IMG/VR virus record: IMGVR_UViG_3300045988_121909
Direction: 5' to 3' (one strand)
Length of the DNA stretch: 64,000 nucleotides
From: a virus
Every line of letters starts with the position of its first letter. Positions within the stretch are counted from its first letter, which is position 1. The notes under the pieces are model-generated. The model did not search any database. It was not told the DNA's origin and saw only the letters and a list, made by a program, of their open reading frames with translations. Positions 1-64,000 of the stretch are shown here, one piece after another. A program made the translations under genes and the position numbers.

Positions 1-576
1 CTAAGTAACGGAATCAAGATTCCTCCCTTTAATTATGCTAAGAGTAATCGTAATAAGATTGCATCTATGGATAGAAAGCTTTCTAAAATGAGAGACAAGT
101 TGAAGAAAGTTAGTATTGATTATGAGAATGCGAGTAATTATCAAGCATATAAGAAGAAAGTTGCTAAATATAAGACTCATATTGCGAATAAACGTAAAGA
201 CGCTCTAAACAAGCTCACTACGCAACTTGTAACGAAATATGATTTTATTGCTGTTGAAGATTTGAACGTAAAAGGTATGAGTAAAAATCATAGACTTGCT
301 TATGCTATTCAAGACGCTAGCTGGTCAATGTTTACAAGCATGTTAGAGTATAAATGTAAGTGGTATGGAAAAGTATTTCATAAAATAAACAGATTTAAGC
401 CAACAAGCACATTATGTTCATCATGCGGTACTAAGCACAAGGAGATTGTTAACTCACTCGATGTTAGAGAATGGGTTTGTCCTGATTGTGGTACGCATCA
501 CGATAGAGATGTAAATGCTGCAGTGAATATTTTGACTGTTGGCATAAATGAATTAGTTAATACAAGATGCGGTTGA
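1..576 (+). CDS. tnpB: IS200/IS605-family TnpB (OrfB) RNA-guided endonuclease, C-terminal part; reading frame is open to the left window edge
   Basis: C-terminal RuvC-II (IAVEDLN), CxxC...CxxC zinc finger (CSSCG..CPDCG) and RuvC-III (HHDRDVNAAVNIL) motifs typical of TnpB. No stop codon between position 1 and the first ATG, so the gene is 5'-truncated by the window. Confidence 0.8.
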   Translation, partial: LSNGIKIPPFNYAKSNRNKIASMDRKLSKMRDKLKKVSIDYENASNYQAYKKKVAKYKTHIANKRKDALNKLTTQLVTKYDFIAVEDLNVKGMSKNHRLAYAIQDASWSMFTSMLEYKCKWYGKVFHKINRFKPTSTLCSSCGTKHKEIVNSLDVREWVCPDCGTHHDRDVNAAVNILTVGINELVNTRCG

Positions 577-682
577 CGACCGTATTCTCGCCTGGTAAAT
601 TTGCTCTGGAGGGTAGCTAGTTTTTAAACTGACGAGAGTGACCTAAGCTTACCCAGGAATGCGCTTAGCGCAGCGTCATAAC
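567..682 (+). ncRNA. TnpB 3'-end / right-end element, omega-RNA-like scaffold, copy 1 (overlaps the tnpB stop codon)
   Basis: Conserved ~115-nt segment (tgcggttgacgacc...cctggtaa...ttacccagg...gcgcttagcgc..gtcataa) with internal complementary stretches. Repeated at 3705-3820 and 21004-21121. Confidence 0.5.
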
Positions 683-912
683 ATGCCTACAGTAATACAG
701 AGATTTGATTTCATAAAACACATTGCAGATACGCTAGGCACTGCAGTGTAAAGGAGAGTCATGAAGAAAATAATTGCAATCATAGTAGGTTGTGGAATTA
801 TACTAACATTCTTTTATTTAGCTAATATGAGAGTTAGTGATACACTTTTAGAAATAGACACAAAACAACCTGCTGGAGTATTTAGACCTTTTATAGATAG
901 GATATTATCACG

Positions 913-1104
913 ATGACAGTACAGCTAGTCACAGATAGGGAAGTTCTGCATACTGAGATTTTTAATTCATTTGAAGAGTTTAAAGACTACTTAGTATCAA
1001 AGCAGACAGGTAAAATCAAAACGTATAAATGCGGCAATGATGCATACTACATTGATTTTGGCAGTAGTGAGCAGTATTTGCTTATTAGAGAGGAAGAATT
1101 ATGA
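913..1104 (+). CDS. hypothetical protein (63 aa)
   Basis: ORF on the coding strand; stop overlaps the next start (ATGA). Confidence 0.4.
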   Translation: MTVQLVTDREVLHTEIFNSFEEFKDYLVSKQTGKIKTYKCGNDAYYIDFGSSEQYLLIREEEL

Positions 1105-1535
1105 AGAAAGATTACTATTTTGCTTCGGGATGGTGGAGTACCCTCGAAATTGAAAATTACGAAACGATTACAAAAATACTTAAAGACAAAGGCTTTACTT
1201 TGTTTGAGCCAAAGTACGACGTAGGCACAGGTTCAGGTGGTCCACTCACACTAGAAAAAGCTAGAGAGATTTTTAAAGGCGATATTAACGGCATAACTCA
1301 GTGTAAAGCATTATTCGCTGACATAAGCTTTTCTGATAAAGGAGTTTTAGTAGAGATTGGCGTAGCACTAGCGAATAATATTCCAGTTATACTATTTGAT
1401 AACTCACCGAGAAAAGTAATGAATGTTATGCTAGCAGGTAGTGCTAAGAATTGTCTAAGAACATTTGACGACGTGATTGCATTCGCTAATGGCGAAGATG
1501 TGTTTAACTTAGGCGAAGACGTAGAGTTTCAGTAG
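1101..1535 (+). CDS. nucleoside 2-deoxyribosyltransferase-like protein
   Basis: N-terminal YYFASGWWS motif and internal VEIGVALANNIPVILF motif resemble the Rossmann-like nucleoside deoxyribosyltransferase fold. Inference from motifs only. Confidence 0.4.
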   Translation: MKKDYYFASGWWSTLEIENYETITKILKDKGFTLFEPKYDVGTGSGGPLTLEKAREIFKGDINGITQCKALFADISFSDKGVLVEIGVALANNIPVILFDNSPRKVMNVMLAGSAKNCLRTFDDVIAFANGEDVFNLGEDVEFQ

Positions 1536-1544
1536 AGGTTTAAT

Positions 1545-2339
1545 ATGGATAATATTATTATTTTAGCAAATGACGTTATTCAACTTAAAGCTCAGTTTGA
1601 AAACTTGCCTGAGTTAAAATGTAAGTATACAATAGTCAATGAATCTCGTATTGGCAATAAAGTCGATGAGATGAAAAGACTAGCAGAAGACTTAAACATA
1701 CCGGCAGAAATAGTAGATGGGCAGATTATAGTTGATAAGTTTAAGAAAGAAGTTATTGACAATGATTTTGTTGACTCATATCATATGGGTTTAAATCTCT
1801 TATTGCCTTGGTATTATAAAGAGGGTTTATTTACTGAAGAAGATGTAATTTTATCTGAAGGTATAGAAGATGTATTTAATCTGCCTAACTCTGCTTTTGT
1901 TACATCTACTTTGAGTTATAAAAGCTCTAACGCTGTAAGACCTGAGCTAGAAAAGATTTTTATGTCATTCTCAGACGAAGAGTGGAAATATACACATACG
2001 ATGAGCGGTCAGCGTTTATATAAAGATTTTAATTTTGATTTGTATGAAAAGAGATTGTATGATTTCTATGATTCTGAATTTCTAAGAGATTTCTGGAGTA
2101 AGAAACGCAGTCATCGTTCTGGCTTTTTAGATGAAAGATTTGAAAGCTGTTTCTTATATGAATCAGGCATTTTAAACAATGATTTATCAAAGTACACACA
2201 GATTGAAGTACGCAAACCTGAAAAAGTAGATTTCAGCAAGTATAAGATAAAGAAACCTCTCTGGCATAACGCGACAGCAAGTCATAAACTAAAATGGCTG
2301 AAAGCGTTACGTGAGCATAATATCATCAAAGGAGATTAA
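1545..2339 (+). CDS. hypothetical protein (264 aa)
   Basis: Long ORF; RBS-like sequence upstream. Confidence 0.5.
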   Translation: MDNIIILANDVIQLKAQFENLPELKCKYTIVNESRIGNKVDEMKRLAEDLNIPAEIVDGQIIVDKFKKEVIDNDFVDSYHMGLNLLLPWYYKEGLFTEEDVILSEGIEDVFNLPNSAFVTSTLSYKSSNAVRPELEKIFMSFSDEEWKYTHTMSGQRLYKDFNFDLYEKRLYDFYDSEFLRDFWSKKRSHRSGFLDERFESCFLYESGILNNDLSKYTQIEVRKPEKVDFSKYKIKKPLWHNATASHKLKWLKALREHNIIKGD

Positions 2340-3324
2340 GTTGAAAGTAGCAGTTATATCAGATTTACATATAGGGCAAACATTATACAGAAATACTGAT
2401 GATGGTTTAAACAAATACGAAGCTATTCTTTACGATAAGCTAGAAGAGTATGTAGAAGAATGCAAAAAAGCTGACGTAGTGATTATCTGTGGTGATGTAT
2501 TTCACGTACCTAACCCGAGTATAATCGCGATTAATAAATTTAATGAGATGTACGATACGTTAGTTGATAACTGTAGTGATGTTTCAATTATTCTAGGTAA
2601 TCACGACTTTAATCTACAACAAGCTAAGCATAACACTAGTTCTGTTTCAGCTTTAACTGATTTTTGTATTGATTTTAATACAAGCTCTATTCAGTATGAT
2701 GATGTAGTATTTCATTTTGTGCCTTGGTCTTTTAGTGCTGAGCAGAAAAAGGAATTTGAAGAGCAAGTACTAAAGAATCTAGATAAAAAGAAATATAACG
2801 TGCTCATAGCGCACGGCACTACTGAAACATATATGAATCAGTTTAATGTTAATATTGCTTTTGATATTCCTGATGAGTTTATAAAACATTTTGACTTAGC
2901 ATTCATCGGGCACGTACACGAGTATAAAGAATATAAAGTGGGTAAGACTAAAACATTTTCTGTAGGTTCAATCATAAACCCTACAGCGACGAAATGTGAT
3001 ACTGGAATTATATGGTTTGATACACTAACAAAAAAGATTACTCGTCAGCATATAGATACTCCGTATACAGAGAAAATCACTACTGATGATATAAGTGATA
3101 TTGAAGTAAAAAACAACATCTATAAAATAACATACACAGGTGATGTAAATAAAATAGATGATGAAAAATTTAATGAGTTAAAGAAAAAAGCACTCGCTGT
3201 ATCACTAGAACTACCTAATGAAGATATAGAAGAATCAGATGAAAATTTTGAAAGTGACTTTATGACTTGGTTGCAAGACAACTACAGTGACAAAGTAGAC
3301 TTATTTAAGAAAATAAGCGAATAA
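2311..3324 (+). CDS. SbcD/Mre11-family DNA repair exonuclease (T4 gp47-like)
   Basis: Calcineurin-like phosphoesterase motifs in order: ISDLHIG, GDVFH, LGNHD, AHGT, GHVHE. Length of 337 aa is close to T4 gp47. The true start may be the TTG at 2341. Confidence 0.8.
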   Translation: MSIISSKEIKLKVAVISDLHIGQTLYRNTDDGLNKYEAILYDKLEEYVEECKKADVVIICGDVFHVPNPSIIAINKFNEMYDTLVDNCSDVSIILGNHDFNLQQAKHNTSSVSALTDFCIDFNTSSIQYDDVVFHFVPWSFSAEQKKEFEEQVLKNLDKKKYNVLIAHGTTETYMNQFNVNIAFDIPDEFIKHFDLAFIGHVHEYKEYKVGKTKTFSVGSIINPTATKCDTGIIWFDTLTKKITRQHIDTPYTEKITTDDISDIEVKNNIYKITYTGDVNKIDDEKFNELKKKALAVSLELPNEDIEESDENFESDFMTWLQDNYSDKVDLFKKISE

Positions 3325-3344
3325 TCAAGAAAGGGGGACTAAAT

Positions 3345-3659
3345 ATGCATATCAGTTATTTTGACGAAAATTTCTTGAATCACATAAAAGAAAAAGAGAT
3401 TGAGCCTACTATGGCGCTTACAGATGAAGAGATATGGCAAGAGGGTTTGGTAACCTACATATTCTCTGCTGAAGTCAAGGGTGACACATTAATTCTACAC
3501 GCAGGCGCTGAAGAGGAAGTAGAGCCGTATGTATTTTCAGATATTGAATTATTCGATGATGTAGAGCAAGTAGTATTTGAGCATAACAGTAAACAGATAA
3601 ATGATTTTGAATTAATCGATGTTGACTGGGACGAAAATATTTTTTACTTTTGTGCTTAA
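3345..3659 (+). CDS. hypothetical acidic protein (104 aa)
   Basis: ORF with RBS (aaaggggga) upstream. Confidence 0.5.
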   Translation: MHISYFDENFLNHIKEKEIEPTMALTDEEIWQEGLVTYIFSAEVKGDTLILHAGAEEEVEPYVFSDIELFDDVEQVVFEHNSKQINDFELIDVDWDENIFYFCA

Positions 3660-3664
3660 TAAGG

Positions 3665-3692
3665 TTTACAGTAAATAAAAATTGTGATATAA
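3665..3692 (+). promoter_or_regulatory. sigma70-like promoter (GTTTACA, about 17 nt, TATAAT) positioned to transcribe solo omega-RNA-like copy 2
   Basis: gtttacagtaaataaaaattgtgatataat, followed within ~12 nt by the conserved aatgcggttgacgac start of the repeat. Confidence 0.55.
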
Positions 3693-3704
3693 TAGTATAT
3701 ACAA

Positions 3705-3820
3705 AATGCGGTTGACGACCGTGTAATCGCCTGGTAAATTGCTCTGGATGGTAGCTAATTTGAAGATTGGTGAGAGTGACCTAAGCTTACCCAGGAATGT
3801 GCTTAGCGCAACGTCATAAT
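3705..3820 (+). ncRNA. solo omega-RNA-like / TnpB right-end element, copy 2 (no adjacent tnpB)
   Basis: About 90% identical to 567-682 with a variable central hairpin. Driven by its own promoter. No ORF. Confidence 0.5.
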
Positions 3821-4005
3821 GATAATTACATTAAGCATAGGCGTCTGAGAATCAAGATGCTGCGTGTGAATCTGATGAACTTGCACGTAGAACAACATCG
3901 CTTATTCGAATAGCATACGCTCAAGTCAGTATGTATCTTCATCAAATATATTCTGCTTGAAACTATATTTACGTCTATGCTTTTATCAAAAAAAAGGTGT
4001 AAACA

Positions 4006-4212
4006 ATGCTTGATATTTTAAAACGAGTCAGAGTAAAAGCTGATAGAAAATGCGCAATGTGCGGTAGAACAATTCGCGAAGGTAGTTCTTGCTATACTCA
4101 CAGCGTCAAATATAAGGGTCGAGGCTGGGTATGCAGAAACTGCTACGACGAAATGGAAGAAGACGAAATGTTGCTTGAAGAACTATCGTACGACGACTAT
4201 TACGATTGGTAA
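4006..4212 (+). CDS. small zinc-ribbon protein (68 aa)
   Basis: CAMCG...CRNC cysteine pairs; acidic C-terminus; RBS aaaaaggtg upstream. Confidence 0.5.
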   Translation: MLDILKRVRVKADRKCAMCGRTIREGSSCYTHSVKYKGRGWVCRNCYDEMEEDEMLLEELSYDDYYDW

Positions 4213-4236
4213 TTTACACTTACATTTTAAAGATTC

Positions 4237-4310
4237 GGGTCAGTAGCTCAGTTGGTTAGAGCGTCCGGCTGTTAACCGGAAGGTCGTAAGTTCGAGTCTT
4301 TCATAAATCA
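4237..4310 (+). tRNA. tRNA-Asn(GTT)-like, probable pseudo-tRNA
   Basis: Canonical D-arm (tagctcagttggttagagc) and anticodon arm (tccgg ctGTTaa ccgga). The T-arm is present, but the 3' strand (ataaatc) cannot pair with the 5' acceptor (gggtcag). Confidence 0.4.
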
Positions 4311-4316
4311 AATTAC

Positions 4317-4391
4317 GGCGCCATTGTAGAAAGGTTAGTACACAAGGTTTTCATCCTTGAAGTCTGGGTTCGAGTCCCAGTGGCGTCACCA
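4317..4391 (+). tRNA. tRNA-Glu(TTC)
   Basis: Acceptor ggcgcca/tggcgtc; anticodon arm caagg ttTTCat ccttg; T-arm ctgggttcgagtcccag; CCA encoded. Confidence 0.8.
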
Positions 4392-4555
4392 AACGAAAGT
4401 AGCTTGCCTAATTAGACAAGGGTTCGTCTAACAAAGTAAACTGCTTACTGATAGTTTTTACTATCGACAAAGCGAACAGTAGTATAAGTATATTATTTAT
4501 TCATTTACGAGTAAGATTCATAACTGAGATTGTTATGACTGTTCGCCAATTATAT

Positions 4556-4630
4556 AGTCCGTTAGTTTAATGGTTAAAATGTCCGGCTGTCGACCGGATG
4601 ACGAGGGTTCGATTCCCTTACGGACTGCCA
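4556..4630 (+). tRNA. tRNA-Asp(GTC)
   Basis: Perfect 7-bp acceptor agtccgt/acggact; anticodon arm tccgg ctGTCga ccgga; T-loop ttcgatt; CCA encoded. Confidence 0.85.
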
Positions 4631-4635
4631 AATAT

Positions 4636-4711
4636 GCCTTGTTAGCTCAGTTGGTAGAGCACACGACTTTTAATCGTGGAGTCCAGAGTTCGAATCTCTG
4701 ACAAGGCACCA
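4636..4711 (+). tRNA. tRNA-Lys(TTT)
   Basis: Acceptor gccttgt/acaaggc; D-arm tagctcagttggtagagc; anticodon arm cacga ctTTTaa tcgtg; CCA. Confidence 0.85.
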
Positions 4712-4737
4712 AAAATTTATCTTAGATGTATTAAAAA

Positions 4738-5511
4738 TTGAAGTTAGAAACAAGAGAAAAGATAAGACAGAGTCTTAAAAATCATTACAGAGAGCATAGA
4801 AAAGAAAAACACTGCAAATTCTGTGGAAGAACAATCTCTACTGATAGAAGAAAATCAAAATACTGTAGTGATGAGTGCAGAATTAGAGATAATCAAGTCA
4901 TTTCACTGATAAAATATTTTGAATTTGACTCATCTGTGATTGGGACTACTGAAGTTTTTGATGAATGGGATAGAGTTAAACATACACTAGAAAAATTGTA
5001 CTGGAAAGAAGAAAAGACTTCAACAGAGATTTGCAAAATGTTTGGTTATCCAAATAGCAGTAATCTAACAAGTAAAATATTCAAATATCTCGAAATAAAA
5101 TCTAAAACTGCTCAAGAGTCAACTCATTTAAACTATAAAAATGGAATTTTAACTCCGCCTACAAATAACACGTATCATCAAGGGTGGCATACTACTTGGG
5201 ATAATAAGAGAGTATATCTAAGAAGTTCGTATGAATTTGAGTTCGCTAAGCGTTTAGATAGATTGCATACTCGTTACACAGTTGAAGAATTAAGAATTGA
5301 GTATTTTGACACAGTTAAAAATTATAAAAGAATAGCAATTCCTGATTTTTATATCTCTAAAGAAAATTTAATTGTTGAAGTTAAATCTAACTATACACTT
5401 AATATTCAAAATATGATTGATAAAGCTAGAGAGTATAGAGCGCAAGGATATAATTTTTTATTATTTTTAGAAAATCGTTATTTAACGCTTGAAGAATTAG
5501 AAAATATGTAG
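4738..5511 (+). CDS. homing-endonuclease-like protein with N-terminal zinc ribbon / NUMOD-like repeats and a C-terminal PD-(D/E)XK (Vsr/DUF559-like) nuclease domain
   Basis: CKFCG...CSDEC zinc motif and an ETREKIRQSLK NUMOD3-like repeat. C-terminal PDFYI...LIVEVK (D..E.K) motif. Embedded in the tRNA cluster. Apparent TTG start. Confidence 0.55.
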   Translation: MKLETREKIRQSLKNHYREHRKEKHCKFCGRTISTDRRKSKYCSDECRIRDNQVISLIKYFEFDSSVIGTTEVFDEWDRVKHTLEKLYWKEEKTSTEICKMFGYPNSSNLTSKIFKYLEIKSKTAQESTHLNYKNGILTPPTNNTYHQGWHTTWDNKRVYLRSSYEFEFAKRLDRLHTRYTVEELRIEYFDTVKNYKRIAIPDFYISKENLIVEVKSNYTLNIQNMIDKAREYRAQGYNFLLFLENRYLTLEELENM

Positions 5512-5584
5512 GCATAGTGTAATTGGTTAACACGCTTGTCTTCCAAACAAGCATTAGGGGTTCAAGTCCCCTTGCCTGCTCCAA
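5509..5584 (+). tRNA. tRNA-Gly(TCC)
   Basis: Acceptor gtaggca/tgcctgc; anticodon arm cttgt ctTCCaa acaag; T-arm aggggttcaagtcccct; CCA. The 5' end overlaps the stop codon of the preceding CDS. Confidence 0.75.
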
Positions 5585-5592
5585 AAAATATG

Positions 5593-5665
5593 CCAGTGTA
5601 GTTTAATGGTAAAACAGGTGTTTTGTAATCATCGGTTGGGAGTTCGATTCTCTCCACTGGCTCCA
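5593..5665 (+). tRNA. tRNA-Thr(TGT)
   Basis: Acceptor gccagtg/cactggc; D-stem gttt/aaac; anticodon loop ttTGTaa, with a U-U pair at 31-39; CCA. Confidence 0.7.
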
Positions 5666-5911
5666 AATAAATATAAGCGTTGAGAATTAAATACCTATGC
5701 TGCATATGAACGTGATAAACTCATATGTAGAACAACATAGATACCAGACTTTGTCTATTTGGTTTTGCTAATAAAACTCAAAGTCTAAAAAGATTCGAAA
5801 GAGGCTGATTTAATAAAATTAGAATTATCGCTCTTATCAAGCGATAGTTGCATAAACTAGTAATTGTGAAGATAACTTAGTCGATGCCATATCTTACGCT
5901 TATATTTTTAC

Positions 5912-5985
5912 GGGCTGATAGTTCAATGGGAGAACATACGGCTTGCATCCGTATAATGAGAGTTCAATTCTCTCTCAGTCCACCA
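5912..5985 (+). tRNA. tRNA-Ala(TGC)
   Basis: Acceptor gggctga/tcagtcc; anticodon arm tacgg ctTGCat ccgta; T-arm gagagttcaattctctc; CCA. Confidence 0.8.
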
Positions 5986-5989
5986 TTCA

Positions 5990-6073
5990 CGGAGGATAGT
6001 CTAACTGGTAAGACACCGAACTGTAACTTCGGCGCTTTATGGCTTGTAGGTTCAAGTCCTACTCCTCCGACCA
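5990..6073 (+). tRNA. tRNA-Tyr(GTA), type II (long variable arm)
   Basis: Acceptor cggagga/tcctccg; anticodon arm ccgaa ctGTAac ttcgg; long variable arm; T-arm gtaggttcaagtcctac; CCA. Confidence 0.8.
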
Positions 6074-6092
6074 AATTTAAGGAGATATTAAG

Positions 6093-6353
6093 ATGTTAGT
6101 AGAAGTTAAGCAAATAACAGAATATCTTGATTCTAATGTCAGTCATAGAGCTATTGTAGAGATAGAACGTGACGGCTTAGGCAGATTTAAGTTTATGTCA
6201 GGACGTTTTAAGAGAGTTTACACTAATCTTACTTTTCCTGAGCTTAATGCTTCAATCAATGTTGAATATATCTGTATGTCAGATGGCAAGTACAATATGT
6301 CTTTAACTGATTTTGAAGAATTTTATCTCTTGAATGCTCTTCAGAGACACTGA
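6093..6353 (+). CDS. hypothetical protein (86 aa)
   Basis: ORF with RBS (aaggagat) upstream. Confidence 0.5.
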   Translation: MLVEVKQITEYLDSNVSHRAIVEIERDGLGRFKFMSGRFKRVYTNLTFPELNASINVEYICMSDGKYNMSLTDFEEFYLLNALQRH

Positions 6354-6405
6354 TTTGACTTCTGAGAGCTTTTCATATACATCTTAATAAAATATGCGCC
6401 TGTGG

Positions 6406-6472
6406 TGGAATTGGCATACACGGTAGTCTTAGAAACTACTTTTTGCGGGTTCAAGTCCCGCTGGGCGTACCA
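6406..6472 (+). tRNA. tRNA with anticodon TAG (nominally Leu) but a short variable arm (type I)
   Basis: Perfect anticodon arm gtagt ctTAGaa actac; T-arm gcgggttcaagtcccgc; CCA. The acceptor has three G-U pairs. No long variable arm. Confidence 0.55.
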
Positions 6473-6480
6473 CTAATACA

Positions 6481-6512
6481 GATAGAACTAATCTTCTATC
6501 TATTTTTTTTGT
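6481..6512 (+). terminator. rho-independent terminator after tRNA cluster 1
   Basis: Hairpin agatagaa-ctaat-cttctatct followed by a T8 run. Confidence 0.6.
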
Positions 6513-6516
6513 TTTT

Positions 6517-6546
6517 GTTTACATTACTCTGATTTTATGTTAATAT
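6517..6546 (+). promoter_or_regulatory. promoter of the GTTTACA-N17-TAtAAT class
   Basis: gtttacattactctgattttatgttaatat, located after a T-run. Confidence 0.5.
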
Positions 6547-6573
6547 TAAATAAAAAACTAAAGGAGAGAGATT

Positions 6574-7401
6574 ATGAAACAACCTTTGATAGTAAATCTC
6601 TATGGTGCACCCGGCGCTGGTAAGTCTACTGGCGCAGCTTATATATTTTCAAAACTAAAGCTGAAAGGTTACAGCGTAGAGCTAGTTACAGAGTTCGCTA
6701 AAGATAAAGTTTATGAAGGTTCAAAAGCAGTATTTGAAAATCAGGCTTATATCTTTGGCAAGCAATTTTTCAGAATGTCAAGAATTAAAGACGTAGAAGT
6801 GATAATCACTGACTGTCCTTTGATGCTCTCTGCATTCTACGCAGAAAAGTATGATTTTAACTATACTGAAGAGTTAAAGGCGCTAGTTAAGAAAGTAAGT
6901 TCAGAGCAACGTGCTTTAAACGTATTCGTACAGAGAGATAAGCCATACAATCCAAATGGTAGATTCCAGTCTGAAGAAGAGTCAGATGAGCTATGCACTG
7001 AGATTACAAATTTTCTAGACGCTAATAAAGTTAAATACATCGATTGTAAAGGAAATGAAGCAGGATATGATGAGCTCATATCAATTGTTGAGCAGAATCT
7101 AGATTATACTTTTGAAATTGTTAGTATTTTACAGAGTCTTGTTCATTACCACATAATCTCTGATGTTATGTTTACTTCACTATGCAATAAGCTTGCGTAT
7201 CTAAAAGAGTTCAATATAGAACCTGTTGATGACTATCGCGCTATGTGCGAGCTTGCAATATGGATAAACAGCACATTTGACTCACACGTAGTTAGAGAAC
7301 TTACAAGCGACTTTGTATATGAAGAAGCTAAGAAGCTTATACTCAGCATTGAAATGAAATATTGCGCTTTGTGTCAATCTAGGATGGTCAAAGGAGTATA
7401 A
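6574..7401 (+). CDS. P-loop NTPase, putative nucleotide/polynucleotide kinase-like protein
   Basis: Walker A GAPGAGKST close to the N-terminus, in a kinase-like arrangement. No recognisable phosphatase domain. Function inferred. Confidence 0.5.
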   Translation: MKQPLIVNLYGAPGAGKSTGAAYIFSKLKLKGYSVELVTEFAKDKVYEGSKAVFENQAYIFGKQFFRMSRIKDVEVIITDCPLMLSAFYAEKYDFNYTEELKALVKKVSSEQRALNVFVQRDKPYNPNGRFQSEEESDELCTEITNFLDANKVKYIDCKGNEAGYDELISIVEQNLDYTFEIVSILQSLVHYHIISDVMFTSLCNKLAYLKEFNIEPVDDYRAMCELAIWINSTFDSHVVRELTSDFVYEEAKKLILSIEMKYCALCQSRMVKGV

Positions 7402-7404
7402 GAA

Positions 7405-8040
7405 ATGACTACATTTTTTGAAATAATACTCATAATATCGAATATTACAGCTTTCATATTAATGACGTTTTGTATACTAGTATTTTATAGATGTATTATA
7501 CCTAAAAGCGCCAATGATTTTGCGTCTCACAGCAACATATATGTAGGTTATTGTGACTATGAAAAATTACTCATATCATCTACACTGATTACAACTGCAA
7601 TTAATAGTTTACTATCAATTATTAATGTGATTATGCATTTATCTACTGCGCTTGTTACACTGTGTATGTGTATGCTAGCATACACAGTCATATTTGCTAT
7701 ATTGTATACTTGCCTCAAGCTATACAAAAGTTATACTGATAAAATATGTAGAGTATTTTCATTTATTACATTAAATACAAAAAAGTATGATAGTAAAGTA
7801 GTTTTAGCATTATTCAGTAATAAGGATACGCGTTCAACACTTATTAAAACATTTATTGAACCTTTGAATAACTTATTAATCACTGCAAAGAGCTTTAATA
7901 CAAAAGAAAAGAAGATGAAGTTTTATGAAGAAGTTGTAGAAGTAAAGATAGATGAATTTGTAAATGCAATGCAAGATGAGTATAACAAGCTTAAATTACA
8001 AGATGAAAGCGTAATTGACGCGTTTAAGAAACGTATATAA
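7405..8040 (+). CDS. membrane protein (211 aa)
   Basis: N-terminal hydrophobic helices, then a charged C-terminal domain. Confidence 0.5.
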   Translation: MTTFFEIILIISNITAFILMTFCILVFYRCIIPKSANDFASHSNIYVGYCDYEKLLISSTLITTAINSLLSIINVIMHLSTALVTLCMCMLAYTVIFAILYTCLKLYKSYTDKICRVFSFITLNTKKYDSKVVLALFSNKDTRSTLIKTFIEPLNNLLITAKSFNTKEKKMKFYEEVVEVKIDEFVNAMQDEYNKLKLQDESVIDAFKKRI

Positions 8041-8052
8041 AAGGAGATTTAA

Positions 8053-8556
8053 ATGAATGCCAAGAATATTTTTGCGATAGGTTTGTTAATAATTGCATTT
8101 GTATTTTTAGTAGTAATTCCTCTAGCAATTGTGTTAAATGAGACGCGCAAGGAAAAGCGTGCAATGAATACGCCATACAACAAGATAGGAAGAGTACTTG
8201 ATAATTTAATATATTTGAGTACTAAATACAAAATCGCAATATCAAAAAACCAAGTATTCACTATTCGCGAAACATATTTACCAGAGTTATATCGAATAGA
8301 GCAAGAACAATTATATGAAGAATACGTTGAACCGATCGAAAAGTCAATAGATTTTTCAAAATCATTTAGAACAAAAGAGGCAACTAGAGACTTTTTAGCC
8401 AATGAAACAAAGTTATTATTTGACGCATTCGAAACTGAATTGATTAAGATATATAAACATAATAAAGAATCAGAGGAAACGTCTAGAGCACTCAAAAAAG
8501 AGCTTGACAAAGCGTATGATGAAGAACTACTGAAAAAGTACAAGAGTTTAAAATAG
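8053..8556 (+). CDS. membrane-anchored protein (167 aa)
   Basis: N-terminal transmembrane helix, then a Lys/Glu-rich domain. Confidence 0.5.
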   Translation: MNAKNIFAIGLLIIAFVFLVVIPLAIVLNETRKEKRAMNTPYNKIGRVLDNLIYLSTKYKIAISKNQVFTIRETYLPELYRIEQEQLYEEYVEPIEKSIDFSKSFRTKEATRDFLANETKLLFDAFETELIKIYKHNKESEETSRALKKELDKAYDEELLKKYKSLK

Positions 8557-8573
8557 AGAAGGAAGAAGAGAAT

Positions 8574-9683
8574 ATGAATAATTTTCTAGACAAACAGCCA
8601 ACTGAACTTGTTACTAAAGAGAGTATAATGCAAGATATTGAGAACAAGCATCTTGATTTAGCTAAGATACAGGATATGAGTAATAGTCTTAGCAAAGAGA
8701 CAGTTAGTGATTTTGGAGTAGCAGTGCAGAATAAGCTAGGTAGTGTTAGTTCAAGCTTGCTAGAGTCAGTTAAGAACAATGAAAGCGGAGAGATTGGTGA
8801 AGATTTAATCGAGCTAATAAGCGTGCTCGACAAGAATAACCCTGAAAAGATGTTCTCTGACAACAAAGGTTTCTTTAAGAAGTTGTTTGGCAAAGTTAAG
8901 AATAACATTGAGCTAAGAATCAGAGAGCATGAAAATGTGCAGAAACAAGTCAATATGATTAAGAATAGACTTGAAGACGGCATAAAAATCATCGATGCAG
9001 ATAATAAGCTCCTAGAAGAGCAGTATACAAACTCAATGAATTATATTCTTGAAGTAGATAATTTTATCAAAGCTGGTGAACTAAAGCTTATTGATAGCAG
9101 AGAAAATCTTAATGCTCTTCAGACTAAGGTTGATAGTAATCTAGACGATTATATGCTTCTTGAAGAGTATAATGACGAAAATAATTTTTACAATAGACTT
9201 GACAAAAGAGTATTTGACTTGAACGCTTCTAAAATGACAGTTATTCAGCAGCTACCTAAGATTAGAATAATTGCTGAAGCGAATAATATGCTTAAAGATA
9301 GAATCAGAAACGCTATTGATTTAGCTATTCCTGTATGGACTGATTTAATCACGAATCAGCTTGTTCTCTTAAGACAAGAAAAGCTACTAGAGCAGGTAAA
9401 TGACATCAACAATGCTGTAAATAAAGCTCTCGAAGATAATGCAAAACTATTCAAGGGTAATATTATAAAAGCAGTAAGAGAGAACGAGAAAGGCATTATT
9501 GATATTTCAAGAATCAAGACAGTGCATCTTGATACAGTAGAGGCATTAAAAGAAGCGCTTGCAATACAGGACGAATGTAGACGTGAAAGAGAAAGAGACA
9601 AAGAGCAACTTGCAGAGCTAGAAAAAGAGCTGCATAAAACTCTAGTGCTAGAAGAAAAAGATAGAAAACTAACAACCGGTTAG
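8574..9683 (+). CDS. coiled-coil protein, possibly TelA/YaaN (toxic-anion-resistance) family
   Basis: 369 aa, largely helical and coiled-coil; the N-terminal region resembles the TelA family. Weak inference. Confidence 0.35.
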   Translation: MNNFLDKQPTELVTKESIMQDIENKHLDLAKIQDMSNSLSKETVSDFGVAVQNKLGSVSSSLLESVKNNESGEIGEDLIELISVLDKNNPEKMFSDNKGFFKKLFGKVKNNIELRIREHENVQKQVNMIKNRLEDGIKIIDADNKLLEEQYTNSMNYILEVDNFIKAGELKLIDSRENLNALQTKVDSNLDDYMLLEEYNDENNFYNRLDKRVFDLNASKMTVIQQLPKIRIIAEANNMLKDRIRNAIDLAIPVWTDLITNQLVLLRQEKLLEQVNDINNAVNKALEDNAKLFKGNIIKAVRENEKGIIDISRIKTVHLDTVEALKEALAIQDECRRERERDKEQLAELEKELHKTLVLEEKDRKLTTG

Positions 9684-9685
9684 AT

Positions 9686-9715
9686 GTTTACATTTTATCT
9701 AGATTGTGATATAAT
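9686..9715 (+). promoter_or_regulatory. promoter GTTTACA-N17-TATAAT driving tRNA cluster 2
   Basis: gtttacattttatctagattgtgatataat immediately upstream of tRNA-His. Confidence 0.55.
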
Positions 9716-9731
9716 ATAATTTATATCATAT

Positions 9732-9807
9732 GGTGAGTATGGTGTAATGGCAGCACGACAGATTGTGACTCTGTAGGAACTGAGTTCAATTCTCATTATT
9801 CACCCCA
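9732..9807 (+). tRNA. tRNA-His(GTG)
   Basis: G-1 present; acceptor gtgagta/tattcac; anticodon arm acaga ttGTGac tctgt; CCA. Confidence 0.8.
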
Positions 9808-9813
9808 AATTAT

Positions 9814-9889
9814 GCTCGCTTAGTTCAGCTGGGAGAACAATTCCCTTACAAGGAAGAGGTCGTAGGTTCAAGTCCTACAGCGAGTACCA
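9814..9889 (+). tRNA. tRNA-Val(TAC)
   Basis: Acceptor gctcgct/agcgagt; D-stem gttc/gaac; anticodon loop ctTACaa; T-arm gtaggttcaagtcctac; CCA. Confidence 0.8.
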
Positions 9890-10330
9890 AACGCTACTAC
9901 CACTGTGTAGCTAGCGCCCACCAGACGACTTACTCAGTTGACTGGTTTTTAAAGGTCGATTTTGTCTAAGACCTTAGAATAGCAAGCATAGAATAGGATG
10001 CTGTAGGCACTAAGAGTTGTCTACGATATCAAGATAGAGTGGAAATCTCTCTTGTAGTCAGGTTTGAACTATAAGTAGTTTAAAGTAGAAGCGTTGACGA
10101 CAAATATAGCACGCTCCCTTGCTATTCTAAAATTTTATGAAACATTGAGCGAGAAAACTCGGTTTTTCAAAGTCAAGATGAACGCTCTTAGGCATTAAGT
10201 AGGGATGGAATAGCCCAAACTCAACGCCTGTGGATATCGTGTAAGACGTCCAACCCACATGAAACCATGTAGGCTAGATGCAGTGGTAGTTGAAGCAGGA
10301 AGCTCGGTAATTTATTACCGAGTAGTTCAC

Positions 10331-10406
10331 GTTTCGATAACTCATTTGGTAGAGTGCTGGTGTGAAGTACCAGAGGTGATAGGTTCGAGTCCTATTCGGG
10401 ACACCA
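10331..10406 (+). tRNA. tRNA-Phe(GAA)
   Basis: Anticodon arm ctggt gtGAAgt accag; T-arm ataggttcgagtcctat; CCA. Confidence 0.75.
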
Positions 10407-10411
10407 TTTAT

Positions 10412-10501
10412 GGAGAGTTGATAGAGTCCGGTTTATTATGATTGCCTTGAAAGCAATTGAGTGTAAAAGCTCCGTGAGTTCGAATCTCACACTCTCCTCC
10501 A
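10412..10501 (+). tRNA. tRNA-Ser(TGA), type II
   Basis: Acceptor ggagagt/actctcc; anticodon arm attgc ctTGAaa gcaat; long variable arm; T-arm gtgagttcgaatctcac; CCA. Confidence 0.8.
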
Positions 10502-10659
10502 TATCTAAAGAGGTTTTAAATGACAGAATATTTAAAAGCATTTCTTGCATTTATGCTAATGCTACTAATTACAGTTAGTGTAGTTTTATCCTTAACATTT
10601 ATAATAAAATTATTAGTAGTACTAGCTATAGTATTAATAATCATTGGCAGTATGAATAA

Positions 10660-10744
10660 GTGCTCGTGACGGAAGTGGCAGACGTAGCGGACTTAAAATC
10701 CGCTGAAGCAATTCGTGCAGGTTCAAGTCCTGTCGGGCGCACCA
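10660..10744 (+). tRNA. tRNA-Leu(TAA), type II
   Basis: Anticodon arm gcgga ctTAAaa tccgc; long variable arm; T-arm gcaggttcaagtcctgt; CCA. Confidence 0.75.
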
Positions 10745-10748
10745 AATA

Positions 10749-10783
10749 GATTGACGTAAATTTATTTTTACGTCTTTTTTTTT
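10749..10783 (+). terminator. rho-independent terminator
   Basis: Hairpin gacgtaaa-tttatt-tttacgtc followed by a T9 run. Confidence 0.65.
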
Positions 10784-10785
10784 AT

Positions 10786-10815
10786 GTTTACACGTGCGTG
10801 GTTTTTTGATATTAT
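10786..10815 (+). promoter_or_regulatory. promoter GTTTACA-N17-TATTAT
   Basis: gtttacacgtgcgtggttttttgatattat. Confidence 0.5.
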
Positions 10816-10854
10816 ACTTATATAAATTAAATCAAGCGTAAAACAGAGGTAATT

Positions 10855-11802
10855 ATGTTAGATAAAAAGTATAGAAAGAAACAAGTAAAAAACTGCACGA
10901 TTAAAGCTCGTATGTTTGATATGTTTGCGCCAGTCGAAGATGTCTGGTTTGAAGAAGTAGCTACTAACTGTAACAAGAATATTGCTATGCAGAGTCTTAA
11001 GAAAACACTCAAGCAAAAAGAAGTTACAGGAGAGTTGTATAATAAGATTATGAGTAAAGTTGCTTATATCTTAGACAATAACAAGAAAGACAGAATTTAT
11101 GAATTTGTCAATATTTTCTGCCCAGAAACTGGTTGCACATACGTTGTAGATGTAGAGCAGACATGCAAGAGACTTAGAAAAGCTACATCACTCGATAAGC
11201 GACGTAATGAAAGAGGTGAATATATTTATGATAAGCGCAGAAAGCAGCAACTGAAAGTCATACTGAAAGATTTTTTCGGCGATTTATTTGAAGTTGACTA
11301 CGACGTGCTTTCTCAGCTTTTAGACGAAGAGATTCATCTAGCGATAAATGCAGGTACATTTGATTTCGACAACTCTGTATTTAACATAAATGAAGATGTA
11401 AGCGTGAAAGTTAATTTAAAAAAGACAATTGCTATTGGCAAGTACATCGTTGAAGTCGATAGCATTACATATAAAGGTAAGAAAATTGATAATGATTTTG
11501 CTGATTACTTTCGATTTATCTCTGTAGTGAATGAAGATGTGTATGACTTAATAAATAACAGAGATAATTTTTTCTTTAGCGATGAGCGTGAGTTATTAGA
11601 AGCTATCGCAGATGTCGTAGAAAAGATAGACAGTAAATATGAAGATTGTAGTCTTGTAAAAATTATTGACCTTTGTGTAGAATGCGCATTGGAAAATGAC
11701 TATGAGCCTCCAGAAGAATTAATCGCTATAATAAGAGATAATTTAAAGATATATAACGCAGCTACTACCGGCTTGTTAGTACGTCGCAGTCTAAGATATT
11801 AA
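10855..11802 (+). CDS. hypothetical protein, GEN-I-x(2)-KR paralog family member 1
   Basis: Shares the ...NERGEYIYDKRRKQ... motif with ORFs at 12732, 16555, 37625 and 38899. Confidence 0.55.
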   Translation: MLDKKYRKKQVKNCTIKARMFDMFAPVEDVWFEEVATNCNKNIAMQSLKKTLKQKEVTGELYNKIMSKVAYILDNNKKDRIYEFVNIFCPETGCTYVVDVEQTCKRLRKATSLDKRRNERGEYIYDKRRKQQLKVILKDFFGDLFEVDYDVLSQLLDEEIHLAINAGTFDFDNSVFNINEDVSVKVNLKKTIAIGKYIVEVDSITYKGKKIDNDFADYFRFISVVNEDVYDLINNRDNFFFSDERELLEAIADVVEKIDSKYEDCSLVKIIDLCVECALENDYEPPEELIAIIRDNLKIYNAATTGLLVRRSLRY

Positions 11803-12019
11803 GGAGATAAATATGGAACTCATAGCTACATTAGCTTTATTGTTAGTTATACTTATAATCGCGTTTGTCTTTAAATTTTGTTTAATACTTTTACTCATTG
11901 TAGCTCCTTTATACCTTTTATATAAAAATACTTTAAAGATGTAAGCAATTACATCTTTTTTTTTGTTTACATTTACTCTTGTGTATGTTATTATTAATTA
12001 TATAAAGGAGATAAATATT

Positions 12020-12739
12020 ATGAACGTATTGAAAAGAGAATTTTGTGTACAGATAATTAAATACGACTCACGCTATACGCCAGAAGTTGTATTCTATAAG
12101 AGCGGTAATAAAAATGCTGTAATACAAGCTGTAAAGCAGTTTATGAATACTTTAATTCCATACAACAGAAAGAAAGTTCTAGACACACTTACAAACACTA
12201 CGACAACTACGATTAAAACAATTAATGTTGCTAGATTTAAAACAGATGATGACACATACGGTTGGTATGTAATCAACGCAACTTACAGTATAATGTCGGT
12301 TGAAAAGCCACAGTTCAATGAGCAAGGTGAAGATGTTGAAGAGAAGAGAAAGAATCAAGTTCTTGCGCAGAAAAATTCATTAACAAGACTACGTAATGAA
12401 GTAGACTTTTACTCAACAATCATTACAGAGCTATTGAGAAAAGATATAATTCATAAAATTGTATCAGGCATTAGAATTAATGGGCAGAATAGAATTGTTA
12501 CTCCTTCATATGTCTTTGTTGAAAAAGCAGGAATTAGCTTTATGTTTAGTGTAATGTCAAAAAACGACAATATTGACACATTCTTAGAAAAAGTTGTTGA
12601 TACAGAAAACGATAACGATTTTAGATGTACTTGCTACAAAAAGAGCTTCAAAGAGCTTTCAAAACTAATGCACGACTTAGAAGATATAAGTAAGAGAGTT
12701 AGAATCGCAGTAGAAAAGGAGAGTGTAAATAATGCGTAA
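12020..12739 (+). CDS. hypothetical protein (239 aa)
   Basis: ATG at 12020 preceded by aaggag. The longer upstream ORF extension runs through the promoter. Confidence 0.5.
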   Translation: MNVLKREFCVQIIKYDSRYTPEVVFYKSGNKNAVIQAVKQFMNTLIPYNRKKVLDTLTNTTTTTIKTINVARFKTDDDTYGWYVINATYSIMSVEKPQFNEQGEDVEEKRKNQVLAQKNSLTRLRNEVDFYSTIITELLRKDIIHKIVSGIRINGQNRIVTPSYVFVEKAGISFMFSVMSKNDNIDTFLEKVVDTENDNDFRCTCYKKSFKELSKLMHDLEDISKRVRIAVEKESVNNA

Positions 12740-13604
12740 AGGTTACTGGAAGAAGAGAGTAAAAGACTACACGATTGATTTGCAGACTGTCAGAATATCA
12801 ACTAATGAACGTAGCATTGAAAATATTGTTAAATACAAGAATAGAAATACTGCAATGAAGAGCCTAAAGCAAGCTCTTAAGGCAAAAGGTGTAACAAGAC
12901 CTGTATTACCAGAGATAATGCGCGAGGTTACGCAAGCTCTCAACGACGTAAATGATGAAAAATATGAGAGCATCATACATTTTTTTGAAGATATGATGTT
13001 TATTATAAATATCCAGCAGATATGCACTAGACTTAAAAAAGAAGCATATGAGTTTAGCGTGAATGAAAAAGGTGAGAATATCTACCAAAAGAGACGTAAG
13101 CAGACACAAGCTACGCTTTATAGATTCTTTAGAAACTTATTCCATAGACAATATGAACGTCGTCTTATAGAACTAATTCAACCTCAGCTTGAAGAGTTAC
13201 TTCGTAAAGAAGTAAGCTTTTATATGTATAACAATGTATTTGTAATAGATGTCCCATACAGTGAGCAATGTATTAAGTTAAATGATGATATTGAAATTTA
13301 CTTTAACTTCGATGAATTACTTGATACTGAAAATAATTGTGTTGAAGTAACATTTAGTCACATTAAATTTGGTAAAGAAGTAGTATACGCAAGAAGTATG
13401 GGCAAAGAAATAGAAAAGATTCTGCATGCAGCAGAAGAGTATAAACCGGCGAATGCTGGTCTTTATGTTCATAGATGTGTTGAAGAAGCAATCTATAATA
13501 ATTTTACACCTACTAAAGAGGAAATAGCTATAGCTGAAAGAAACGGCAAAGTACTTAGAGAAGTACTGAGAGTATCAAAGGAGTTGAAGCAATGTGCAGT
13601 GTAA
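12732..13604 (+). CDS. hypothetical protein, GEN-I-x(2)-KR paralog family member 2
   Basis: Contains the ...NEKGENIYQKRRKQ... motif. Confidence 0.55.
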   Translation: MRKGYWKKRVKDYTIDLQTVRISTNERSIENIVKYKNRNTAMKSLKQALKAKGVTRPVLPEIMREVTQALNDVNDEKYESIIHFFEDMMFIINIQQICTRLKKEAYEFSVNEKGENIYQKRRKQTQATLYRFFRNLFHRQYERRLIELIQPQLEELLRKEVSFYMYNNVFVIDVPYSEQCIKLNDDIEIYFNFDELLDTENNCVEVTFSHIKFGKEVVYARSMGKEIEKILHAAEEYKPANAGLYVHRCVEEAIYNNFTPTKEEIAIAERNGKVLREVLRVSKELKQCAV

Positions 13605-14233
13605 TAGTTGGTAACATCGTCATTAGTGTTTTAATAATTTTACTGTATTTGGTGCAATATGCAATCGTACAAAGCTGTGTTGATATATCTGATACTGACG
13701 ATTATTTAATGTACGCATTTTCAGTATTCTTGATTAAAGTAGCAATTATACTAAGCATTGCTTTGAGTTTTGGTATATACGACGATTTAAGCGACAAAGA
13801 TGGACTACTACTGAAATATATCCAATTTATTATAATCTCAGTGTATGTGTTATCGTTTGTTGTTTTCCATATATACGTATATAGATTTAAGAAAGATTGC
13901 AAACTATGCCAAAAAATTAAAGCATATTTTGATATTGATTTAAAAGAATTAGTTAATGATTTTGTTAATCTTGATAGATGCAATAATAAAGTTGCAAGAG
14001 AGGAATTAAAACGCTTGCGTAAGCTATTTAAAATGTCAAAGTATTTTGACACTGACGAAGCTAAACAAGAATTTTTAAATGAAATAGTAGAAAAAGAAAT
14101 TGATAAGTTCATTCATCAAATAGACGAACGAAGCGCTGAAATACATAAAGAGAATGAAGAGAAACATAATCAAACTCTTATTAAAGATAAAGAGTTACTA
14201 AAGCAATTTAAAAAGATATACAATGAAGATTAA
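13592..14233 (+). CDS. membrane protein (213 aa)
   Basis: Three N-terminal hydrophobic helices and a charged C-terminus. Confidence 0.5.
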   Translation: MCSVIVGNIVISVLIILLYLVQYAIVQSCVDISDTDDYLMYAFSVFLIKVAIILSIALSFGIYDDLSDKDGLLLKYIQFIIISVYVLSFVVFHIYVYRFKKDCKLCQKIKAYFDIDLKELVNDFVNLDRCNNKVAREELKRLRKLFKMSKYFDTDEAKQEFLNEIVEKEIDKFIHQIDERSAEIHKENEEKHNQTLIKDKELLKQFKKIYNED

Positions 14234-14235
14234 AA

Positions 14236-14262
14236 TCAAGCATTACGCTTGATTTTTTTTTA
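14236..14262 (+). terminator. rho-independent terminator
   Basis: Hairpin atcaagc-atta-cgcttgat followed by a T9 run. Confidence 0.65.
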
Positions 14263-14263
14263 T

Positions 14264-14293
14264 GTTTACATCATTCTGAATAAGTGATATAAT
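14264..14293 (+). promoter_or_regulatory. promoter GTTTACA-N17-TATAAT upstream of rtcB
   Basis: gtttacatcattctgaataagtgatataat. Confidence 0.55.
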
Positions 14294-14326
14294 AAATATA
14301 TCAACTACTTAAGGAGAAGTTCATTT

Positions 14327-15520
14327 ATGTTCGAATTAAACGGAAAGTATGGTACAGCAAAAATATTTACAGACAACTGCGAAGTAGAAGCGCAGACACA
14401 GATAGTTAATCTTCTAAATCAGCCTTTTGCTAAAGATAGTAATGCTCGCTTTATGCCCGATGTTCACGCAGGTAAAGGTTGTACTGTGGGTACTACTATG
14501 AAAATCGTAGATAGAGCTTGTCCTAATCTTGTAGGTGTAGACATTGGCTGCGGTGTAGAAGTTTATAAGTTTAAGGCAGATGAAATAGATTTCGCTAAGC
14601 TAGATGAAATGCTACAAGCAAATACAAAAGTACCTTATGGTTTTAGTAAGAGAAATACTGCTCATAGATTTGCAAATGACGCAAGACTAAAAGAGTTAAA
14701 ATGTTTTGATACTATTGACTATAATGGCGCTATGCTATCTCTAGGTTCTTTAGGCGGTGGTAATCACTTTATCGAAATAAATGTTGATGAAGAGGGTTAT
14801 AACTACTTAGTTGTACACTCGGGTTCAAGACATCTTGGCATAGAGATTTGTAAGTACTACCAAGATATCGCTGAAAAGAATGAAAACAATGTAGATGTAA
14901 ATGCAGTTATTGAAGATTTAAAGAGAGCTGATAGACAGAGCGAAATACAAAACGAAATAAAGAGAATAAAAGAAGAATATCCAATCATACCTAAAGATTT
15001 AAGATGTGTTATGGGTACAGACTTAGAAGATTATCTACATGATATGAATATAGCTACTGAGTACGCTTCTTTATCAAGACAAGCTATAGCTGATGAGATT
15101 ATCTCATATATGAATTGGGATATACTAGAGCATTTCTGCTCTATTCATAATTACATTGACGTAGAAAATAAGATTATTCGTAAAGGTGCAATCTCTGCTC
15201 AAAAGGGTGAGAGAATAATCATCCCTATCTCTATGAAAGATGGTTCAATTATTGGTATCGGTAAAGGTAATTCTGACTGGAACTGCTCTGCTCCTCACGG
15301 CGCAGGTAGAGTTCTTTCTAGAAGTGCTGCTAAAGCTACTCTAACTGTAGAAGAGTTTGAAAAATCTATGGAAGGTATTTATACATCTTGCGTTGGTAGA
15401 AGTACTCTTGATGAATCTCCTATGGCATATAAGCCTCTTGATGAGATTAAGGCTGCAATCGCTGATACAGTAGATATTGAGCGTATAATTAAGCCAATTT
15501 ATAATTTTAAAGCTAATTAA
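14327..15520 (+). CDS. rtcB: RtcB-family RNA 3'-phosphate/5'-OH ligase
   Basis: Diagnostic RtcB motifs MPDVHAGKG, GGGNHFIEI, HSGSRHLG and APHGAGR. Length 397 aa; RBS aaggagaag. Confidence 0.85.
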   Translation: MFELNGKYGTAKIFTDNCEVEAQTQIVNLLNQPFAKDSNARFMPDVHAGKGCTVGTTMKIVDRACPNLVGVDIGCGVEVYKFKADEIDFAKLDEMLQANTKVPYGFSKRNTAHRFANDARLKELKCFDTIDYNGAMLSLGSLGGGNHFIEINVDEEGYNYLVVHSGSRHLGIEICKYYQDIAEKNENNVDVNAVIEDLKRADRQSEIQNEIKRIKEEYPIIPKDLRCVMGTDLEDYLHDMNIATEYASLSRQAIADEIISYMNWDILEHFCSIHNYIDVENKIIRKGAISAQKGERIIIPISMKDGSIIGIGKGNSDWNCSAPHGAGRVLSRSAAKATLTVEEFEKSMEGIYTSCVGRSTLDESPMAYKPLDEIKAAIADTVDIERIIKPIYNFKAN

Positions 15521-15533
15521 GGTGAGGTAAAGT

Positions 15534-16049
15534 ATGACAGATGAAATAAAAGATTTACTAATAAATTGTAAAGCGGATTGCGAAAGAGCAGATGATAGAG
15601 CACAAAACGCTATATCAAGTCTTGACGCGTTTGAAACTGAGTATGCAGACTTGCTAAGAGAAAGAACTAGACTTGAGCTAGATGCTGTAAACGCAGTACG
15701 TTTTCGCGATAAGCTGTATGATGATGTCGAGTTTCAGTTATTCAAAAGAATAAAAGCACGTAATGCAGACATACAGAAGTTTATAACAGCTCAGTGGGGA
15801 TGTGATATAAAAGCATTGATTGAGTTATTCAGTGCGATGCATGAAGCTGAATTATTTGGCTTTATGCGAATTGGTAGTACTTTTGGTGGTATTGAAGTTT
15901 GCTCAAACGACAACTTTAATATACGTTGCATTGAAGGAATAGACAGAATTAATTACGTAATCGACACGAAAAATGCACAAATAGCACTTTATACAGAAAA
16001 AGACACGAAAAAGTTAATAGATATTGATTTTATTGATTTAAGATATTAA
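15534..16049 (+). CDS. hypothetical protein (171 aa)
   Basis: ORF with RBS (aaggtgagg). Confidence 0.5.
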   Translation: MTDEIKDLLINCKADCERADDRAQNAISSLDAFETEYADLLRERTRLELDAVNAVRFRDKLYDDVEFQLFKRIKARNADIQKFITAQWGCDIKALIELFSAMHEAELFGFMRIGSTFGGIEVCSNDNFNIRCIEGIDRINYVIDTKNAQIALYTEKDTKKLIDIDFIDLRY

Positions 16050-16061
16050 GAAGGTAAGCAA

Positions 16062-16379
16062 ATGAATAACGACATCAAATTCTTCTATAAGTTTATGCAA
16101 GACGTAGCATTTACTAAAGCCTTTGACATTTATGCGTTTGAATGTTTTATCGATATTCTTGATAGAGTTAAACTAGATGAATTAAACATTGGTGATACTC
16201 TATCTGAACGTCTTGTTGAATGTTCTTGCTATGCTTACTCTGTAAAGTATTATGCATTCGATGAAGAAAATATTCTATGTCAGATTAGAGACGATATATC
16301 TAGTAGTACATTGAGCATTTTCATAGATAAAGATAGAAAGATTTTTCATATATCTTTAGACTCAATTTTATTACAATAA
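16062..16379 (+). CDS. hypothetical protein (105 aa)
   Basis: ORF with RBS (gaaggtaag). Confidence 0.5.
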   Translation: MNNDIKFFYKFMQDVAFTKAFDIYAFECFIDILDRVKLDELNIGDTLSERLVECSCYAYSVKYYAFDEENILCQIRDDISSSTLSIFIDKDRKIFHISLDSILLQ

Positions 16380-16455
16380 GGCGGCATAGTCCAGTGGCTC
16401 AAGACGGCAGACTGCAAATCTGCTTATCTCAGTTCGATTCTGAGTGCCGTCTCCA
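16380..16455 (+). tRNA. tRNA-Cys(GCA)
   Basis: Acceptor ggcggca/tgccgtc; anticodon arm gcaga ctGCAaa tctgc; T-arm ctcagttcgattctgag; CCA. Confidence 0.8.
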
Positions 16456-16459
16456 TTGT

Positions 16460-16536
16460 AGGGGTATGTTCTAATGGCTTATGATGTCGGTCTCCAAAAC
16501 CGTACGATGTGGGTTCGAGTCCTACTACTCCTGCCA
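16460..16536 (+). tRNA. tRNA-Trp(CCA)
   Basis: Acceptor aggggta/tactcct; anticodon loop ctCCAaa; T-arm gtgggttcgagtcctac; CCA. Confidence 0.7.
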
Positions 16537-16554
16537 ATTTTGAAAGGAAGTAAA

Positions 16555-17346
16555 ATGGAATTCAATTACAAGAAGAAAAGATTTAAGCAGTTTGACGTTA
16601 AGATTGAAATGTTTGAATGTGTTACTCAAGATTATAGTGAAACTCCAATTTTTACAATATCTTTTTACGCTGAAAATAGAAATATCTTGATGAAAGAATT
16701 AAAGAAATTTTTGAAAGAGCGTAATATAGATAATACTGCAAATATATTGTGCGTTCTGAATCGTGCTTCAACAGTATATACACATACACATTACAGACAA
16801 GTCGATAATACAGCTCATTTTATTTCAGGCAACTCGCTTTATAGAGTCACATTCAAATGTATTACATCAAGAGTAAGTTGTATGCCACCTAAAGATAGAG
16901 TAAACAATAAGGGCGAAAATATTCTTGAAAAGAGACTACGTCAAGCTTATGGAGATTTGCTGCTTTATAGATATAGCAAAGCGAGAGAGGTAGCAAATAA
17001 TTCTAGTATTGTAGTTGCAGCACGTAATCATTTAAAAGAAGAACTGCTTAAAAATACTGCAGTCGAGCCATTTAAAGATACAGCATTGCGTATAGACTTT
17101 AATCGCGCTAAAAAGATTACTATTGAGCTTTCAAAGTTTGTGCGTCTAGATTTTAAAGCTGAGTATAAATTCGATAAGACAGCGTTAGACGTTAAATTTA
17201 AGGTATTAAATATTATATATTATGGTAATGCTATACAAGAATTACCTCCTATTAACGATAGTATAGACGAAGAAATAGTTGAGCGTGCAGAAGAGACTGC
17301 TAAGATTTATGAAGAAATTATTTCTCTTTTGAAAAAGAATGCTTAA
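16555..17346 (+). CDS. hypothetical protein, GEN-I-x(2)-KR paralog family member 3
   Basis: ATG at 16555 after aaaggaagt; contains NKGENILEKRLRQ. The longer ORF call overlaps tRNA-Trp. Confidence 0.55.
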   Translation: MEFNYKKKRFKQFDVKIEMFECVTQDYSETPIFTISFYAENRNILMKELKKFLKERNIDNTANILCVLNRASTVYTHTHYRQVDNTAHFISGNSLYRVTFKCITSRVSCMPPKDRVNNKGENILEKRLRQAYGDLLLYRYSKAREVANNSSIVVAARNHLKEELLKNTAVEPFKDTALRIDFNRAKKITIELSKFVRLDFKAEYKFDKTALDVKFKVLNIIYYGNAIQELPPINDSIDEEIVERAEETAKIYEEIISLLKKNA

Positions 17347-17358
17347 AAGGTACTATAA

Positions 17359-17895
17359 ATGAAAAATATTTTAATTCTTGTTGATATGCAGAATGGTTTT
17401 ACTGAGCATCAACGAACAAATGATTTAACAAAAAAGATTGAGAGCATACTTTGTTTATTTGATGAAGTTATAGCAACTCAATATATAAACTATGACAATA
17501 GCGTTTACGAAAATCTAATGCGTTGGTGTCAGTTAAAAAGTAACGACGAGATTGCGATTAGATCTGAACTACAGCCATATATAACTGAAGTTTTTCCTAA
17601 GAGTCTTTATACTTGCATTTCACCAAACTTTATTCAGAGACTTTGTCAGTTAAATGACGGTTTATACCCAACAAAGATTTTTATTGCTGGAGTTGATACA
17701 GACTGTTGTGTGCTAAAGATAGCAACTGATTTGTTTGAGAGTAATATTAGACCTGTTGTACTTACAGAGTACTGTTACTCTAATGGTGGAGAAGAATCTC
17801 ATAAATCTGGCATTTTATGCATGAAAAGACTACTTGGAGATAAACAGCTAGTAGATGCTATTCTTACTACAAATTCAGATATTAATTTGTTGTAA
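17359..17895 (+). CDS. isochorismatase-family cysteine hydrolase (nicotinamidase/PncA-like)
   Basis: ILVDMQNGF N-terminal motif and IAGVDTDCCV catalytic-cysteine region, typical of isochorismatase-fold hydrolases. Confidence 0.55.
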   Translation: MKNILILVDMQNGFTEHQRTNDLTKKIESILCLFDEVIATQYINYDNSVYENLMRWCQLKSNDEIAIRSELQPYITEVFPKSLYTCISPNFIQRLCQLNDGLYPTKIFIAGVDTDCCVLKIATDLFESNIRPVVLTEYCYSNGGEESHKSGILCMKRLLGDKQLVDAILTTNSDINLL

Positions 17896-17901
17896 AAAGA
17901 T

Positions 17902-17931
17902 GTTTACAAATAGGTTGTAATATGTTATAAT
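17902..17931 (+). promoter_or_regulatory. promoter GTTTACA-N17-TATAAT with ~140-nt structured leader before the HE gene
   Basis: gtttacaaataggttgtaatatgttataat. The leader contains a 9-bp inverted repeat, agcgcttaa...ttaagcgct. Confidence 0.5.
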
Positions 17932-18078
17932 TTATTTAAATTTATCGAAAGTGATTAATTCGATGAATTCCCAGCGCTTAATCAATAGGAAGTCAGCTAG
18001 TGTAATCAACTTCGCTGCACTGAGGACAGGCAGAAACCTCTAAGCGCTAACTTATCAAGGTAAAGGATAATAAATTTA

Positions 18079-18984
18079 TTGACAAATAGCATTGCAAATA
18101 CGAAAACATTTAAATGTGCGTGTGGAAAAGAATTTATAAACGGTCAGCAGTTTAATGGTCATAAGTCTAGATGCAAGATACACCATTTGAATAAATACGG
18201 TAATCTTGATATTTATGATAAAGTGCAATCTGCATTATCCAATGGTATGTCAATAAGTAAAAAACAAAAAGCAAAAGAAAAGCGTCAAACACGCATGCAA
18301 ACATGGGTTGATGAAAAGCATCAATGCGAAAAATGCGGTAAAATAATGGCAGTTTTCTATGGCTCAGGAAGATTCTGCTCGCGTAGTTGCGCTAATAGTA
18401 AACAACATTCTGAAGAAACTAAAACTAAAATAAGTAAAGCTCTAAAACTAGACGTAGAAAAGAAGTTTTGTAAGCAATGCGGCAAAGAATTATGTTCTAG
18501 AAATATAAGTGGTTACTGTAAAGTTTGTCTTAGAACTTGTGATGAATTTCATGAGCAAAGAAAACTAAGCGCTAGAAAAGTTTACGAAAATTCTGTTAAA
18601 AACGGTACATTTAAAGGATGGCAACTAAGAAATGAAACACCGTTTTCTGAAAAATTTTTTATTAACATACTCAATCAGCATAAAATACCGTATACCCATA
18701 ATAAACCCGTAAAGCAATCAAATAATCGCTATTGTTATTTTCTTGATTTTTACATAGAGTTACCTGACATGAAACTCGATTTAGAAATTGATGGCAAGCA
18801 ACACAAATACCCTGAACGAAAAGAAGCAGATAAGCGTAGAACAGCTGAATTAGAAAATTTAGGTTATACAATATATAGAATTGAATGGAATGAAGTAAGA
18901 ACAGAAAAAGGAAAATTACAATTAAATCAGAAAGTAGAAGATTTTTTAAATTTTCTATATAAGAATGGTTTTAAAAAGATATAG
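18079..18984 (+). CDS. homing-endonuclease-like protein (zinc-ribbon repeats plus C-terminal PD-(D/E)XK nuclease), paralog of 21813-22703
   Basis: N-terminal half about 70% identical to the ORF at 21813 (CxCGKEF..QQFNGHKS..GSGRFCSRSCAN). C-terminal DFYIE...LEIDG..H nuclease motif. Apparent TTG start. Confidence 0.6.
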   Translation: MTNSIANTKTFKCACGKEFINGQQFNGHKSRCKIHHLNKYGNLDIYDKVQSALSNGMSISKKQKAKEKRQTRMQTWVDEKHQCEKCGKIMAVFYGSGRFCSRSCANSKQHSEETKTKISKALKLDVEKKFCKQCGKELCSRNISGYCKVCLRTCDEFHEQRKLSARKVYENSVKNGTFKGWQLRNETPFSEKFFINILNQHKIPYTHNKPVKQSNNRYCYFLDFYIELPDMKLDLEIDGKQHKYPERKEADKRRTAELENLGYTIYRIEWNEVRTEKGKLQLNQKVEDFLNFLYKNGFKKI

Positions 18985-19059
18985 GCTATTAGCTCAGGTG
19001 GTTAGAGCATTCGTCTGATACGCGAAAGGTCTTAAGTTCGAATCTTAAATAGCCTACCA
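18983..19059 (+). tRNA. tRNA-Ile(GAT)
   Basis: Acceptor aggctat/atagcct; D-arm tagctcaggtggttagagc; anticodon loop ctGATac; T-arm cttaagttcgaatcttaa; CCA. Confidence 0.8.
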
Positions 19060-19071
19060 ATAAGAGAATTT

Positions 19072-19144
19072 CACTGATTACAGTTTAATTGGGTAAACGT
19101 CTGCAATAGCAGAAGATTGCGGGTTCAAGTCCCGTCTTCAGTGG
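19072..19144 (+). tRNA. irregular tRNA-like element (possible pseudo-tRNA)
   Basis: Recognisable D-arm (gtttaattgggtaaac), T-arm (gcgggttcaagtcccgt) and a 6/7 acceptor pairing. No foldable 5-bp/7-nt anticodon arm and no encoded CCA. Confidence 0.3.
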
Positions 19145-19498
19145 GTGCACAGATTCTCTTTATGGCTACTTAGAGCTCTGAGTAGCCGTCTACGGTCACA
19201 CAGTACAGCCTGCACGCGGCGTGACTGCTACATAACTAATGTACTAAAGAATGGACATTATGAAAAGGGTAAGTCAGTGAGTAGCCATGTCGGCGCAATA
19301 GCTGAGATAATCTTACTTGGTAGTGAAGTTAGTTTTAATCTAACGTATAACTTTTCATAATAATGAGTAGCTCAATTTTCTACCGCCAGTAATGAGGAAA
19401 TACGAGAGTGAAAGTCAAACTTATGTAGCCGATATTCGTATTAGTCGGTAAAGCTCTAAAGCTAGCTAGACAGAGCCTACATAAGTCAGTCCATATAT

Positions 19499-19574
19499 GC
19501 TGGTATAGCTCAATTGGTAGAGTACTTGTTTTGTAATCAAGGTGTTGGGGGTTCAAATCCCTCTATCAGCTCCA
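19499..19574 (+). tRNA. tRNA-Thr(TGT), second copy with a different body
   Basis: Acceptor gctggta/tatcagc; anticodon loop ttTGTaa with U-U at 31-39; T-arm gggggttcaaatccctc; CCA. Confidence 0.65.
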
Positions 19575-19575
19575 G

Positions 19576-19602
19576 TTTATGCAACGTATGTTGCATTTTT
19601 TT
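19576..19602 (+). terminator. rho-independent terminator
   Basis: Hairpin atgcaac-gtat-gttgcat followed by a T9 run. Confidence 0.65.
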
Positions 19603-19664
19603 TTATGTTAGTTTACAAGTTGATAAAAATAGTTTATTATATCTATAGAGGAGATTAAAAAACT

Positions 19665-20291
19665 ATGAGTACATTAACTACATTAATTAATTTTGTATCA
19701 ATATTGATAATTATATACAATACGCTTGATGCTTTATTATTTAGCAGAGCAAGACTTAATAAGCAGCTTAGTACTCTTGCTGAAGAAAAGCATAAATCAT
19801 CGTTTGCAATGATTGTATCGCTTGCGATTATATTAGTGGTAAATACATATTTCGTGATTACCACTGATACATCTCAATATTTGTTTGCAGGCGAAGTATT
19901 TCTTGTTTTTATAATGTTTATGAATTATATTTCATTCATTACAAAAGAAGAGTGTTGTACAGTAGTTATTGAAGATACTGTACGAAATACAATTAATATT
20001 GTGCGTATGGAAAATATTAAGCTATGTAAAAAGTATTCAGACGTACTACCTGCTGAATTAGTTAATGATGTTTTAAACTATAATGGCGAAATTAATTTTA
20101 ATTATGCAGGTTATCGAGAAGATTTTTGCAAAGAGATTGTTAAACCGTACTATGAAAAATTATTAATAAGAGAAACATTTAATACAGATGAAGAAATAGA
20201 ATCGTTTGAAATGAATGTACTCTTAAAAGAATTAATACGGTTTTACGCTAATATGCGTGAATTCGTAAACGAGCATGAGTGTATAAGATAA
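19665..20291 (+). CDS. membrane protein (208 aa)
   Basis: Two N-terminal TM helices; soluble C-terminal domain. Confidence 0.5.
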   Translation: MSTLTTLINFVSILIIIYNTLDALLFSRARLNKQLSTLAEEKHKSSFAMIVSLAIILVVNTYFVITTDTSQYLFAGEVFLVFIMFMNYISFITKEECCTVVIEDTVRNTINIVRMENIKLCKKYSDVLPAELVNDVLNYNGEINFNYAGYREDFCKEIVKPYYEKLLIRETFNTDEEIESFEMNVLLKELIRFYANMREFVNEHECIR

Positions 20292-20301
20292 AGGAGAGAC
20301 T

Positions 20302-20967
20302 ATGATATTAGTAGAGTATTTAATATTCAGTTTATATTTATTTTTTCAATTTATTATGTTTTTAGTATTTAATGACATCGCTAAGATAGATTTTAAAGTC
20401 GATACGTCTTCAAACGATATTACAGTCGCATTTCTTAAATGGGTATTAAGCTTTTGGTTTACGGTTAATTCTGTAGCTATGGTTGCAGCAATGTTAAATG
20501 TTTTATTTGTAAAAAGTTTCTCTATTATCTTTGGCATTATGATTATTTTAGTTGCAGTAATACATATACTCTTATGTACATATATGAAAAAGAGTGTAAA
20601 AGAACTAAAAATAAAAGAAGTATTAACTGCTTGTTCAGACAGAGACTACGATGTAAACGCGATAGAAAGTTACATTCACTCTTATAACATAGATAAGATA
20701 TATAAAGAGCTTATCCTACCTCTTCATAATTTAATCATAGCAAGAGATAGCTTTAAAACAGTTGAAGCGCAAGAAAAGTATGATGAAGTAGTACTAAACG
20801 AAGAAATAGAAATATTTATGAAGAATCTAGAGTATGTAATTAATGAAGAAAAAGAAAATCGTGAGAAAGCAAGACAGCAAAAAGAAAACATAGCAAAAAT
20901 ATCTGATGAAAAGATACTAGACAATATAAAGAAAAACTACAAAGGGTTAGAAAAATACTACGAGTAG
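20302..20967 (+). CDS. membrane protein (221 aa)
   Basis: Three or four N-terminal TM helices; Lys/Glu-rich C-terminus. Confidence 0.5.
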   Translation: MILVEYLIFSLYLFFQFIMFLVFNDIAKIDFKVDTSSNDITVAFLKWVLSFWFTVNSVAMVAAMLNVLFVKSFSIIFGIMIILVAVIHILLCTYMKKSVKELKIKEVLTACSDRDYDVNAIESYIHSYNIDKIYKELILPLHNLIIARDSFKTVEAQEKYDEVVLNEEIEIFMKNLEYVINEEKENREKARQQKENIAKISDEKILDNIKKNYKGLEKYYE

Positions 20968-20996
20968 TTTACGTATCAAGCCATTTGTGATATAAT
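20967..20996 (+). promoter_or_regulatory. promoter GTTTACG-N17-TATAAT positioned to transcribe solo omega-RNA-like copy 3
   Basis: gtttacgtatcaagccatttgtgatataat, ending 7 nt before the conserved aatgcggttgacgac. Confidence 0.5.
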
Positions 20997-21003
20997 AATA
21001 TTA

Positions 21004-21121
21004 AATGCGGTTGACGACCGTATTCTCGCTTGGTAAATTTGCTCTAGAGGGTAGTTAGTTTTAAAGCTAACGAGAGTGACCTAAGCTTACCCAGGAATGC
21101 GCTTGAGCGCAACGTCATAAT
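21004..21121 (+). ncRNA. solo omega-RNA-like / TnpB right-end element, copy 3
   Basis: Conserved with copies 1 and 2. Followed about 15 nt later by a hairpin (aaagagaat..attctcttt) and a T-run. Confidence 0.5.
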
Positions 21122-21161
21122 ATTATTTATTAAAGAGAATTTACCTATTCTCTTTTCATTT

Positions 21162-21239
21162 GCAGAAGTAGTTCATATTGGTTAGAACGTTACCTTGCCA
21201 AGGTAAAGGCTGCGAGTTCAATTCTCGTCTTCTGCTCCA
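21162..21239 (+). tRNA. tRNA-Gly(GCC)
   Basis: Acceptor gcagaag/cttctgc; anticodon arm ttacc ttGCCaa ggtaa; CCA. Confidence 0.8.
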
Positions 21240-21242
21240 TAC

Positions 21243-21319
21243 GGGCTCATAGCTCAGCTGGATAGAGCAATAACCTTCTAAGTTATTTGTCCAAGGTTCG
21301 ACTCCTTGTGAGCTCGCCA
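21243..21319 (+). tRNA. tRNA-Arg(TCT)
   Basis: Anticodon arm ataac ctTCTaa gttat; T-arm caaggttcgactccttg; CCA. Confidence 0.8.
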
Positions 21320-21323
21320 ATAT

Positions 21324-21408
21324 AGCGGGGTGATGAAATTGGTAGACATACAGGAATTTGACTCCTGCGCCTTAAAGCTTGTGGGTTCAAGTCCCACCCC
21401 CGCTGCCA
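21324..21408 (+). tRNA. type II tRNA (long variable arm) with apparent anticodon TTG
   Basis: Acceptor agcgggg/ccccgct; anticodon arm cagga atTTGac tcctg; 14-nt variable arm; T-arm gtgggttcaagtcccac; CCA. The isotype is ambiguous, because the Gln anticodon sits on a Leu/Ser-type body. Confidence 0.5.
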
Positions 21409-21415
21409 GATACAT

Positions 21416-21495
21416 TGCGGAGTGGAGAAGTGGTTATCTCGTCAGGCCCATAACCTGAAGGTTTATCGTCGGTTCGAATCCGACCTCCGCAACCA
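21416..21495 (+). tRNA. tRNA(CAT) number 1 (Met, or Ile2 if lysidinylated)
   Basis: Acceptor tgcggag/ctccgca; anticodon arm tcagg ccCATaa cctga; 9-nt variable loop; T-arm gtcggttcgaatccgac; CCA. Confidence 0.65.
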
Positions 21496-21504
21496 ATACT
21501 TTTT

Positions 21505-21581
21505 GCGTCACTAGCTCAATTGGATAGAGTGCCTAACTACGAATTAGTAGGATGAGGGTTCAAGTCCTTCGTGACGCGCCA
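21505..21581 (+). tRNA. tRNA-Arg(ACG)
   Basis: Acceptor gcgtcac/gtgacgc; anticodon loop ctACGaa; T-arm gagggttcaagtccttc; CCA. Confidence 0.75.
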
Positions 21582-21596
21582 GATACGGGAAGATAC

Positions 21597-21676
21597 TCAA
21601 GTTTGGTGAAGAGGGCAGTTTGCTACACTGCTAGGATGTAACAGTCGCGTGAGTTCGAGTCTCACTCTTCCCGCCA
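21597..21676 (+). tRNA. tRNA-Ser(GCT), type II
   Basis: Acceptor gggaaga/tcttccc; anticodon arm gcagt ttGCTac actgc; long variable arm; T-arm gtgagttcgagtctcac; CCA. Confidence 0.75.
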
Positions 21677-21679
21677 TTT

Positions 21680-21756
21680 GTACCATTAGCTCAGTAGGTT
21701 AGAGCAGGCGGCTCATAACCGCAAGGTCCTTTGTTCAAATCAAAGATGGTGCACCA
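21680..21756 (+). tRNA. tRNA(CAT) number 2
   Basis: Acceptor gtaccat/atggtgc; anticodon loop ctCATaa; T-arm ctttgttcaaatcaaag; CCA. Confidence 0.65.
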
Positions 21757-21812
21757 AGAGTAGTAGTCGTGCTTACGGCTACTATTTTTTTTATTAAAGG
21801 AGATTTAGTTTA

Positions 21813-22703
21813 ATGGAAATGTATAAATGCGTATGTGGCAGAGAATTTATGAACGCGCAACAATTCAACGGTCATAAATCGCATTGTAAAACATATCAGT
21901 TAGATAAGTATGGTAATCTAGATGTTTATAATAAAGTAAAATCTGCGTTTTCTAGTGGCGCATCGATAAGTAGAAAACGTCAATCAGAAAAAGCAAAAGA
22001 AAAACGTAAGACACTTGCGCAGAAATGGATTGATGAGAAGCATCGGTGTGAAAAGTGCGGTAGAGTTATGACAGTTTTCTACGGTTCAGGAAGATTTTGT
22101 TCGCGTAGTTGTGCTAATACTCGCCAGCATTCTGAAGAAACTAAAGCTAAAATTGGTAAAGGCAGTTACAGAGCGCATAAACGTGGTGTATATAAAAGGA
22201 TAATTAAACGTGATATCTCTAAGAGTATTATTTCATATGAACGTGACCCTAATAAATGTACTCAATGTGGTAAAATTTTACCTTATAATATGCGCTTTAA
22301 GAAAACTTGTTCAGAAGAGTGCTTACACAATCTTAGAAGTGAGTTAGGTAAAAAGCTTGTAAAATTACAGAATCTAAGAAGTAAGAATGAGATTGCTTTT
22401 TGTGAATTATGCGAGCAGTATTTTGGAAAAGAGAATGTTTTACATAATGCAGTTATGTTCAATGGCTGGGATGCAGATATAATAATTCCTGATTTAAAGG
22501 TAGCGATTTTATGGAATGGTCCTTGGCATTATATTGAAATATCTAAGACGCAGAAACTAAAGCAAGTTCAGAATAGAGATAGAATAAAGCTAAGAGAAAT
22601 AATTAACTGCGGATATAGACCGTACATTATAGAAGATGTAAAGCGTGAGAAAGATAAAGTAGAAAAAGAGTTTGAAAGATTTAAAAAGAGATATTGCTTT
22701 TAA
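21813..22703 (+). CDS. homing-endonuclease-like protein (zinc-ribbon repeats plus C-terminal PD-(D/E)XK nuclease), paralog of 18079-18984
   Basis: YKCVCGREF..QQFNGHKS..GSGRFCSRSCAN; a second copy of the FCSxxC module. C-terminal DADIIIPD...nuclease-like region. Confidence 0.6.
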   Translation: MEMYKCVCGREFMNAQQFNGHKSHCKTYQLDKYGNLDVYNKVKSAFSSGASISRKRQSEKAKEKRKTLAQKWIDEKHRCEKCGRVMTVFYGSGRFCSRSCANTRQHSEETKAKIGKGSYRAHKRGVYKRIIKRDISKSIISYERDPNKCTQCGKILPYNMRFKKTCSEECLHNLRSELGKKLVKLQNLRSKNEIAFCELCEQYFGKENVLHNAVMFNGWDADIIIPDLKVAILWNGPWHYIEISKTQKLKQVQNRDRIKLREIINCGYRPYIIEDVKREKDKVEKEFERFKKRYCF

Positions 22704-22708
22704 TTGTT

Positions 22709-22738
22709 GTTTACATTGTCGTACACGTATGTTATAAT
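22709..22738 (+). promoter_or_regulatory. promoter GTTTACA-N17-TATAAT
   Basis: gtttacattgtcgtacacgtatgttataat. Confidence 0.55.
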
Positions 22739-22770
22739 TAATCTACTATTCAAAAAGGAGATTTTACATA

Positions 22771-22970
22771 TGAACATTAAGATTTGTGATATTATCAGTA
22801 AAATATTGATTGTAGTTGGAGTTATTACTCTAACCGGTATAGTTAATGAAGTTGAGCAGGTTGCCCCTTCTTTTATGAAGATTTTTGTTAATCTCTTTGT
22901 ATCTAGCACTGCTATATTCTGCGGTACTAAGATTTGCGGAAGAGCTAAAGAAGTTAGAGAAGATAACTAG
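22771..22970 (+). CDS. small membrane protein (66 aa)
   Basis: ATG after aaaggagat; hydrophobic core ILIVVGVITLTGIV. Confidence 0.45.
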
Positions 22971-23088
22971 TTTAATCTCTCTTACATTTTTACTTTTAGC
23001 TAATAATATTTACGTCAAGAGCACTAGAGTCTCTCAGAAGTTAATCTCGTACGCCTGAGATATATCTGAGAGCCATACGGAGGTATAA

Positions 23089-24840
23089 ATGGATATAAGA
23101 ACACAAATGAAGTTGTTTAACGCTGTTATTGTAGATAATAAGACTAGTGAGTTCTACCCAGAGCTTTTGAAAGATTATTCTATTGTCGTGCCTAAGTCAA
23201 TAGATTTCTGTATAGCTGCAGAACTTGCAAAGAAATATGGCACACCAGCTGCTGCACTTACTGCTACTTTTTATGATAGCAAGGAATTTGTTGAATCACT
23301 AGATGAAGTAACAGCGAAGGTATTGCAGATTATACACTATCTATCAACATACGGTGGTATTGAAGAGTTGCGTAATGATGGCAACGTTTTCTCTATGAAC
23401 AATGGAGAAATAGAAGGTATAGTTAAGGCAAAGATTAACTTTATTAACACTATTACTCTTGACGAAGCGATTGAGAAGATTAAGACGCTAGTACAGACAA
23501 ACATTGCTCTTGACTCTGACGATGTATTGAGTATTTATGAGTTTATTGAAGCAAATGGCATTGTGCTCGAAAACATCAACAACAGAGAGCTTGAAATAAT
23601 GTATATCGCTAATATCGGTGCTGATGCTGTAGGTCTTGATACTCTTATGCGTGTGATTAATTATACTGTTACAGGTAATACTCTTTTTGTTAATCGTAAT
23701 CTTGTAAGAGAGCTTGACAAGAAGCATTATCTTATGAATGCTTATGTTATAAATCAGCTTTTGTATAGAGAGTTAACAACTAACTTCGAAAATACTGTAA
23801 GAGACGCTAATAGATACAGAGATATTCTTATGCTTTGCAAGAGACATTGTAGCAAAGAAACAATTACTCTTATAAATAGAGCCCTTAGACAGAGTAAGAC
23901 AAAGGCTGTTCCAAAGAAGTTCACTAAGATTGAGAGATTTTTTGAGCTATCAGAAAAAGAGCAGCTGGATATGGTTGATAATATCAACGTAGTTAAGGCT
24001 ACTCAGATTCTCAATGCAAATAAGCAGAGAACAAATGACGATTTTACTATTTATACTATTAGAAATGGCAAGAAGTTTATAACTGACAAGGTAAGCCCTA
24101 AGAGACTAACAGGAAAAGTAGTAAACGCTCTTGAAGATGTTATTCGTAAGCATATTCAGTCTTTGAATATCAAGTTACCTGAGAATGTAGATACCGCTAT
24201 GCCTACATCTTTGAAGCGTATGCTTGGTCATTTACCTGCTTGTACAAAGATTACTCTACCTAGAAAGAGCTACAGCGTTGGTGTCTACTGGGATACGAAG
24301 CACGTCGATATAGACTTGCACGCAAAGACGCGTTCTTGCCATGTTGGTTGGAATGGTTATACTCATCAATACGGCTTAGCATACTCTGGTGATATGACTA
24401 ACACTGATGAAAACGGTTATGCTGCTGAGTATATCTCAATAGACGAATCAGTAAGAGATTACATTTTATTCGATGTTAGAATGTACTACAATGGCGGTTG
24501 TGCAGAAGATATGAAGTTGATGGTTTCAGATATATCTAAGAATGTCGATTACTTTGCTAATAACGTAATATATGATATGCTAGTCGACGTAAATACGTCT
24601 CGTAACATCTGTAACGTGCTAGTAGACACTTATTCATCTGAAGATGAAATATACATTTATCTACTATCAGGCGTTACGACATCTGATATTGTATCTTGCG
24701 ATGTATGTGAAGATATACAAGACATTGATATTTATAAGAGCGTAGTAAGAAATCAGACATATATCAAGCAGTTCACTGACGACAGCGTTGAAGAAGTTAT
24801 TGATTTAGATAATTTTGATTGTGGCTGTCTGCTTAAGTGA
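23089..24840 (+). CDS. hypothetical protein (583 aa)
   Basis: Long ORF with RBS (acggaggt); no recognisable motif. Confidence 0.55.
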   Translation: MDIRTQMKLFNAVIVDNKTSEFYPELLKDYSIVVPKSIDFCIAAELAKKYGTPAAALTATFYDSKEFVESLDEVTAKVLQIIHYLSTYGGIEELRNDGNVFSMNNGEIEGIVKAKINFINTITLDEAIEKIKTLVQTNIALDSDDVLSIYEFIEANGIVLENINNRELEIMYIANIGADAVGLDTLMRVINYTVTGNTLFVNRNLVRELDKKHYLMNAYVINQLLYRELTTNFENTVRDANRYRDILMLCKRHCSKETITLINRALRQSKTKAVPKKFTKIERFFELSEKEQLDMVDNINVVKATQILNANKQRTNDDFTIYTIRNGKKFITDKVSPKRLTGKVVNALEDVIRKHIQSLNIKLPENVDTAMPTSLKRMLGHLPACTKITLPRKSYSVGVYWDTKHVDIDLHAKTRSCHVGWNGYTHQYGLAYSGDMTNTDENGYAAEYISIDESVRDYILFDVRMYYNGGCAEDMKLMVSDISKNVDYFANNVIYDMLVDVNTSRNICNVLVDTYSSEDEIYIYLLSGVTTSDIVSCDVCEDIQDIDIYKSVVRNQTYIKQFTDDSVEEVIDLDNFDCGCLLK

Positions 24841-24899
24841 TTTATATGCTGTAGTATTTTACTACAGCATTTTCGTCTTTATGTTTAGAGGTATTATGT

Positions 24900-25769
24900 A
24901 TGTTAAAACGTTTCAAGTTTATGAGAAAACTAAAGCGCACTGACAAGCTAATCAGAGAAAATGCAGAAGAGTTTGCACGTATACTAAGTAAAAAGAATCA
25001 TTATTTAACTTTTGATGATTCTGTACTTGAGTTTGAATATAAAGGCAGTACACGAATCAGTCGTGCGACTTATGCGAAAGAGTTTTATTTGACGATTGAT
25101 AAGTCTACTGACGAGATTTACTTTACGCAGAATGATGTTACAGATGAAAGTAAAATCAGTATTATATACGGAGTTGTATTCAATCATACGTTTGCAAAAA
25201 GTTTAGAGCAGAAAGTATGTGATTTAAGCAATTATATTCTTGACGTCTGGACTGTAGAGCTATTGAAGTATATTGATGAAACTCGCATTTGTGTATATGA
25301 CAATAGACTTGAATATCACGAAAAACCGTTATTCTATGATTTTGTTCGCAAGCTCAATGAAATGGAAAGCTTAAACAGAAAAAGAATTGATGCTATTGTT
25401 GAGCGTTTAAAGAGAATAACAGCGAATGACACGAGATTCTATTTAGACACTACTGAGCATAAATGCTCATTTACTGAATACGTAGTCAGATTTAGTTCAG
25501 GACTAACTGATATTATCATTCCGTGCTATTTGACTTATTTCGCAAATAGTGATGAGTTTATGTTTACTCCGTTTGACTGTACAGATGGCGAAAATGTTAG
25601 TATATTCTATAATGTTTCATTTGGAGCAAACGCTAGCGTATTCAATAGAAACTACGAAATTATAGAAGATTGTTTAAAGCATATAGTGCCAGAAACTCAC
25701 GCTGCACTGCAAAACAAACTCGGTCAAGAGTTTTACATAGAAGATGTATATATTTCAAAGTGGAGATAA
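24900..25769 (+). CDS. hypothetical protein (289 aa)
   Basis: Long ORF after a hairpin terminator at 24845-24875. Confidence 0.5.
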   Translation: MLKRFKFMRKLKRTDKLIRENAEEFARILSKKNHYLTFDDSVLEFEYKGSTRISRATYAKEFYLTIDKSTDEIYFTQNDVTDESKISIIYGVVFNHTFAKSLEQKVCDLSNYILDVWTVELLKYIDETRICVYDNRLEYHEKPLFYDFVRKLNEMESLNRKRIDAIVERLKRITANDTRFYLDTTEHKCSFTEYVVRFSSGLTDIIIPCYLTYFANSDEFMFTPFDCTDGENVSIFYNVSFGANASVFNRNYEIIEDCLKHIVPETHAALQNKLGQEFYIEDVYISKWR

Positions 25770-25779
25770 GGAGATTAAG

Positions 25780-26718
25780 ATGTTAAAATACCCATCACTT
25801 GAAAATCATTATAATATTACAAGCTCAAGAAAACTCATGGCTGTTCTTGACGAAGAGTTTTATGCTACTGAGAAGATTCACGGTAGTAATATGTCGATAG
25901 AGTTTACTAAAGACTCTACTAGATATTTTAGTAGAAATAGAGAAGTAACGCTTAATGATAAAGCTCTTGGTAGTTATCTTGCAACTACTAACAACCTTAA
26001 ATATATTGAGAATATTGCAAAATCAATTCTTGAAGGTTCAGTAAATCTAAGTAAAAAAGAAAATGATATAACTAAAGTAATCATCTTTGGTGAGTTATAT
26101 GGCAGTGGTATTCAGAATATGGAATACGCTGAAAATAAAGCAGGCATAAAACAATTCAGAGTATTTGATGTTTTTGTATTTGAAGATAACAGAGCTTATA
26201 CTCTAAGCGCTGAAGAGCTACTTCACATTTTTGGTCAGTTAACCGTACCATTCTTTACAGAAGTTAAACCTCTTAGAGAGTGGCTTACAACTGAATTGCC
26301 TGAGATATCAACACTTGGTGGTCCTATTGAGGGTCTAGTATATAAACCTTTTGATGGGCAAATACTAGCTTTTGATAATGGCTCAGTGTGCAATTACCTA
26401 GGAGTAAAACATAAGACAGAGCAGTTTGCTGAGATTAAGAGTAGAAAGAAAGAAGCACCTGTACAAACTGACGGTGAGATTAACTTTAAAGATAATATTG
26501 AGAGATATTTCACGATGCAGAGGCTAGATAATCTACTCTCTAAAGGAGATATCGAGTTATCAGTAAGAAATCTTGGCACTATTATTCCTGCATACTTAGA
26601 AGACGTAAAGACTGATTACATTAAAGATAACCCTGATTCATATTTTAATCAGAGAATTCTTAATAAAGCAATGCCAAGTCTAGTAGTAAAGCTTGTAAAA
26701 GAAAAACTTGCTCAATAG
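25780..26718 (+). CDS. RNA ligase 2 (T4 Rnl2-like)
   Basis: N-terminus MLKYPSLENHYNI...EKIHGSNMS matches the T4 Rnl2 KYSSLENHYN...EKIHGTNFS region, including the adenylylation lysine (KxHG). Confidence 0.8.
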   Translation: MLKYPSLENHYNITSSRKLMAVLDEEFYATEKIHGSNMSIEFTKDSTRYFSRNREVTLNDKALGSYLATTNNLKYIENIAKSILEGSVNLSKKENDITKVIIFGELYGSGIQNMEYAENKAGIKQFRVFDVFVFEDNRAYTLSAEELLHIFGQLTVPFFTEVKPLREWLTTELPEISTLGGPIEGLVYKPFDGQILAFDNGSVCNYLGVKHKTEQFAEIKSRKKEAPVQTDGEINFKDNIERYFTMQRLDNLLSKGDIELSVRNLGTIIPAYLEDVKTDYIKDNPDSYFNQRILNKAMPSLVVKLVKEKLAQ

Positions 26719-26772
26719 TTTACTTTTGTATCATATTATGTTAAAATCTTCTTATTAAAGGAGATTTGACGT

Positions 26773-27510
26773 ATGGAACTTAAAGTATCAACTAAAGAAT
26801 TTGCTAATAAGCTGAATAAAAGCTCATCTTATGTTTATGATAATCTTAATAAACTAGTAGGTAGAGAACTACTTTTCGCTAAGAAAGATTTAAATAATAA
26901 GTATGTGCTTATTTTAAACCCATTTTTTGATTTAAAGACAATAAAATTCACTGCACTGCAAGACAGTAAAGAGCTGAAGCGTAAAATCGCTGATATTTAT
27001 GTACAAGCACAGTTAACTGCAAAAGAGATTATATCAGATTATAATTCTAATACAGCATTACATATTAAAAAAGAATGTGATTTATTTGCGAATGACAGAA
27101 CTATCTCAAACGTTGATGCAGCAATTAGTACATATGAAAATATTTATAATAACCTTACTGAAAGAGAAGAGTTTGTATTTTCAATAATCAACAAATTCTC
27201 TGCCGATACATTAAATAAAGCTTGTATTTCTGAACATAACGATTCTGTATATTTATACATTAATACGTCAACTAATAAGAATAAAGCAGAATTATTTAAT
27301 GCGCTTGCGGGTTTTGAGTATACAGTCAATAACGCAATGATATTTGAAAAAGACGAAGTAAGAATTAGAATATCAAATCACTTACCAACATATTTTATGA
27401 GTGAGTATAAAACAGAAGAAATTGAAATAAAATCTGATAAGAAGTACGCTAACGATATTCTTATATTCTTCAAAGATACGAAAAGAGATTTTAAGTTTAA
27501 GCTTGTATAA
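26773..27510 (+). CDS. hypothetical protein (245 aa)
   Basis: ORF with RBS (aaaggagat). Confidence 0.5.
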   Translation: MELKVSTKEFANKLNKSSSYVYDNLNKLVGRELLFAKKDLNNKYVLILNPFFDLKTIKFTALQDSKELKRKIADIYVQAQLTAKEIISDYNSNTALHIKKECDLFANDRTISNVDAAISTYENIYNNLTEREEFVFSIINKFSADTLNKACISEHNDSVYLYINTSTNKNKAELFNALAGFEYTVNNAMIFEKDEVRIRISNHLPTYFMSEYKTEEIEIKSDKKYANDILIFFKDTKRDFKFKLV

Positions 27511-27522
27511 GGAGAAAAAGAT

Positions 27523-27897
27523 ATGATGAACATTACGACTCTAGAGAGATTATGCAGAGAATATCCTGATGTAAGAGTAAAGTACGTTGACACGACTAAA
27601 CTAGATGAGAATTACTACAGAGGGTTTGGCAGTTGGAGAGGTGATTATCATCAGCCTGCTATTTTCTTTAAAGATTATATTAAAGACAAGTATATGACTC
27701 TTGCCGACTTGCTAGTAGTTATAGATAAGCTGACAGACGGCTCTAAGTATGAAGGTTACAAAGGTGGTTTATTCTCATTTGAAAACGCTGACTGGATTCA
27801 TTTTGAATACGATGAAAGTTGTTTTAGCGATTGCCCATTGTTTGAGTTCTTGCACCCTGATGACATTACGCAAGAGATTGAAGAAATGTGCAAGTAG
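27523..27897 (+). CDS. hypothetical protein (124 aa)
   Basis: ORF with RBS (aaggagaaa). Confidence 0.5.
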   Translation: MMNITTLERLCREYPDVRVKYVDTTKLDENYYRGFGSWRGDYHQPAIFFKDYIKDKYMTLADLLVVIDKLTDGSKYEGYKGGLFSFENADWIHFEYDESCFSDCPLFEFLHPDDITQEIEEMCK

Positions 27898-27901
27898 CAG
27901 C

Positions 27902-28588
27902 ATGAGTATTTATCTATACGGAGATTTACATAGAACAATTGATTTAGAGCCATTAGTAGAATTATCAAAAGAAAAAAGAGTTACAGATGAAGATGTTTTA
28001 ATCATTCTTGGCGATTTTGGCGGTATATGGTATAATGAAAAAGATGACAGTGAATTCCTTAATCGCTTGGCTGATTCTGTTTCTTATAAGCATATTCTAT
28101 TCATAGATGGCAATCACGAAAATTTTAATAGATTAAATAAACTACCTATCGCTGAGATGTATGGAAACCCTACTCACGAAGTGTTAAAAGATAAAATCTA
28201 TCATTTAATGAGAGGGTACAAGTACACTATTGAAAATAAGACATTCTTTGCAATGGGCGGTGCTGATTCTATTGATAAGCATCGAAGAATTGCTAATGTT
28301 GACTGGTGGTCTGAAGAATTACCTAGTAACGAAGAGTATGAAAGAGCGTTTAAGACTTTAGATGAGAATAACTTTACTTTTGATTATATTATTTCTCATT
28401 GTACGTCTTCTTATATATTAAATGATATTTCAGCTTATATGCACGATAAGAATAAACTAACAAACTTCTTTGACAGTATTCTTTGTGATTTAAGCTACAA
28501 AAGATGGTATTTTGCTCATTATCATTTGAATAGAATTAGCCCGATGTATAACGCAGAGTGCTTGTATTTGAGATTAGTCGAGATTTAA
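27902..28588 (+). CDS. lambda-phosphatase-type metallophosphoesterase
   Basis: Motifs YGDLHR, LGDFGG (GDxxDRG-like) and DGNHENF. Starts at the ATG at 27902 (MSIYLYGDLH). Confidence 0.65.
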   Translation: MSIYLYGDLHRTIDLEPLVELSKEKRVTDEDVLIILGDFGGIWYNEKDDSEFLNRLADSVSYKHILFIDGNHENFNRLNKLPIAEMYGNPTHEVLKDKIYHLMRGYKYTIENKTFFAMGGADSIDKHRRIANVDWWSEELPSNEEYERAFKTLDENNFTFDYIISHCTSSYILNDISAYMHDKNKLTNFFDSILCDLSYKRWYFAHYHLNRISPMYNAECLYLRLVEI

Positions 28589-28690
28589 CTTCTGACTGCT
28601 GTTTTTATCATAGGCGGTAATTATTATTAAAAGAGCATAAAAGTTTACGAGAGACGATTCTGATACGTCTGGAGTATATCTCAGAGCTAT
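28580..28690 (+). repeat. palindromic intergenic repeat element (MITE-like), inverted copy of 39694-39801
   Basis: Reverse complement of the 39694-39801 element; contains the 16-bp perfect palindrome centred on gagatatatctc. Confidence 0.6.
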
Positions 28691-28741
28691 ATTTTACTAT
28701 ATATGTAAAATAAAACATTTAACATAAAATTGTTTACAGTT

Positions 28742-28771
28742 CCACAGTTAGATGATATAATAAACTTAAGA
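28742..28771 (+). promoter_or_regulatory. promoter GTTTACA-N17-TATAAT
   Basis: gtttacagttccacagttagatgatataat. Confidence 0.55.
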
Positions 28772-28878
28772 TAAACTTATTAAAAGTATAGAAAACTAAA
28801 CTAACGATTTTTGCATTTTTCCTTGTTAGTCGAATTTTCTGCACCGCTAGTAAGTTTATCTTTTTTTTTCTGTCAAAA

Positions 28879-28902
28879 AGAAGTACAACTAAATAAAAAG
28901 AG
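28879..28902 (+). promoter_or_regulatory. conserved 24-bp motif AGAAGTACAACTAAATAAAAAGAG (copy 1 of 10) upstream of the recombinase gene
   Basis: Exact consensus copy, about 35 nt before the ATG at 28939. Confidence 0.5.
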
Positions 28903-28938
28903 AGCGCAAGAGTGCTCATTAACAGAAAGGAATTTTTA

Positions 28939-30084
28939 ATGGCAAGTATTTTATCTATTGCAAAAAAGCTAAACAAGATGTATGACGAAGAGATATGCAT
29001 CAGAGGTGACGTAATACCTAAGGTTAATTTTATGCCTACAGGTGCATTAGCTGCAGATTACTCTCTCGGTGGAGGTTTTCCAAAGGGACGTATAATTCAA
29101 ATCTCAGGTAGACCTCACGCAGGTAAGACGACTCTTACTTTTACTGCTATCGCAGCTTATCAGCGTGAGAACCCAGATTCAATGTGTGTATACATAGACG
29201 TAGAGCACGCGATTGATATTGATTTTCAGTGCGCTATGACTCACGTCGATAGAGAAAAGCTTATCTATGTAAGTCCTACAAGAATGGGCGCAGAGGCTAT
29301 CTTTGATATGGTTCTTGAAATGCAAGAGGCTGAAGACATCGGAATGATTGTTATTGATAGTGTAGCAGCGCTAGCGTCAACAAGACAGCTTAATGCTGAT
29401 ATAGAAAAAGATTTAGGTCAGGCAGGTAATATTGCTAAGTCTCTACATAACTTCTGTAGACAGGTACAAGATTTAGTGTATTACAAGAAAAACATTCTTG
29501 TACTTATTAATCAGACAAGAACTACACCTCTCCCTAATGGTGCTCTCTCATTCAGTGAACCTGGTGGTACAGCAATGGGCTTCTATCCTTCTTTGAGTAT
29601 TAGATGTGGTACAAGAAAGTTTATTAACAAGAGTGGTGCTGAGACAACTAATGGTGAAGACGCAATCGGTTTTAAGATTGTATTCAATATCTTTAAAAAT
29701 AAAGTAAGTAATATTTCAAGAGGTGGTGGTTATATTACTTATAAATACGACACAGGTATTGACACTTCTTCTGATGCTATTGATATTGCTATTAAAGCTG
29801 GTTATATTAATAGACCGACTAATGTAACATACCAGATTGTTGATTTAGAAACAGGAGAGATTCTTACTGTCGATGGTACTGAATGCAGTTTCAGAGGTAA
29901 GCCTGCGCTTGTAGAATTCTTTAATACACATCCTGAGTTTACACAGGAGTATGTAAAAAAGATAAACAACGCTCTTGCAGGTAATAAAGAAGTAAATCTT
30001 GAATTACTTGATAAAGACGTGCTTGATGAATTACGTGCTGAAGAGAATAGTGTAGAGAATAACAACGTTAAAGACAATGAGTGA
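28939..30084 (+). CDS. RecA/UvsX-family recombinase
   Basis: Walker A GRPHAGKTTL in RecA-like context (KGRIIQISG); Walker B IVIDSVAAL; length 381 aa. Confidence 0.8.
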   Translation: MASILSIAKKLNKMYDEEICIRGDVIPKVNFMPTGALAADYSLGGGFPKGRIIQISGRPHAGKTTLTFTAIAAYQRENPDSMCVYIDVEHAIDIDFQCAMTHVDREKLIYVSPTRMGAEAIFDMVLEMQEAEDIGMIVIDSVAALASTRQLNADIEKDLGQAGNIAKSLHNFCRQVQDLVYYKKNILVLINQTRTTPLPNGALSFSEPGGTAMGFYPSLSIRCGTRKFINKSGAETTNGEDAIGFKIVFNIFKNKVSNISRGGGYITYKYDTGIDTSSDAIDIAIKAGYINRPTNVTYQIVDLETGEILTVDGTECSFRGKPALVEFFNTHPEFTQEYVKKINNALAGNKEVNLELLDKDVLDELRAEENSVENNNVKDNE

Positions 30085-30092
30085 TTATAGTG

Positions 30093-30127
30093 CACTGTAG
30101 TATTTTTACTGCAGTGCATTTTTTTTT
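30093..30127 (+). terminator. rho-independent terminator followed directly by a GTTTACA promoter (30128-30159)
   Basis: Hairpin gtgcactgtagta-ttttt-actgcagtgcac followed by a T9 run. Confidence 0.65.
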
Positions 30128-30183
30128 GTTTACATTTATATAACCTTAGTGATATAATAAATTCATATCACGGAGGTATTATT

Positions 30184-30735
30184 ATGACAGCACTAAGACA
30201 AATATCTTTTCAGTCAAGAGCTAAAGACAACAAAGATGTAGAGAACTTTAAAATTAGAAAAAAGTTTAAGCTAGTGACAGATGAAGAGTTTGAAGATATT
30301 GAAAAACTAAAGAAAGAATTTGATGAATTCGTACAACAAGGCGTTAAAGGTGAGACTTGTAGATTCTATGCAGCATTCAACACTATCGATGAAGAAGTTT
30401 TAAAGAAAGCTCTAGTAGTTAAGCTACTAACAGACGAAAACGTGAAACTTAAGAATATCAATAACACACTTATTTCTCTTAGTATGACAAGTAAGCTACT
30501 AACTAAAAAATGGTTGTTTGATTTTGACTCTACTGATGAAAGTCTGCTTGTAGAATTCTTTAAAGACTTATACAAGATTTTTAAACCTATAGAAATTGAA
30601 GTATGCAAAACTCCAAACGGTTATCATATTGTAACAGCGCACGGATGTGATACACGTGAACTACTAAAAGATAGACCGCATATCGAAAACAAGCGTACAG
30701 ACGGAATGAGACTTGTAGATTACAGAAAGAAGTAA
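30184..30735 (+). CDS. hypothetical protein (183 aa)
   Basis: ORF with RBS (acggaggt). Confidence 0.5.
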   Translation: MTALRQISFQSRAKDNKDVENFKIRKKFKLVTDEEFEDIEKLKKEFDEFVQQGVKGETCRFYAAFNTIDEEVLKKALVVKLLTDENVKLKNINNTLISLSMTSKLLTKKWLFDFDSTDESLLVEFFKDLYKIFKPIEIEVCKTPNGYHIVTAHGCDTRELLKDRPHIENKRTDGMRLVDYRKK

Positions 30736-30737
30736 AG

Positions 30738-31790
30738 ATGCTTAAAGAATTAGAGATTTTTAAGAAAGAACTACAACCTTATACTGATAGAGCATATTTC
30801 GTAGGCGGTTGCGTAAGAGACGAATTCTTAAGCAGAGCTTGTAAAGACATTGATATTGAAGTATTTGATGTTGAGCAAGAAACTCTTGAAAAGATTTTGA
30901 ATATCTGCGCAGAAAAGCTAGGTTTCAAAGAAGTAGAGCTAGTAGGTAAGCAGTATGGCATCTACAAACTTGGTGAGCTTGATATTTCTATTCCTAGAAT
31001 TGAAACTAAGACTGGTGATAAGCATACTGATTTTGAGTGTACTCTTTGCCCTACTCTTCCTGTAGTAGACGCTCAGAGAAGAAGAGACTTTACTGTAAAT
31101 GCTATTTATAAAAACATCTTTGACGGTAGCATCGTTGATAGTTTTAATGGAATCTCTGATATGAGTAAAAGAGTTATAAAACATATTGATGATAAGACTT
31201 TCATTGAAGACGCATTGAGAGTTTTTAGAGCAGCAAGATTTTCATCAGTGCTAGATTTTGAAATAAGCGAAGAAACAAAGGCACTATGTAAAAAGATTAA
31301 TCTATCAGCTCTGCCTACAGAGAGAATAGTTCAGGAAACTAGCGCAGCTTTGATTAAGTCAGATACTCCAAGCGTATATTTTAAAACGCTACAAGAAATT
31401 ATCTCTGATTTTGACACTATCTTTGGTGATATTGATTTTTCTGAAATAGACAGTGTAGTAAAAGACATAAACATTATGTACGCATTTTTGTACAAAGACG
31501 CTGACGTGATTCCCGATATGATTAAGTCTACTAAGCAGAGAAAACTGATTGAGCTATCAAGAATTACAGACGAAGTACAGCTTTTCAAAGTATTTCTAAA
31601 AGACAGAGAAGTTACAAAGCAGTACACAATTCTTAGAGGCATAGATTATACAGAAAAATTTAGCAAAATAAAAGCGCCTACAGGCTCAGAGATTATGAAA
31701 AAGTATAGTATTGATAAGCCATCAGCAGAAGTTGGCATACTGCTTGAAAAAGAATACAAAGAACTATTGAAGGAGAAAGAAAGTGAATAA
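30738..31790 (+). CDS. tRNA nucleotidyltransferase (CCA-adding enzyme) head/neck domains
   Basis: Pol-beta-like motif YFVGGCVRDEFL...DIDIEV (GGxVRD and DxD), typical of class II CCA/poly(A) polymerases. Confidence 0.7.
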   Translation: MLKELEIFKKELQPYTDRAYFVGGCVRDEFLSRACKDIDIEVFDVEQETLEKILNICAEKLGFKEVELVGKQYGIYKLGELDISIPRIETKTGDKHTDFECTLCPTLPVVDAQRRRDFTVNAIYKNIFDGSIVDSFNGISDMSKRVIKHIDDKTFIEDALRVFRAARFSSVLDFEISEETKALCKKINLSALPTERIVQETSAALIKSDTPSVYFKTLQEIISDFDTIFGDIDFSEIDSVVKDINIMYAFLYKDADVIPDMIKSTKQRKLIELSRITDEVQLFKVFLKDREVTKQYTILRGIDYTEKFSKIKAPTGSEIMKKYSIDKPSAEVGILLEKEYKELLKEKESE

Positions 31791-32313
31791 CTTTACAGAA
31801 CTAATACACAAGCTAGAAGATTTAAAGCTATACCGTCAGAGTAGAGTAAACCGCTGGCAGTTGAGAGATTATATGTTTACTCAGAATGACGCAGAGCATC
31901 AGTTGTTTGTAAGTCAGATTGTAGTTTATCTTGCTGATTTACTTTGCATTCCTGATGAAATTACTTTTGCAGCATTGAAATATGCTTGTGTACACGATTA
32001 TGTAGAAAGCGTAGAAACTAGCTTAGGCGATGTTAATTATATGATTAAAGAAAAGAACCCTGAGCTAAAGGCTCTTGTAAAGAAATTAGAACGAGACGCT
32101 ATGCAAACAGTGCCTGCTTTTTATGGGGCTATGGAGAATTGCGAAAAGGTTGAAGACGCAATGACTCTTGTAAAACTAGCTGACGCACTTGATGCGCTAC
32201 TCTATACTCGTAGAGAAATACGCCATAATAAAAATGACGATGAGTGGAATCAGATTGAAAGAGAAGCGTCAGAGCGTGCAGAAGAGCTGCTGAGAAAACT
32301 ATGCGAGGAGTAA
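31783..32313 (+). CDS. HD-domain phosphohydrolase
   Basis: H...HD...D pattern (AEHQL, CVHDYVE, DALDAL). Overlaps the stop of the CCA-enzyme gene. Confidence 0.55.
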   Translation: MNNFTELIHKLEDLKLYRQSRVNRWQLRDYMFTQNDAEHQLFVSQIVVYLADLLCIPDEITFAALKYACVHDYVESVETSLGDVNYMIKEKNPELKALVKKLERDAMQTVPAFYGAMENCEKVEDAMTLVKLADALDALLYTRREIRHNKNDDEWNQIEREASERAEELLRKLCEE

Positions 32314-32315
32314 TT

Positions 32316-32699
32316 ATGCATTTCACAATAGATGGTAGATTGCCTAATCTCAATGAATATACGCGTGCTAACAGACATAATCGTTTTGCTGGCGGTAGTA
32401 TGAAAAAGAATACAGAGCAGCAGATACTAGAGTGTATACATAAAGCTGTTGAAGAGGGTACACTAGCAAGAATAGATAACTACCCCGTGCATATCAATTA
32501 TAAGTGGTATGAGCCTAACAACAGAAGAGACGCTGATAATGTATCTTTTGCTAAGAAATTTATTCAAGACGCGCTTGTTACTGCAGGCATCTTAGAAGAT
32601 GACAGCCGTAAGTTCGTAAAGAGTTTTTCAGACATAGTAGAAACTGACAAAGAAAACCCAAGAGTTGAAGTTGAGCTTATTTCAATAGAGGGTGAGTAA
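32316..32699 (+). CDS. rusA: RusA-like Holliday junction resolvase
   Basis: GRLPNLNEY...DADN...QDALVTAGILEDD pattern matches the RusA family; ~128 aa. Confidence 0.55.
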   Translation: MHFTIDGRLPNLNEYTRANRHNRFAGGSMKKNTEQQILECIHKAVEEGTLARIDNYPVHINYKWYEPNNRRDADNVSFAKKFIQDALVTAGILEDDSRKFVKSFSDIVETDKENPRVEVELISIEGE

Positions 32700-33068
32700 A
32701 TGGCAGTAGGAGCAAGAGTAAAGAAAAAAGATGAAGTACAACCTACACGCTATTATAGTAAAAAGCAAGAAGACGCAGTAGCAAAAAATCTGAACGGTAA
32801 GCGTACACCTAACTCTGGTGCTACTCCTTTTGTAAAAGGCGATGTTTTACTTGATGATTGGTTGCTCGAGTGTAAGACTTGCACTAAGAAACAAAATTCG
32901 TTTAGTATCAAGAAAGACTGGATATTAAAGAATAGAGAAGAGCAGATGTTTATGAATAAAGACAATTCTGCTGTAGTATTTAATTTTGGTCCAGATGAAG
33001 AAAATTTTTACATAATAGACGAAAGAACATTTAAGATGTTAATACAGAGTTGTATTACAGAAGATTAA
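32700..33068 (+). CDS. putative PD-(D/E)XK nuclease (122 aa)
   Basis: KGDVLLDDWLLECK (D...E.K) motif; the start ATG overlaps the upstream stop. Confidence 0.35.
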   Translation: MAVGARVKKKDEVQPTRYYSKKQEDAVAKNLNGKRTPNSGATPFVKGDVLLDDWLLECKTCTKKQNSFSIKKDWILKNREEQMFMNKDNSAVVFNFGPDEENFYIIDERTFKMLIQSCITED

Positions 33069-33095
33069 TGTGCCGTATAAGGTACATTTTTTTTT

Positions 33096-33125
33096 GTTTA
33101 CATCTCTTCGTATGTTTGTTATAAT
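33096..33125 (+). promoter_or_regulatory. promoter GTTTACA-N17-TATAAT
   Basis: gtttacatctcttcgtatgtttgttataat, after a T9 run. Confidence 0.55.
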
Positions 33126-33153
33126 AGTCATATAAATAAAAGAGGAGATTATT

Positions 33154-33492
33154 ATGACAAATAAAGAAATCGTAGATTTGTTGAAAAATAATAAAGTAAA
33201 AATAACAAAGTATATCCCATTTCCATATAGAGTTTATTTTACAATCAATAATGAAAGATATATGCTTGGTAGTGGCTTTGGCGATTTATATGAAGAGTAT
33301 AGCATGTTCGCTAAAGTTGACGGCGAAAAGCGCAAGATAATTGAAGTACTTGCGTATTGTGATGGTTGTATTGAAGTTACACCGCGTCTTTATGATGGCA
33401 AGCCTTTTAAATGGAATAAAGGTTACACTTATTCAAAAATCAATATTGATGATTTTGTTACACGTTTAATCTACGAATACGATTTGATGTAA
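33154..33492 (+). CDS. hypothetical protein (112 aa)
   Basis: ORF with RBS (agaggagat). Confidence 0.5.
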   Translation: MTNKEIVDLLKNNKVKITKYIPFPYRVYFTINNERYMLGSGFGDLYEEYSMFAKVDGEKRKIIEVLAYCDGCIEVTPRLYDGKPFKWNKGYTYSKINIDDFVTRLIYEYDLM

Positions 33493-33510
33493 TAACAAGG
33501 AGTAAAAACT

Positions 33511-33708
33511 ATGAAAACACTTGTAGTATGCGTAAATCGCTTGCCTGAATATAGAACAATCAGAATTACAGATGAAGAAGACATTCGCAAATACTATATG
33601 CACATACAGAGCGAGTCTTACGAAAAGCTGTTTATATTTAAGTATGATAATGGTACATACGGCACAATCAATCCAAGATATGTTGTATACTCTTACGAAG
33701 AAGAATAA
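33511..33708 (+). CDS. hypothetical protein (65 aa)
   Basis: ORF with RBS (aaggagtaa); weak similarity to the ORF at 41523. Confidence 0.45.
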   Translation: MKTLVVCVNRLPEYRTIRITDEEDIRKYYMHIQSESYEKLFIFKYDNGTYGTINPRYVVYSYEEE

Positions 33709-33760
33709 TTAATTTATTTACCTTTGCATATTGCAAGGGTATTTTTAAAGGAGTAATTAC

Positions 33761-34072
33761 ATGATAGTTAAAGAAATGGCTAATAACTCTAAAAATGACG
33801 CTGTACGTGATATGCTTACGTACGTACTTGAAAATATTGAAGGTAACAATGATAATCTCGATGAAATGCTTCGTAGTGTTTTTCTTTGTAGAGATTTTCA
33901 TTTTACTGATATAGAAGTAAATAAGCCTCTACCTTATATGTTACAGCGCAAGTATGACAATCAGTCATTCAGAGAAATGTTTTTCGATGTTGAAGACTTT
34001 ATCGCTTTTATTGATGTTAAAGTTGAAGATGGTATAGTTGCGTCTATAACTTTTGCATCACCTAACTTATAG
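33761..34072 (+). CDS. hypothetical protein (103 aa)
   Basis: ORF with RBS (aaaggagta). Confidence 0.5.
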   Translation: MIVKEMANNSKNDAVRDMLTYVLENIEGNNDNLDEMLRSVFLCRDFHFTDIEVNKPLPYMLQRKYDNQSFREMFFDVEDFIAFIDVKVEDGIVASITFASPNL

Positions 34073-34082
34073 CATTTTTTTT

Positions 34083-34112
34083 GTTTACATATTACATAGC
34101 GTAGTATATAAT
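34083..34112 (+). promoter_or_regulatory. promoter GTTTACA-N17-TATAAT
   Basis: gtttacatattacatagcgtagtatataat. Confidence 0.55.
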
Positions 34113-34132
34113 AAAAGAAAAAGAGGTTATTT

Positions 34133-34534
34133 ATGCAGAATTACACAGACGAAGTAAGAGAAATTAGAGAGCAAGCAATACAAGAATTTAATGATAGCTA
34201 CAGAAAAATTCTTGACGTTTTTGACGCTAACGCTCAATCAGATGCTGTTAAAAAGTTCTTAAAGGCAGTTAGAGAGTTTTTCGAAAATGATATAAGGAAA
34301 AATGCAAAGTACGAACTCATTGATGAAATAATGTATATGCAGCTTGTTGACGTGAAAGTAGGCGATACATTCACAAATGCATATTGCTATAGAAATTGTG
34401 GTAAAGACCCAGACAAATTCGTAAAGTATAGTTTTTACTATAAGGGTCATCACGGCATAGATTTGCATATTGTCGACAATGTTGTTAAAGCAATATTTTA
34501 TGATTATTACCCTGAACAAGAATTATTTTATTAA
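34133..34534 (+). CDS. hypothetical protein, paralog of 35036-35437
   Basis: Shares KFLKAVR..Y.....ID.I......GD.FT..Y.YR architecture with the 35036 ORF. Confidence 0.5.
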   Translation: MQNYTDEVREIREQAIQEFNDSYRKILDVFDANAQSDAVKKFLKAVREFFENDIRKNAKYELIDEIMYMQLVDVKVGDTFTNAYCYRNCGKDPDKFVKYSFYYKGHHGIDLHIVDNVVKAIFYDYYPEQELFY

Positions 34535-34549
34535 GCATAGGAGATAATT

Positions 34550-35026
34550 ATGAATAGTGAAATACTTAAAATCATCGAAGATAAAGATAATAAACTAGCA
34601 GAAAAACGCGCAGAAATCGATTCATTGAATGACAAAAAAGATTCATTACTTAAAAGTATGCGTGAATGTGACAGAAAAATAAATTCAATAAACGAAGAGA
34701 TTGACGACTGCGCTGTAGAATGCATTAACGCATTATCAGAGTGCGTAGCAAATAGAGCACAAAATGACGTAGTTGGACGTTTTGCTCGTTCATTGAAGCT
34801 AAATAAGATTGTTGAGGGTGACTATGCTTATATTACGTATTATGCCGCTCTTACAGAAAATGATTTAATTAATCTTAACATCGGCAATGAAATAGTAAAT
34901 CTACATGAGTTTTTACTAGATTTTTCTGGTAGTAAAAGAGAGTTTTCGTTTGCGTCTGATACTTGTAGTTTAATAGTTACTACTGAAAACAATATTGTTA
35001 CTGATATTGAGCTTAATTATTTCTAA
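34550..35026 (+). CDS. hypothetical protein (158 aa)
   Basis: ORF with RBS (ataggagat). Confidence 0.5.
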   Translation: MNSEILKIIEDKDNKLAEKRAEIDSLNDKKDSLLKSMRECDRKINSINEEIDDCAVECINALSECVANRAQNDVVGRFARSLKLNKIVEGDYAYITYYAALTENDLINLNIGNEIVNLHEFLLDFSGSKREFSFASDTCSLIVTTENNIVTDIELNYF

Positions 35027-35035
35027 GGAGTTTTT

Positions 35036-35437
35036 ATGGTAGAGTATAAAGAAAGAATTGAGAAACTTAAAGAGTATGCGTACAGAATTCCAGATGAATG
35101 TTATAATATAATTATTGATACTCTTGAATTAAACGCTAAATCGACTGAAGTGCAGAAGTTTTTAAAGGCTGTAAGATATGCATATAATGAGTCAATAACT
35201 ACTGACTATCAGTTTGAATTCATTGACACGATAATTGATACCAACATGACTGGGCTTAAAGAAGGTGACTTATTCACAGGCTCATATTTCTATAGAATGT
35301 ATAGACACGATGACGACGAGTGTATAACTTATGAATATTCATTTAATTTTGATGATGACATGCACGCACTTATAGTAAAAACAGACGAGAATAATGTAAT
35401 CTTCAGTATTCACTATGATAATTATAAATGGCATTAA
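35036..35437 (+). CDS. hypothetical protein, paralog of 34133-34534
   Basis: Same 133-aa length and shared motifs. Confidence 0.5.
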   Translation: MVEYKERIEKLKEYAYRIPDECYNIIIDTLELNAKSTEVQKFLKAVRYAYNESITTDYQFEFIDTIIDTNMTGLKEGDLFTGSYFYRMYRHDDDECITYEYSFNFDDDMHALIVKTDENNVIFSIHYDNYKWH

Positions 35438-35588
35438 GTAGAAAGTAGGAGATTCTATTGGATATTAAAAAGAAATTAGAAGAGGTAGAATGCGTGAATA
35501 ATTTACTAGTAGCTGAAATGCAAGTTATTCAAGACAGCATAGATTTTCAATCTAAAAAGCTTAAGGAGCTTGGAAAAAGCATTATGAA

Positions 35589-35903
35589 ATGAATGAACGC
35601 TGCTGTGATGAAGTCTTTGATGAATTGCTAAAAACTACGAAAGACGCAACAATAAAAGAGCATATTAAAGTATTAAAGTATATGAGTAATACTGCGCATC
35701 TTAGAAAGAAATGCTTGAATACTGCTATTGACTCAAATATCGCTAATATTGAAGTAGGTAGTATAGTGACAGATATCCCTTATTTCGATAAGTATGATAT
35801 TGGAAATGGTGTGAAAGTTTATATTAACAAAAAGTTGTTTAGCTTATTAAGCATATACACATTAAACGATGTTGTCGTAGAAATAACACTGCAACACTTA
35901 TAG
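35589..35903 (+). CDS. hypothetical protein (104 aa)
   Basis: ORF on the coding strand. Confidence 0.45.
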   Translation: MNERCCDEVFDELLKTTKDATIKEHIKVLKYMSNTAHLRKKCLNTAIDSNIANIEVGSIVTDIPYFDKYDIGNGVKVYINKKLFSLLSIYTLNDVVVEITLQHL

Positions 35904-36107
35904 TCAAAGGATGTAATTAGTGACGCTATCAATTTGGATGTATAACTCTGACGAAGTTATCAATGTCGGCAACAAAGAAGATATTAAATATTTTTATCAG
36001 TGTGTACAAGCAGAGAGCAAATTCGCAGTACTAAGTGACGTTGTCATAAATCTAAGATACGTTGAACGTGTATACATTGAAGAAGATGAAGAATAAAGGA
36101 GAATAAT

Positions 36108-37514
36108 ATGGAAGATTTTACTTATGCGCTGTTAATATTTATCGGTATTATACTTTTTGTAGGTATACTACTTATGGGTTATGTAAAAGCACCACCTAAT
36201 ATGGTTTACATCATTTCAGGTCTTAAACGAAAACCTAAGTATATTTCAGGTAAGTCTACAATCAAGATACCTTTTCTACAGAGAGTTGATAAGCTCTCAC
36301 TAGCAATGTTATCTGTTGATGTTAAGACATCTAAGACTATACCTACTGCTGATTATATTAACATTATGGTTGATTCAGTCGCTGTAGTTAAAGTACCGAA
36401 TGACGAAGAGTCAATTAAGAAAGCGGCTGAAAACTTTTTGAACAGAGGTTCAGATTATATTAACGAAATGATTGTTAGCGTACTTGAAGGTAATCTAAGA
36501 GAGATTATTGGAGGTATGCCTCTTGTAAACATAATGAACGATAGAAAAGCATTTGCTCAGATGGTTCAAGAGAACGCAATCACTGATATGGCTAGAATGG
36601 GTCTAGAGATTGTATCATTTAATATACAGAATATTGACGACGCAGGCATTGGAGTTATTGACAATCTTGGTATTGCAAACACAGTAGCTATTCAGAAATC
36701 TGCTGAAATCTCAAGAGCAAACGCTGAAAAAGAAATCGCTGTAGCGCAGGCAAATGCTAATCTTGAAGCGAATGAAGCACAGGTTAAGTCAGAAACAACT
36801 ATTGCTGAAAGACAGAATCAGCTTGCAATTAAGAAAGCAGAGCTACTAAAGCTTGAAAATCAGAAGAATGCTGAAGCTGAGGCAGCATACTCTATCGCAC
36901 AAGAAGAGCAGAGAAAAACAAAAGAAAGCGTGACTGCAGACGCTAACGCAGTAAAAGCACAGAGAGAAATCGATATTCGTAGAAATGTTCTTATCTCTGA
37001 AAGAAACAACGAAGAAGATGCTAAGTTGTATGCTGCTCAGAAAGAAGCTGAAGCGATTAAAGCCGTAGCAGAAGCGAATGCTAAAGCTAAGAAACTTGAA
37101 GCTGAAGCTGAAGCAGCAAAGGTTGAGATGGTAGGTCAGGCTGAAGCAGATGCGTTATTGAAAAAGGCTGAAGCGATGAAGCAGTACGGAGAGGCAGCTA
37201 TACTCGAATCTGTACTAAAGGCTTACGTAGAGATGTCTGCGAATATTGTTAAGCCTCTTGAGAATATTGACTCTATTACTCTTTACGGTGAGGGTAATCA
37301 AGCTAAGCTAGTCGAAGATACTACTAAGTCTCTAACTCAGCTTGATAGCGGATTGAAAGACGCACTAGGTATTGATATTAAATCTATGCTTGGTAGTTTT
37401 CTAGGCACTAAGCTTGGAGTTCAGTCTGCTATTGATGAAGAGTCTGTAGAAAAGCATACTCCTGTCAAGATAGTTCTCGACGATGAAGTTCAAGACGTAG
37501 ATACAGAAAATTAA
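36108..37514 (+). CDS. flotillin-like SPFH/band-7 domain protein
   Basis: N-terminal TM helix, SPFH core, then a long Ala/Glu-rich coiled coil (EAEA repeats), typical of FloT/YqiK. Confidence 0.75.
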   Translation: MEDFTYALLIFIGIILFVGILLMGYVKAPPNMVYIISGLKRKPKYISGKSTIKIPFLQRVDKLSLAMLSVDVKTSKTIPTADYINIMVDSVAVVKVPNDEESIKKAAENFLNRGSDYINEMIVSVLEGNLREIIGGMPLVNIMNDRKAFAQMVQENAITDMARMGLEIVSFNIQNIDDAGIGVIDNLGIANTVAIQKSAEISRANAEKEIAVAQANANLEANEAQVKSETTIAERQNQLAIKKAELLKLENQKNAEAEAAYSIAQEEQRKTKESVTADANAVKAQREIDIRRNVLISERNNEEDAKLYAAQKEAEAIKAVAEANAKAKKLEAEAEAAKVEMVGQAEADALLKKAEAMKQYGEAAILESVLKAYVEMSANIVKPLENIDSITLYGEGNQAKLVEDTTKSLTQLDSGLKDALGIDIKSMLGSFLGTKLGVQSAIDEESVEKHTPVKIVLDDEVQDVDTEN

Positions 37515-37516
37515 TT

Positions 37517-37553
37517 TTTTTTTAAGAGCTAGTTAATTCTAGCTCTTTTTTTT
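37517..37553 (+). terminator. rho-independent terminator followed by a GTTTACA promoter (37554-37583)
   Basis: Hairpin agagctag-ttaatt-ctagctct followed by a T8 run. Confidence 0.65.
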
Positions 37554-37624
37554 GTTTACATTTACTCTCACGTAGTATATAATGAAATAAATCAATTATC
37601 TTATGTTAAATGGAGTATTAATTT

Positions 37625-38536
37625 ATGAAACAGTTTGTATACGAATATGACGTAATAAAGAGAGTAGTTAAAAACTACAGAGTAGAGATAGAAACGCGCA
37701 ACTTAAACACGTTTGAAGATGGCAGTATATTCTATGCGTTCTCTGATTCTAAAAATGATACAGTTAAGAGAACTGTAAACAAATTAAAGAAACTATCTTG
37801 CCCTAAAGATACTAGATTATATTTTGTTAACTCACTTAATGAAGTAAGCAAATACTGCGCTGATGAAGAATACAGCGATTCAGTTGAATTCGTGCGCGAT
37901 AATATTCTTTATAAAGTGAAGTTTAACATATATAATACGTACTTAGATATCAAGTGTACACGCACTAACGATAGAGGCGAGAATATCGCTGATAAAAGAC
38001 TTGTTGCAAATAGTAAGGGTACAAACGCTTATAAATTTGCAGAAATTGCTTATAAAATAGATTTGTCTGATATATCTAATTATGTAGACAAGCATGTCAG
38101 AACAAATTACATTAAATCTCACATTCATTTCAATGACTTTAATGAGCTTGTTCTTGACAATAACTTTAAAATAGAGGTTGACAACGATACGTCTATCGAA
38201 GTAGAAGCGAAGATTGGTAAAGATATTGATGTGTATGATGAGTATGAATACACAGAAAGACGTGCGTCAGACGTAGTAGATGATATAGTGTTCAATAACT
38301 TTGATTTTGACTATAAAACGGAAGCCATAACATATAAAAACGAAAGAATTGACTTATACAGCAGGTTCGTATCAGGAAATGCCTTCAGGTACTTAATCTG
38401 CTATGATAACATCGCTGATGTATTAAAAAAACTTAATTATCTGGATGTTGAGATTACCGATGAGCATCTTGAATTCATCAAAAATGCTTACGTTATATAC
38501 AAAGCTGTAGTCGATGCAATAAATAGCAAGGAGTAA
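37625..38536 (+). CDS. hypothetical protein, GEN-I-x(2)-KR paralog family member 4
   Basis: Contains ...NDRGENIADKRL... Confidence 0.55.
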   Translation: MKQFVYEYDVIKRVVKNYRVEIETRNLNTFEDGSIFYAFSDSKNDTVKRTVNKLKKLSCPKDTRLYFVNSLNEVSKYCADEEYSDSVEFVRDNILYKVKFNIYNTYLDIKCTRTNDRGENIADKRLVANSKGTNAYKFAEIAYKIDLSDISNYVDKHVRTNYIKSHIHFNDFNELVLDNNFKIEVDNDTSIEVEAKIGKDIDVYDEYEYTERRASDVVDDIVFNNFDFDYKTEAITYKNERIDLYSRFVSGNAFRYLICYDNIADVLKKLNYLDVEITDEHLEFIKNAYVIYKAVVDAINSKE

Positions 38537-38539
38537 ATT

Positions 38540-38812
38540 ATGCGAATTCCATTTAATCATATTGATGTAGAACCTAGTTCTCTAAATTGCACTATTGATG
38601 AAACTGTATTGATATTGAAACATAAACAACGTTCAGTTATGGATAGAGGCGACTATATTGAATATAACAGTGAAACAAAAAAGTATGACATATACACCGA
38701 TGTATCAAGACATGGCAGTCCGTCTTATGAGAAAGTTGGAGAGTTAAGCGGAGAAGAGTCTAGATTCTTAAGAGCTTGTGAATCATTCTTTGACATTTAC
38801 AATAAGCTATAA
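38540..38812 (+). CDS. hypothetical protein (90 aa)
   Basis: ORF overlapping the upstream stop. Confidence 0.45.
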   Translation: MRIPFNHIDVEPSSLNCTIDETVLILKHKQRSVMDRGDYIEYNSETKKYDIYTDVSRHGSPSYEKVGELSGEESRFLRACESFFDIYNKL

Positions 38813-38840
38813 AATACAGCCTCGAGCTGTATTTTTTTTT

Positions 38841-38870
38841 GTTTACATACTAAATATCTTTTGATATAAT
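38841..38870 (+). promoter_or_regulatory. promoter GTTTACA-N17-TATAAT
   Basis: gtttacatactaaatatcttttgatataat, after hairpin acagc-ctcga-gctgt and a T9 run. Confidence 0.55.
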
Positions 38871-38898
38871 AGAAAATATCGAAAGAGAGGTTTACGTT

Positions 38899-39693
38899 AT
38901 GTTATCAAAGATTTTTAAAAAGTACGAAGTTATAATCAAGACGTTTGGTTCTGACTCAACATACACTATTTCAGGTAACGCTAATGAGATTAGACGCCAG
39001 TTAAAAGGCATTAGAGTTAGTGAAGAAGTAGTGTTTAACTGTGACATATCTGCAGAATGTACATTTATTCGAGACGCATTCAACAAGAGTATTGTAAAAT
39101 GTGCGTCTACAAAAGAGCTTGAAGAGGTTGTTAAAGTAGATTGTTTTATATCTGATTATACGATTGTTACAGTAAAAACAAGATTTATTAAAGCCGATAC
39201 GATTGACAAGAATCGTGTAAATAAGTTCGGCGAGAATATAGAAGAGAAGCGCAGTAAAGCATTCCAGAATCTTAAGACAAAGATTGATAAGTTTAATACT
39301 CAGTATGATAAATTGAAAGAAAACATACAAGCAATAAAAAATTCTAAGCTTGCTGAAGACGCTTTGAACGAAATTCTTAGTGAGAGTAAAGTACGAAGCT
39401 TACGTCATCTTATAAGAGGTGATTATTTTGCTATCTGCGCAAAATCAGAAGCAATTATTGGTTTTGAAAAATTCTTTATCACTGCTGAGCTAGTTGCAGA
39501 TAAGGCAGTGGTAGATAGTGAACAAATGTATTTACGCTTTGAATTAGTCTCAATTGCACGTAAGTCTGATAGACACGATGTACTTGATTTAAAAAGAAAC
39601 GTAAGGAACATAACTACTGAAGAGAAATTGAAGTACGTTGATTTTATCACAGAAGCTAATATTGATATCTCTAATAAGCTTAGCGAACTATAG
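38899..39693 (+). CDS. hypothetical protein, GEN-I-x(2)-KR paralog family member 5
   Basis: Contains ...NKFGENIEEKRSK... Confidence 0.55.
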   Translation: MLSKIFKKYEVIIKTFGSDSTYTISGNANEIRRQLKGIRVSEEVVFNCDISAECTFIRDAFNKSIVKCASTKELEEVVKVDCFISDYTIVTVKTRFIKADTIDKNRVNKFGENIEEKRSKAFQNLKTKIDKFNTQYDKLKENIQAIKNSKLAEDALNEILSESKVRSLRHLIRGDYFAICAKSEAIIGFEKFFITAELVADKAVVDSEQMYLRFELVSIARKSDRHDVLDLKRNVRNITTEEKLKYVDFITEANIDISNKLSEL

Positions 39694-39801
39694 CCCTCAG
39701 ATATATCTCAGAGACTCCAGAATCGTCTCTCGTAAACTTTTATGCTCTTTTAATATAAATTACCGCCTATGATAAAAACAGCAGTCAGAAGTTAAATCTG
39801 G
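39694..39801 (+). repeat. palindromic intergenic repeat element (MITE-like), direct copy of 60031-60136
   Basis: ctcagatatatctcagag...cgtctctcgtaaacttttatgctcttttaata..attaccgcc..cagaagttaa. Near-identical to 60031-60136 and inverted relative to 28580-28690. Confidence 0.6.
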
Positions 39802-39816
39802 CTGCGATATGAAAGG

Positions 39817-40506
39817 ATGTCAATGGATAATAAAATCAAAAGAAAAGTTAAACTCACAAAAGTGTTTGATACTGAGTTACAAGTATTTATAACCGCAGTG
39901 ATGTCAATAGCACTCGGGCAGTTAAGCAGAATTTACGGCACGACTGATACATTCAATCTACGCTCATTCATCATTTACACTCTCTGGGGTTTTATACTGT
40001 TTGCTACATTAGCAGTTTTCGTGTATGTACTTATGGTTATCATCAGGTATCTTAGCGTTTTACCGCGCATCGTAAGAGCGAAAAATAATATAAGTAAAAT
40101 GCCTTTGACTTATGATGAGCTAGACAAGCTAAACATCAACTCACTTGAAGAATATTTTGAATATGTTCGTGAAAACATTAAAACAACGCATGATATTTTT
40201 GACGATGACAGCGTCAATTATACGTTTGAATTAAACGATGAAGTATTTTTTACAAAAGAACAATCAAGACAATTTTCAGAATTTACTCACCAGTTAATTC
40301 TAGATACTTGTGAAGGTAAGCTCAATCAGTGGAAAGACGATTCTAGATTTAAAGATAGCCCTGTAAAACTATATTTATTTAAAGGTGCAGGAATACGCTT
40401 AGTTCATAGGACAGTATTTGAAAGTTCACCAAATAAAGAAATATTTGAAGGCGTATACGCTAGTTACTACGACCAAATAGACGTTATAGTTGATAGATGT
40501 ATTTAA
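39817..40506 (+). CDS. membrane protein, paralog of 40696-41457
   Basis: N-terminal TM helices. Shared motif KMPLTYDELDKLNINSLEEYFEYVRE versus KLPLTKDELNAAGIHSLEEYFNFLHE. Confidence 0.5.
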   Translation: MSMDNKIKRKVKLTKVFDTELQVFITAVMSIALGQLSRIYGTTDTFNLRSFIIYTLWGFILFATLAVFVYVLMVIIRYLSVLPRIVRAKNNISKMPLTYDELDKLNINSLEEYFEYVRENIKTTHDIFDDDSVNYTFELNDEVFFTKEQSRQFSEFTHQLILDTCEGKLNQWKDDSRFKDSPVKLYLFKGAGIRLVHRTVFESSPNKEIFEGVYASYYDQIDVIVDRCI

Positions 40507-40706
40507 AGAGGGACATTATGAGAAACCCAGACAGAATTCCAAAGATTTTAAATGAAATAGAGAAAATCTGGCAACAATATCCAGATTCACGACTTGGGCA
40601 GCTTATTCTAAATTTAGAATATAGATTGCCTCTGTATCAAATAGAAGATGAAGAGCTTGTAACAGCACTAAAGTCTCTTTACAAAGGAGTCGAAAATGAA
40701 GAATAA
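40497..40706 (+). CDS. hypothetical protein (69 aa)
   Basis: Short ORF between two paralogous membrane-protein genes. Confidence 0.4.
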   Translation: MYLKRDIMRNPDRIPKILNEIEKIWQQYPDSRLGQLILNLEYRLPLYQIEDEELVTALKSLYKGVENEE

Positions 40707-41457
40707 GATAAGTTTTAAAGACGCTTATGGCGATGAGTTATTTACTTTTATGTGTATATTTACTCTGCTTGTATCATATCCTCTAGGTTTATTTGCACGT
40801 AAGTTCGTTTATATGAAAAATATGCCAGATGTTATGATATTAAATATTCTGTGTACTTGCGTAATAGGCATAGTCGCTATGTTATTTCTGTGCGTAACGC
40901 CATTTATGTTGTACGATTTTTTATGTTTTTTGAAACGCATATTGCGTGACAAATTCACTAATACATATGAATTTTTACACAATGCAAAAAATATCTACTT
41001 CGCGAAAGAGAAAATCAGAAAACTGCCTTTAACAAAAGACGAATTGAATGCCGCTGGTATACACTCTTTAGAAGAATATTTTAATTTTCTACACGAACAA
41101 GTTAAAGTATATTTCAAAAGCCCAAGAAAACTAGAAAAATCTAAGAAGATAGATGACTATTTACTCTTTGAAATTCATCGTAATAATATTACTAATAATA
41201 CACTTTTTACATATGCACAACGAAAAGCTTTGAATGATAGTCTAAACGATTTTATATCTGATATTTCGTTTAAAGATTTTTGTAAGCATAATGGAATTCT
41301 TTACATCAGTGATTATAAGTCTAGTATTTCTTTTGTAATGAAAGACGCTGTTGACTTTGACACTCTAGACAAAGTAAAGCTATTTGAAAACGTATACTTA
41401 GATTTAAGTAAAAAAGAATATGCTTTTATTATAGAAATAGAGCACTGCTATAAGTAG
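40696..41457 (+). CDS. membrane protein, paralog of 39817-40506
   Basis: Same architecture and shared motif. Confidence 0.5.
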   Translation: MKNKISFKDAYGDELFTFMCIFTLLVSYPLGLFARKFVYMKNMPDVMILNILCTCVIGIVAMLFLCVTPFMLYDFLCFLKRILRDKFTNTYEFLHNAKNIYFAKEKIRKLPLTKDELNAAGIHSLEEYFNFLHEQVKVYFKSPRKLEKSKKIDDYLLFEIHRNNITNNTLFTYAQRKALNDSLNDFISDISFKDFCKHNGILYISDYKSSISFVMKDAVDFDTLDKVKLFENVYLDLSKKEYAFIIEIEHCYK

Positions 41458-41522
41458 ATTGTTTACAACTTTGCCTCTTTATGTTAAGATATCCATATCA
41501 AAAAGCATAGAGAGGTATTTTT

Positions 41523-41720
41523 ATGAAAAGATTAAGCTTTTATCTAACTGATAATTCAGTGATTGAGACAACTGATGTGTTTACTATTTCATTCTACTAT
41601 TCATGTGTTCAGAGTGATTGCTTCACACGTATACCAATGTTCGCTATTAAAGACGAAAACGGTAATGTGTGCACAATTAACACAAGACACATTATACGCA
41701 CTGAAGAGAAAGAGATTTAA
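41523..41720 (+). CDS. hypothetical protein (65 aa)
   Basis: ORF with RBS (agagaggta). Confidence 0.45.
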   Translation: MKRLSFYLTDNSVIETTDVFTISFYYSCVQSDCFTRIPMFAIKDENGNVCTINTRHIIRTEEKEI

Positions 41721-41722
41721 AA

Positions 41723-41950
41723 ATGGTAGCAAGAATATTTTATGATGAAGATTATACAATTCTTTTCCTTGACGATGAAAAGGTGTTTGAAGGTGAGTGC
41801 TTAGAACCAGCAGTACTACTAAATCTTCTTATAGATAAGAAATTAACAGATGTCTATGAGTATATAGCTTTTGATGACGACAAATACGCTTTTAAAAAAT
41901 GCGAAAGTTTACACGACTATATTAACTGCAGTATACCACTACCTATTTAA
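41723..41950 (+). CDS. hypothetical protein (75 aa)
   Basis: ORF abutting the upstream gene. Confidence 0.45.
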   Translation: MVARIFYDEDYTILFLDDEKVFEGECLEPAVLLNLLIDKKLTDVYEYIAFDDDKYAFKKCESLHDYINCSIPLPI

Positions 41951-41964
41951 AAGGAGTAAAACGA

Positions 41965-42516
41965 TTGATTTATTTTACAAGTGATTTACATTTAAATCAT
42001 GATAGAGATTTTATCTATGGCGTAAGAGGTTTTAAGTCTATTGACGAGATGAATGAAGCTATAATCAAAAACTGGAATAAGACAGTGAACGATTCTGATA
42101 CAGTCTGTATTCTTGGCGATATTATGCTTGGTGATAATAAAGAGAGTATTGAATTATTCAATAAGCTTAAAGGACAGAAGTTTATTGTACTGGGTAATCA
42201 CGACACTTCAGATAGAGCAAAGATATATGCTAAAGCACCAAGCACAACAGTGCTATGATATGCTCATTTAATAAAGATTGATAAACAGCAATTTTATCTT
42301 AGTCATTATCCTTCAATAATACGAGATGATATTTCGCGTTTTAAACTAAAGCATAGCGCAATATGTCTATTCGGTCATATTCATCAGGATGTGAAGTTTT
42401 ATAATGACTACCCGTATGTTTATCACATAGGCTTAGACGCACATAATCTCACACCAATAGCTTTGCGCGATATAATTGATGATATTAAAGCAGAATTGCA
42501 TAAGAGGAGTATATAG
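41965..42516 (+). pseudogene. calcineurin-like metallophosphoesterase gene interrupted by one in-frame TGA (42256-42258)
   Basis: N-terminal part (DLHLNHD, LGDIMLGD, LGNHD) and C-terminal part (LSHYP..LFGHIHQD..HIGLD) are in the same frame, separated only by TGA. Pseudogene, sequencing error or stop-codon readthrough. Confidence 0.55.
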
Positions 42517-42517
42517 A

Positions 42518-44707
42518 ATGAAAGTACAGATAGGCACTAAAACTTGGCTAAAGTCTCAGAATGTTGAAGAGCTTTTGAATAAGTTATGCGAAAAAGTAGA
42601 TATTTTTGATTATCAGTATGTCAGAGGTAGAGAATTAGTTAAAATTATTAATCGCTCTACAAATGAAGAGTATATAGTTAATTTAACTTATCCAGTAAGT
42701 TTCTTAAGTGACGCAATACAAGAGGTTGCTAAGTCTTATATTAAAGAAAATCTTTTAAAAGAAGATAAAGTTGCTTTAATGTATGATTTGTATATTCATC
42801 GTGAATATTATGATAGTATTCGTGTAAGATTTAATGATAAGTTTTATTTAATCAGTGACACTGTTGAGAAAGTACAGTATTATTCTGTAAAAATAGATAA
42901 TTACGTTTATACTATTTTACCTAATTGCTACGTTTCAAATAATCTTACAGCTTATCGTTCTAAACGTGAAGAAGAATTTGACGCTATTGTAATTACTGAC
43001 TTAGATACGAAGAATTCTATACTTATAGAAAGACCGTTTATTGATGCAGTCAAGCCTGCGGTGCAATTAAGCACACAAACGTATGATAAATTCATCAATA
43101 ACGATGAAATGTATGAGCTGCTGAATATGAGCAAAAAGCAGATTGAATTATTTAACAGTATCTCTGACTCAAACCGTGAAAAGAATATTTTCAACTTTAT
43201 ATATAAGTATGCTAATATACAAATCGATAACTCAGAAGAGTATGAGTACAACACTGTCACTTATGATGAAAAGCTTGAAGAGGCTACATTACATCTTGTA
43301 GATACAAAGAGAGAAAATCGTATAAAGATAGTTATTCCTAAAACTGGTTATTTTAAGTTTTTTGTAAATGGCGTTAAAACTACTAAAGCTGGTATGAAGA
43401 GTATGCAAGCTTGTATACCTACTCACTTTGAAGATATTCCTGACTGCAGTAATTTTTCTAATAGAATAAAGAACTTTGAGTATTTGTTACGCAATCTGAA
43501 TGATTTTAAGTCATTCTATCAGAGAAATATATACTATTATGATTATAACTCTCGTAGACCTAGACAGATTATTGTTAACGATTTAATTGATTTGCTGTAC
43601 AGTGATAAGCTTGAGGGTTTATTCTCAGTATACGGTAAGATTCCAGCTCTAAAGCAACTCAATGATTGGTCTGATGTAGATAGAGCAAACTATCTAATAA
43701 AGATATTCGACATATACAAAAATAATTCACTTGTTAGAGAATTAAAGTCATCATTCTTCGACACAGTGCCAAGAGTAAATATGCTTTTTGAAATAGATTC
43801 TCTTAGAGCAGTAACAGGAATTCGTCTAATGCATATGTGCGACACAGGTACAGGCGTTTTCAATATTATTTCAAGATTCTCTACAGAAGAGCTTGAGATT
43901 ATTGGTGAGTTATTCTTGGAATTTTATTTCTTGCTGACATACGCTTTTAAAGATATAGACGCGCAGTTAGATTATATTGAAAATCGCGAGAAAGCTCTTG
44001 ATGAGTTTATAAAACAAATTAAAATCGTTGATAATAGAATAATTGGATTGCTCAGCTTTGACACAACGTTCAAGTCAGTTGAAAATGAATTAAAGAGATA
44101 CATTGAATTATTTAATCTCGTTCTCTTCCAGAATAAAGACACAAGAGATATTTACTACAGTGTATATGAAAATGACATCACTGATTATTATTTATATGAT
44201 ATGCTGAATATGTATTTCTCTATATACAGAGATAGAAAGATAAAAGATTTTACGAATGACATCAAGCATAGCATTGAAGAAAACAGTATCAAAGCATTCC
44301 ACGATACACTAGCTGAAACATACAATGCTATTAAAAGAGAATTAGCAGAAGAAGAGTATGCTGAAGTATTAAAAACATATACATATAAGAGCTATGTAGG
44401 TGAAAACTTTAGTATCATTGCACCTCCAACTCTCGTAGCGATTATTAATGAAGGTGAAGTTTTAAAACATTGCGTATCGTCTTATATTAATAGAATACTC
44501 AAAAAAGAAACATTCATTTTCTTCTTGAGAGCTAATGACGATTTAGATACACCTCTGGTTACTATTGAAGTTAGAGACAATGAGATTCTACAGGCGTCAG
44601 GTATGTATAACAGAAGATTAAAATCTGATTCTGAAGAGATGAAAACAATTCTAGAATTCGCTAAGCTTAATGACATAAAAGTAGATACGTATTATGTTTG
44701 TGTTTAA
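42518..44707 (+). CDS. hypothetical protein (729 aa)
   Basis: Long ORF with RBS (aagaggagt). No confident domain call. Confidence 0.55.
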   Translation: MKVQIGTKTWLKSQNVEELLNKLCEKVDIFDYQYVRGRELVKIINRSTNEEYIVNLTYPVSFLSDAIQEVAKSYIKENLLKEDKVALMYDLYIHREYYDSIRVRFNDKFYLISDTVEKVQYYSVKIDNYVYTILPNCYVSNNLTAYRSKREEEFDAIVITDLDTKNSILIERPFIDAVKPAVQLSTQTYDKFINNDEMYELLNMSKKQIELFNSISDSNREKNIFNFIYKYANIQIDNSEEYEYNTVTYDEKLEEATLHLVDTKRENRIKIVIPKTGYFKFFVNGVKTTKAGMKSMQACIPTHFEDIPDCSNFSNRIKNFEYLLRNLNDFKSFYQRNIYYYDYNSRRPRQIIVNDLIDLLYSDKLEGLFSVYGKIPALKQLNDWSDVDRANYLIKIFDIYKNNSLVRELKSSFFDTVPRVNMLFEIDSLRAVTGIRLMHMCDTGTGVFNIISRFSTEELEIIGELFLEFYFLLTYAFKDIDAQLDYIENREKALDEFIKQIKIVDNRIIGLLSFDTTFKSVENELKRYIELFNLVLFQNKDTRDIYYSVYENDITDYYLYDMLNMYFSIYRDRKIKDFTNDIKHSIEENSIKAFHDTLAETYNAIKRELAEEEYAEVLKTYTYKSYVGENFSIIAPPTLVAIINEGEVLKHCVSSYINRILKKETFIFFLRANDDLDTPLVTIEVRDNEILQASGMYNRRLKSDSEEMKTILEFAKLNDIKVDTYYVCV

Positions 44708-44849
44708 CAAGATAAATCGACCTATTTGACGGAATGCTAGAAACAAGAGAATGTTACGGTGAGACTGGCCATCTCATACGTAGCATTTTTTTTATGTTTA
44801 CATATTTTGTATGGTGTGTTAAAATATCTCTATTATAAGGAGATTTGAT

Positions 44850-45419
44850 ATGTTAGAAAATATACTACACGAAAACTTAAATAATTTATACGCTGTAGAA
44901 GATAACTTAGACGAAGAATACTTTACTCAACTTGAATATTGCTATCTTAATCTTCTTGAAGGTCTATGTAATTATGAATTTGTCATAGACTTTTGTCTAA
45001 AACATAACATAAAGAGTATCACAGACATCGGTACAGCGTGTTCAGTACAAGGTAATCTGTTTAATAAGTTTGACATTGAGTACAACGCAATTAATGATTC
45101 AAGACGTGAAACACAGGATATTTTTGTAAAGTTTAACTCTTACCAACAAGCGCATTATGGCGTAAATTCAGTAAACACCGATAAAGATTCACTCGCTGTA
45201 GCTATTTTATCTTTAGGTTGGGATTGCTACGCAAACAGAGAACAGAGAAATCATCAGTACGAATGCTTATCAAAAGATTTTAATGAAGCATTACTTTACA
45301 TCCCTAAAGAAGAGATAGAGCACATACGAAAGTATTTTAAATGTGTTAAACTATTGACAAATTGTAAACCATTGACAGGTTGTTTTGTTTACGCAAGCAA
45401 TACTCAGAAGTATGTATAA
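44850..45419 (+). CDS. hypothetical protein (189 aa)
   Basis: Preceded by a GTTTACA promoter (44796-44825) and RBS (aaggagat). Confidence 0.5.
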   Translation: MLENILHENLNNLYAVEDNLDEEYFTQLEYCYLNLLEGLCNYEFVIDFCLKHNIKSITDIGTACSVQGNLFNKFDIEYNAINDSRRETQDIFVKFNSYQQAHYGVNSVNTDKDSLAVAILSLGWDCYANREQRNHQYECLSKDFNEALLYIPKEEIEHIRKYFKCVKLLTNCKPLTGCFVYASNTQKYV

Positions 45420-45430
45420 AGAGGTACAAA

Positions 45431-47242
45431 ATGTTTAATTATAAAGAAGCAATAAGGGAATTAAATAAGCACACAGAGTTATATGATTCTGGCACTCCAG
45501 TACTTTCAGATAAAGAATGGGACGATTTATATTTTCAAGTAGTAGAATATGAAAAGACTCATACTCCTGATAAAGATTCACCTACGCAGAATATTCACTC
45601 TAATACATTGAATAAAGTAGAGCATTCTACTCCTATGCTTTCTTTAAAGAAAACAAAAGATATTGAAGAAGTAAAGAAATTCTTTAAGAATAAAGACATT
45701 ATTGCTATGGCAAAGCTAGATGGCTTGACTTGTAGATTAACATATAAGAATGGTAAGTTATTCAGAGCAGAGACTAGAGGAAATGGCAGAGTAGGTGAAG
45801 ATGTTACGCATAACGCTATGCTTATACACAATATCCCTAAATCTCTACCTTATGATATTGTAGTTGAAGGCGAAGTTATTTGTAAATACTCTGATTACAC
45901 TGGTTCTTCTAATGTAAGAAATTACGCTGCAGGTAGTATGAGACTTAAAGTTGCAGAGCAGAGAAATTTATCATTTATCGCTTTTGATTTAATCTCTTCT
46001 GATAAGTCATATTCTCTACTATCTGAAAAGCTATATGATTTAGGTAGAGATTTTGAAGTAGTGCCTTATAGATTTGATTTTGATACAGAGGCATTAAGAG
46101 AACAATGTGTTGATTTACCTATTGACGGCCTAGTTTATAAGATTAACAATATTAAAGAATATGAGAGCTTAGGCAAAACAGAACATAGTCCTAACGCTGC
46201 TTTAGCTTTTAAATTCTATGACGAGCTTTATGAAACAGAGTTGCTAGATATTATATGGACACAAGGTAAGACAGGTAATCTTACTCCTGTAGCGAAGTTT
46301 AAGCCTGTTATTATTGATGGCACAAATGTTCAGAGAGCTAGTATGCATAATCTTGATATAGTAGAAAAGATATTACGTACACCGAGCGTTGGGCAGAAAG
46401 TTTATGTGTGTAAAAGTAATATGATTATTCCTCAGATTCATCACGCAGGCGAGTCTACAAACAAGATTATTGAAATTCCAACAATTTGCCCTGACTGCGG
46501 CTCTGAATTAAAAATCGATACAAAAGGAGTAACACAGCTCGTATGCGTAAATAAACATTGTCCTGCTAAGATAAAGAATAAGTTAATTAGATTTGCAGGT
46601 AAACAAGCGTTGGATATTGAAGGCATCTCTAACTCTACTATTGAGAAGTTGATTAAGCTAGGTTGGTTAACTTGCTTATCAGATTATTTTAAACTCTATA
46701 CTCACAAAGAAGAGTGGTTGCAGCTTGATGGCTTTTCCGATGTTTCTGTAGATAAAATTTTAAATAATATCCCTAAAGAGATAGAGCTATGGAAATTAAT
46801 CGCTAACTGTGGTTTAGAAAATATCTCTAAGCAAACAGCAATAAAGCTAGTTGATTATTTTAATGATTACTCTTCTTTTAGAAAAGCTATTGATGAAAGA
46901 TTTGATTTTTCTCAGATACCTGGTATCAGTTCAGGCATTTCTAATACACTGCTAAACTTTGATTATTCAGAATTAGACGAAGTGCTTAACTGCATCAAAG
47001 AAGTACAACTAAATAAAAAGAGCGGGAATGTAAAAGTTTGTCTAACAGGCAAAATGAGCAAAGCAAGAAAAGATATAGTTAAATTTTTAGAAGAGCATAA
47101 CGCTGAAGAAGTTGCTATAAACAAAGCTAATTTTCTTGTTTGTAACGAACCTAACTCAAGTAGTAAGTATAAGAAAGCAGTGCAATTAGGCATAAAGATT
47201 ATAACTGAAGAAGAGTTGTACGCTAAATTGAACGTTAAGTAA
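45431..47242 (+). CDS. ligA: NAD-dependent DNA ligase (LigA-type)
   Basis: Adenylation motif AKLDGLTC (KxDG), Cys4 zinc finger CPDCGSEL..CVNKHCP, HhH region and C-terminal BRCT-like domain (KVCLTGKMS). Length 604 aa. Confidence 0.85.
   Translation: MFNYKEAIRELNKHTELYDSGTPVLSDKEWDDLYFQVVEYEKTHTPDKDSPTQNIHSNTLNKVEHSTPMLSLKKTKDIEEVKKFFKNKDIIAMAKLDGLTCRLTYKNGKLFRAETRGNGRVGEDVTHNAMLIHNIPKSLPYDIVVEGEVICKYSDYTGSSNVRNYAAGSMRLKVAEQRNLSFIAFDLISSDKSYSLLSEKLYDLGRDFEVVPYRFDFDTEALREQCVDLPIDGLVYKINNIKEYESLGKTEHSPNAALAFKFYDELYETELLDIIWTQGKTGNLTPVAKFKPVIIDGTNVQRASMHNLDIVEKILRTPSVGQKVYVCKSNMIIPQIHHAGESTNKIIEIPTICPDCGSELKIDTKGVTQLVCVNKHCPAKIKNKLIRFAGKQALDIEGISNSTIEKLIKLGWLTCLSDYFKLYTHKEEWLQLDGFSDVSVDKILNNIPKEIELWKLIANCGLENISKQTAIKLVDYFNDYSSFRKAIDERFDFSQIPGISSGISNTLLNFDYSELDEVLNCIKEVQLNKKSGNVKVCLTGKMSKARKDIVKFLEEHNAEEVAINKANFLVCNEPNSSSKYKKAVQLGIKIITEEELYAKLNVK
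46999..47022 (+). promoter_or_regulatory. 24-bp motif AGAAGTACAACTAAATAAAAAGAG (copy 2) embedded in-frame inside ligA
   Basis: Exact consensus copy encoding KEVQLNKKS in the linker before the BRCT domain. Confidence 0.4.
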
Positions 47243-47247
47243 AATAT

Positions 47248-47320
47248 AGCTCTCAGATATATCTCAGACGTACGAGAATCATTTCTGAGAGCTTTTTATG
47301 CTCTTAATGATAGTTTATAT
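47248..47320 (+). repeat. palindromic intergenic repeat (short form) acting as a terminator-like hairpin
   Basis: agctctcaga-tatatctcagacgtacgagaatcat-ttctgagagct followed by a T-run; the ttatgctctt..taat tail is shared with the long copies. Confidence 0.55.
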
Positions 47321-47361
47321 ACATAAGCTAGAAATAACGTAGAGAGATTAAAAGAGAGACT

Positions 47362-48561
47362 ATGGAAGTAATACGCAACTGCCCAGTATGTAATAAAGAG
47401 TTTAATGCAAAACGTGGACTATCTTCATATTTAAGTAAAACTTGCTCAAGAAGTTGTGCAGGTAAATTAAGTACTAAAGAAAAAGTATTTAACTGTAGTA
47501 AATGTAGCAAAGAGTTTAAACGTTATAATTATGAAAAACAAGATTTATGTATAGAATGTTTTAACGCTGAAAAGAATTGGAATAATTTTTGCTTAAATTG
47601 TAAAGTACGCAAAACCTCTTCAGAAACAAGTGATTTTTGTTCTGAACAGTGTCAAAGAGCTATGAATAAACAAGCTAAAGTAAAAAAGATTCATTATTGT
47701 ATAGAATGCGGACAGCGTTTTCAATCTTATGGAGATGCTAAGTTCTGTTCCTCTTCTTGTAGAAATACTCATACACGTAAAAATATGACGTATAAACCTA
47801 GAGAATGTATTTACTGCGGGAATATATTTACTCCTACCTCTTCATCTCAGAAAGTTTGTACTGATTTTCATACAATAGAATGCAAATATTGCAGTAAAGA
47901 AATAAAGTTGCAAGGCACTATCCCTAAGAATAAGCATTTCTGCGATAGAGTGTGTCAAACATTATATCAGCATAAATCATCTTTAAATTTAAAATTATTA
48001 GATGAGTATAAAAATGCTAATGATTGGGCTAAGAAATTTGAGAATAAAAGAAAGCGTAAACCTAATGCAGTAGATTTTAAAGATTATTTTGGAGTAAATC
48101 TACCTAAATGGGTTGATTATTCTAATTTTGCTAAGAATACAACTAAGTCAAGATTAGAGCAAAAAGTCTTGAATTATATAATAGATAATTTTGAACTAGC
48201 AGTAGAAATAAACAGAAAAATTCTACCTGTTACAAAATACAAACAAGAAATTGATATACTATTGCCTGACATACAATTAGGCATTGAAGTGCAAGGCAAT
48301 GCTACTCATAGTAAAGTTGAAGGCGAATTCCCAATGGAACTTTACGGAGGTGCTCTTAAATCTACTCCAGCAGATTTTAAAAAGAAACAAAAAGCTGCAG
48401 AGGAATTAGGCATCACTCTAATAGAAATATGGGAAGATGAAATAGAAAACAATAGCTTTAAAAAAGAGCTATCATGTTTAATAAACGAAAGGATTGTAGA
48501 TAAAATATGGCAAGAAAGAAAGTCACTGAACACTATTCTGCTGAAAACATCACATCTCTAA
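47362..48561 (+). CDS. homing-endonuclease-like protein with multiple zinc ribbons and a C-terminal nuclease domain
   Basis: At least eight CxxC pairs and a CSRSCA module like the other HE-like genes. C-terminal DILLPD..GIEVQG..H...E motif. Sits between ligA and the topoisomerase genes. Confidence 0.55.
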   Translation: MEVIRNCPVCNKEFNAKRGLSSYLSKTCSRSCAGKLSTKEKVFNCSKCSKEFKRYNYEKQDLCIECFNAEKNWNNFCLNCKVRKTSSETSDFCSEQCQRAMNKQAKVKKIHYCIECGQRFQSYGDAKFCSSSCRNTHTRKNMTYKPRECIYCGNIFTPTSSSQKVCTDFHTIECKYCSKEIKLQGTIPKNKHFCDRVCQTLYQHKSSLNLKLLDEYKNANDWAKKFENKRKRKPNAVDFKDYFGVNLPKWVDYSNFAKNTTKSRLEQKVLNYIIDNFELAVEINRKILPVTKYKQEIDILLPDIQLGIEVQGNATHSKVEGEFPMELYGGALKSTPADFKKKQKAAEELGITLIEIWEDEIENNSFKKELSCLINERIVDKIWQERKSLNTILLKTSHL

Positions 48562-50987
48562 CAGATGTAGAGCATCTTAAGAAAAAGATTAACTTAACGT
48601 TTGGTAGAGAAACAGGTGATGCTGAGCACCCATACTCTCTGCAGAAAACAGTGTCAATCAGAGAAATTATTGATAACAGCGTTGGCGAAATCATAAGAAA
48701 TTTTGCAGATAGAATTGAAGTAACATTCGATAATGATGGTTTTGTAACAGTGCTTGATAACGGTAGAGGTTTACCTATTGACACTGCTACTGACGCATTA
48801 GGAAATGAAGTAAATGGTTTTATTATTACTCTTGGAACTCTTCGTTCTGGTGAGAATTTAGGTAGTAATTCATCTGGTGGTAAGAGTACATCTCAAAACG
48901 GTTTAGGAGCATCTGCTGCTTGCGCGTTATCTGAGAGAGTAGATATTGAAGTTTATAGAAACAATAAAATCTATTACATGTCATTTAAAGATTTTGTACC
49001 AGGCTATTTTAATGATGAAGATGAGTTTAAGTCTTTAAAGAATAAAGCCACTCTAAAATCAAGAAAAGATGATAGAGCAGAGTATTATAAGACTAATTTT
49101 CCTACAGGTACTAAGATAAGAATTAAGCTTGATGATAATATTTTCTCAAGCCCTTACCCTGTAGACGTAGATGATTTAAATGATAGACTTAAAGGTGTTA
49201 GTTATCTTTTACCTAAGTCTCATATTAAAGTAATTGATAACTTTAAGAATAATGCTGAGTATGAGTATTACTCTGAGAATGGTTTAAGAGACGCACTGCC
49301 TGAAGGCGCAGATGTTGTAGAGTTCACTACCTCTAATGATTATCTTGAGAAAAATGTTGCAGTAATGACTGATAGTGCTATTCAGCATAAAGATTTAATT
49401 CGTACTGTTGATATAGAGCTTGCATTTTGCTACGCCGATGAGAGTAACGTAGATACATACGTAAACACTATAAAAACACGACTAAAAGGTGTACATCTAC
49501 AAGCTTTTGAAGACGCTCTTGCAGATTCATTTAACTCAGAGATTAAAGGTAAAGATAAGCCTAATGCTGAAGATTATAGAGAAGGTTTAAATCTACAATT
49601 ATCTGTGTTTATTCCAGACCCTCTATTCTCTGGACAGACAAAAGAAGAGCTTGCAGGTAAAGAAGTAAAGAACGCTATCTATGACGCAGTAAAAGCAGAG
49701 CTAATGAAATTTATTTCTACGAAAGAAAATTCGTCTATTGTAGAAAAGATTACATCAAGAGCTGTTACAATGATGCAAGCTAGAAAATCAATCGCTGATA
49801 GTAAGAAAGTAGCAAAAGAAAAGCTGAAATCTGATATTAACGGTATGCGTAATAGAGTTGAGAACTTTATCGACTGCAGAAGTAAAGACTCAAGTAAAAA
49901 AGAACTGTATATAGCAGAGGGTGCATCAGCACTTGGTTCATTGAAGCAAGCAAGAAACCCTGAGTATCAAGCTTTATTCCCTATTAGAGGTAAGATTAAG
50001 TCAGTATATAAGACAAGTGTTACAGACGCGTTAAGCAGTCAACTTATAAAAAATATTATTCAGCTTGTCGGTACAGGCGTAAATACAAAAACTACAAAGT
50101 GTGATTTAAGTAAGTTAAATTTTGACAAAATTATATTTGCGCACGATTCAGATGTTGATGGCTGTTTTTCTGGAAATACAAAAATTAAATCAACTGATGG
50201 TAACATTTATACTTTTGAGCAGCTTATACAAGATAAGATTACATCAGTTGGAGTATATGCTAAAGACAAAAATGGAAATATAGTTCAAGCAGAAGGCGTA
50301 TTCCCTAGAGTCACAAAAGAGGTTAATGAGCTAATAGAACTTGAATTTGAAAATAAATTTAAAGTTAGATGCACTCTTGACCATTTATTCTTATTGGACT
50401 CAGGTGAGTATAAGGCTGCTATGTGTTTAACTACTGATGATTTGATTAGTTCAGAGTCTGGCAAATGCAGAATTTTAAACTCTACGATAATACACTTAGA
50501 CGAACCTATTAAAGTGTATGACATAACTGTTCCTGAGTATGGTAGCTTCCTAATCAGCACTTCAAATGATAATACAGAAGGTGTATTCGTACATAACTGT
50601 CATATCAGCTCTTTGCTTTTAACTCTCTTTTATACTTTTATGCCAGAACTTATAAAAGACGGGCACGTTTACTCATTACAAACTCCATTATTTGAGATTG
50701 TGTATAAAGACAATACAAAAGCATTTGCGTATGATGAACAAGAAAAGATTAAGCTCACGAAAGACAGAGACGTAAAGAAAATAATGCGTAATAAAGGTCT
50801 TGGTGAAATCTCAGCTGAAGATATGGCACTTTGCTTAAATGAAAGCACTCAGAGATTAGTAAGATTTACAATGGAAGACGCTAAACACGCTGCTAAATTC
50901 ATAGAATTATTTATGGGCAACGATTCTAATGTAAGAAAAGATTACATTACTGAACACGCAGATGAATATGAATTAGATTTTGAATAA
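48507..50987 (+). CDS. DNA topoisomerase II large subunit (T4 gp39 / GyrB-like), intein-containing
   Basis: GHKL ATPase N-terminus (YSAENI..EH..K, NG.GLP), Toprim region (EGASA, FAHDSDVDG) and C-terminal GyrB-like tail. Host-protein continuity DVDG|CHISSLLLTLFY is restored after removal of the 145-aa insert. Confidence 0.8.
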   Translation: MARKKVTEHYSAENITSLTDVEHLKKKINLTFGRETGDAEHPYSLQKTVSIREIIDNSVGEIIRNFADRIEVTFDNDGFVTVLDNGRGLPIDTATDALGNEVNGFIITLGTLRSGENLGSNSSGGKSTSQNGLGASAACALSERVDIEVYRNNKIYYMSFKDFVPGYFNDEDEFKSLKNKATLKSRKDDRAEYYKTNFPTGTKIRIKLDDNIFSSPYPVDVDDLNDRLKGVSYLLPKSHIKVIDNFKNNAEYEYYSENGLRDALPEGADVVEFTTSNDYLEKNVAVMTDSAIQHKDLIRTVDIELAFCYADESNVDTYVNTIKTRLKGVHLQAFEDALADSFNSEIKGKDKPNAEDYREGLNLQLSVFIPDPLFSGQTKEELAGKEVKNAIYDAVKAELMKFISTKENSSIVEKITSRAVTMMQARKSIADSKKVAKEKLKSDINGMRNRVENFIDCRSKDSSKKELYIAEGASALGSLKQARNPEYQALFPIRGKIKSVYKTSVTDALSSQLIKNIIQLVGTGVNTKTTKCDLSKLNFDKIIFAHDSDVDGCFSGNTKIKSTDGNIYTFEQLIQDKITSVGVYAKDKNGNIVQAEGVFPRVTKEVNELIELEFENKFKVRCTLDHLFLLDSGEYKAAMCLTTDDLISSESGKCRILNSTIIHLDEPIKVYDITVPEYGSFLISTSNDNTEGVFVHNCHISSLLLTLFYTFMPELIKDGHVYSLQTPLFEIVYKDNTKAFAYDEQEKIKLTKDRDVKKIMRNKGLGEISAEDMALCLNESTQRLVRFTMEDAKHAAKFIELFMGNDSNVRKDYITEHADEYELDFE
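50163..50597 (+). other. mini-intein (145 aa) inserted in the Toprim DxDxDG-HI motif of the topoisomerase gene
   Basis: Begins with Cys (CFSGNTKI, block A), has block B TLDHLFL, ends VFVHN followed by Cys+1. In frame; no homing-endonuclease domain. Confidence 0.8.
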
Positions 50988-50999
50988 AGGAGGAGAATA

Positions 51000-52967
51000 A
51001 TGCATATAACAGATTTAGAAGTAGGTTCAAGTATCAGAGACAATATGATGTTAATGAGCTTAGAAGCTATTACAAATAGAGCATTGCCTATTCTTGAAGA
51101 TGGCCTTAAGCCTTCTCAAAGAAAAGTATTATATACAATGAAAACTATGGGACTTTTCAATAAGCTAGCAAAAAGCGCTAACGTTGAAGGTCAAACAATG
51201 AAAATACATGCACATTCGGGAACATACTCGACAGCAGTGAATATGACTAGAGAAAAAGAGAGTTTACTTACACCTTTTATTTTTGGTAAAGGTTCTTTTG
51301 GTAAAGTATACTCTTCAGCGATGGATGCTGCTGCGCCAAGATATTCAGAATTATCACTTGCGCCAATCTGTCACGAAATGATGGACAAGTTGTATATGCA
51401 CCCAGAGAATATGGTTGATAACTATGATGGCACATTAAAAGAACCTGTTTTACTCTCTATGCCTTTTCCTAATATACTTGCAAACCCTCAGTCAGGTATT
51501 GGTATTGGTTTCGCTTGCGATTTTCCTTCTTTTAATCTAGCTGAGTTATGTGATGCTTGTATAGCAGTGCTGAATGGAAATAAGAATATTCGTGAAATTA
51601 TGCCTGTACCAGATTTTTCTACTGGAGCTTATGTTCTATATAAAGACGAAGACGTTGCAGATATATTTGAGAATGGTTCAGGTAAAGTAACTCTTAGAGC
51701 AAAGCTTAGTATTGATAAAGAGAATAACGTCATTAATGTAGACGAAATTCCTTATAATACAACTGCTGAGAGTATAATTGACTCTATTCAGAAGTGTTAT
51801 GATAAAGGGCAGTTTCCTGAGATTCTTGACGTAAAAGACGAAATTGGTATTGACGGCTTTAGAGTCTCTATTGAGCATAAGAGAAGTGCAGATGTAAAAG
51901 CTCTTATAAATAAGCTTTATCTACTAACTCCTCTTCAGAGTACATTCTCTTGTAATATGACGTTAGTTTATAATAACAGACCTGCTAAAATGGGTGTGTA
52001 TGAAATTATAGACAAGTGGATAGAGCATAGAAAAGCTTGGGTACAAGACGAAATAAACTTTGAAATTGCTGAAAAAGAAGATAAACTACATTTACTTAAA
52101 GGCTTAGCTCAGATTCTACTGAATATTGATAAAGCTGTAGAGATTGTTAAAGGTAGTAAGAGTGATAATGAAGTAATCTCTGGCTTAATGAATGAATTCT
52201 CTATTGATGATATTCAAGCTGAGTACGTTGCTAATATTAAGCTAAGAAACTTTAATGAAGAGTATGTGCTTAATCGTACAAAAGAAATTACTGAGCTAGA
52301 AAAAGCTATCAAAAAGCTTAAGAAAACAAAGCCTATTGATGTAATGATTGACGACTTAAACAGAGTTAGAGATACATACGGCATCCCAAGAAAAACAGAG
52401 ATTTTGACTGAATGGGAAGAAGTTAAGCCTTTAGCGAAAGAAAAGAAAGAAGTTAAGATAGATGGTACATCTACTCTATTCATCGGCAAAGATATTAGAA
52501 GAGTAAATGGTGAGAGCAGAGCTAAAACTCCAGACCATTACGAAAAGATTGTTGTTGATAATAGAGATAGTATTCTTCTATTCACTAATAAAGGAAGATG
52601 TTTTAAAATATTCGTGTATAAGATTAAACCCAATATCGCACACGAATTTGAAGGTGGTTTAGTTAAATTCAAGGAATTAGAAATGGGTGAGCAGATTATC
52701 GCTAAGATTCCTCTAACTAAAGAAACTAAGTCAAAAACATTATTTATTGTTTACGATAAGAAAGTTGCAAGAATTCCTCTTGATGGTTTTGATAATTCAA
52801 GAAGATTAATGTCAAAAGGAATTAGACCTGACGCTGTTGACGTACGCCTCGTAGACGACGATGAAATATTTGAAGTAAACGGTCAAAAATTTAATACTAG
52901 CCAGTATAGCATAACTAAAAACCGACTTGCACAAGGTGTTAATATTAGAAAGTTTGTCTCAGAGTGA
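51000..52967 (+). CDS. DNA topoisomerase II subunit (T4 gp52 / GyrA-like)
   Basis: N-terminal LEAITNRALPILEDGLKPSQRKVLY matches the GyrA/gp52 breakage-reunion motif; 655 aa. Confidence 0.8.
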   Translation: MHITDLEVGSSIRDNMMLMSLEAITNRALPILEDGLKPSQRKVLYTMKTMGLFNKLAKSANVEGQTMKIHAHSGTYSTAVNMTREKESLLTPFIFGKGSFGKVYSSAMDAAAPRYSELSLAPICHEMMDKLYMHPENMVDNYDGTLKEPVLLSMPFPNILANPQSGIGIGFACDFPSFNLAELCDACIAVLNGNKNIREIMPVPDFSTGAYVLYKDEDVADIFENGSGKVTLRAKLSIDKENNVINVDEIPYNTTAESIIDSIQKCYDKGQFPEILDVKDEIGIDGFRVSIEHKRSADVKALINKLYLLTPLQSTFSCNMTLVYNNRPAKMGVYEIIDKWIEHRKAWVQDEINFEIAEKEDKLHLLKGLAQILLNIDKAVEIVKGSKSDNEVISGLMNEFSIDDIQAEYVANIKLRNFNEEYVLNRTKEITELEKAIKKLKKTKPIDVMIDDLNRVRDTYGIPRKTEILTEWEEVKPLAKEKKEVKIDGTSTLFIGKDIRRVNGESRAKTPDHYEKIVVDNRDSILLFTNKGRCFKIFVYKIKPNIAHEFEGGLVKFKELEMGEQIIAKIPLTKETKSKTLFIVYDKKVARIPLDGFDNSRRLMSKGIRPDAVDVRLVDDDEIFEVNGQKFNTSQYSITKNRLAQGVNIRKFVSE

Positions 52968-52989
52968 AATCTGAGACTTGCTTTTTGTT

Positions 52990-53019
52990 GTTTACATTTA
53001 CTCTAAGCTGTGTTATAAT
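52990..53019 (+). promoter_or_regulatory. promoter GTTTACA-N17-TATAAT
   Basis: gtttacatttactctaagctgtgttataat. Confidence 0.55.
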
Positions 53020-53042
53020 TTTTGCATAAAGAGGTGATAAAT

Positions 53043-53648
53043 ATGAATAATGATAACATCTATGAGCTTATTGAGAGACATCAACAACTACAAAATGAGC
53101 TAAAAGAACTAGAGAACGAGATTAAAGCAAAAGAAAACAAGTTTGTATATCGTAAAGACGTAGACATCAAGTGCCAGCTTGAAAGTCTTTTGAACGCATA
53201 CGGCTTTGACGATGTAGTAAGAGTAGTATCAAGACAGATTGGTAAAAAGACACAGTATGAGTTTAGACTCAAGCACACGCGTAATCTGCTTAAACAGTTT
53301 AATTCTGATTTAGGTAGTAGAAAGCTATTTAATCAAGCTAATCATTTTCTAAGATTCATCACTAAAGAAGATGTAATGCTTATTAAAAGAGAGCGTGCTT
53401 TATATGAACTATATGACCGTATATCTGTACCTACTGATTTGGTTTACAAGATACGCTACTTAGGTTCAAACATAGACTATATAGAATTTAAAGACGCTGA
53501 AAATATGAATAGTATTATGTATGACTACTCAAATAAAAAGTTAAGTTTTCGTTGCAAAGCTCTTCCAGGAGTTAAATGCTCAGTAGATTTATATGAACAC
53601 CGTGACGTATTTTCAAAAGTCACTTATTACCGTAATTTGATAGGGTAG
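53043..53648 (+). CDS. hypothetical protein (201 aa)
   Basis: ATG after agaggtgat. Confidence 0.5.
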   Translation: MNNDNIYELIERHQQLQNELKELENEIKAKENKFVYRKDVDIKCQLESLLNAYGFDDVVRVVSRQIGKKTQYEFRLKHTRNLLKQFNSDLGSRKLFNQANHFLRFITKEDVMLIKRERALYELYDRISVPTDLVYKIRYLGSNIDYIEFKDAENMNSIMYDYSNKKLSFRCKALPGVKCSVDLYEHRDVFSKVTYYRNLIG

Positions 53649-53762
53649 AAGTTAAAGCTCTACTCTTATTTTAATAAGGATGAGATTGACTTTGATGTCA
53701 TAATCGAAACTAAAGATTTTAAGTTTATGTAATGTATAATTATACATTAGAGAGAGAATAAA

Positions 53763-54155
53763 ATGGAATTAAAAAGAAAGTTTGAATTAGAACTTATTGA
53801 CAGAGAAGACGTTGAAAACAGCTTTGAACTCGTCGAAATTATTAGTTTGCAAGATAATGAACTAAGAGGAGTTTTCGAATGCAAACTTGATGATTTTTCT
53901 ATGTACTACGAAGATGATTTAGATTCAACTGATTTAATCGGCGCAGTAACAATCAGAGTTCTTGCAACTGTTGAGCTTGATAAGAATAATGTAAAAAATA
54001 ATCAGTTAGCTAGCTATAACATTCGCAACATAAATATTGATACACCTGAAACGGAAGAATATATCGCTGACACTTTAGAGATGTATTACGCGTATGGTGA
54101 AATCAACAGTGTTGTGTTTGACGTAGTCTTAACAGAAAAAGACTTCTGTATTTAA
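53763..54155 (+). CDS. hypothetical protein, E-L-x-D...L-x-G-(V/I)-F-E paralog family (family A) member 1
   Basis: Shares N-terminal RKFELELIDRED..ELVEIISLQDNELRGVFECKL with ORFs at 54308, 55433 and 60542. Confidence 0.5.
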   Translation: MELKRKFELELIDREDVENSFELVEIISLQDNELRGVFECKLDDFSMYYEDDLDSTDLIGAVTIRVLATVELDKNNVKNNQLASYNIRNINIDTPETEEYIADTLEMYYAYGEINSVVFDVVLTEKDFCI

Positions 54156-54162
54156 AGTATTA

Positions 54163-54282
54163 ACGAGAGATACCAGAATCATTTCTAAGAGACTTTTATA
54201 TTTTATAATGGTTTATACGACAAGTATGCTAAAGTTTACGAGAGACGATTTTGATACGTCTGAGATATATCTGAGAAACATA
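54163..54282 (+). repeat. composite palindromic intergenic repeat (two partial inverted copies)
   Basis: cgagagataccagaatcatttctaagag...gtttacgagagacgattttgatacgtctgagatatatctgag. Confidence 0.5.
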
Positions 54283-54307
54283 TATAAGTGAAAATGGAGA
54301 AAGATAA

Positions 54308-54701
54308 ATGATAGAAAGAAAATTTGATATTAGTTTTAGCGACATCAACTACGGCGATAAATTTAATTAGTAGAAGTACTAAATGTAGAAAATGACACAC
54401 TAACTGGAATATTTGAGTTAAAGAAGCTTTATTCTGAGTATTTTACTGATTACAAAGATGACGAAGTCGAGATTAAGGTCAGTATTGTTGTAGATATACA
54501 AGCAAAAATTGACCTTACAAAACAAAAGATATTACAAGTAAAGTTAATTAAATTCAGAATACGTGATATGAGCTGTGCAAATACAGATATGCTAGAACAA
54601 GACGTGTATGATATGATAGAAGAAAGTAATAGAGATTACTATGACACAAATGATATTAACTCTTATGATGATACCGCTAGTTATGGTGATGTTGAAGTAA
54701 T
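54308..54701 (+). pseudogene. frameshifted member of paralog family A
   Basis: Family-like protein MIERKFDISFSDINYGDKF then stops. Continues in the +1 frame as LVEVLNVENDTLTGIFELKK... The break is consistent with a single-base loss in gataaattt[-]aattagtagaa. Confidence 0.55.
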
Positions 54702-54731
54702 TGAAAAGTAATAGTTAAGGAGTAGAATGTA

Positions 54732-55097
54732 ATGTTTATGCTTTTAGTAGCAGGTTCAAGAACTTTTAACGACGCTTCACTGCTCTATGATAAACTAGAC
54801 TTTTACTTACAAGGACGTGAAGAAGTTCTAATCGTTCACGGCGGCGCTAGAGGTGCTGATTCTCTTGCAAATAAGTACGCAAAAGATAGAAACTATAAAA
54901 CAAAAGTATTTCTTCCTGATTGGAATAGATATGGTAAAAAAGCAGGAATTCTAAGAAATATTGAGATGTTTGAGTACATCTCAAAATACCAGAATATTGG
55001 TTGTGTTGTTTTCTGGGATGGCAAATCTAGAGGTACAGCGAACGACATAAAGTTAGCGCAGAAATATAATACTCCTCTGAGAGTTGTTAGATTCTAA
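54732..55097 (+). CDS. SLOG-domain protein (DUF2493/YspA-like Rossmann fold)
   Basis: VHGGARGADSLA...FLPDW..YGKKAGILRN motif characteristic of DprA-like SLOG nucleotide-binding domains. Confidence 0.5.
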   Translation: MFMLLVAGSRTFNDASLLYDKLDFYLQGREEVLIVHGGARGADSLANKYAKDRNYKTKVFLPDWNRYGKKAGILRNIEMFEYISKYQNIGCVVFWDGKSRGTANDIKLAQKYNTPLRVVRF

Positions 55098-55122
55098 GCA
55101 GAATTGAGTTCAAGGATAGATT

Positions 55123-55455
55123 ATGCATATAGATAAAAATATTTATTTATATCAGACAGAAGCGCCTGATGAGCTGTATTATCTTGATAATGTTGACTAC
55201 GTCATAAATGATACAGTATATGCCACTTTTGTATGTGATAGAGTTAAAATATCAGGTAGCTTATTGACTGTAACGATGTATGGCGTATTAAATCTAAAAG
55301 ATAGAAAGTTACTACATTATCATTTTTTAGATGTAAGTAATGAAGAGCTTTTTGAAAGCGTTGAAGATAGATACAACTCAGATACTTATCAGCATCTGGA
55401 GTTCAAAGCTGCAATTAAGGATAAAAGGAATTATGAAAGTATACAGAGAATATGA
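55123..55455 (+). CDS. hypothetical protein (110 aa)
   Basis: ORF with RBS (caaggatag). Confidence 0.45.
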   Translation: MHIDKNIYLYQTEAPDELYYLDNVDYVINDTVYATFVCDRVKISGSLLTVTMYGVLNLKDRKLLHYHFLDVSNEELFESVEDRYNSDTYQHLEFKAAIKDKRNYESIQRI

Positions 55456-55834
55456 TATTGAATTATATAGTGAGTACAATTACAGTGATGATAATGATTT
55501 TGAATTAATCAATGTAATAAGTGTAGAAGATAACACGCTTGAAGGTATTTTTCTATGCCGCAATTATCAATATAAATGTCTATTTAAAGAAAACGGTAAA
55601 GAAAAGAAAATCACAGGTACATTAAACGTAAAAATTAAAGCAAAAGTAAATCTTGAATACATGACTATAGTTTGTTATTCGCCTGTTGATTGCGATATCA
55701 TAAGTTTAAACTTAACTATTGATGAATTAAACGAAAAAGTAATAGAACATATTAAAAGGCGCTTTGACACACATAGCAGATTTTGTGAAGACTTACAAGT
55801 TCATTATATACTCAAAGATTTTTATGCAAAATGA
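55433..55834 (+). CDS. hypothetical protein, paralog family A member 3
   Basis: MKVYREYDIELY..FELINVISVEDNTLEGIFLC; ATG after aaggataaaagga. Confidence 0.5.
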   Translation: MKVYREYDIELYSEYNYSDDNDFELINVISVEDNTLEGIFLCRNYQYKCLFKENGKEKKITGTLNVKIKAKVNLEYMTIVCYSPVDCDIISLNLTIDELNEKVIEHIKRRFDTHSRFCEDLQVHYILKDFYAK

Positions 55835-55853
55835 AGAGAGAGAGATAAACAAT

Positions 55854-56453
55854 ATGATTTATGATAATGACAAATTCACTAAACAACTTAAAACATTTCT
55901 AAATGCAATTGGCGGAGTACAAATTGCTGACGATAGAAGCTTTATTAACGAAGATTGCTATATGTACGCAGCTTTTGAATTTAATGGGAATGAAGAAATA
56001 TTCTGTGGAAATATACCATCAAATAGATATGATGCAACATTAAATAAAATTTACATAGACAAAGACAAAAGAGGTTATCCACTAGATGAGTTGATTAATT
56101 TTTACACTGCTAAGATTGATTTGTTAAACAGTGAATACAAAGATTTATTACTCAAAACAGACATGGAGTTTGGTAAAGATTATGTAAATGGGTTTAACGT
56201 CATTGGCTGGCGTAAAAAGATGTCGTATAGTAGTAATTTTAAATACTCTGACATTTTTACGCAATGTAGCGTTAAGCTAGTAAAATTTATCAATGAAAAT
56301 TCTCAGTTAGAAGAATGTCGTAGATGTTGGCAATCTACTGAAGATTCTAACATTCTGTTAGTTAGTTCATTAGGGTTTAACTTCTTAATCTTAATCGATG
56401 ATTTAGCAGAAAGCCTGCATACGCAGGTAAGCGAGATTACAAAATTGATGTGA
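55854..56453 (+). CDS. hypothetical protein (200 aa)
   Basis: ATG at 55854 after agagagagataaaca. Upstream in-frame ATGs overlap the previous gene. Confidence 0.45.
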   Translation: MIYDNDKFTKQLKTFLNAIGGVQIADDRSFINEDCYMYAAFEFNGNEEIFCGNIPSNRYDATLNKIYIDKDKRGYPLDELINFYTAKIDLLNSEYKDLLLKTDMEFGKDYVNGFNVIGWRKKMSYSSNFKYSDIFTQCSVKLVKFINENSQLEECRRCWQSTEDSNILLVSSLGFNFLILIDDLAESLHTQVSEITKLM

Positions 56454-56454
56454 A

Positions 56455-56478
56455 AGAAGTACAACTAAATAAAAAGAA
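56455..56478 (+). promoter_or_regulatory. 24-bp motif copy 3 (AGAAGTACAACTAAATAAAAAGAA)
   Basis: About 15 nt upstream of the ATG at 56493. Confidence 0.5.
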
Positions 56479-56492
56479 AGGAAGCGCATAAA

Positions 56493-56660
56493 ATGCTAGA
56501 AAAATTAATTGAGCTAATAGGCATACTGCCAGATGATATAATAATAATAGAAAAAGATAATATTTTTGTAGTGCAAGATTCTCTGGGAAGAGAGATGATT
56601 TGCTATAAGACTTTGCCGCTAGAAAGTATTGCTATGCAATGTAAAGCATATTTAAAGTAG
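56493..56660 (+). CDS. small hypothetical protein (55 aa)
   Basis: ATG after aaaggaagc, immediately downstream of the 24-bp motif. Confidence 0.4.
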   Translation: MLEKLIELIGILPDDIIIIEKDNIFVVQDSLGREMICYKTLPLESIAMQCKAYLK

Positions 56661-56676
56661 AAAGGAAGATTTTTCA

Positions 56677-57660
56677 GTGAAATTTGACGTAAGAGAAAAA
56701 AGAGTTAAGAAATGGGATAAGCTAGTACCAGAGTATAGAATTACTAACGACCTTGAGCCTATCTCTGTAGAGTTTAAGTCTTACCCTACTGTAGAGCAAC
56801 TTGCTGAAATGTGCGTAGGACCGCTGCTTGCAACTTGGTCAAGAGCAGGAGATGTAAACAACGGAAGATATGACGTTTACAATCTAACAGATGAAGACAA
56901 AATGAAGATTCTGTATAGAGCTATGCATAACAATGGTTTTCTACCTGGTTTCAGAGATATGATTAATTTTGTACTCTGTATTGATGGAATACATCATCAG
57001 GAAACAACTCATTTGTATCGTCATAAGTGGAGTGCAAGCGCTATGTGCACAGGTGACAATCCTCAGCATATCTGTGATATTGCTATGCCAGAGAGTTATG
57101 AAAAGCTTGGTTTTAAAGACAGATACCTAAAGCTAGTAGATGACGCAATGAACCTCTATTGTGATATGATGAATACGCACGAAATCTCTAATCAGGATTG
57201 TAGGTTAGTCACACCAAAGACAGTTCTTCATTTTGTATACCCTACAATGAATTTTAATGAGCTAATGAGATTCCTAGGCCAGAGACTTGACTTACAAGTA
57301 CAGCCTAATGAAGAGTATATTCTTGCTCTAAGAACTTATGTAGCTCTATGTGAGATTTATCCTTTTATGGCTGATAAGTTCAACATCAAGAATAAGAGTA
57401 ATTTTTACATTCACGAAACTAAGACTAACTTTGGTAGCGCTCTATTCCAGCCTAATGAAGAAAACAAGGAAGTGCTTGAGTGGACTACACCTGATGATTA
57501 TCTACAGAAGAGCAAAGATGAACTTGCAGGCTCAGACGACAGTAGTATTCTAAGAAAGATTCAGAAAGAGTGTGAGAATAGACTTACAGAATTGCTTGAA
57601 TACTCTAAGCGCACTTGGCCTTATCTATACACAGAGGAGTATAAGAGAGATTGGGTATGA
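56677..57660 (+). CDS. hypothetical protein (327 aa)
   Basis: GTG start after gaaaggaag; no confident motif. Confidence 0.5.
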   Translation: MKFDVREKRVKKWDKLVPEYRITNDLEPISVEFKSYPTVEQLAEMCVGPLLATWSRAGDVNNGRYDVYNLTDEDKMKILYRAMHNNGFLPGFRDMINFVLCIDGIHHQETTHLYRHKWSASAMCTGDNPQHICDIAMPESYEKLGFKDRYLKLVDDAMNLYCDMMNTHEISNQDCRLVTPKTVLHFVYPTMNFNELMRFLGQRLDLQVQPNEEYILALRTYVALCEIYPFMADKFNIKNKSNFYIHETKTNFGSALFQPNEENKEVLEWTTPDDYLQKSKDELAGSDDSSILRKIQKECENRLTELLEYSKRTWPYLYTEEYKRDWV

Positions 57661-57732
57661 TATATAGAACGAAATTTAATCTAACTGACGAAATAGTTAG
57701 TGCTGACAATGCAGAAGAGTATATGAATTACG

Positions 57733-58086
57733 ATGCTAATATACAAGATTACATCGAAAAAAGAAGACATACGTGCTAAAGTCTACAAAATTGAATTTGT
57801 ATTCAACAGGCAAAATTACAAATCAGGTCATATTAATGTATACACTAATGAAAAGCTTGATGATGCGCAGCTTAAATATCTAAGTAGTTTCCTAAAAGAT
57901 GAAGTGTTTAACGGATACGGTAAAGATTTTAGCTCAGAAGAATTCGCTAATTACGACGCAGCGTTGTATGACTGTTATTGGAGTTTCTGTCCCGAAAGAG
58001 CTTGGGAAGATGATTACGAAGAAGAAAGAGTAATCTCCAGATTTTGTCCGTCTGACGAGTACGTGCTTGAACTTGTTAGAGATTGA
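57733..58086 (+). CDS. hypothetical protein (117 aa), possibly the 3' part of a frameshifted gene starting at 57658
   Basis: A 40-aa ORF (57658-57777, MIYRTKFNL...) overlaps in another frame across an A6 run (cgaaaaaagaag). Confidence 0.4.
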   Translation: MLIYKITSKKEDIRAKVYKIEFVFNRQNYKSGHINVYTNEKLDDAQLKYLSSFLKDEVFNGYGKDFSSEEFANYDAALYDCYWSFCPERAWEDDYEEERVISRFCPSDEYVLELVRD

Positions 58087-58092
58087 TGTTTT

Positions 58093-58130
58093 GCTCTCAG
58101 ATATTTAACTTCTGAGAGCTTTATATGTTT
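58093..58130 (+). terminator. terminator formed by a short palindromic-repeat copy
   Basis: gctctcaga-tatttaact-tctgagagc (9-bp perfect stem) followed by tttatatgtttt. Confidence 0.6.
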
Positions 58131-58287
58131 TATTCATAAACCGTTATTTCATTTTCATACTAGCTACCAGTAAAGTTAGTAACAAAAACTATATAGCAAA
58201 TCAAAGATAAAGGGGTGACGTTCTACGAGCCGTGACTACAACAAAATAAGAGAATTAAGAAAAGCAACACAAGAGCGTCACGCTCAA

Positions 58288-59454
58288 ATGACTTGTAAAG
58301 CATTCGAGCTTAAATCACTAAGTCTAAGCTTTCTAAATATCAAAAAAGAAATGCTAACTAAATTCTTTAGGCAAGCGAATTATATTTATAACAGTTTAGT
58401 TGCTGATAGTAAAAAATTTAAAACTACTGACAAAGAAATTACTATTTTATGCGGTGACCATTATGAAATTAGGCGACTTGATTTAGGTTCCGGCATTAAG
58501 CAAGGTATTCGTGATAAATTTATCACTAATTGCAAATCTTTAAAAGGTAAAAAAGATAGTGGTGATAAAATTGGCAAGCTAAAGTTTAAATCTTATACTA
58601 ACGCTATTCCACTTAGGCAATACAAAAATACTTATAATATAAATTTTGATAAAAATACTATTAGAATACAGTGTATTAAGCAAGCATTTAAAGTTAGAGG
58701 TTTAAAGCAAATACCTGAGAATGCTGAAATATGCAATGCTGAACTTATCCGTAAAGCAAGTGGGTACTATATACACGTAGTCATTTTTGTGCCTAAAGAA
58801 AATAAACAAGCAAATAGCAGACAAATTGGTTTAGATTTTGGGATAAAATCTAACGTCACATCGTCTAATGGTGAAAAATATGATGTTAAAGTACCTGAGT
58901 CTAAAGGGACAAAATTAGCATCTCGTAAAACGAATCATAAAAAGAAAGGTTCTAAAAATAGGCAAAAAGCCCAACAAAAGCTAAGAATAGCTTATGAAAA
59001 AGATACAAATAGGAAATTAGATAAAGCTAAGAAGTTAGTTTCATATCTAGACTCTTATGATTTAATAGCATTTCAAGATGAAAATATAAAAGATTGGCAT
59101 AAAGAGTTTGGAAAAGTCGTACAGCATTCAGCTATGGGGTTCATAAAAGCAGTTTTGAAGACCAAAGCAAATTCCATAATGATAAGTAGATATTTTCCAA
59201 GTACTCAAATATGCTCAGTTTGCAGTAAGCTAACACCTCACTCTCTGAATAAGCGAGATTATGACTGTAGCTTTTGTGGTTATCACCACGATGACAGAGA
59301 CGTGAAAGCAGCACAAACGATTCTTGATTATGTAAATGTCTCTCTGGGACGGAGAGCAAATAGTCTTGTGGAGTTAAAGACCTCTGCGCTTAAAGATTTT
59401 TCTTCAAGTATAAGTCTAGACTATGAAGCAGGAAGACCTTACTCTCTAGAGTAA
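58288..59454 (+). CDS. tnpB: IS200/IS605-family TnpB (OrfB), full length, second distinct copy
   Basis: 388 aa; RuvC-I region LDFGIKS, RuvC-II IAFQDEN, zinc finger CSVCS..CSFCG, RuvC-III HHDDRDVKAAQTIL. Its 3' flank is unrelated to the omega-RNA-like repeat at 567-682. Confidence 0.8.
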   Translation: MTCKAFELKSLSLSFLNIKKEMLTKFFRQANYIYNSLVADSKKFKTTDKEITILCGDHYEIRRLDLGSGIKQGIRDKFITNCKSLKGKKDSGDKIGKLKFKSYTNAIPLRQYKNTYNINFDKNTIRIQCIKQAFKVRGLKQIPENAEICNAELIRKASGYYIHVVIFVPKENKQANSRQIGLDFGIKSNVTSSNGEKYDVKVPESKGTKLASRKTNHKKKGSKNRQKAQQKLRIAYEKDTNRKLDKAKKLVSYLDSYDLIAFQDENIKDWHKEFGKVVQHSAMGFIKAVLKTKANSIMISRYFPSTQICSVCSKLTPHSLNKRDYDCSFCGYHHDDRDVKAAQTILDYVNVSLGRRANSLVELKTSALKDFSSSISLDYEAGRPYSLE

Positions 59455-59538
59455 TGGTTAGTCCACGCTCTCTACCTCTACTAATTATCTCAACCTTGAC
59501 GTGTTGTAGAGGCTTATTCAACTAATAGAGATATAAAA

Positions 59539-59562
59539 AGAAGTACAACTAAATAAAAAGAG
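59539..59562 (+). promoter_or_regulatory. 24-bp motif copy 4
   Basis: Exact consensus copy 85 nt after the tnpB stop. Confidence 0.5.
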
Positions 59563-59578
59563 AAAAGGATGCTAAATA

Positions 59579-59635
59579 TAGCTCTGAGATATACTCCAGA
59601 CGAACGAGATTGACTTCTGAGAGCTTTTCATGTAT
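59579..59635 (+). repeat. palindromic intergenic repeat (short form) with terminator-like hairpin
   Basis: agctctgagatatactccagacgaacgagattgacttctgagagct followed by tttcat. Confidence 0.55.
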
Positions 59636-59715
59636 TTATTGTAAAAACTATCACTAATCAAAAACTTATTGTCAGAAGTAAAATCTGACGCAGAAGATTA
59701 AAGAGAGGTAATATA

Positions 59716-59955
59716 ATGCTTAGATTTGCAAGAGATGTGGTGTATTGCAGCATCAATGATTTAGATGAGAGCATCACAGAAAAAATACTAGAAGAGAATG
59801 GTTTATTCCTTAAAGGCGATATTGTCTATATTAAAGCAGGTACTAAATTCGAAGTGCCTAATGAGCAGATGTTTGGCGCGCCTGCAATTATTATAAATGG
59901 TGAGTTAGTTTTATCATTTACAACTGATACACCTATTGAAGTGTATATTGACTAA
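59716..59955 (+). CDS. hypothetical protein (79 aa)
   Basis: ORF with RBS (agagaggta). Confidence 0.45.
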   Translation: MLRFARDVVYCSINDLDESITEKILEENGLFLKGDIVYIKAGTKFEVPNEQMFGAPAIIINGELVLSFTTDTPIEVYID

Positions 59956-59956
59956 A

Positions 59957-59980
59957 AGAAGTACAACTAAATAAAAAGAG
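59957..59980 (+). promoter_or_regulatory. 24-bp motif copy 5
   Basis: Exact consensus, directly after the stop of the 59716 ORF. Confidence 0.5.
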
Positions 59981-60030
59981 TGTGAGAAGAATCCGTATAA
60001 TGTTATTCCAGTGAGTAGTATTACAGAAGT

Positions 60031-60136
60031 GCTCTGAGATATACTCCAGACGAACCAGAGTCGTCTCTCGTAAACTTTTATGCTCTTTTAATAATAATTA
60101 CCGCTTAAGACGAAAATTATTCTCAGAAGTTAAAGG
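60031..60136 (+). repeat. palindromic intergenic repeat element (long form), direct copy of 39694-39801
   Basis: gctctgagatatactccagacgaaccagagtcgtctctcgtaaacttttatgctcttttaataataattaccgc..tctcagaagttaaagg. Confidence 0.6.
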
Positions 60137-60290
60137 AGAACTTGGTGAAAAAGATTACAGAGTTTATGTCTAAAGTACCGCTGAGTGTTAGACTACTTGT
60201 TAGTTTTGCACTATTATATGCATTTGGTATTTTTGGCTTTATGTTAAGGACGTCAGATTTTACTTACGCTGAATTTTAATTTTAAAAGTT

Positions 60291-60500
60291 GTTTACAGAT
60301 TAATTGTTTTGTGTTATAATACAAACTATATTCTACAAAAATACGTTCCTTTTCTCTATAAGTTTTGAATCAAGATTTACGTATCGTAGAATTTATACAC
60401 TGCAAAAATATGTTCCTTTTTGGTAAGTATTTTGATTAAAGATTTACATATCGCAGTTAGTTAAGGCGCTCAGCTTAAGAGAGCGTCTTTTTTTTTTGTA
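60291..60500 (+). ncRNA. candidate small non-coding RNA locus (promoter, two ~68-nt tandem repeat units, terminator), no ORF
   Basis: GTTTACA-N17-TATAAT at 60291-60320. Units ctacaaaaatacgttccttttctctataagttttgaatcaagatttacgtatcgtag and ctgcaaaaatatgttcctttttggtaagtattttgattaaagatttacatatcgcag. Terminator gcgctc-agcttaaga-gagcgtc followed by a T11 run at 60469-60500. Confidence 0.45.
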
Positions 60501-60501
60501 A

Positions 60502-60525
60502 AGAAGTACAACTAAATAAAAAGAG
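60502..60525 (+). promoter_or_regulatory. 24-bp motif copy 6
   Basis: Exact consensus, 16 nt upstream of the ATG at 60542. Confidence 0.5.
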
Positions 60526-60541
60526 CGCAAAGGAGAAATAT

Positions 60542-60949
60542 ATGCTCGTAAAAAGAGATTATGAAGTTGAGCTTGTAGATAGACAAGCAAATGACGAAGT
60601 ATATGAACTTGTCGGAGTATTCAATTTTGAAAATGATACTCTGCAAGGTATATTTGAGTCTAAATTAATTAATTATCATGATTTTTATATCGATGATAAT
60701 GACAACGAAATAGAAATCAATGCCAAAATAAAAGTACGCATAAAAGCAAGTGTAAGTCTTGATACACCACGTGCAGTAAATGAGTATAGCTTGAATAATT
60801 TAGTTATACTACAAGTTGATGTTGACAGCCCAGAAATCTTAGAGTGGATAACTGATTCAATCAATGATTATTTCACTTATGACGAGTACAGTTATTCAGC
60901 GCAAGCTGTTTTTACTGTACGCTTGAATGCAAAAGAATATCACTTATAA
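60542..60949 (+). CDS. hypothetical protein, paralog family A member 4
   Basis: MLVKRDYEVELVDRQANDEVYELVGVFNFENDTLQGIFESKL. Confidence 0.5.
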   Translation: MLVKRDYEVELVDRQANDEVYELVGVFNFENDTLQGIFESKLINYHDFYIDDNDNEIEINAKIKVRIKASVSLDTPRAVNEYSLNNLVILQVDVDSPEILEWITDSINDYFTYDEYSYSAQAVFTVRLNAKEYHL

Positions 60950-60950
60950 A

Positions 60951-60974
60951 AGAAGTACAACTAAATAAAAAGAG
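60951..60974 (+). promoter_or_regulatory. 24-bp motif copy 7
   Basis: Exact consensus immediately after the stop codon at 60949. Confidence 0.5.
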
Positions 60975-61020
60975 TGAGAGTAGTAGTAATGCTACTCTTT
61001 TATTGTAGTGCAATACATCA

Positions 61021-61140
61021 TTTTTATAATGTATGTTTAAATTCCAACATTTGCGTATGCTTAGTCGTTTTTACTATGATGGTTGGAATGAAATTGTTGA
61101 TTGATTGTTTTTAAATTATATATTTTAAAATAAGAATTAA
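61021..61140 (+). repeat. ~100-bp intergenic repeat, copy A (copy B at 63727-63840)
   Basis: Shared blocks aattccaacat.ttg.gtatgct, ttact.tgatggttg..atgaaattgttg.ttgattgtttt. Confidence 0.5.
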
Positions 61141-61148
61141 TTATTTAT

Positions 61149-61172
61149 AGAAGTACAACTAAATAAAAAGAG
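61149..61172 (+). promoter_or_regulatory. 24-bp motif copy 8
   Basis: Exact consensus, 10 nt upstream of the ATG at 61182. Confidence 0.5.
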
Positions 61173-61181
61173 AGAAATAGA

Positions 61182-61406
61182 ATGTTTGAGAAATTACGAG
61201 AAATATTAAACGCATACGCAGATAAAGGTTATGCTGAAATTAAATATGCAGGTGTAGATTATCTAATTCTCTGTAAAGAAAGTCTCAAAGTAGATAGTTT
61301 CACATATCACAATAATGAGCTATGCGTTTGTCTTGAAGATTATGATAATTATAATGTTGTGCCTGTTAGATTCATCACTGAGATTGATGATAAGAAGTGC
61401 AACTAA
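61182..61406 (+). CDS. hypothetical protein (74 aa)
   Basis: ORF after gagagaaatagaatg; the C-terminus overlaps 24-bp motif copy 9. Confidence 0.45.
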   Translation: MFEKLREILNAYADKGYAEIKYAGVDYLILCKESLKVDSFTYHNNELCVCLEDYDNYNVVPVRFITEIDDKKCN

Positions 61407-61416
61407 ATAAAAAAGG
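61393..61416 (+). promoter_or_regulatory. 24-bp motif copy 9 (variant AGAAGTGCAACTAAATAAAAAAGG)
   Basis: Two mismatches to the consensus; 11 nt upstream of the ATG at 61427. Confidence 0.45.
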
Positions 61417-61426
61417 AAGTACACAG

Positions 61427-61666
61427 ATGATTATGGAAAGAAACACAGCGAAAGCTGTCTTAGATATCAAAGGCGGAATGCCTTATGAAACTCTTGCGAC
61501 ATACGTCGCACGTTTTTTAAAACACGAATACGGTATTTATTCAGATTTCGAGTATTGCGTAGATTATTGCGATTTTTACACGCCAGATATGCTTGATGAC
61601 TGTAAATATAGTGATGAATTATACAAAGAAGTAAAACAGTATTTTAAAAGAAGTACAACTAAATAA
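61427..61666 (+). CDS. hypothetical protein (79 aa)
   Basis: ATG after aaggaagtacacag. Confidence 0.45.
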   Translation: MIMERNTAKAVLDIKGGMPYETLATYVARFLKHEYGIYSDFEYCVDYCDFYTPDMLDDCKYSDELYKEVKQYFKRSTTK

Positions 61667-61672
61667 AAAGAA
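61649..61672 (+). promoter_or_regulatory. 24-bp motif copy 10
   Basis: Overlaps the end of the 61427 ORF. Followed by terminator-like hairpin agagc-tgtgtatt-gctct and a T8 run (61678-61700). Confidence 0.45.
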
Positions 61673-61712
61673 GTAAAAGAGCTGTGTATTGCTCTTTTTT
61701 TTAGGAGTTTTA

Positions 61713-63725
61713 ATGAAAATTAAAAGAGATGTGCGTAAGTCTGGTCACTATATGCATAGATACCCTGCAGCTAATGCGAAAAATACTAGGGCTGTAAAGA
61801 TAAGCTTTGGTAAAGGCGGAAAACCTAGATCTGCGCAAGATAATAAATATAATATTTACGACAAGTTTGATTACGAAGGTGAGAGATTCTATCGTACCCG
61901 CGATAATATATCAGTCTTCGCTAGTTTGTTAGGAGATTTTGCTCTAGCGCTCAAAACACTCGTCGAACATAACGTTGAAGAAGAATTCGAAGATGGTGTA
62001 TTAGTACACGGGTCATTTATGCCGCTATTTATGGCGTGTCCTGTTTATACGCAAGGCATAGCAAGATGCTACAATGATAAAAAAATAACAAAAGACCACG
62101 AAGATTTATACAGCAATGCTAAAACAGTTTATAATTTTATCAAAGCTGAAAGCTCTCGATTCTTTAATCATTCGTTGAGATTTTTAAATAAAATTGTCGG
62201 TTTTGAGATTATTGAAAAATTAACAAACAATGATGTTAGAGAAAGATTTAATAGAAAAGTTGAGATAGGTACATATCTTTACGTTAAGAAAGAGACTTGG
62301 GAAAATTTTAAAAATAACGAGTATATGCGTCATATACTTTCTTGCGACAATATATACGAAGATAATCTAAACGAGATTTATAAAAGTTTCCACGCATTTT
62401 CAGAAGCATACGCAGAGTACAACAACGGTTTGCTACCAAGAGAGATGTTTTCATTCTATAAGTATAATTCACAGCGTGCAAGAAATGGTCTAGAGCCTAT
62501 CGATTTTGAAGAATATCTTAAAACAAAAGAAGAAGAAGATAGAAAAGCAAAAGAAAAAAGAGACATACGTGTAAGAACTAAAAATATGTCTCTAACATCA
62601 AAAGACATTGAAAGAGATGAAAATTGCGTAGAAGATAGAGTATTCTTAAAGAGCTATCAAGGAAATACACTACGTTTGACATCAAAATACAGCTGCGTAC
62701 CAAAAGTAGATAGACCAAAGCAATACCCAGGTTATACTGGAGTAGATATACACGCAGCAATGCCAAGACTTGCTTATATGATATCGCATGAAGATTACGA
62801 TTCATATGATGGTGATTTTTATGAAGACATCGCTAAAAGAATAAGCGGATCTGATACGCTTAAAAGCTTTACAGGTGAAGTACGTAAAAAGTTTAAGAGC
62901 GAAGTTGTAAAATCTATGAACATATCTAACGGTCATTACACGGGTCGTCAGATGCATGACGTTGAATGTAGATATTTAAATAGAGTAAAACACAATAAAC
63001 CTGTCAGTGATGATTTAGTAAATGATAGAAAAGTATTAGAAGAATTGTTTAAAAATTTAAACATTCCTTTTGATAGTTCTCTTGATAGTTATTTAAAGTA
63101 TACAACATCAATATTTGACGAAGTAAAAAAGATATGTGGTAATAAGCGCTACGGTTGGTTTTACAATGTTCTTGAAAGTAAAATAAATCTACTGATGGCT
63201 GAAAAGCTTGAAGGTGAGTTTTTCCATATCAACTATGATGAGTATGCAATTAAAGATTTTACATACGAGCAGATTATTGATATGTACAGCGACAGCGTAC
63301 AAACAATAGTAAAAGAGGCGAAGCTTGAAAATAAACCGCTAAACTTAGATGATGCAATTCATCACGCTCTCTTTGAACCTACGCCTATTAATAAGAGTAC
63401 ATTGTGCGTAGATGATGATATACTTACATTTAAAAAGTATAAAGATAAGAGTGCTGTAGTCATTCGTCAGTATAAAGATTATTGTGTTGGCATGCATATA
63501 GATGACAATGTGTATTACGCTATTAAAGGTAAAGCGAAAGATATGCAAAAAATGTTATCTGAGATATATGATGTTGACGCTGTAATTGCTACTAATATAA
63601 AAAGCGCAGACAAGCCTTTAAAGAATTTTATTTATAGTGTGCAGTGTAAGAACATAGCAGTAGAGCTGCATAAAGGTTTATGCGATGATACAACGTATGA
63701 CAATCTATATGTCGTTGAATATTAG
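61713..63725 (+). CDS. hypothetical protein (670 aa)
   Basis: ATG after ttaggagtttta; long ORF with no confident motif. Confidence 0.55.
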   Translation: MKIKRDVRKSGHYMHRYPAANAKNTRAVKISFGKGGKPRSAQDNKYNIYDKFDYEGERFYRTRDNISVFASLLGDFALALKTLVEHNVEEEFEDGVLVHGSFMPLFMACPVYTQGIARCYNDKKITKDHEDLYSNAKTVYNFIKAESSRFFNHSLRFLNKIVGFEIIEKLTNNDVRERFNRKVEIGTYLYVKKETWENFKNNEYMRHILSCDNIYEDNLNEIYKSFHAFSEAYAEYNNGLLPREMFSFYKYNSQRARNGLEPIDFEEYLKTKEEEDRKAKEKRDIRVRTKNMSLTSKDIERDENCVEDRVFLKSYQGNTLRLTSKYSCVPKVDRPKQYPGYTGVDIHAAMPRLAYMISHEDYDSYDGDFYEDIAKRISGSDTLKSFTGEVRKKFKSEVVKSMNISNGHYTGRQMHDVECRYLNRVKHNKPVSDDLVNDRKVLEELFKNLNIPFDSSLDSYLKYTTSIFDEVKKICGNKRYGWFYNVLESKINLLMAEKLEGEFFHINYDEYAIKDFTYEQIIDMYSDSVQTIVKEAKLENKPLNLDDAIHHALFEPTPINKSTLCVDDDILTFKKYKDKSAVVIRQYKDYCVGMHIDDNVYYAIKGKAKDMQKMLSEIYDVDAVIATNIKSADKPLKNFIYSVQCKNIAVELHKGLCDDTTYDNLYVVEY

Positions 63726-63726
63726 T

Positions 63727-63840
63727 ACAGTACATCATATTTAATGTTGTTGTTCAAATTCCAACATATTTTGTATGCTGTGTTGTTTACTAAGATGGTT
63801 GAGATGAAATTGTTGTTTGATTGTTTTTATATATTAAGTA
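63727..63840 (+). repeat. ~100-bp intergenic repeat, copy B
   Basis: See 61021-61140. Confidence 0.5.
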
Positions 63841-64000
63841 TAAAAAATTGTATTAGTATTAAATTTATATATTAGTTTATTTAAGAGAGATGTTATAAAG
63901 ATGAAGAAATGTATTGTATGATAGAATTAAATGTATTGAATGTAGCTAAAGTGATTATGAGCTTAGTTGGTAAGAAGAGAAGCGTATCTAAAGTTAGATT

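Follow-up and report, generated by a model that had tools for sequence, protein, structure and literature searches.

Nuclease-dead, TnpB-like repressors (TldR) are known domesticated derivatives of TnpB that occur in prophages, have lost the nuclease residues and use guides that target a specific promoter elsewhere. [quoted passage not shown] Trans action of standalone omega RNAs is already known, and homing into co-infecting phages has been proposed before (PMC13565253). Here we analysed 64,000 nt of viral DNA from an IMG/VR record (the window), in which a repeat unit of ~120 nt combines the omega-RNA scaffold with the right end of an IS200/IS605-family element restricted to phages. All copies are such right-end/omega-RNA modules, and our overall reading, in which TnpB may employ the RNAs of the solo units in trans for a selfish form of homing, is fairly probable; the picture looks like one of recent transposon activity in a large gut-type phage, rather than of a tamed defence system.

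Three copies of the unit lie on the same strand (566-684, 3705-3822 and 21004-21123), bearing out the recurrence of ~115-nt segments reported in a first-pass annotation of the window. The copies are 82-91% identical in pairwise comparison over 128-149 nt and share a 28-nt core that is identical in all three, with zero matches expected by chance. A covariance model (CM) trained on five tnpB-linked copies, including copy 1 of the window and leaving out the solo copies, produced exactly three full-length hits in a scan of the window, scoring 137 bits (copy 1), 122 bits (copy 2) and 129 bits (copy 3). The scaffold opens with a 5' hairpin, continues through a long central helix that bears a variable hairpin and closes with a 3' hairpin; copy 1 ends in ...GCGTCAT. 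The central hairpin, said to vary as in a structured RNA, does differ from copy to copy, and its changes are compensatory. Paired cells make up 88.5% of the structural alignment vs 31-44% in slid controls, and compensatory double changes affect 22 of 35 base pairs. Positions that are invariant across the tnpB-linked family are kept in the solo copies (36/36 in copy 2 and 35/36 in copy 3). The terminal hairpins of the unit have a common 5' arm, AATGCG(G/C)TT.

Homologues of the scaffold are found 3' of tnpB in ~30 other phage loci, directly so in every locus with sufficient upstream sequence, where the TnpB identities are 45-87%. Together with the CM and the covariation, this linkage confirms the repeat as a TnpB omega-RNA scaffold; copy 1 provides the neighbouring gene, tnpB-1, with its cognate guide-RNA scaffold. 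A search of 185,579 bacterial and archaeal species genomes did not find the element lineage, which was seen only in large phage contigs. Rfam gave no match for the unit, and two stand-alone copies sit behind promoters near tRNA genes, as would suit an independent family of phage small-RNA genes beside one member of which tnpB landed by chance. We give this explanation almost no credence: down to 45% protein identity the homologous RNA co-varies with the tnpB homologue that it directly follows in those ~30 loci, free-standing scaffold copies were not seen outside this phage group, and sister phages have the same promoters without solo copies. Empty sister alleles, tnpB linkage and CM hits effectively refute it.

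Table 1 Features of the repeat loci and related promoters in the window.
Feature	Position	Strand	Basis or remark
tnpB-1, 3' 576 nt (window begins within gene)	1..576	+	translation; Pfam; ISDra2 TnpB structure match
omega-RNA scaffold / transposon right end, copy 1 (tnpB-linked)	566..679	+	CM hit; covariation; homologous scaffolds 3' of tnpB in other phage loci
diverged duplicate of 3' end of upstream 85-aa ORF, 86% identical	678..757	+	carried behind right end
guide 1 (AACATGCCTACAGTAATACA)	680..699	+	start uncertain by 1 nt; boundary deduced from filled vs empty sites
phage promoter TTTACA-N17-TATAAT with TG extension, 11/12 positions	3665..3693	+	29/29 identical in unoccupied allele of sister phage L055
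solo right end / standalone omega-RNA copy 2, 127 nt	3691..3817	+	inserted at TAT|AAT of promoter; CM hit; precisely absent from L055
guide 2 (AATGATAATTACATTAAGCA)	3818..3837	+	equals adjacent flank
tRNA operon promoter TTTACG-N17-TATAAT with TG, 10/12 positions	20968..20996	+	unoccupied in two sister phages
solo right end / standalone omega-RNA copy 3, 125 nt	20994..21118	+	inserted at TAT|AAT of promoter; CM hit; absent from L053 and L054
guide 3 (AATATTATTTATTAAAGAGA)	21119..21138	+	equals native leader of tRNA operon
native leader hairpin (AAAGAGAAT..ATTCTCTTT), then tRNA-Gly	21133..21239	+	tRNA calls; hairpin present in empty alleles
unoccupied promoter	33097..33125	+	in relative L077, left end of complete IS abuts its -10 box
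unoccupied promoter	52991..53019	+	same IS clade inserted in its -10 box in relative L048

The full tnpB-1 was recovered from the parent contig (L001 8301-9476; 391 aa, GTG start). Copy 1 shares 10 nt with the end of the truncated ORF, whose stop codon lies at 574-576. The protein contains the Pfam domains HTH_OrfB_IS605, OrfB_IS605 and Cas12f1-like_TNB and matches the ISDra2 TnpB structures 8h1j/8exa (E=2e-67) with the D-E-D residues and zinc finger conserved. The RuvC-II Glu (AVEDLN) and RuvC-III Asp (HDRDVNAA) noticed earlier are retained, and the sequence upstream of the window, where the remainder of the gene had been predicted to lie, supplies an intact RuvC-I Asp (GIDLG); judged by these residues, tnpB-1 is apparently intact and its nuclease looks active. 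No tnpA was found in the 20-kb parent segment or the window, and the tnpB of this phage also lacks a left end; most phage copies of the element are without tnpA and left end and look recombination-spread. Between two phages, the tnpB cassette has 4 differences in 1,434 nt, against 10-28 per 300 nt (3-9%) in the flanks, and such a near-identical cassette amid diverged flanks indicates recent lateral spread by recombination. The duplicated ORF end behind copy 1 is missing from the sister phage _098416.

The promoters described just before the solo copies are both present and strong, but the assumption that they belong to guide-RNA genes did not hold. Sister phages carry both promoters without the inserted unit, and by this comparison the promoters are phage-owned, older than the units and not part of them; behind them lie one small structured RNA (copy 2) and one tRNA operon (copy 3). 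The solo units interrupt the -10 hexamer (TAT|AAT) because the IS, judging from its junctions, enters after (D)WAT, a short motif, and insertion at this point of an extended -10 box places them at the transcription start of pre-existing promoters. The right-end boundary was derived by comparing filled with empty sites: right-end junctions all fit GTCAW| and then flank, and empty sites have TTAT, ATAT, GTAT or AAAT upstream, a short, deduced motif placed with an uncertainty of 1 nt. Insertions mapped at TAT|AAT within the extended -10 box of phage promoters (n=4) represent four independent events in 4 of the 14 consensus promoters of the window, which has 574 DTATA sites on its + strand. Exceptions are L083, inserted outside a promoter, and L051 and L077, whose right ends abut AAAAT sites. 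At the promoter at 52991-53019, the L048 junctions read GTGTTATA|CGAGC...LE and RE ...GCGTCAAAATTTTTG, and the window reads GTGTTATAATTTTTG. The solo copies are probably transcribed, as their position at these promoters suggests. Copy 3 is indeed followed by a hairpin and T-run; these were not called a terminator by the scan, and because the hairpin also occurs in the unoccupied allele it belongs to the tRNA operon as its native leader. Seven tRNAs (21162-21756), led by tRNA-Gly, follow in this operon. Processing by RNase P would free the scaffold together with ~40 nt from the copy 3 transcript.

All three loci are presence/absence polymorphic among phages 93-99% identical, and each solo copy is missing from at least one near-identical phage, in a comparison that spans a handful of metagenomic genomes. 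The ends of the element were defined from the complete IS in L077 (LE, tnpA, tnpB, omega RNA, RE) and from the L048 left-end junction; in L086 the hairpin of the left end is the same as the 3' hairpin of the right end. Copies 2 and 3 have no left end, no gene and no tnpA, in line with their first description as gene-less, and neither tnpA nor a left end was found anywhere in the window, including a left-end-type hairpin (GTGCTTGG..GAGCAC), which was sought at the left edge of the solo units and elsewhere. Together with the patchy presence and with guides that equal the flank, these absences mark copies 2 and 3 as recent, gene-less right-end remnants. They are largely the IS ends at ordinary insertion sites against which a guide-RNA reading had been weighed from the start, yet they are complete scaffolds, not decayed ends. 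At their left edge (AAT AGTATA..AAAATGCGG) the solo copies match what follows the internal promoter of L048, and since this is the sequence after the IS-internal -10 box of complete relatives, the solo units most likely derive from full insertions. As a conjectural route, deletion or abortive gene conversion between two -10 boxes, that of the phage and the IS-internal one, would convert a full insertion into a solo unit and would also restore TATAAT. A full-length IS at either solo site was not found in the genomes compared.

Alternatively, the solo units could be PATE-like miniature transposons that TnpA, acting in trans, moved whole to new (D)WAT sites. This would fit the precise insertions exactly at the target motif in two places, the arm common to both terminal hairpins and the presence of TnpA in related phages; we nevertheless regard it as unlikely, given that the left end and its hairpin are nowhere in the window and tnpA is absent from the window and the 20-kb parent segment. 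Moreover, in every tnpB-linked copy the 5' hairpin of the unit forms part of the omega RNA, and it does not resemble the TnpA-bound hairpin that LE and RE have in common. Copies 2 and 3, with an identity of only 82-84% and with resemblance to separate IS sublineages, speak for two origins and against a single jumping unit.

Different sequences follow the three copies, as had been noted, but these are not dedicated guides: from their position, the putative guides are the DNA adjoining each insertion, as at any IS605 right end, and a search of the window for second-site targets returned none. An 18-nt core of guide 1 recurs at L001 8109-8126, within the intact 85-aa ORF. A motif-adjacent match of the kind that the first-pass annotation had proposed to look for exists for guide 3: in sister phage _098416 the empty allele has GTGATAT and then the exact 20-mer. 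For guide 2 there was no further match in the window and no exact target in IMG/VR, and in the single empty allele found the protospacer is different along its first ~12 nt. The closing stem of the structured RNA downstream takes up part of guide 2 by pairing, and this could impede guide use.

The first-pass annotation had suggested that TnpB looks domesticated rather than part of an active IS, with several dispersed guide loci possibly used against competing phages or mobile elements. On this reading the phage would keep dedicated, promoter-equipped guide-RNA genes, much like a proto-CRISPR. An intact nuclease, three scaffolds with three different guides, strong promoters and the match of guide 3 to an allele of a competitor phage would agree with this. 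It is improbable in our assessment, because the promoters are older than the units, the guides are local flanks only, the loci vary even among such closely related phages, the same clade forms a complete transposon with tnpA and both ends in relatives such as L077, tnpB itself behaves as a recently spreading cassette, and the catalytic residues are kept, unlike in TldR. Domestication of TnpB and a status of the dispersed loci as dedicated guide genes are not supported; use of the solo RNAs in trans is plausible.

TnpB may employ the solo RNAs in trans in a selfish kind of homing. Each solo unit would be transcribed as the 5' leader of its own operon and its RNA loaded in trans by TnpB from the copy 1 locus; the complex would cut the unoccupied allele, with its motif and same flank, in a co-infecting sister phage, and repair of the break off the occupied genome would allow the solo unit and neighbouring markers to spread selfishly, in a homing-like manner. 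With the same identity and origin, the solo right ends could instead be inert scars, neutral debris that is transcribed only via operon leaders, is unused by TnpB and has no effect on phage competition, which we think possible though doubtful. The solo copies are recent and polymorphic, and at such an age intact scaffolds are no proof of selection; the copy-2 orthologues in two phages are 88% identical, more diverged than their flanks (~94%), one having a mismatch in the 3' hairpin, and guide 2, part of which is tied up in a stem, is without an exact natural target in IMG/VR. Weighing against inertness are the retained invariant positions, the strong promoters, a compatible and, by its residues, catalytically intact TnpB encoded 3 kb and 20 kb away, the perfect motif-adjacent target of guide 3 in a sister phage, and the trans use of standalone omega RNAs demonstrated experimentally elsewhere (PMC10691335).

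Compared with ISDra2/ISDge10-type IS200/IS605 elements, the phage element has the same TnpB domain set and D-E-D/zinc-finger residues (E ~1e-67 to ISDra2 TnpB structures), a structured RNA running from the tnpB 3' end to the right end with flanking DNA as guide, similar LE and RE subterminal hairpins, relatives with Y1 TnpA, and a short A/T-rich motif resembling the TTAT TAM of ISDge10 (PMC13507860). It differs in that the scaffold lies almost wholly past the stop codon, with only the 10-nt overlap, and in that the lineage was found only in large phage contigs, with insertions concentrated in promoter -10 boxes. With TldR it shares a phage-encoded TnpB-family protein and a guide RNA, but intact catalytic residues in TnpB-1 and guides that are local flanks set it apart, and it is not a TldR member. 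Like the standalone omega RNAs and PATEs of Altae-Tran 2021 (via PMC10691335) and Meers 2023 (PMC10055086), the solo units are gene-less scaffolds beside a compatible effector in one genome, use their own flank as guide and show presence/absence polymorphism; the cases described there are mobilised units with both ends, whereas the phage units are right ends only, fused to a -10 box, and phage-borne, a setting in which a co-infecting sister phage, not a sister chromosome, would be the natural target. Finally, as with free-standing homing endonuclease genes of phages such as T4 SegB in the tRNA gene region (PMC13565253), a transposase-less nuclease cassette lies between conserved phage genes, is far more alike between phages than its flanks, carries foreign flank bits and has one target at the head of a tRNA cluster. 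Here, however, recognition would depend on an RNA guide plus a short motif rather than on protein, and we propose that extra targets could be gained simply by leaving a ~125-nt RNA module behind.

A same-strand unit of about 120 nt is present three times in the window, once overlapping tnpB (copy 1) and twice as a gene-less, or solo, unit behind a phage promoter (copies 2 and 3). The core search, self-BLAST and a promoter scan agree with the first-pass annotation of the three copies, the tnpB overlap and the promoters: the copies share a 28-nt core without a mismatch (GAGAGTGACCTAAGCTTACCCAGGAATG, at 634, 3772 and 21072), with no match in 100 shuffles, pairwise identities are 82-91% over 128-149 nt, and copy 1 shares the last 10 nt of an ORF running off the window's left edge, with its stop at 574-576. 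A profile search placed homologues of the repeat directly 3' of tnpB homologues (TnpB identity 45-87%) in other large phage contigs. A degenerate core pattern matched 17 stretches in IMG/VR; 16 were examined, the 17th (L047) being a sister phage, _098416, with two copies, and tnpB lies immediately upstream in every examined stretch with enough upstream sequence. The same tnpB-then-scaffold order is seen in four more relatives (L083, L085, L086 and L088). A covariance model trained on five tnpB-linked copies only, with the solo copies left out, detected both solo copies at full length (122 and 129 bits, tnpB-linked copies scoring 117-138 bits) and nothing in the window beyond the three copies. 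In a structural alignment of 34 sequences, which had been fitted to this model, 88.5% of cells pair versus 31-44% with the partners slid, 22 of 35 base pairs show compensatory double changes, and the covariation score is 0.344 against 0.04-0.09, with 0 of 500 shuffles reaching the observed value. A MAFFT/RNAalifold alignment of 24 copies dropped the 3' hairpin owing to varying loop lengths, and the model-based alignment was taken instead. The fold comprises a 5' hairpin, a long helix around a variable hairpin, a 3' hairpin and then ...GCGTCAW; conservation ends at ...GTCAW, beyond which the sequences diverge.

The covariance test proposed in the first pass thus came out positive with our own tnpB-linked model, and against Rfam 15 (gathering score and E<=5) no copy found a match, which means only that no curated model covers this omega-RNA lineage. 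Among species genomes of bacteria and archaea (185,579) the scaffold core pattern had 0 matches, so the lineage looks phage-restricted; JGI metagenomes yielded no more than 4 loci with the pattern, each belonging to this phage group. Lying 3' of tnpB on the same strand up to the right end, covarying, accompanied by a cognate TnpB and followed by a guide that is flanking DNA, the repeat is the omega-RNA scaffold plus right end of an IS200/IS605-family element. The homologues 3' of tnpB elsewhere, the model matches and the covariation bear out its earlier reading as an omega RNA, and gene-less copies of this scaffold do exist.

The parent contig, a 190.5-kb metagenomic phage (L001; window position is L001 position minus 8900), has two sister genomes, _098416 (IMG/VR UViG_3300045988_098416, 191.7 kb), which may be the same genome as ERZ772949 NODE-5 (192.0 kb), and _112802 (UViG_3300045988_112802, 173.7 kb). 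Neither window 1-4200 nor the repeat matched any INPHARED phage record at DNA level, and by protein the closest cultured phages are Firmicutes myoviruses, distant at 36-40% identity. The window carries 25 tRNA genes and 14 consensus promoters (TTTAC[AG]-N16-18-TATAAT) on the + strand, with 0 on the - strand. Copies 2 and 3 begin 8-12 nt past near-consensus, TG-extended promoters at 3665-3693 (11/12 match) and 20968-20996 (10/12). Copy 2 is precisely absent from _112802, where the promoter is 29/29 identical and the empty allele reads TTTACAGTAAATAAAAATTGTGATATAAT/AAATACATTATTAAGCATAGG (a slash marks a junction), the occupied site in the window being ...TATAAT AGTATATACAAAATGCGG...CGTCATAAT GATAATTACATTAAGCATAGG. 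Copy 3 is absent from both sisters: in _098416 the tRNA-operon promoter continues directly into the leader seen after copy 3 (...GTGATATAAT/ATTATTTATTAAAGAGAATTTACC...), and the _112802 leader differs in its first bases. These empty promoters place the units inside the -10 hexamer (TAT/AAT), with the units' own first bases rebuilding TATAAT. The promoters of copies 2 and 3 therefore belong to the phage and not to the unit, and the description of the solo copies as promoter-equipped guide genes is not borne out, since the sister phages hold the promoters without it.

Four of the 14 consensus promoters have been hit by independent insertions of this IS clade (copy 2, copy 3, the IS of the related locus L048 and the left end of the IS in L077). 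With 574 DTATA pentamers on the + strand, simple arithmetic gives a probability of about 2e-6 that four of five insertions would fall in promoters under random choice among DTATA sites. The association is not universal: L083 lies outside a promoter, and the right ends in L051 and L077 adjoin AAAAT sites. The concentration at -10 boxes may stem from single-stranded DNA in open complexes or from survivorship where genes are densely packed.

The ends of the element can be read from the relatives. The complete element of L077/L078 runs from a phage promoter through the junction ...GTTATA/CGAGCTTAAGCTAGAAAAGTGCTTGGCTTTAGATGAGCAC (left end), tnpA (136 aa), a 3'-truncated tnpB and an internal promoter to the scaffold and right end. 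In L048 this left end abuts the -10 box of a promoter that is empty in the window at 52991-53019, and the L048 right end reads ...GCGTCAAAATTTTTGTATAAAGAG where the window reads GTGTTATAATTTTTGCATAAAGAG. L086 has one and the same hairpin (ATGCTTGGCTTTAGACGAGCAT) at its left end and as the 3' hairpin of its right end, the classical IS200/IS605 arrangement. Seven junctions follow a single rule, in which GTCAW/ closes the right end and, at the unoccupied site, TTAT, ATAT, GTAT or AAAT stands immediately 5' of the flank, giving an inferred insertion motif, or TAM, of (D)WAT with a 1-nt ambiguity. TTAT is a known TnpB TAM, that of ISDge10 (PMC13507860). Right-end boundaries at ...GTCA and then at ...CATAAT/ were both ruled out by the L048/L077 left-end and L051/L077 right-end junctions, and comparison with L077 showed that the left junction of L048 is the left end itself and not truncated tnpA coding sequence. 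Filled and empty sites can be paired for copy 3, copy 2, L048 and _098416. By tblastn over the window and all loci, tnpA matched only in L048/L049 and L034, with none in the window and the 20-kb parent segment, and the left-end motif had 0 matches in the window and IMG/VR. Having neither tnpA nor a left end, the window does not contain an autonomous IS605; L077/L078 has all parts. Both IS copies in these relatives adjoin rearrangements at their right ends. L048 (11334-11410, against window 53020-53665) is missing a 208-aa gene (53022-53648), with the break about 17 nt past the right-end junction, and L077 is missing 8.6 kb (window 33124-41722) next to its right end, a loss that may have come from recombination between two IS copies.

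Each solo unit begins right at the -10 box, 8-12 nt ahead of the scaffold, and neither left-end sequence nor a left-end-type hairpin was found at either unit. Their left edges, AAT AGTATA(TAC)AAAATGCGG and AAT AATATTAAATGCGG, are the sequence that follows the IS-internal -10 box between tnpB and scaffold in L048 (TTTTATAAT AGTATAAAATGCGG) and L077. The simplest origin, we infer, is that a full IS inserted into the phage -10 box, which would turn TATAAT into TATACG, and that deletion or abortive gene conversion between the phage and internal -10 boxes would then have removed the left end, tnpA and tnpB and restored the promoter. No full-length IS was found at either solo site, including in L083, L085, L086 and L088, and these four relatives hold no further solo copies. 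Copies 2 and 3 are 82-84% identical; copy 3 is closest to copy 1 (91-92%), and copy 2 has sequence blocks in common with the L048 scaffold. This low mutual identity and the different nearest kin point to two origins. In _098416 the orthologue of copy 2 carries copy 1's central hairpin, suggesting that the copies have undergone gene conversion with one another. Both solo copies keep 35-36 of the 36 positions invariant among 21 tnpB-linked copies, which, as the copies are young, is no proof of selection.

Directly upstream of copy 3 lies a 1.27-kb cassette (19645-20909) absent from both sister phages, with two ORFs (19665-20291 and 20302-20967) that gave no Pfam match. DNA either side of copy 3 is 84-91% identical to _098416, compared with about 98% nearby. 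The surroundings of copy 3 suggest that it arrived within an imported block.

The complete tnpB (L001 8301-9476) encodes a 391-aa protein, TnpB-1, with three TnpB Pfam domains scoring above cutoff and a match to ISDra2 TnpB structures at E about 1e-67. It keeps GIDLG, AVEDLN, HDRDVNAA and the zinc finger CxxC..CxxC. The first-pass worry that RuvC-I might be inactivated in the N-terminal part missing from the window is answered by the full gene, in which GIDLG is intact, and the nuclease is, judged by these residues, active-looking. Between the window phage and _098416, L001 8146-9579 differs at only 4 of 1,434 positions, versus 10-28 differences per 300 nt (3-9%) in the flanking 3 kb on each side and 83 and 42 differences in the two 300-nt windows just beyond the right end, across a 71-nt indel. 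The tract contains a diverged 128-nt copy of the 3' end of a 151-aa ORF, tnpB and the scaffold. So sharp a low-divergence tract is typical of a recently exchanged cassette, and the tnpB region is what a homing-endonuclease-like cassette spread by recombination, rather than an IS pasted by TnpA, would look like. Behind the right end lies a copy of the end of an upstream 85-aa ORF, missing from _098416; _112802 has the plain ancestral gene order. Owing to this duplication guide 1, but for one motif-proximal mismatch, also fits the intact copy of the 85-aa ORF that lies 1.47 kb upstream on this genome. A second, distant tnpB-like ORF (58288-59454, 388 aa, 29% identical to TnpB-1) has an OrfB_IS605 domain under the Pfam cutoff and AFQDEN in its RuvC-II region, where the catalytic Glu may have shifted. 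Its 3' flank is not repeated in the window; repeats near this ORF, considered as solo copies of its omega RNA, proved to be unrelated intergenic repeats (see table).

Coordinates of repeat copies and duplicated segments (window positions unless L001 is stated; rc, reverse complement)
Feature	Position	Remark
Copy 1	566-684	tnpB-linked; guide 1 680-699
Copy 2	3705-3822	solo; guide 2 3818-3837
Copy 3	21004-21123	solo; guide 3 21119-21138
128-nt copy of upstream 151-aa ORF 3' end	L001 8165-8292 vs 7787-7914	77-80% identical, in front of tnpB
Copy of 3' ~70-80 nt of upstream 85-aa ORF	678-757 (L001 8104-8185 intact region)	86% identical, behind right end
~105-nt intergenic repeats	60031-60134, 39686-39799, 28581-28694 (rc), 59574-59632, 47238-47315, 54231-54276 (rc), 23031-23077 (rc)	
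Repeat AAAAGAAGTACAACTAAATAAAAAGAG	59535-59563, 59954-59980, 60948-60974, 61645-61671, 28875-28903, 46997-47024, 60500-60527	

The intergenic repeat family, unrelated to the omega RNA, comprises seven copies of about 105 nt in both orientations with a palindromic core (CTCTSAGATATAYYYCAGA). Ahead of several genes stands an exact 27-29-nt repeat (AAAAGAAGTACAACTAAATAAAAAGAG) that may be a class-specific promoter or regulatory site. Paralogous ORF segments (18111-18439 and 21824-22161, 75% identical over 338 nt) lie on the flanks of the tRNA regions. A GyrB-like gene (48507-50987) encodes 826 aa in the window and 1,103 aa with an intein-splicing domain in L048/L049, an intein presence/absence polymorphism in this phage group.

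The guides are the DNA adjacent to each right end, and for guides 2 and 3 the window held no second-site match with up to 3 mismatches. The suggested search for guide matches in phages succeeded for guide 3, whose 20-mer was found in IMG/VR at the empty site of _098416, next to the motif (preceded by GTGATAT), together with two unrelated AT-rich chance matches; guide 2 found no exact match in IMG/VR. In the sole empty guide-2 allele the first ~12 nt are rewritten and the next 35 nt identical, a pattern that either escape from cutting or chance could explain. RNase P, cutting at tRNA-Gly (21162), would free the copy-3 RNA together with some 40 nt of leader. Part of guide 2 pairs within the closing stem of an RNA of about 150 nt that folds strongly (3833-3982, z = -3.3). 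This candidate structured RNA lies directly downstream of copy 2, is closed by a 12-bp stem (AAGCATAGGCGT with ACGTCTATGCTT) and has no Rfam match; the copy 2 insertion site is its promoter.

Both sister phages lack copy 3, _112802 also lacks copy 2, and tnpB-1, a compatible effector, is in the same contig. The solo copies are best read as right ends left behind recently by a promoter-seeking IS605-family element of phages; they are probably expressed and possibly exploited for selfish homing. The earlier proposal of a domesticated nuclease rather than an active IS is not supported: the nuclease is intact, the guides are local and the loci are unconserved among sister phages. By analogy with known standalone omega RNAs, use of the solo RNAs in trans by TnpB-1 is plausible.

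TnpB is the ancestor of Cas12 and presumably serves selfish homing in nature, which has until now been demonstrated in bacterial chromosomes and plasmids. We tentatively consider, as a possibility on the doubtful side, that the solo right ends are satellite guide-RNA genes in RNA-guided homing or marker exclusion between co-infecting phages. A single tnpB would then serve three loci: each promoter-driven solo omega RNA would direct TnpB to cut the sister phage's unoccupied promoter allele, the competitor would mend the break from the occupied genome and so take up the solo unit along with its neighbours (the tRNA operon and nearby ORF cassettes), and the -10-box preference would guarantee expression of each new guide. 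If true, this would be an RNA-programmed counterpart to what the Seg/Mob endonucleases are in T4, and a natural step by which a transposon nuclease with a single guide could move towards a multi-guide system; if the solo RNAs are inert, the locus is ordinary transposon debris. Its interest comes chiefly from the testability of phage-to-phage RNA-guided homing. It offers a natural test case in virulent-type phages, with an intact TnpB without transposase and two extra predicted guide RNAs at captured promoters, and the sister genomes hold unoccupied target alleles (exact for guide 3 in _098416, without an exact match for guide 2), which makes 'non-restorative' RNA-guided homing between co-infecting phages testable with synthetic constructs. 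Furthermore, an IS605 lineage landing in -10 boxes has consequences for phage gene expression and for the rise of standalone guide RNAs.

Several known systems resemble parts of this arrangement. A passage in PMC10691335, citing Altae-Tran 2021, has standalone omega RNAs without effector or transposase, in genomes with effector loci, working in trans, and Meers et al. state that the omega RNAs of gene-less elements (PATEs) would depend on a TnpB provided in trans (PMC10055086). In a 2026 review, 'non-restorative homing' is put forward with co-infecting phages or plasmids as recipients, and TnpA-independent spread in a plasmid population is cited (PMC13565253). Our literature search found no published reports of promoter-lodged solo omega RNAs in phage. 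The solo units resemble PATEs and mobilised standalone omega RNAs in having a compatible effector in the same genome and in their insertion polymorphism; a PATE, however, is a two-ended gene-less unit, whereas the units here are without a left end and thus are not PATEs. TldR proteins are nuclease-dead and guided to a distinct, conserved regulatory target, whereas here the catalytic residues are intact, the guides are local flank with no second-site match and the loci are unconserved among sister phages, unlike those of a TldR or domesticated TnpB. A CRISPR-like locus would have a repeat-spacer array or acquisition machinery, in contrast to the three single units seen here, which are dispersed at spacings of 3 kb and 17 kb and form no array. 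In kind, then, these are the already known omega RNA and standalone omega RNA, in a new lineage and with three features of their own: the right-end-only form of the solo units, the capture of -10 boxes and the phage setting.

Follow-up and report, generated by a model that had tools for sequence, protein, structure and literature searches.

A recurrent intergenic repeat in an uncultured large phage: a possible terminator-type punctuation cassette shaped by recombination

The window, a stretch of 64,000 nucleotides from an uncultured large phage, contains a recurrent non-coding intergenic sequence of about 110 bases, present in about ten copies. An HMM built from the copies and run on the window with nhmmer (cut-off E<1e-4) recovers exactly these sites and nothing else, with matches on the plus strand at 6322-6385, 39686-39753, 47242-47307, 54166-54203, 58087-58135, 59574-59641 and 60025-60091, and on the minus strand at 23013-23079, 28627-28694 and 54218-54284. 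All nine sites listed in a preliminary description of this DNA are members of the family, which is indeed dispersed, intergenic and found in both orientations; that description had missed a minimal hairpin at 52956-52977, added here, and the further hairpin that closes full elements on the 3' side. The family's motifs greatly exceed chance: CTCAGA-N(3-40)-TCTGAG is present 5 times (0.08 expected) and CAGAAGTTAAA, with at most one mismatch, 13 times (4.4 expected).

The full cassette is 110-120 nt long. It begins with hairpin 1, in which a 9-10-bp outer stem, GCTCTCAGA/TCTGAGAGC, encloses a small inner one. Next comes a T-run, TTTT(T)AT, followed by an AT-rich spacer of fixed length and free sequence (47-48 nt in 11 of the 12 measurable copies, though the spacers cannot be aligned with one another) and by hairpin 2, TCAGA-AGTTAAA-TCTGA, which adjoins the ribosome-binding site of the next gene and is the reverse complement of the minimal hairpin 1 (58104-58114, minus strand). 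In full copies co-oriented with the genes, 0-25 nt separate the end of the element from the next start codon. The perfect palindrome on which the family was previously said to be centred is absent: each match carries at least one mismatch, and neither exact GAGATATATCTC nor exact CTCAGATATATCTGAG is found anywhere. The actual core is CTCAGATATATCTCAG, a CTCAG direct repeat that is not self-complementary, or CTGAGATATACTCCAG, and it is wholly missing from copies 6336 and 58093. The real inverted repeat is GCTCTCAGA...TCTGAGAGC, carried only by short forms. Likewise, the gctctcaga/tctgagagc arms attributed to all copies occur in the short forms but not in the long ones, where a 7-nt block substitution in the 3' arm, GAGAGCT to CGTAAAC (TCT-GAGAGCT to TCT-CGTAAAC), abolishes hairpin 1. 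The conserved tail reported for the long forms is real.

Copy 47242 (47241-47359, plus strand), a full short form identified by profile search, begins at the stop codon of the ligase gene and ends at the start codon of an HNH endonuclease gene (47362); it has a 10-bp outer stem, an inner stem and TTTTTAT (-19.9 kcal/mol, z -4.5). Another full short form, copy 59574 (59571-59691, plus strand, E=5.8e-25), starts 8 nt 3' of a late-promoter-like motif and ends 25 nt 5' of ORF79. Its hairpin 2 is GTCAGA-AGTAAAA-TCTGAC, and its first hairpin is weak (-12 kcal/mol, z -1.5) because of a G-G mismatch in the outer stem. Copy 6336 (6322-6385, plus strand, nhmmer E=6e-11), a short form without the first CTCAG-ATATAT block, consists of the hairpin GCTCT(T)CAGA...TCTGAGAGC and TTTTCAT (-10.9 kcal/mol, z -1.65) and ends 10 nt 5' of a tRNA-Leu gene (6396). 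Copy 58093 (58087-58135, plus strand), located after ORF117, is a minimal hairpin 1, GCTCTCAGA-TATTTAACT-TCTGAGAGC, followed by TTTAT (-15.0 kcal/mol, z -5.8); its reverse complement contains CAGAAGTTAAA, the hairpin 2 sequence. The minimal unit at 52956-52977 (plus strand), GTCTCAGA-GTGAAA-TCTGAGAC (-12.7 kcal/mol, z -3.7), is followed by a T-run and then by an early-type promoter, and the orthologous site in relative L015 holds a degenerate, inverted copy of the 6336 type. The full element 23017 (22965-23084, minus strand, E=1.2e-23) is anti-oriented to the genes and has a short-type 3' arm without a T-run (GAGAGACTCTAG; z -1.6); its 5' end adjoins the ribosome-binding site of ORF 23089-24840. 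The composite described at 54163-54282 is confirmed as a 5'-truncated plus copy facing a minus copy: after ORF130, a short-type fragment, …CAGAATCATTTCTAAGAGAC with TTTTAT (54166-54203, plus strand, E=1.7e-5), meets tail to tail an anti-oriented long-type copy with a truncated tail (54182-54284, minus strand, E=1e-14; E=1.9e-12 in a second search).

The long copies at 39694 and 60031 (direct) and 28580 (inverted) have the orientations first given for them and are 87-88% alike over 104-119 nt. Copy 39694 (39682-39805, plus strand, E=4.8e-30) is co-oriented and ends 12 nt 5' of ORF 39817-40506. Copy 60031 (60024-60143, plus strand, E=1.5e-27), also co-oriented, lies about 50 nt 3' of a late-promoter-like motif, and a 45-aa membrane-like ORF (60142-60279) takes its ribosome-binding site, AAAGGAG, from the 3' end of this copy. 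Copy 28580 (28577-28697, minus strand, E=1.1e-28) is anti-oriented and unstructured (z -0.3), between a phosphoesterase gene (27749-28588) and a RecA/UvsX-like gene (28912-30084). It is a mosaic: its 5' 31 nt match copy 60031 at 28 positions and copy 39694 at 21, while its 3' 79 nt match copy 39694 at 75 positions and copy 60031 at 64.

RNA fold prediction bears out the claim that short forms are stem-loops with T-runs. The best folds reach z -3.7 to -5.8, the strongest hairpins with T-runs being those of 47242, 58093 and 52956; 59574, 6336 and 23017 have weak hairpins (z about -1.5 to -1.65), and shuffled sequence folds as well as the long forms do (z about 0). Copies with a hairpin and a T-run are co-oriented with the genes in 7 cases out of 7 (6 in the window and 1 in relatives A, B and C), as terminators should be, versus 2 of the 5 remaining copies (Fisher p=0.045). 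Those that are anti-oriented either belong to the long type or no longer have a T-run. Judging from sequence, about half of all copies look like transcription stop signals. Several observations tell against the punctuation reading, among them the weak hairpins noted above and the lack of reliable compensatory base changes in the helices. The position of copy 59574, so close to a late-promoter-like motif, is odd for a terminator. Three of the ten window copies are anti-oriented within one-directional gene arrays, as is one of the five copies examined in the distant phage group introduced below (L107 4431), and a purely RNA-level cassette leaves these unexplained. The long forms are the most conserved copies, yet have no predicted structure. 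Finally, no sigma-70-type promoter was called in any tail, which leaves the "restart" half of the model unsupported.

Short forms lying just 3' of AAGAAGTACAACTAAATAAAAAGAG could also be paralogous small-RNA genes, producing RNAs of about 65-75 nt that end at the T-run. Copy 59574 starts 8 nt after this motif, 24 nt separate the motif from the start of an extra copy in relative A, and a hairpin with a T-run would set the 3' end. We nevertheless regard this as very improbable: most copies (47242, 39694, 6336, 58093) come after a stop codon and not after a promoter motif, the best-placed copy, 59574, has the weakest hairpin, covariation is absent, with no reliable compensatory base changes found for the helices, and the family has no match in Rfam even at E<=1.

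A distant group of phages, with a ligase only 48% identical, has a homologous family of its own. The consensuses of the two groups agree at 44 of 69 defined positions, and an HMM built from the distant copies only returns the three long forms of the window as its top three matches (E=2.7e-5, 0.027 and 0.037), the first value being that of copy 39694, which shares the exact motif CTTTTAATATAAAT with the distant group; copy 60031 is also among them. A terminator scan of the distant homologues predicts a terminator, with the conserved CTTTTAAT as its T-tract. The end motifs match within each lineage and differ between them, being based on TCAGA in this lineage and on GTAC in the other. No member of the family occurs in 185,579 bacterial and archaeal genomes or in sequenced phages; its host lineage is one of uncultured phages of roughly 170-190 kb. 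The outer stem followed by TTTT does occur as a sporadic plain terminator in 86 unrelated bacterial genomes. Deep conservation of this kind suggests selection on the cassette; against this, it could reflect the horizontal spread of a selfish element, and tnpB genes 77-84% identical are common to both phage groups.

The indifference to orientation would suit a role at the DNA level, in which the repeat is an array of protein-binding half-sites, TCAGA/TCTGA (GTAC in the distant group), held at fixed spacing for a ligand such as a phage transcription factor, a nucleoid or packaging protein, or a nuclease, the hairpins being a by-product of dyad symmetry. Each full copy has five such half-sites, the 47-48-nt spacing is constant while the spacer sequence is free, the conserved blocks are kept in long forms that have lost pairing, and the half-site motif changes at both ends in a lineage-specific manner. 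On the other hand, TCAGA is a common pentamer (110 occurrences), no candidate binding protein was identified, and the strict co-orientation of the hairpin-plus-T-run copies points to an RNA-level role, at least for those. We judge this explanation decidedly unlikely.

Comparison with five close relatives (about 90-97% nucleotide identity) showed nearly every copy at the same locus. There are three exceptions: one extra copy is present in relatives A, B and C and not in the window, with 40-60 nt of flanking sequence also different, that is, with its surroundings replaced; copy 39694 lies in a 6.3-kb block (35521-41828) missing from relative B; and copy 58093 lies in an insertion found in the window only. 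The MITE-like reading of the preliminary description finds no target-site duplication and no clean filled/empty pair here. That description also held that identical loci, no empty sites and behaviour only as ordinary terminators would tell against mobility; the loci are largely of this kind, but the long forms are non-terminators and yet are conserved. The copies do exchange segments, and relatives can differ in the form they carry at an orthologous site. The window has the short type at 23017, where relatives A and B have a CGTAAAC-type arm and a different spacer of equal length (47 nt); the orthologues of 59574 in L011 and L007 are chimeric with 47242-type sequence. That copies are mosaics of each other indicates gene conversion. 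Only 1 of about 25 synteny breakpoints falls inside an element, so that the suggested recombination hotspot survives only as exchange among copies. This low count might be expected of functionless duplicated intergenic debris that persists only through frequent recombination, and many variants do derive from deletion between short direct repeats (6336, 58093) or from truncation (54166). The persistence of recognisable homologues in the distant group, the fixed spacer length and the association of form with orientation make such an origin barely credible.

A tnpB-only insertion sequence (58131-59466, plus strand; tnpB at 58288-59454), not a family member, stands directly 3' of the TTTAT of copy 58093 and is missing from all five close relatives; its right end was set by comparison with three other copies and its left end was inferred. 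Its ends are unrelated to the repeat. Several copies had been said to follow homing-endonuclease, tnpB and ligase genes. This is true of the ligase and copy 47242, which however precedes the HNH gene; copy 58093 precedes tnpB, and copy 59574 follows it only because the insertion sequence landed there.

Mobility by other means remains to be weighed. The repeat would be a non-autonomous element akin to REP doublets (REPIN/BIME) or MITEs, with two inverted copies of one palindromic unit around a spacer, mobilised in trans by an enzyme whose gene lies elsewhere (a Y1/RAYT-like transposase, or a homing endonuclease via co-conversion) and spread horizontally between phage lineages. Both orientations occur within one-directional gene arrays, and both ends are inverted copies of one unit whose motif is lineage-specific yet matches within a lineage, as expected if one protein recognises both ends. 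The extra copy of relatives A, B and C, the joint absence of copy 47242 and the adjoining HNH gene from L015 (78% identical), and the nucleotide likeness between phage groups with such divergent ligases, which share mobile tnpB elements, point the same way. However, the one presence/absence site has altered flanks, all other copies occupy identical loci in the five relatives, and the copies found are few (about ten) and confined to one genome region. Apart from TnpB, no transposase was found among approximately 65 ORFs of the window, whether Y1/RAYT, DDE or integrase, the 5' end has no GTAG/CGTC tag, and the HNH genes adjoining copies in the two lineages are not homologous. Taken together, we find a mobile element unlikely.

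We therefore favour, tentatively and at somewhat less than an even chance, the view that the repeats are one conserved terminator-type intergenic punctuation cassette, which recombination has spread and kept alike. In short forms, hairpin 1 and the T-run would serve the upstream gene as a factor-independent terminator or insulator, a role suggested by the strong hairpins at 47242, 58093 and 52956, by the co-orientation of all hairpin-plus-T-run copies, by the start of copy 47242 at the ligase stop codon and by the T-tract of the distant homologues. The long form, in which the 7-nt substitution removes hairpin 1 and leaves the remainder of the cassette in place, may allow read-through. The 3' part, in which hairpin 2 lies, would form the 5' leader of the downstream gene, given how near co-oriented full copies end to a start codon. 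The mosaics, the switches of form and the constant loci argue for spread and homogenisation through homologous recombination and gene conversion, not cut-and-paste transposition, in a phage that codes for a RecA/UvsX-like recombinase of its own.

Intrinsic terminators share with the cassette a GC-containing stem, a T-run and co-orientation with genes, but its homology extends over about 110 nt, far past the stem, and it has a non-terminating form, anti-oriented copies and conservation across distant phage lineages. MITEs and IS200/IS605-derived PATEs are also small and non-coding, with hairpin-bearing ends and both orientations, and IS200/IS605-family tnpB genes reside in the same genome; the cassette differs in having no target-site duplication or exact empty site and in ends unrelated to those of the resident insertion sequence, and no cognate transposase was found for it. 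The REP/BIME/REPIN elements of bacteria, associated with RAYT (TnpA-REP) transposases (PMC3733652, PMC8266576), are extragenic imperfect palindromes of 20-45 nt that occur in either orientation, singly (here 58093, 52956, 6336) or as inverted doublets with a spacer in a unit of about 100 nt. They can act as terminators or mRNA-end structures and serve as landing sites for insertion sequences, as does the T-run of 58093 here. Unlike them, the cassette has no GTAG/CGTC tag, a long spacer (47 nt) of fixed length and about ten copies against tens to hundreds, with no RAYT or Y1 gene found in the window, and its host is a phage, not a bacterial chromosome. The closest described analogue is the group of promoter-early stem-loop (PeSL) regulatory cassettes of T4-type phages (Arbiol et al. 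2010, PMC2839356; Comeau et al. 2014, PMC4122927). These too are short, repeated, composite intergenic motifs running from an upstream stop codon to a downstream Shine-Dalgarno sequence and start codon, with a stem-loop that terminates or attenuates transcription (predicted for the cassette here); they cluster where a large lytic phage genome is variable and rich in ORFans, and their copies recombine among themselves. What defines PeSLs, however, is a consensus sigma-70 promoter preceded by an AT-rich region, and no such promoter was called in the present elements. PeSLs lie at indel borders between close relatives, as against 1 of about 25 breakpoints here; the cassette, in turn, is also found anti-oriented, with a second inverted hairpin and in a hairpin-less form. 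The true counterparts of PeSLs in the window are other repeats, namely a T-run with GTTTACAT-N17-TATAAT, and AAGAAGTACAACTAAATAAAAAGAG.

A profile built from the copies recovers exactly the sites named in the preliminary description and nothing else in the window (copies are called here by their start coordinates: 6336, 23017, 28580, 39694, 47242, 54166, 54231, 58093, 59574 and 60031). The three long copies (28580, 39694 and 60031) are as alike as had been claimed, with 87-88% identity over 104-119 nt. The perfect palindrome GAGATATATCTC / CTCAGATATATCTGAG, on which the family was said to be centred, has no exact copy, each match having a mismatch. The actual core is either CTGAGATATACTCCAG or CTCAGATATATCTCAG, in which CTCAG is repeated directly and not inverted. 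True dyad symmetry is confined to the short forms, as GCTCTCAGA...TCTGAGAGC. The minimal hairpin GTCTCAGA-GTGAAA-TCTGAGAC at 52956-52977 is an additional member, and the orthologous site of L015, a phage locus 78% identical to the window, holds a degenerate, inverted, 6336-type copy.

The anatomy was derived from an alignment of every distinct copy in the window and in its relatives. The full element measures about 110-120 nt, with a 5' boundary near (A)ATATAG. Hairpin 1 (a 9-10-bp outer stem, a 3x5 internal loop, an inner stem ATCTC/GAGAT and the 8-nt loop AGACGTAC) is followed by TTTT(T)AT, a spacer, and hairpin 2, (G/C)TCAGA-AGTTAAA-TCTGA(C/G). The spacer is 47-48 nt long in 11 of the 12 measurable copies; its middle is unalignable between copies and, at site 23017, even with the orthologous copies of relatives A and B. 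Since the minimal hairpin 1 of copy 58093 reads ...CAGAAGTTAAA... on the opposite strand, the two ends of the element are inverted copies of one unit. Long and short forms differ by a discrete 7-nt block, TCT-CGTAAAC-TTTTAT versus TCT-GAGAGCT-TTTTAT, the 3' arm being lost in the long form. Smaller variants reflect the loss of sequence between short direct repeats: the first CTCAG-ATATAT block is gone from copy 6336 and the inner hairpin from copy 58093.

That the short forms are stem-loop terminators holds in part. They are hairpins with T-runs, and RNA folding is strong in three copies (47242, -19.9 kcal/mol, z -4.5; 58093, -15.0, z -5.8; 52956, -12.7, z -3.7), but weak in 59574 (z -1.5, with a G-G mismatch), 6336 (z -1.65) and 23017 (z -1.6). 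The three long forms fold no differently from shuffled sequences (z about 0). A stem-loop that runs directly into a U-tract on the transcribed strand, as expected of an intrinsic terminator, is present in copies 6336, 47242, 52956, 54166 (a fragment), 58093 and 59574, and in an extra copy found in relatives A, B and C; the other five copies lack it. All seven hairpin-plus-T-run copies (six in the window and the extra one) are co-oriented with the genes, and the anti-oriented copies are of the long type (28580, 54231, and 23017 as found in A and B) or, like the window's 23017, no longer have a T-run; the 7/0 versus 2/3 distribution of co- and anti-oriented copies gives p=0.045 by Fisher's exact test. 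The outer stem is thus generic terminator material: together with a T-run it recurs in 86 unrelated bacterial genomes as a solitary terminator-like hairpin, in no case a family member. No reliable compensatory changes were found in the helices: five apparent double changes all came from one misaligned distant sequence and were given no weight. Rfam covariance models reached gathering score only for tRNAs, and nothing at E<=1 was found in 59450-60200.

The ligase stop codon is the very start point of copy 47242, the next start codon lies 0-25 nt from the end of co-oriented full copies, and the Shine-Dalgarno sequence of the gene downstream of 60031 is part of the element. Because the co-oriented short forms are built like terminators, the copies fill the interval from stop codon to ribosome-binding site, the geometry is fixed and conservation is deep, we tentatively favour, at somewhat under even chances, a selected function in transcription punctuation. 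Hairpin 1 and the T-run of the short forms would act as a terminator or insulator, the 3' part would serve as the leader of the next gene, and recombination would maintain the copies, in number as well as in similarity. This reading leaves unexplained the anti-oriented copies, the unstructured long forms and the fixed length of a spacer in which no sigma-70-type promoter is called (a consensus scan finds no such site in any element tail, nor in the distant homologue; a weak TAnnn(T) motif does occupy a fixed position). A REPIN-like mobile element, which we hold to be possible though doubtful, could account for these features, for the doublet architecture and for the co-variation of both ends between lineages. 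The same observations would suit an array of protein-binding sites, a quite unlikely alternative. Less likely than either are small-RNA genes, to which we give a slim chance, and pure debris, which is scarcely credible.

Copy 28580 is chimeric: its 5' 31 nt are of the 60031 type (28/31, against 21/31 for 39694) and its 3' 79 nt of the 39694 type (75/79, against 64/79 for 60031). The 95% identity of the paralogues 28580 and 39694 equals that of the 39694 orthologues in the window and A (74/79). Site 23017 is of the short type in the window and of the CGTAAAC type in A and B; at site 59574 the middle is of the 47242 type in both B and D, as is the tail in D. All this points to ectopic gene conversion, in which inverted copies also take part; such conversion is plausible since the genome encodes its own RecA/UvsX-like recombinase. 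Inversion of the spacer between the inverted end units was considered for the equal-length but different spacers at 23017 in A and B, and was rejected (p=0.17 against composition-matched shuffles); an apparent p<0.0005 was an artefact of base composition.

The window is AT-rich phage DNA whose credible genes are all on the plus strand, with 25 tRNA genes spread over 4.2-21.8 kb. It encodes an NAD-dependent ligase, the RecA/UvsX-like protein, topoisomerase II subunits and a ThyX-like protein, as well as RNA ligases and RtcB. No sequenced phage is close: none gave a megablast match to the window, and at the protein level identity does not exceed about 32%; INPHARED contained no match to the region or to either version of the element. 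Five metagenomic relatives, of roughly 90-97% nucleotide identity to the window, were compared; the close relatives are designated A (IMGVR_UViG_3300045988_098416, about 192 kb, to which ERZ772949 NODE-5 is near-identical), B (IMGVR_UViG_3300045988_112802), C (ERZ772909 NODE-262) and D (ERZ772979 NODE-3310). IMG/VR locus L009 was discarded, its match being a chance tandem repeat. Some 430-480 nt inside the topoisomerase large-subunit ORF (48507-50987), at 50141-50620, are missing from A and B, and A carries about 800 nt within its ligase gene that are missing from the window (site 46403-46469); both may be inteins, introns or insertion domains. Within the tRNA cluster sit the paralogous ORFs 18079-18984 and 21813-22703, linked by a 188-nt repeat of 80% identity and probably homing endonucleases, since the first has DUF559/NUMOD3 matches. 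At 19073-19143 there is a borderline 26th tRNA-like match (Rfam, 29.6 bits), which ARAGORN does not call.

The suggestion that the element is MITE-like mobile DNA found little in its favour. There are a few presence/absence differences, but testable copies otherwise lie at the same loci in the five relatives. Copy 39694 is within a 6.3-kb block missing from B, copy 58093 is within a window-only insertion made of ORF117, the hairpin and tnpB, and L015 lacks both copy 47242 and the adjoining HNH gene. The extra copy of A, B and C lies just upstream of the ORF74 promoter-like motif, where the window has none; it does not make an exact filled/empty pair, because the adjoining 40-60 nt differ too. 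No exact empty site was found in the five relatives, the single presence/absence site having replaced flanks, no target-site duplication is visible at any copy, and by each criterion applied the family is neither a MITE nor a PATE. Two tnpB genes apart, the approximately 65 ORFs of the 64-kb window include no transposase or recombinase, and none matches Y1_Tnp (RAYT). Co-mobility with one HNH family was rejected, as the HNH genes beside copies in two lineages are not homologous; so was a conserved position upstream of an SbcC-like gene, to which ORF583 is not homologous. No member of the family occurs in 185,579 species genomes of bacteria and archaea, and a bacterial origin, or one in a host REP family, was dismissed: the core pattern gave no match, and the 86 stem-plus-T-run matches are unrelated single terminators. 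ORF130 (53763-54155) and ORF135 (60542-60949), paralogues without assigned function, each adjoin repeat copies, and a 70-nt gene-end fragment (61070-61139) repeats the 3' flank of ORF 61689-63725 (63786-63855, 79% identity).

The gene tnpB at 58288-59454 is part of a tnpB-only insertion sequence (58131-59466) that none of the five close relatives has. Three further copies, from other phages, define its right end (...GGTTAGTCCAC|), with compensatory changes in a 3' hairpin, and GCTCTCTACCTCTACT, just past that end, is intact at the empty site in all relatives. The left end (58131) is placed from the TTTAT match with relative B: the insertion starts right after the TTTAT of copy 58093, to be compared with AGAGAGC-TTTAT|GCTCTCT in B. 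The repeat is thus the landing site and not part of the insertion sequence. A PATE would have ends homologous to those of a resident IS200/IS605 element; here neither the right end, known from four copies, nor the upstream region is related to the repeat, and for two of those four copies no element lies close by. Where the insertion is absent (L003 11895-11915, L007, L010 10990-11000, L011 4598-4607), the site is a hairpin, AGAGAGC-loop-GCTCTCT, with its 5-nt loop exactly where the TnpB target-adjacent motif would be expected. Stems and flanks are invariant and the loop differs in all four relatives (TTTGC, TTTAT, ATAAA, TTCAC), ATAAA and TTTAT being reverse complements of each other; the variation could come from flipping of the loop or from evasion of TnpB cleavage. 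The window itself starts in the 3' part of a tnpB (1-576; Cas12f1-like_TNB, 7.7e-27), after which comes a structured stretch of roughly 125 nt (ATGCGGTTGACGACCG...GCGCAGCGTCATAA, within 1-690) that is probably an omega-RNA scaffold. Two further scaffold copies (63% and 92% identity; 3696-3830 and 20996-21130) stand alone without tnpB, each with its own TGTGATATAAT promoter-like box and a different stretch of about 20 nt 3' of the scaffold; they look like stand-alone omega-RNA genes with different guides. The repeat is not a target of these guides: matches of the three omega-RNA-like guides and of the tnpB2 guide are confined to flanking sequence of their own or to the empty site, and the three had no other match in the sequences compared.

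A recognisably homologous family occurs in a phage group whose ligase is just 48% identical, with two copies in L016, one in L018 and five in IMGVR_UViG_3300008269_000105. Both groups have the blocks AGAT-ATCT, GTAC-AGAAT, TCTGAGA, the T-run, the exact 14-mer CTTTTAATATAAAT (present in copy 39694) and TAAAA-TT, and their consensuses agree at 44 of 69 defined positions. With a profile of distant copies only, the three best window matches are the three long forms, all in the correct register and orientation (E=2.7e-5, 0.027 and 0.037); the reciprocal search ranked true distant copies first, weakly (E=0.05-1.7). End motifs are TCAGA-based in the window's group and GTAC-based in the distant one; as hairpin 2 and part of the left half there are both GTAC-based, the two ends have changed together. 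At least one distant copy (L107 4431) is anti-oriented to its flanking genes and another (L109 12436) co-oriented with its neighbours; in L016 the conserved CTTTTAAT is the T-tract of a terminator called by the scan. The 3' arms of distant copies, which are of TCTGAGAC and TCTAGTAAAA types, tentatively recall the dimorphism of short and long forms. Genes 77-84% identical to the window's tnpB are also found there (L018 1008-3688, L019 2501-3688, L017 186-1358), in phages with the 48%-identical ligases, and in L018 tnpB again lies just downstream of a ThyX gene, right after a copy of that lineage's repeat; this suggests that the insertion sequence has moved horizontally between phage lineages and favours intergenic cassettes of this kind.

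Both alleles seem to recur in the distant group, in either orientation and with co-varying ends, which would fit a further, unlikely reading: an ancient element, specific to phages and kept in two allelic forms, one hairpin-bearing and terminating, the other hairpin-less, that would be a phage counterpart of bacterial REPINs. Such a hairpin doublet, domesticated or selfish, would be recognised at both ends by a putative phage protein and double as a switchable transcription stop. Under punctuation, if the two forms do switch termination on and off, gene conversion would offer a simple route to rewire read-through between neighbours. The family is more conserved in nucleotide sequence than would be expected from the proteins encoded around it, and its copies exchange sequence; it is also a tag for spotting this uncultured phage lineage in metagenomes. 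This is not strikingly new biology: most of what stands firmly is a set of terminator-like intergenic repeats that recombine.

The motif AAGAAGTACAACTAAATAAAAAGAG, kept in L015, has ten copies 10-20 nt upstream of start codons (28879, 46999, 56455, 59539, 59957, 60502, 60951, 61149, 61393 and 61649) and is probably a late or middle promoter; two late-promoter-like copies flank the ORF135 cassette, which is missing from A and B. Neither the T4-type late promoter TATAAATA nor the TTTTAATATAAAT box is enriched in the window, and both were rejected as general promoters, as was the MotA-box-like TTTATGCTCTT, whose exact occurrences are confined to the repeat family. Fourteen early-type promoter cassettes (a T-run and GTTTACAT-N17-TATAAT) lie at 3665, 9687, 14265, 17903, 22710, 28733, 30129, 33097, 34084, 37555, 38842, 44797, 52991 and 60292, often directly 3' of a terminator hairpin. 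Of about 25 synteny breakpoints that were located, five or six are at AAGAAGTACAACTAAATAAAAAGAG, one is at an early promoter and one, 59632 in D, falls within an element. The proposed recombination hotspot is thus borne out in that copies exchange sequence, but the elements are not the main breakpoints.

Among known systems, MITEs have terminal inverted repeats and a target-site duplication; the element ends are inverted palindromic units, but the flanks are not duplicated. The imperfect palindromes of 20-40 nt, often in inverted doublets, of REPs and REPINs have equivalents here (58093 and 52956, hairpin 2 being the reverse complement of the minimal hairpin 1), but the 5' flank is (A)ATATAG, AAGTG or GTATG instead of GTAG or CGTC at the 5' end of the palindrome. 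The family resembles REP/BIME/REPIN sequences in architecture, without their sequence tag, their copy number and, so far, a RAYT gene. In its working it seems most like the PeSL cassettes of T4-type phages, whose stable stem-loop, a terminator or attenuator, is matched by the predicted folds of the short forms only. Two defining features of PeSLs are nevertheless missing: the sigma-70 early promoter within the motif (-35, -10 and AT-rich upstream region) and the position at borders of insertions, deletions or replacements between close relatives, since only 1 of the roughly 25 breakpoints falls in an element. The nearest PeSL analogue in this genome is the early-type cassette, one of which is at an indel border (34124), and the PeSL-like shuffling joints of this phage are the AAGAAGTACAACTAAATAAAAAGAG motif and the early promoter, not the repeat family. 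Gene shuffling in large lytic phages is attributed to repeated regulatory cassettes, which have mainly been described in T4-type phages of Gram-negative hosts. The present build differs from theirs in its two inverted hairpin units, its fixed-length spacer and its terminator-bearing and terminator-less forms, and we file the family as a variant of the repeated intergenic regulatory hairpin cassettes of large phages.
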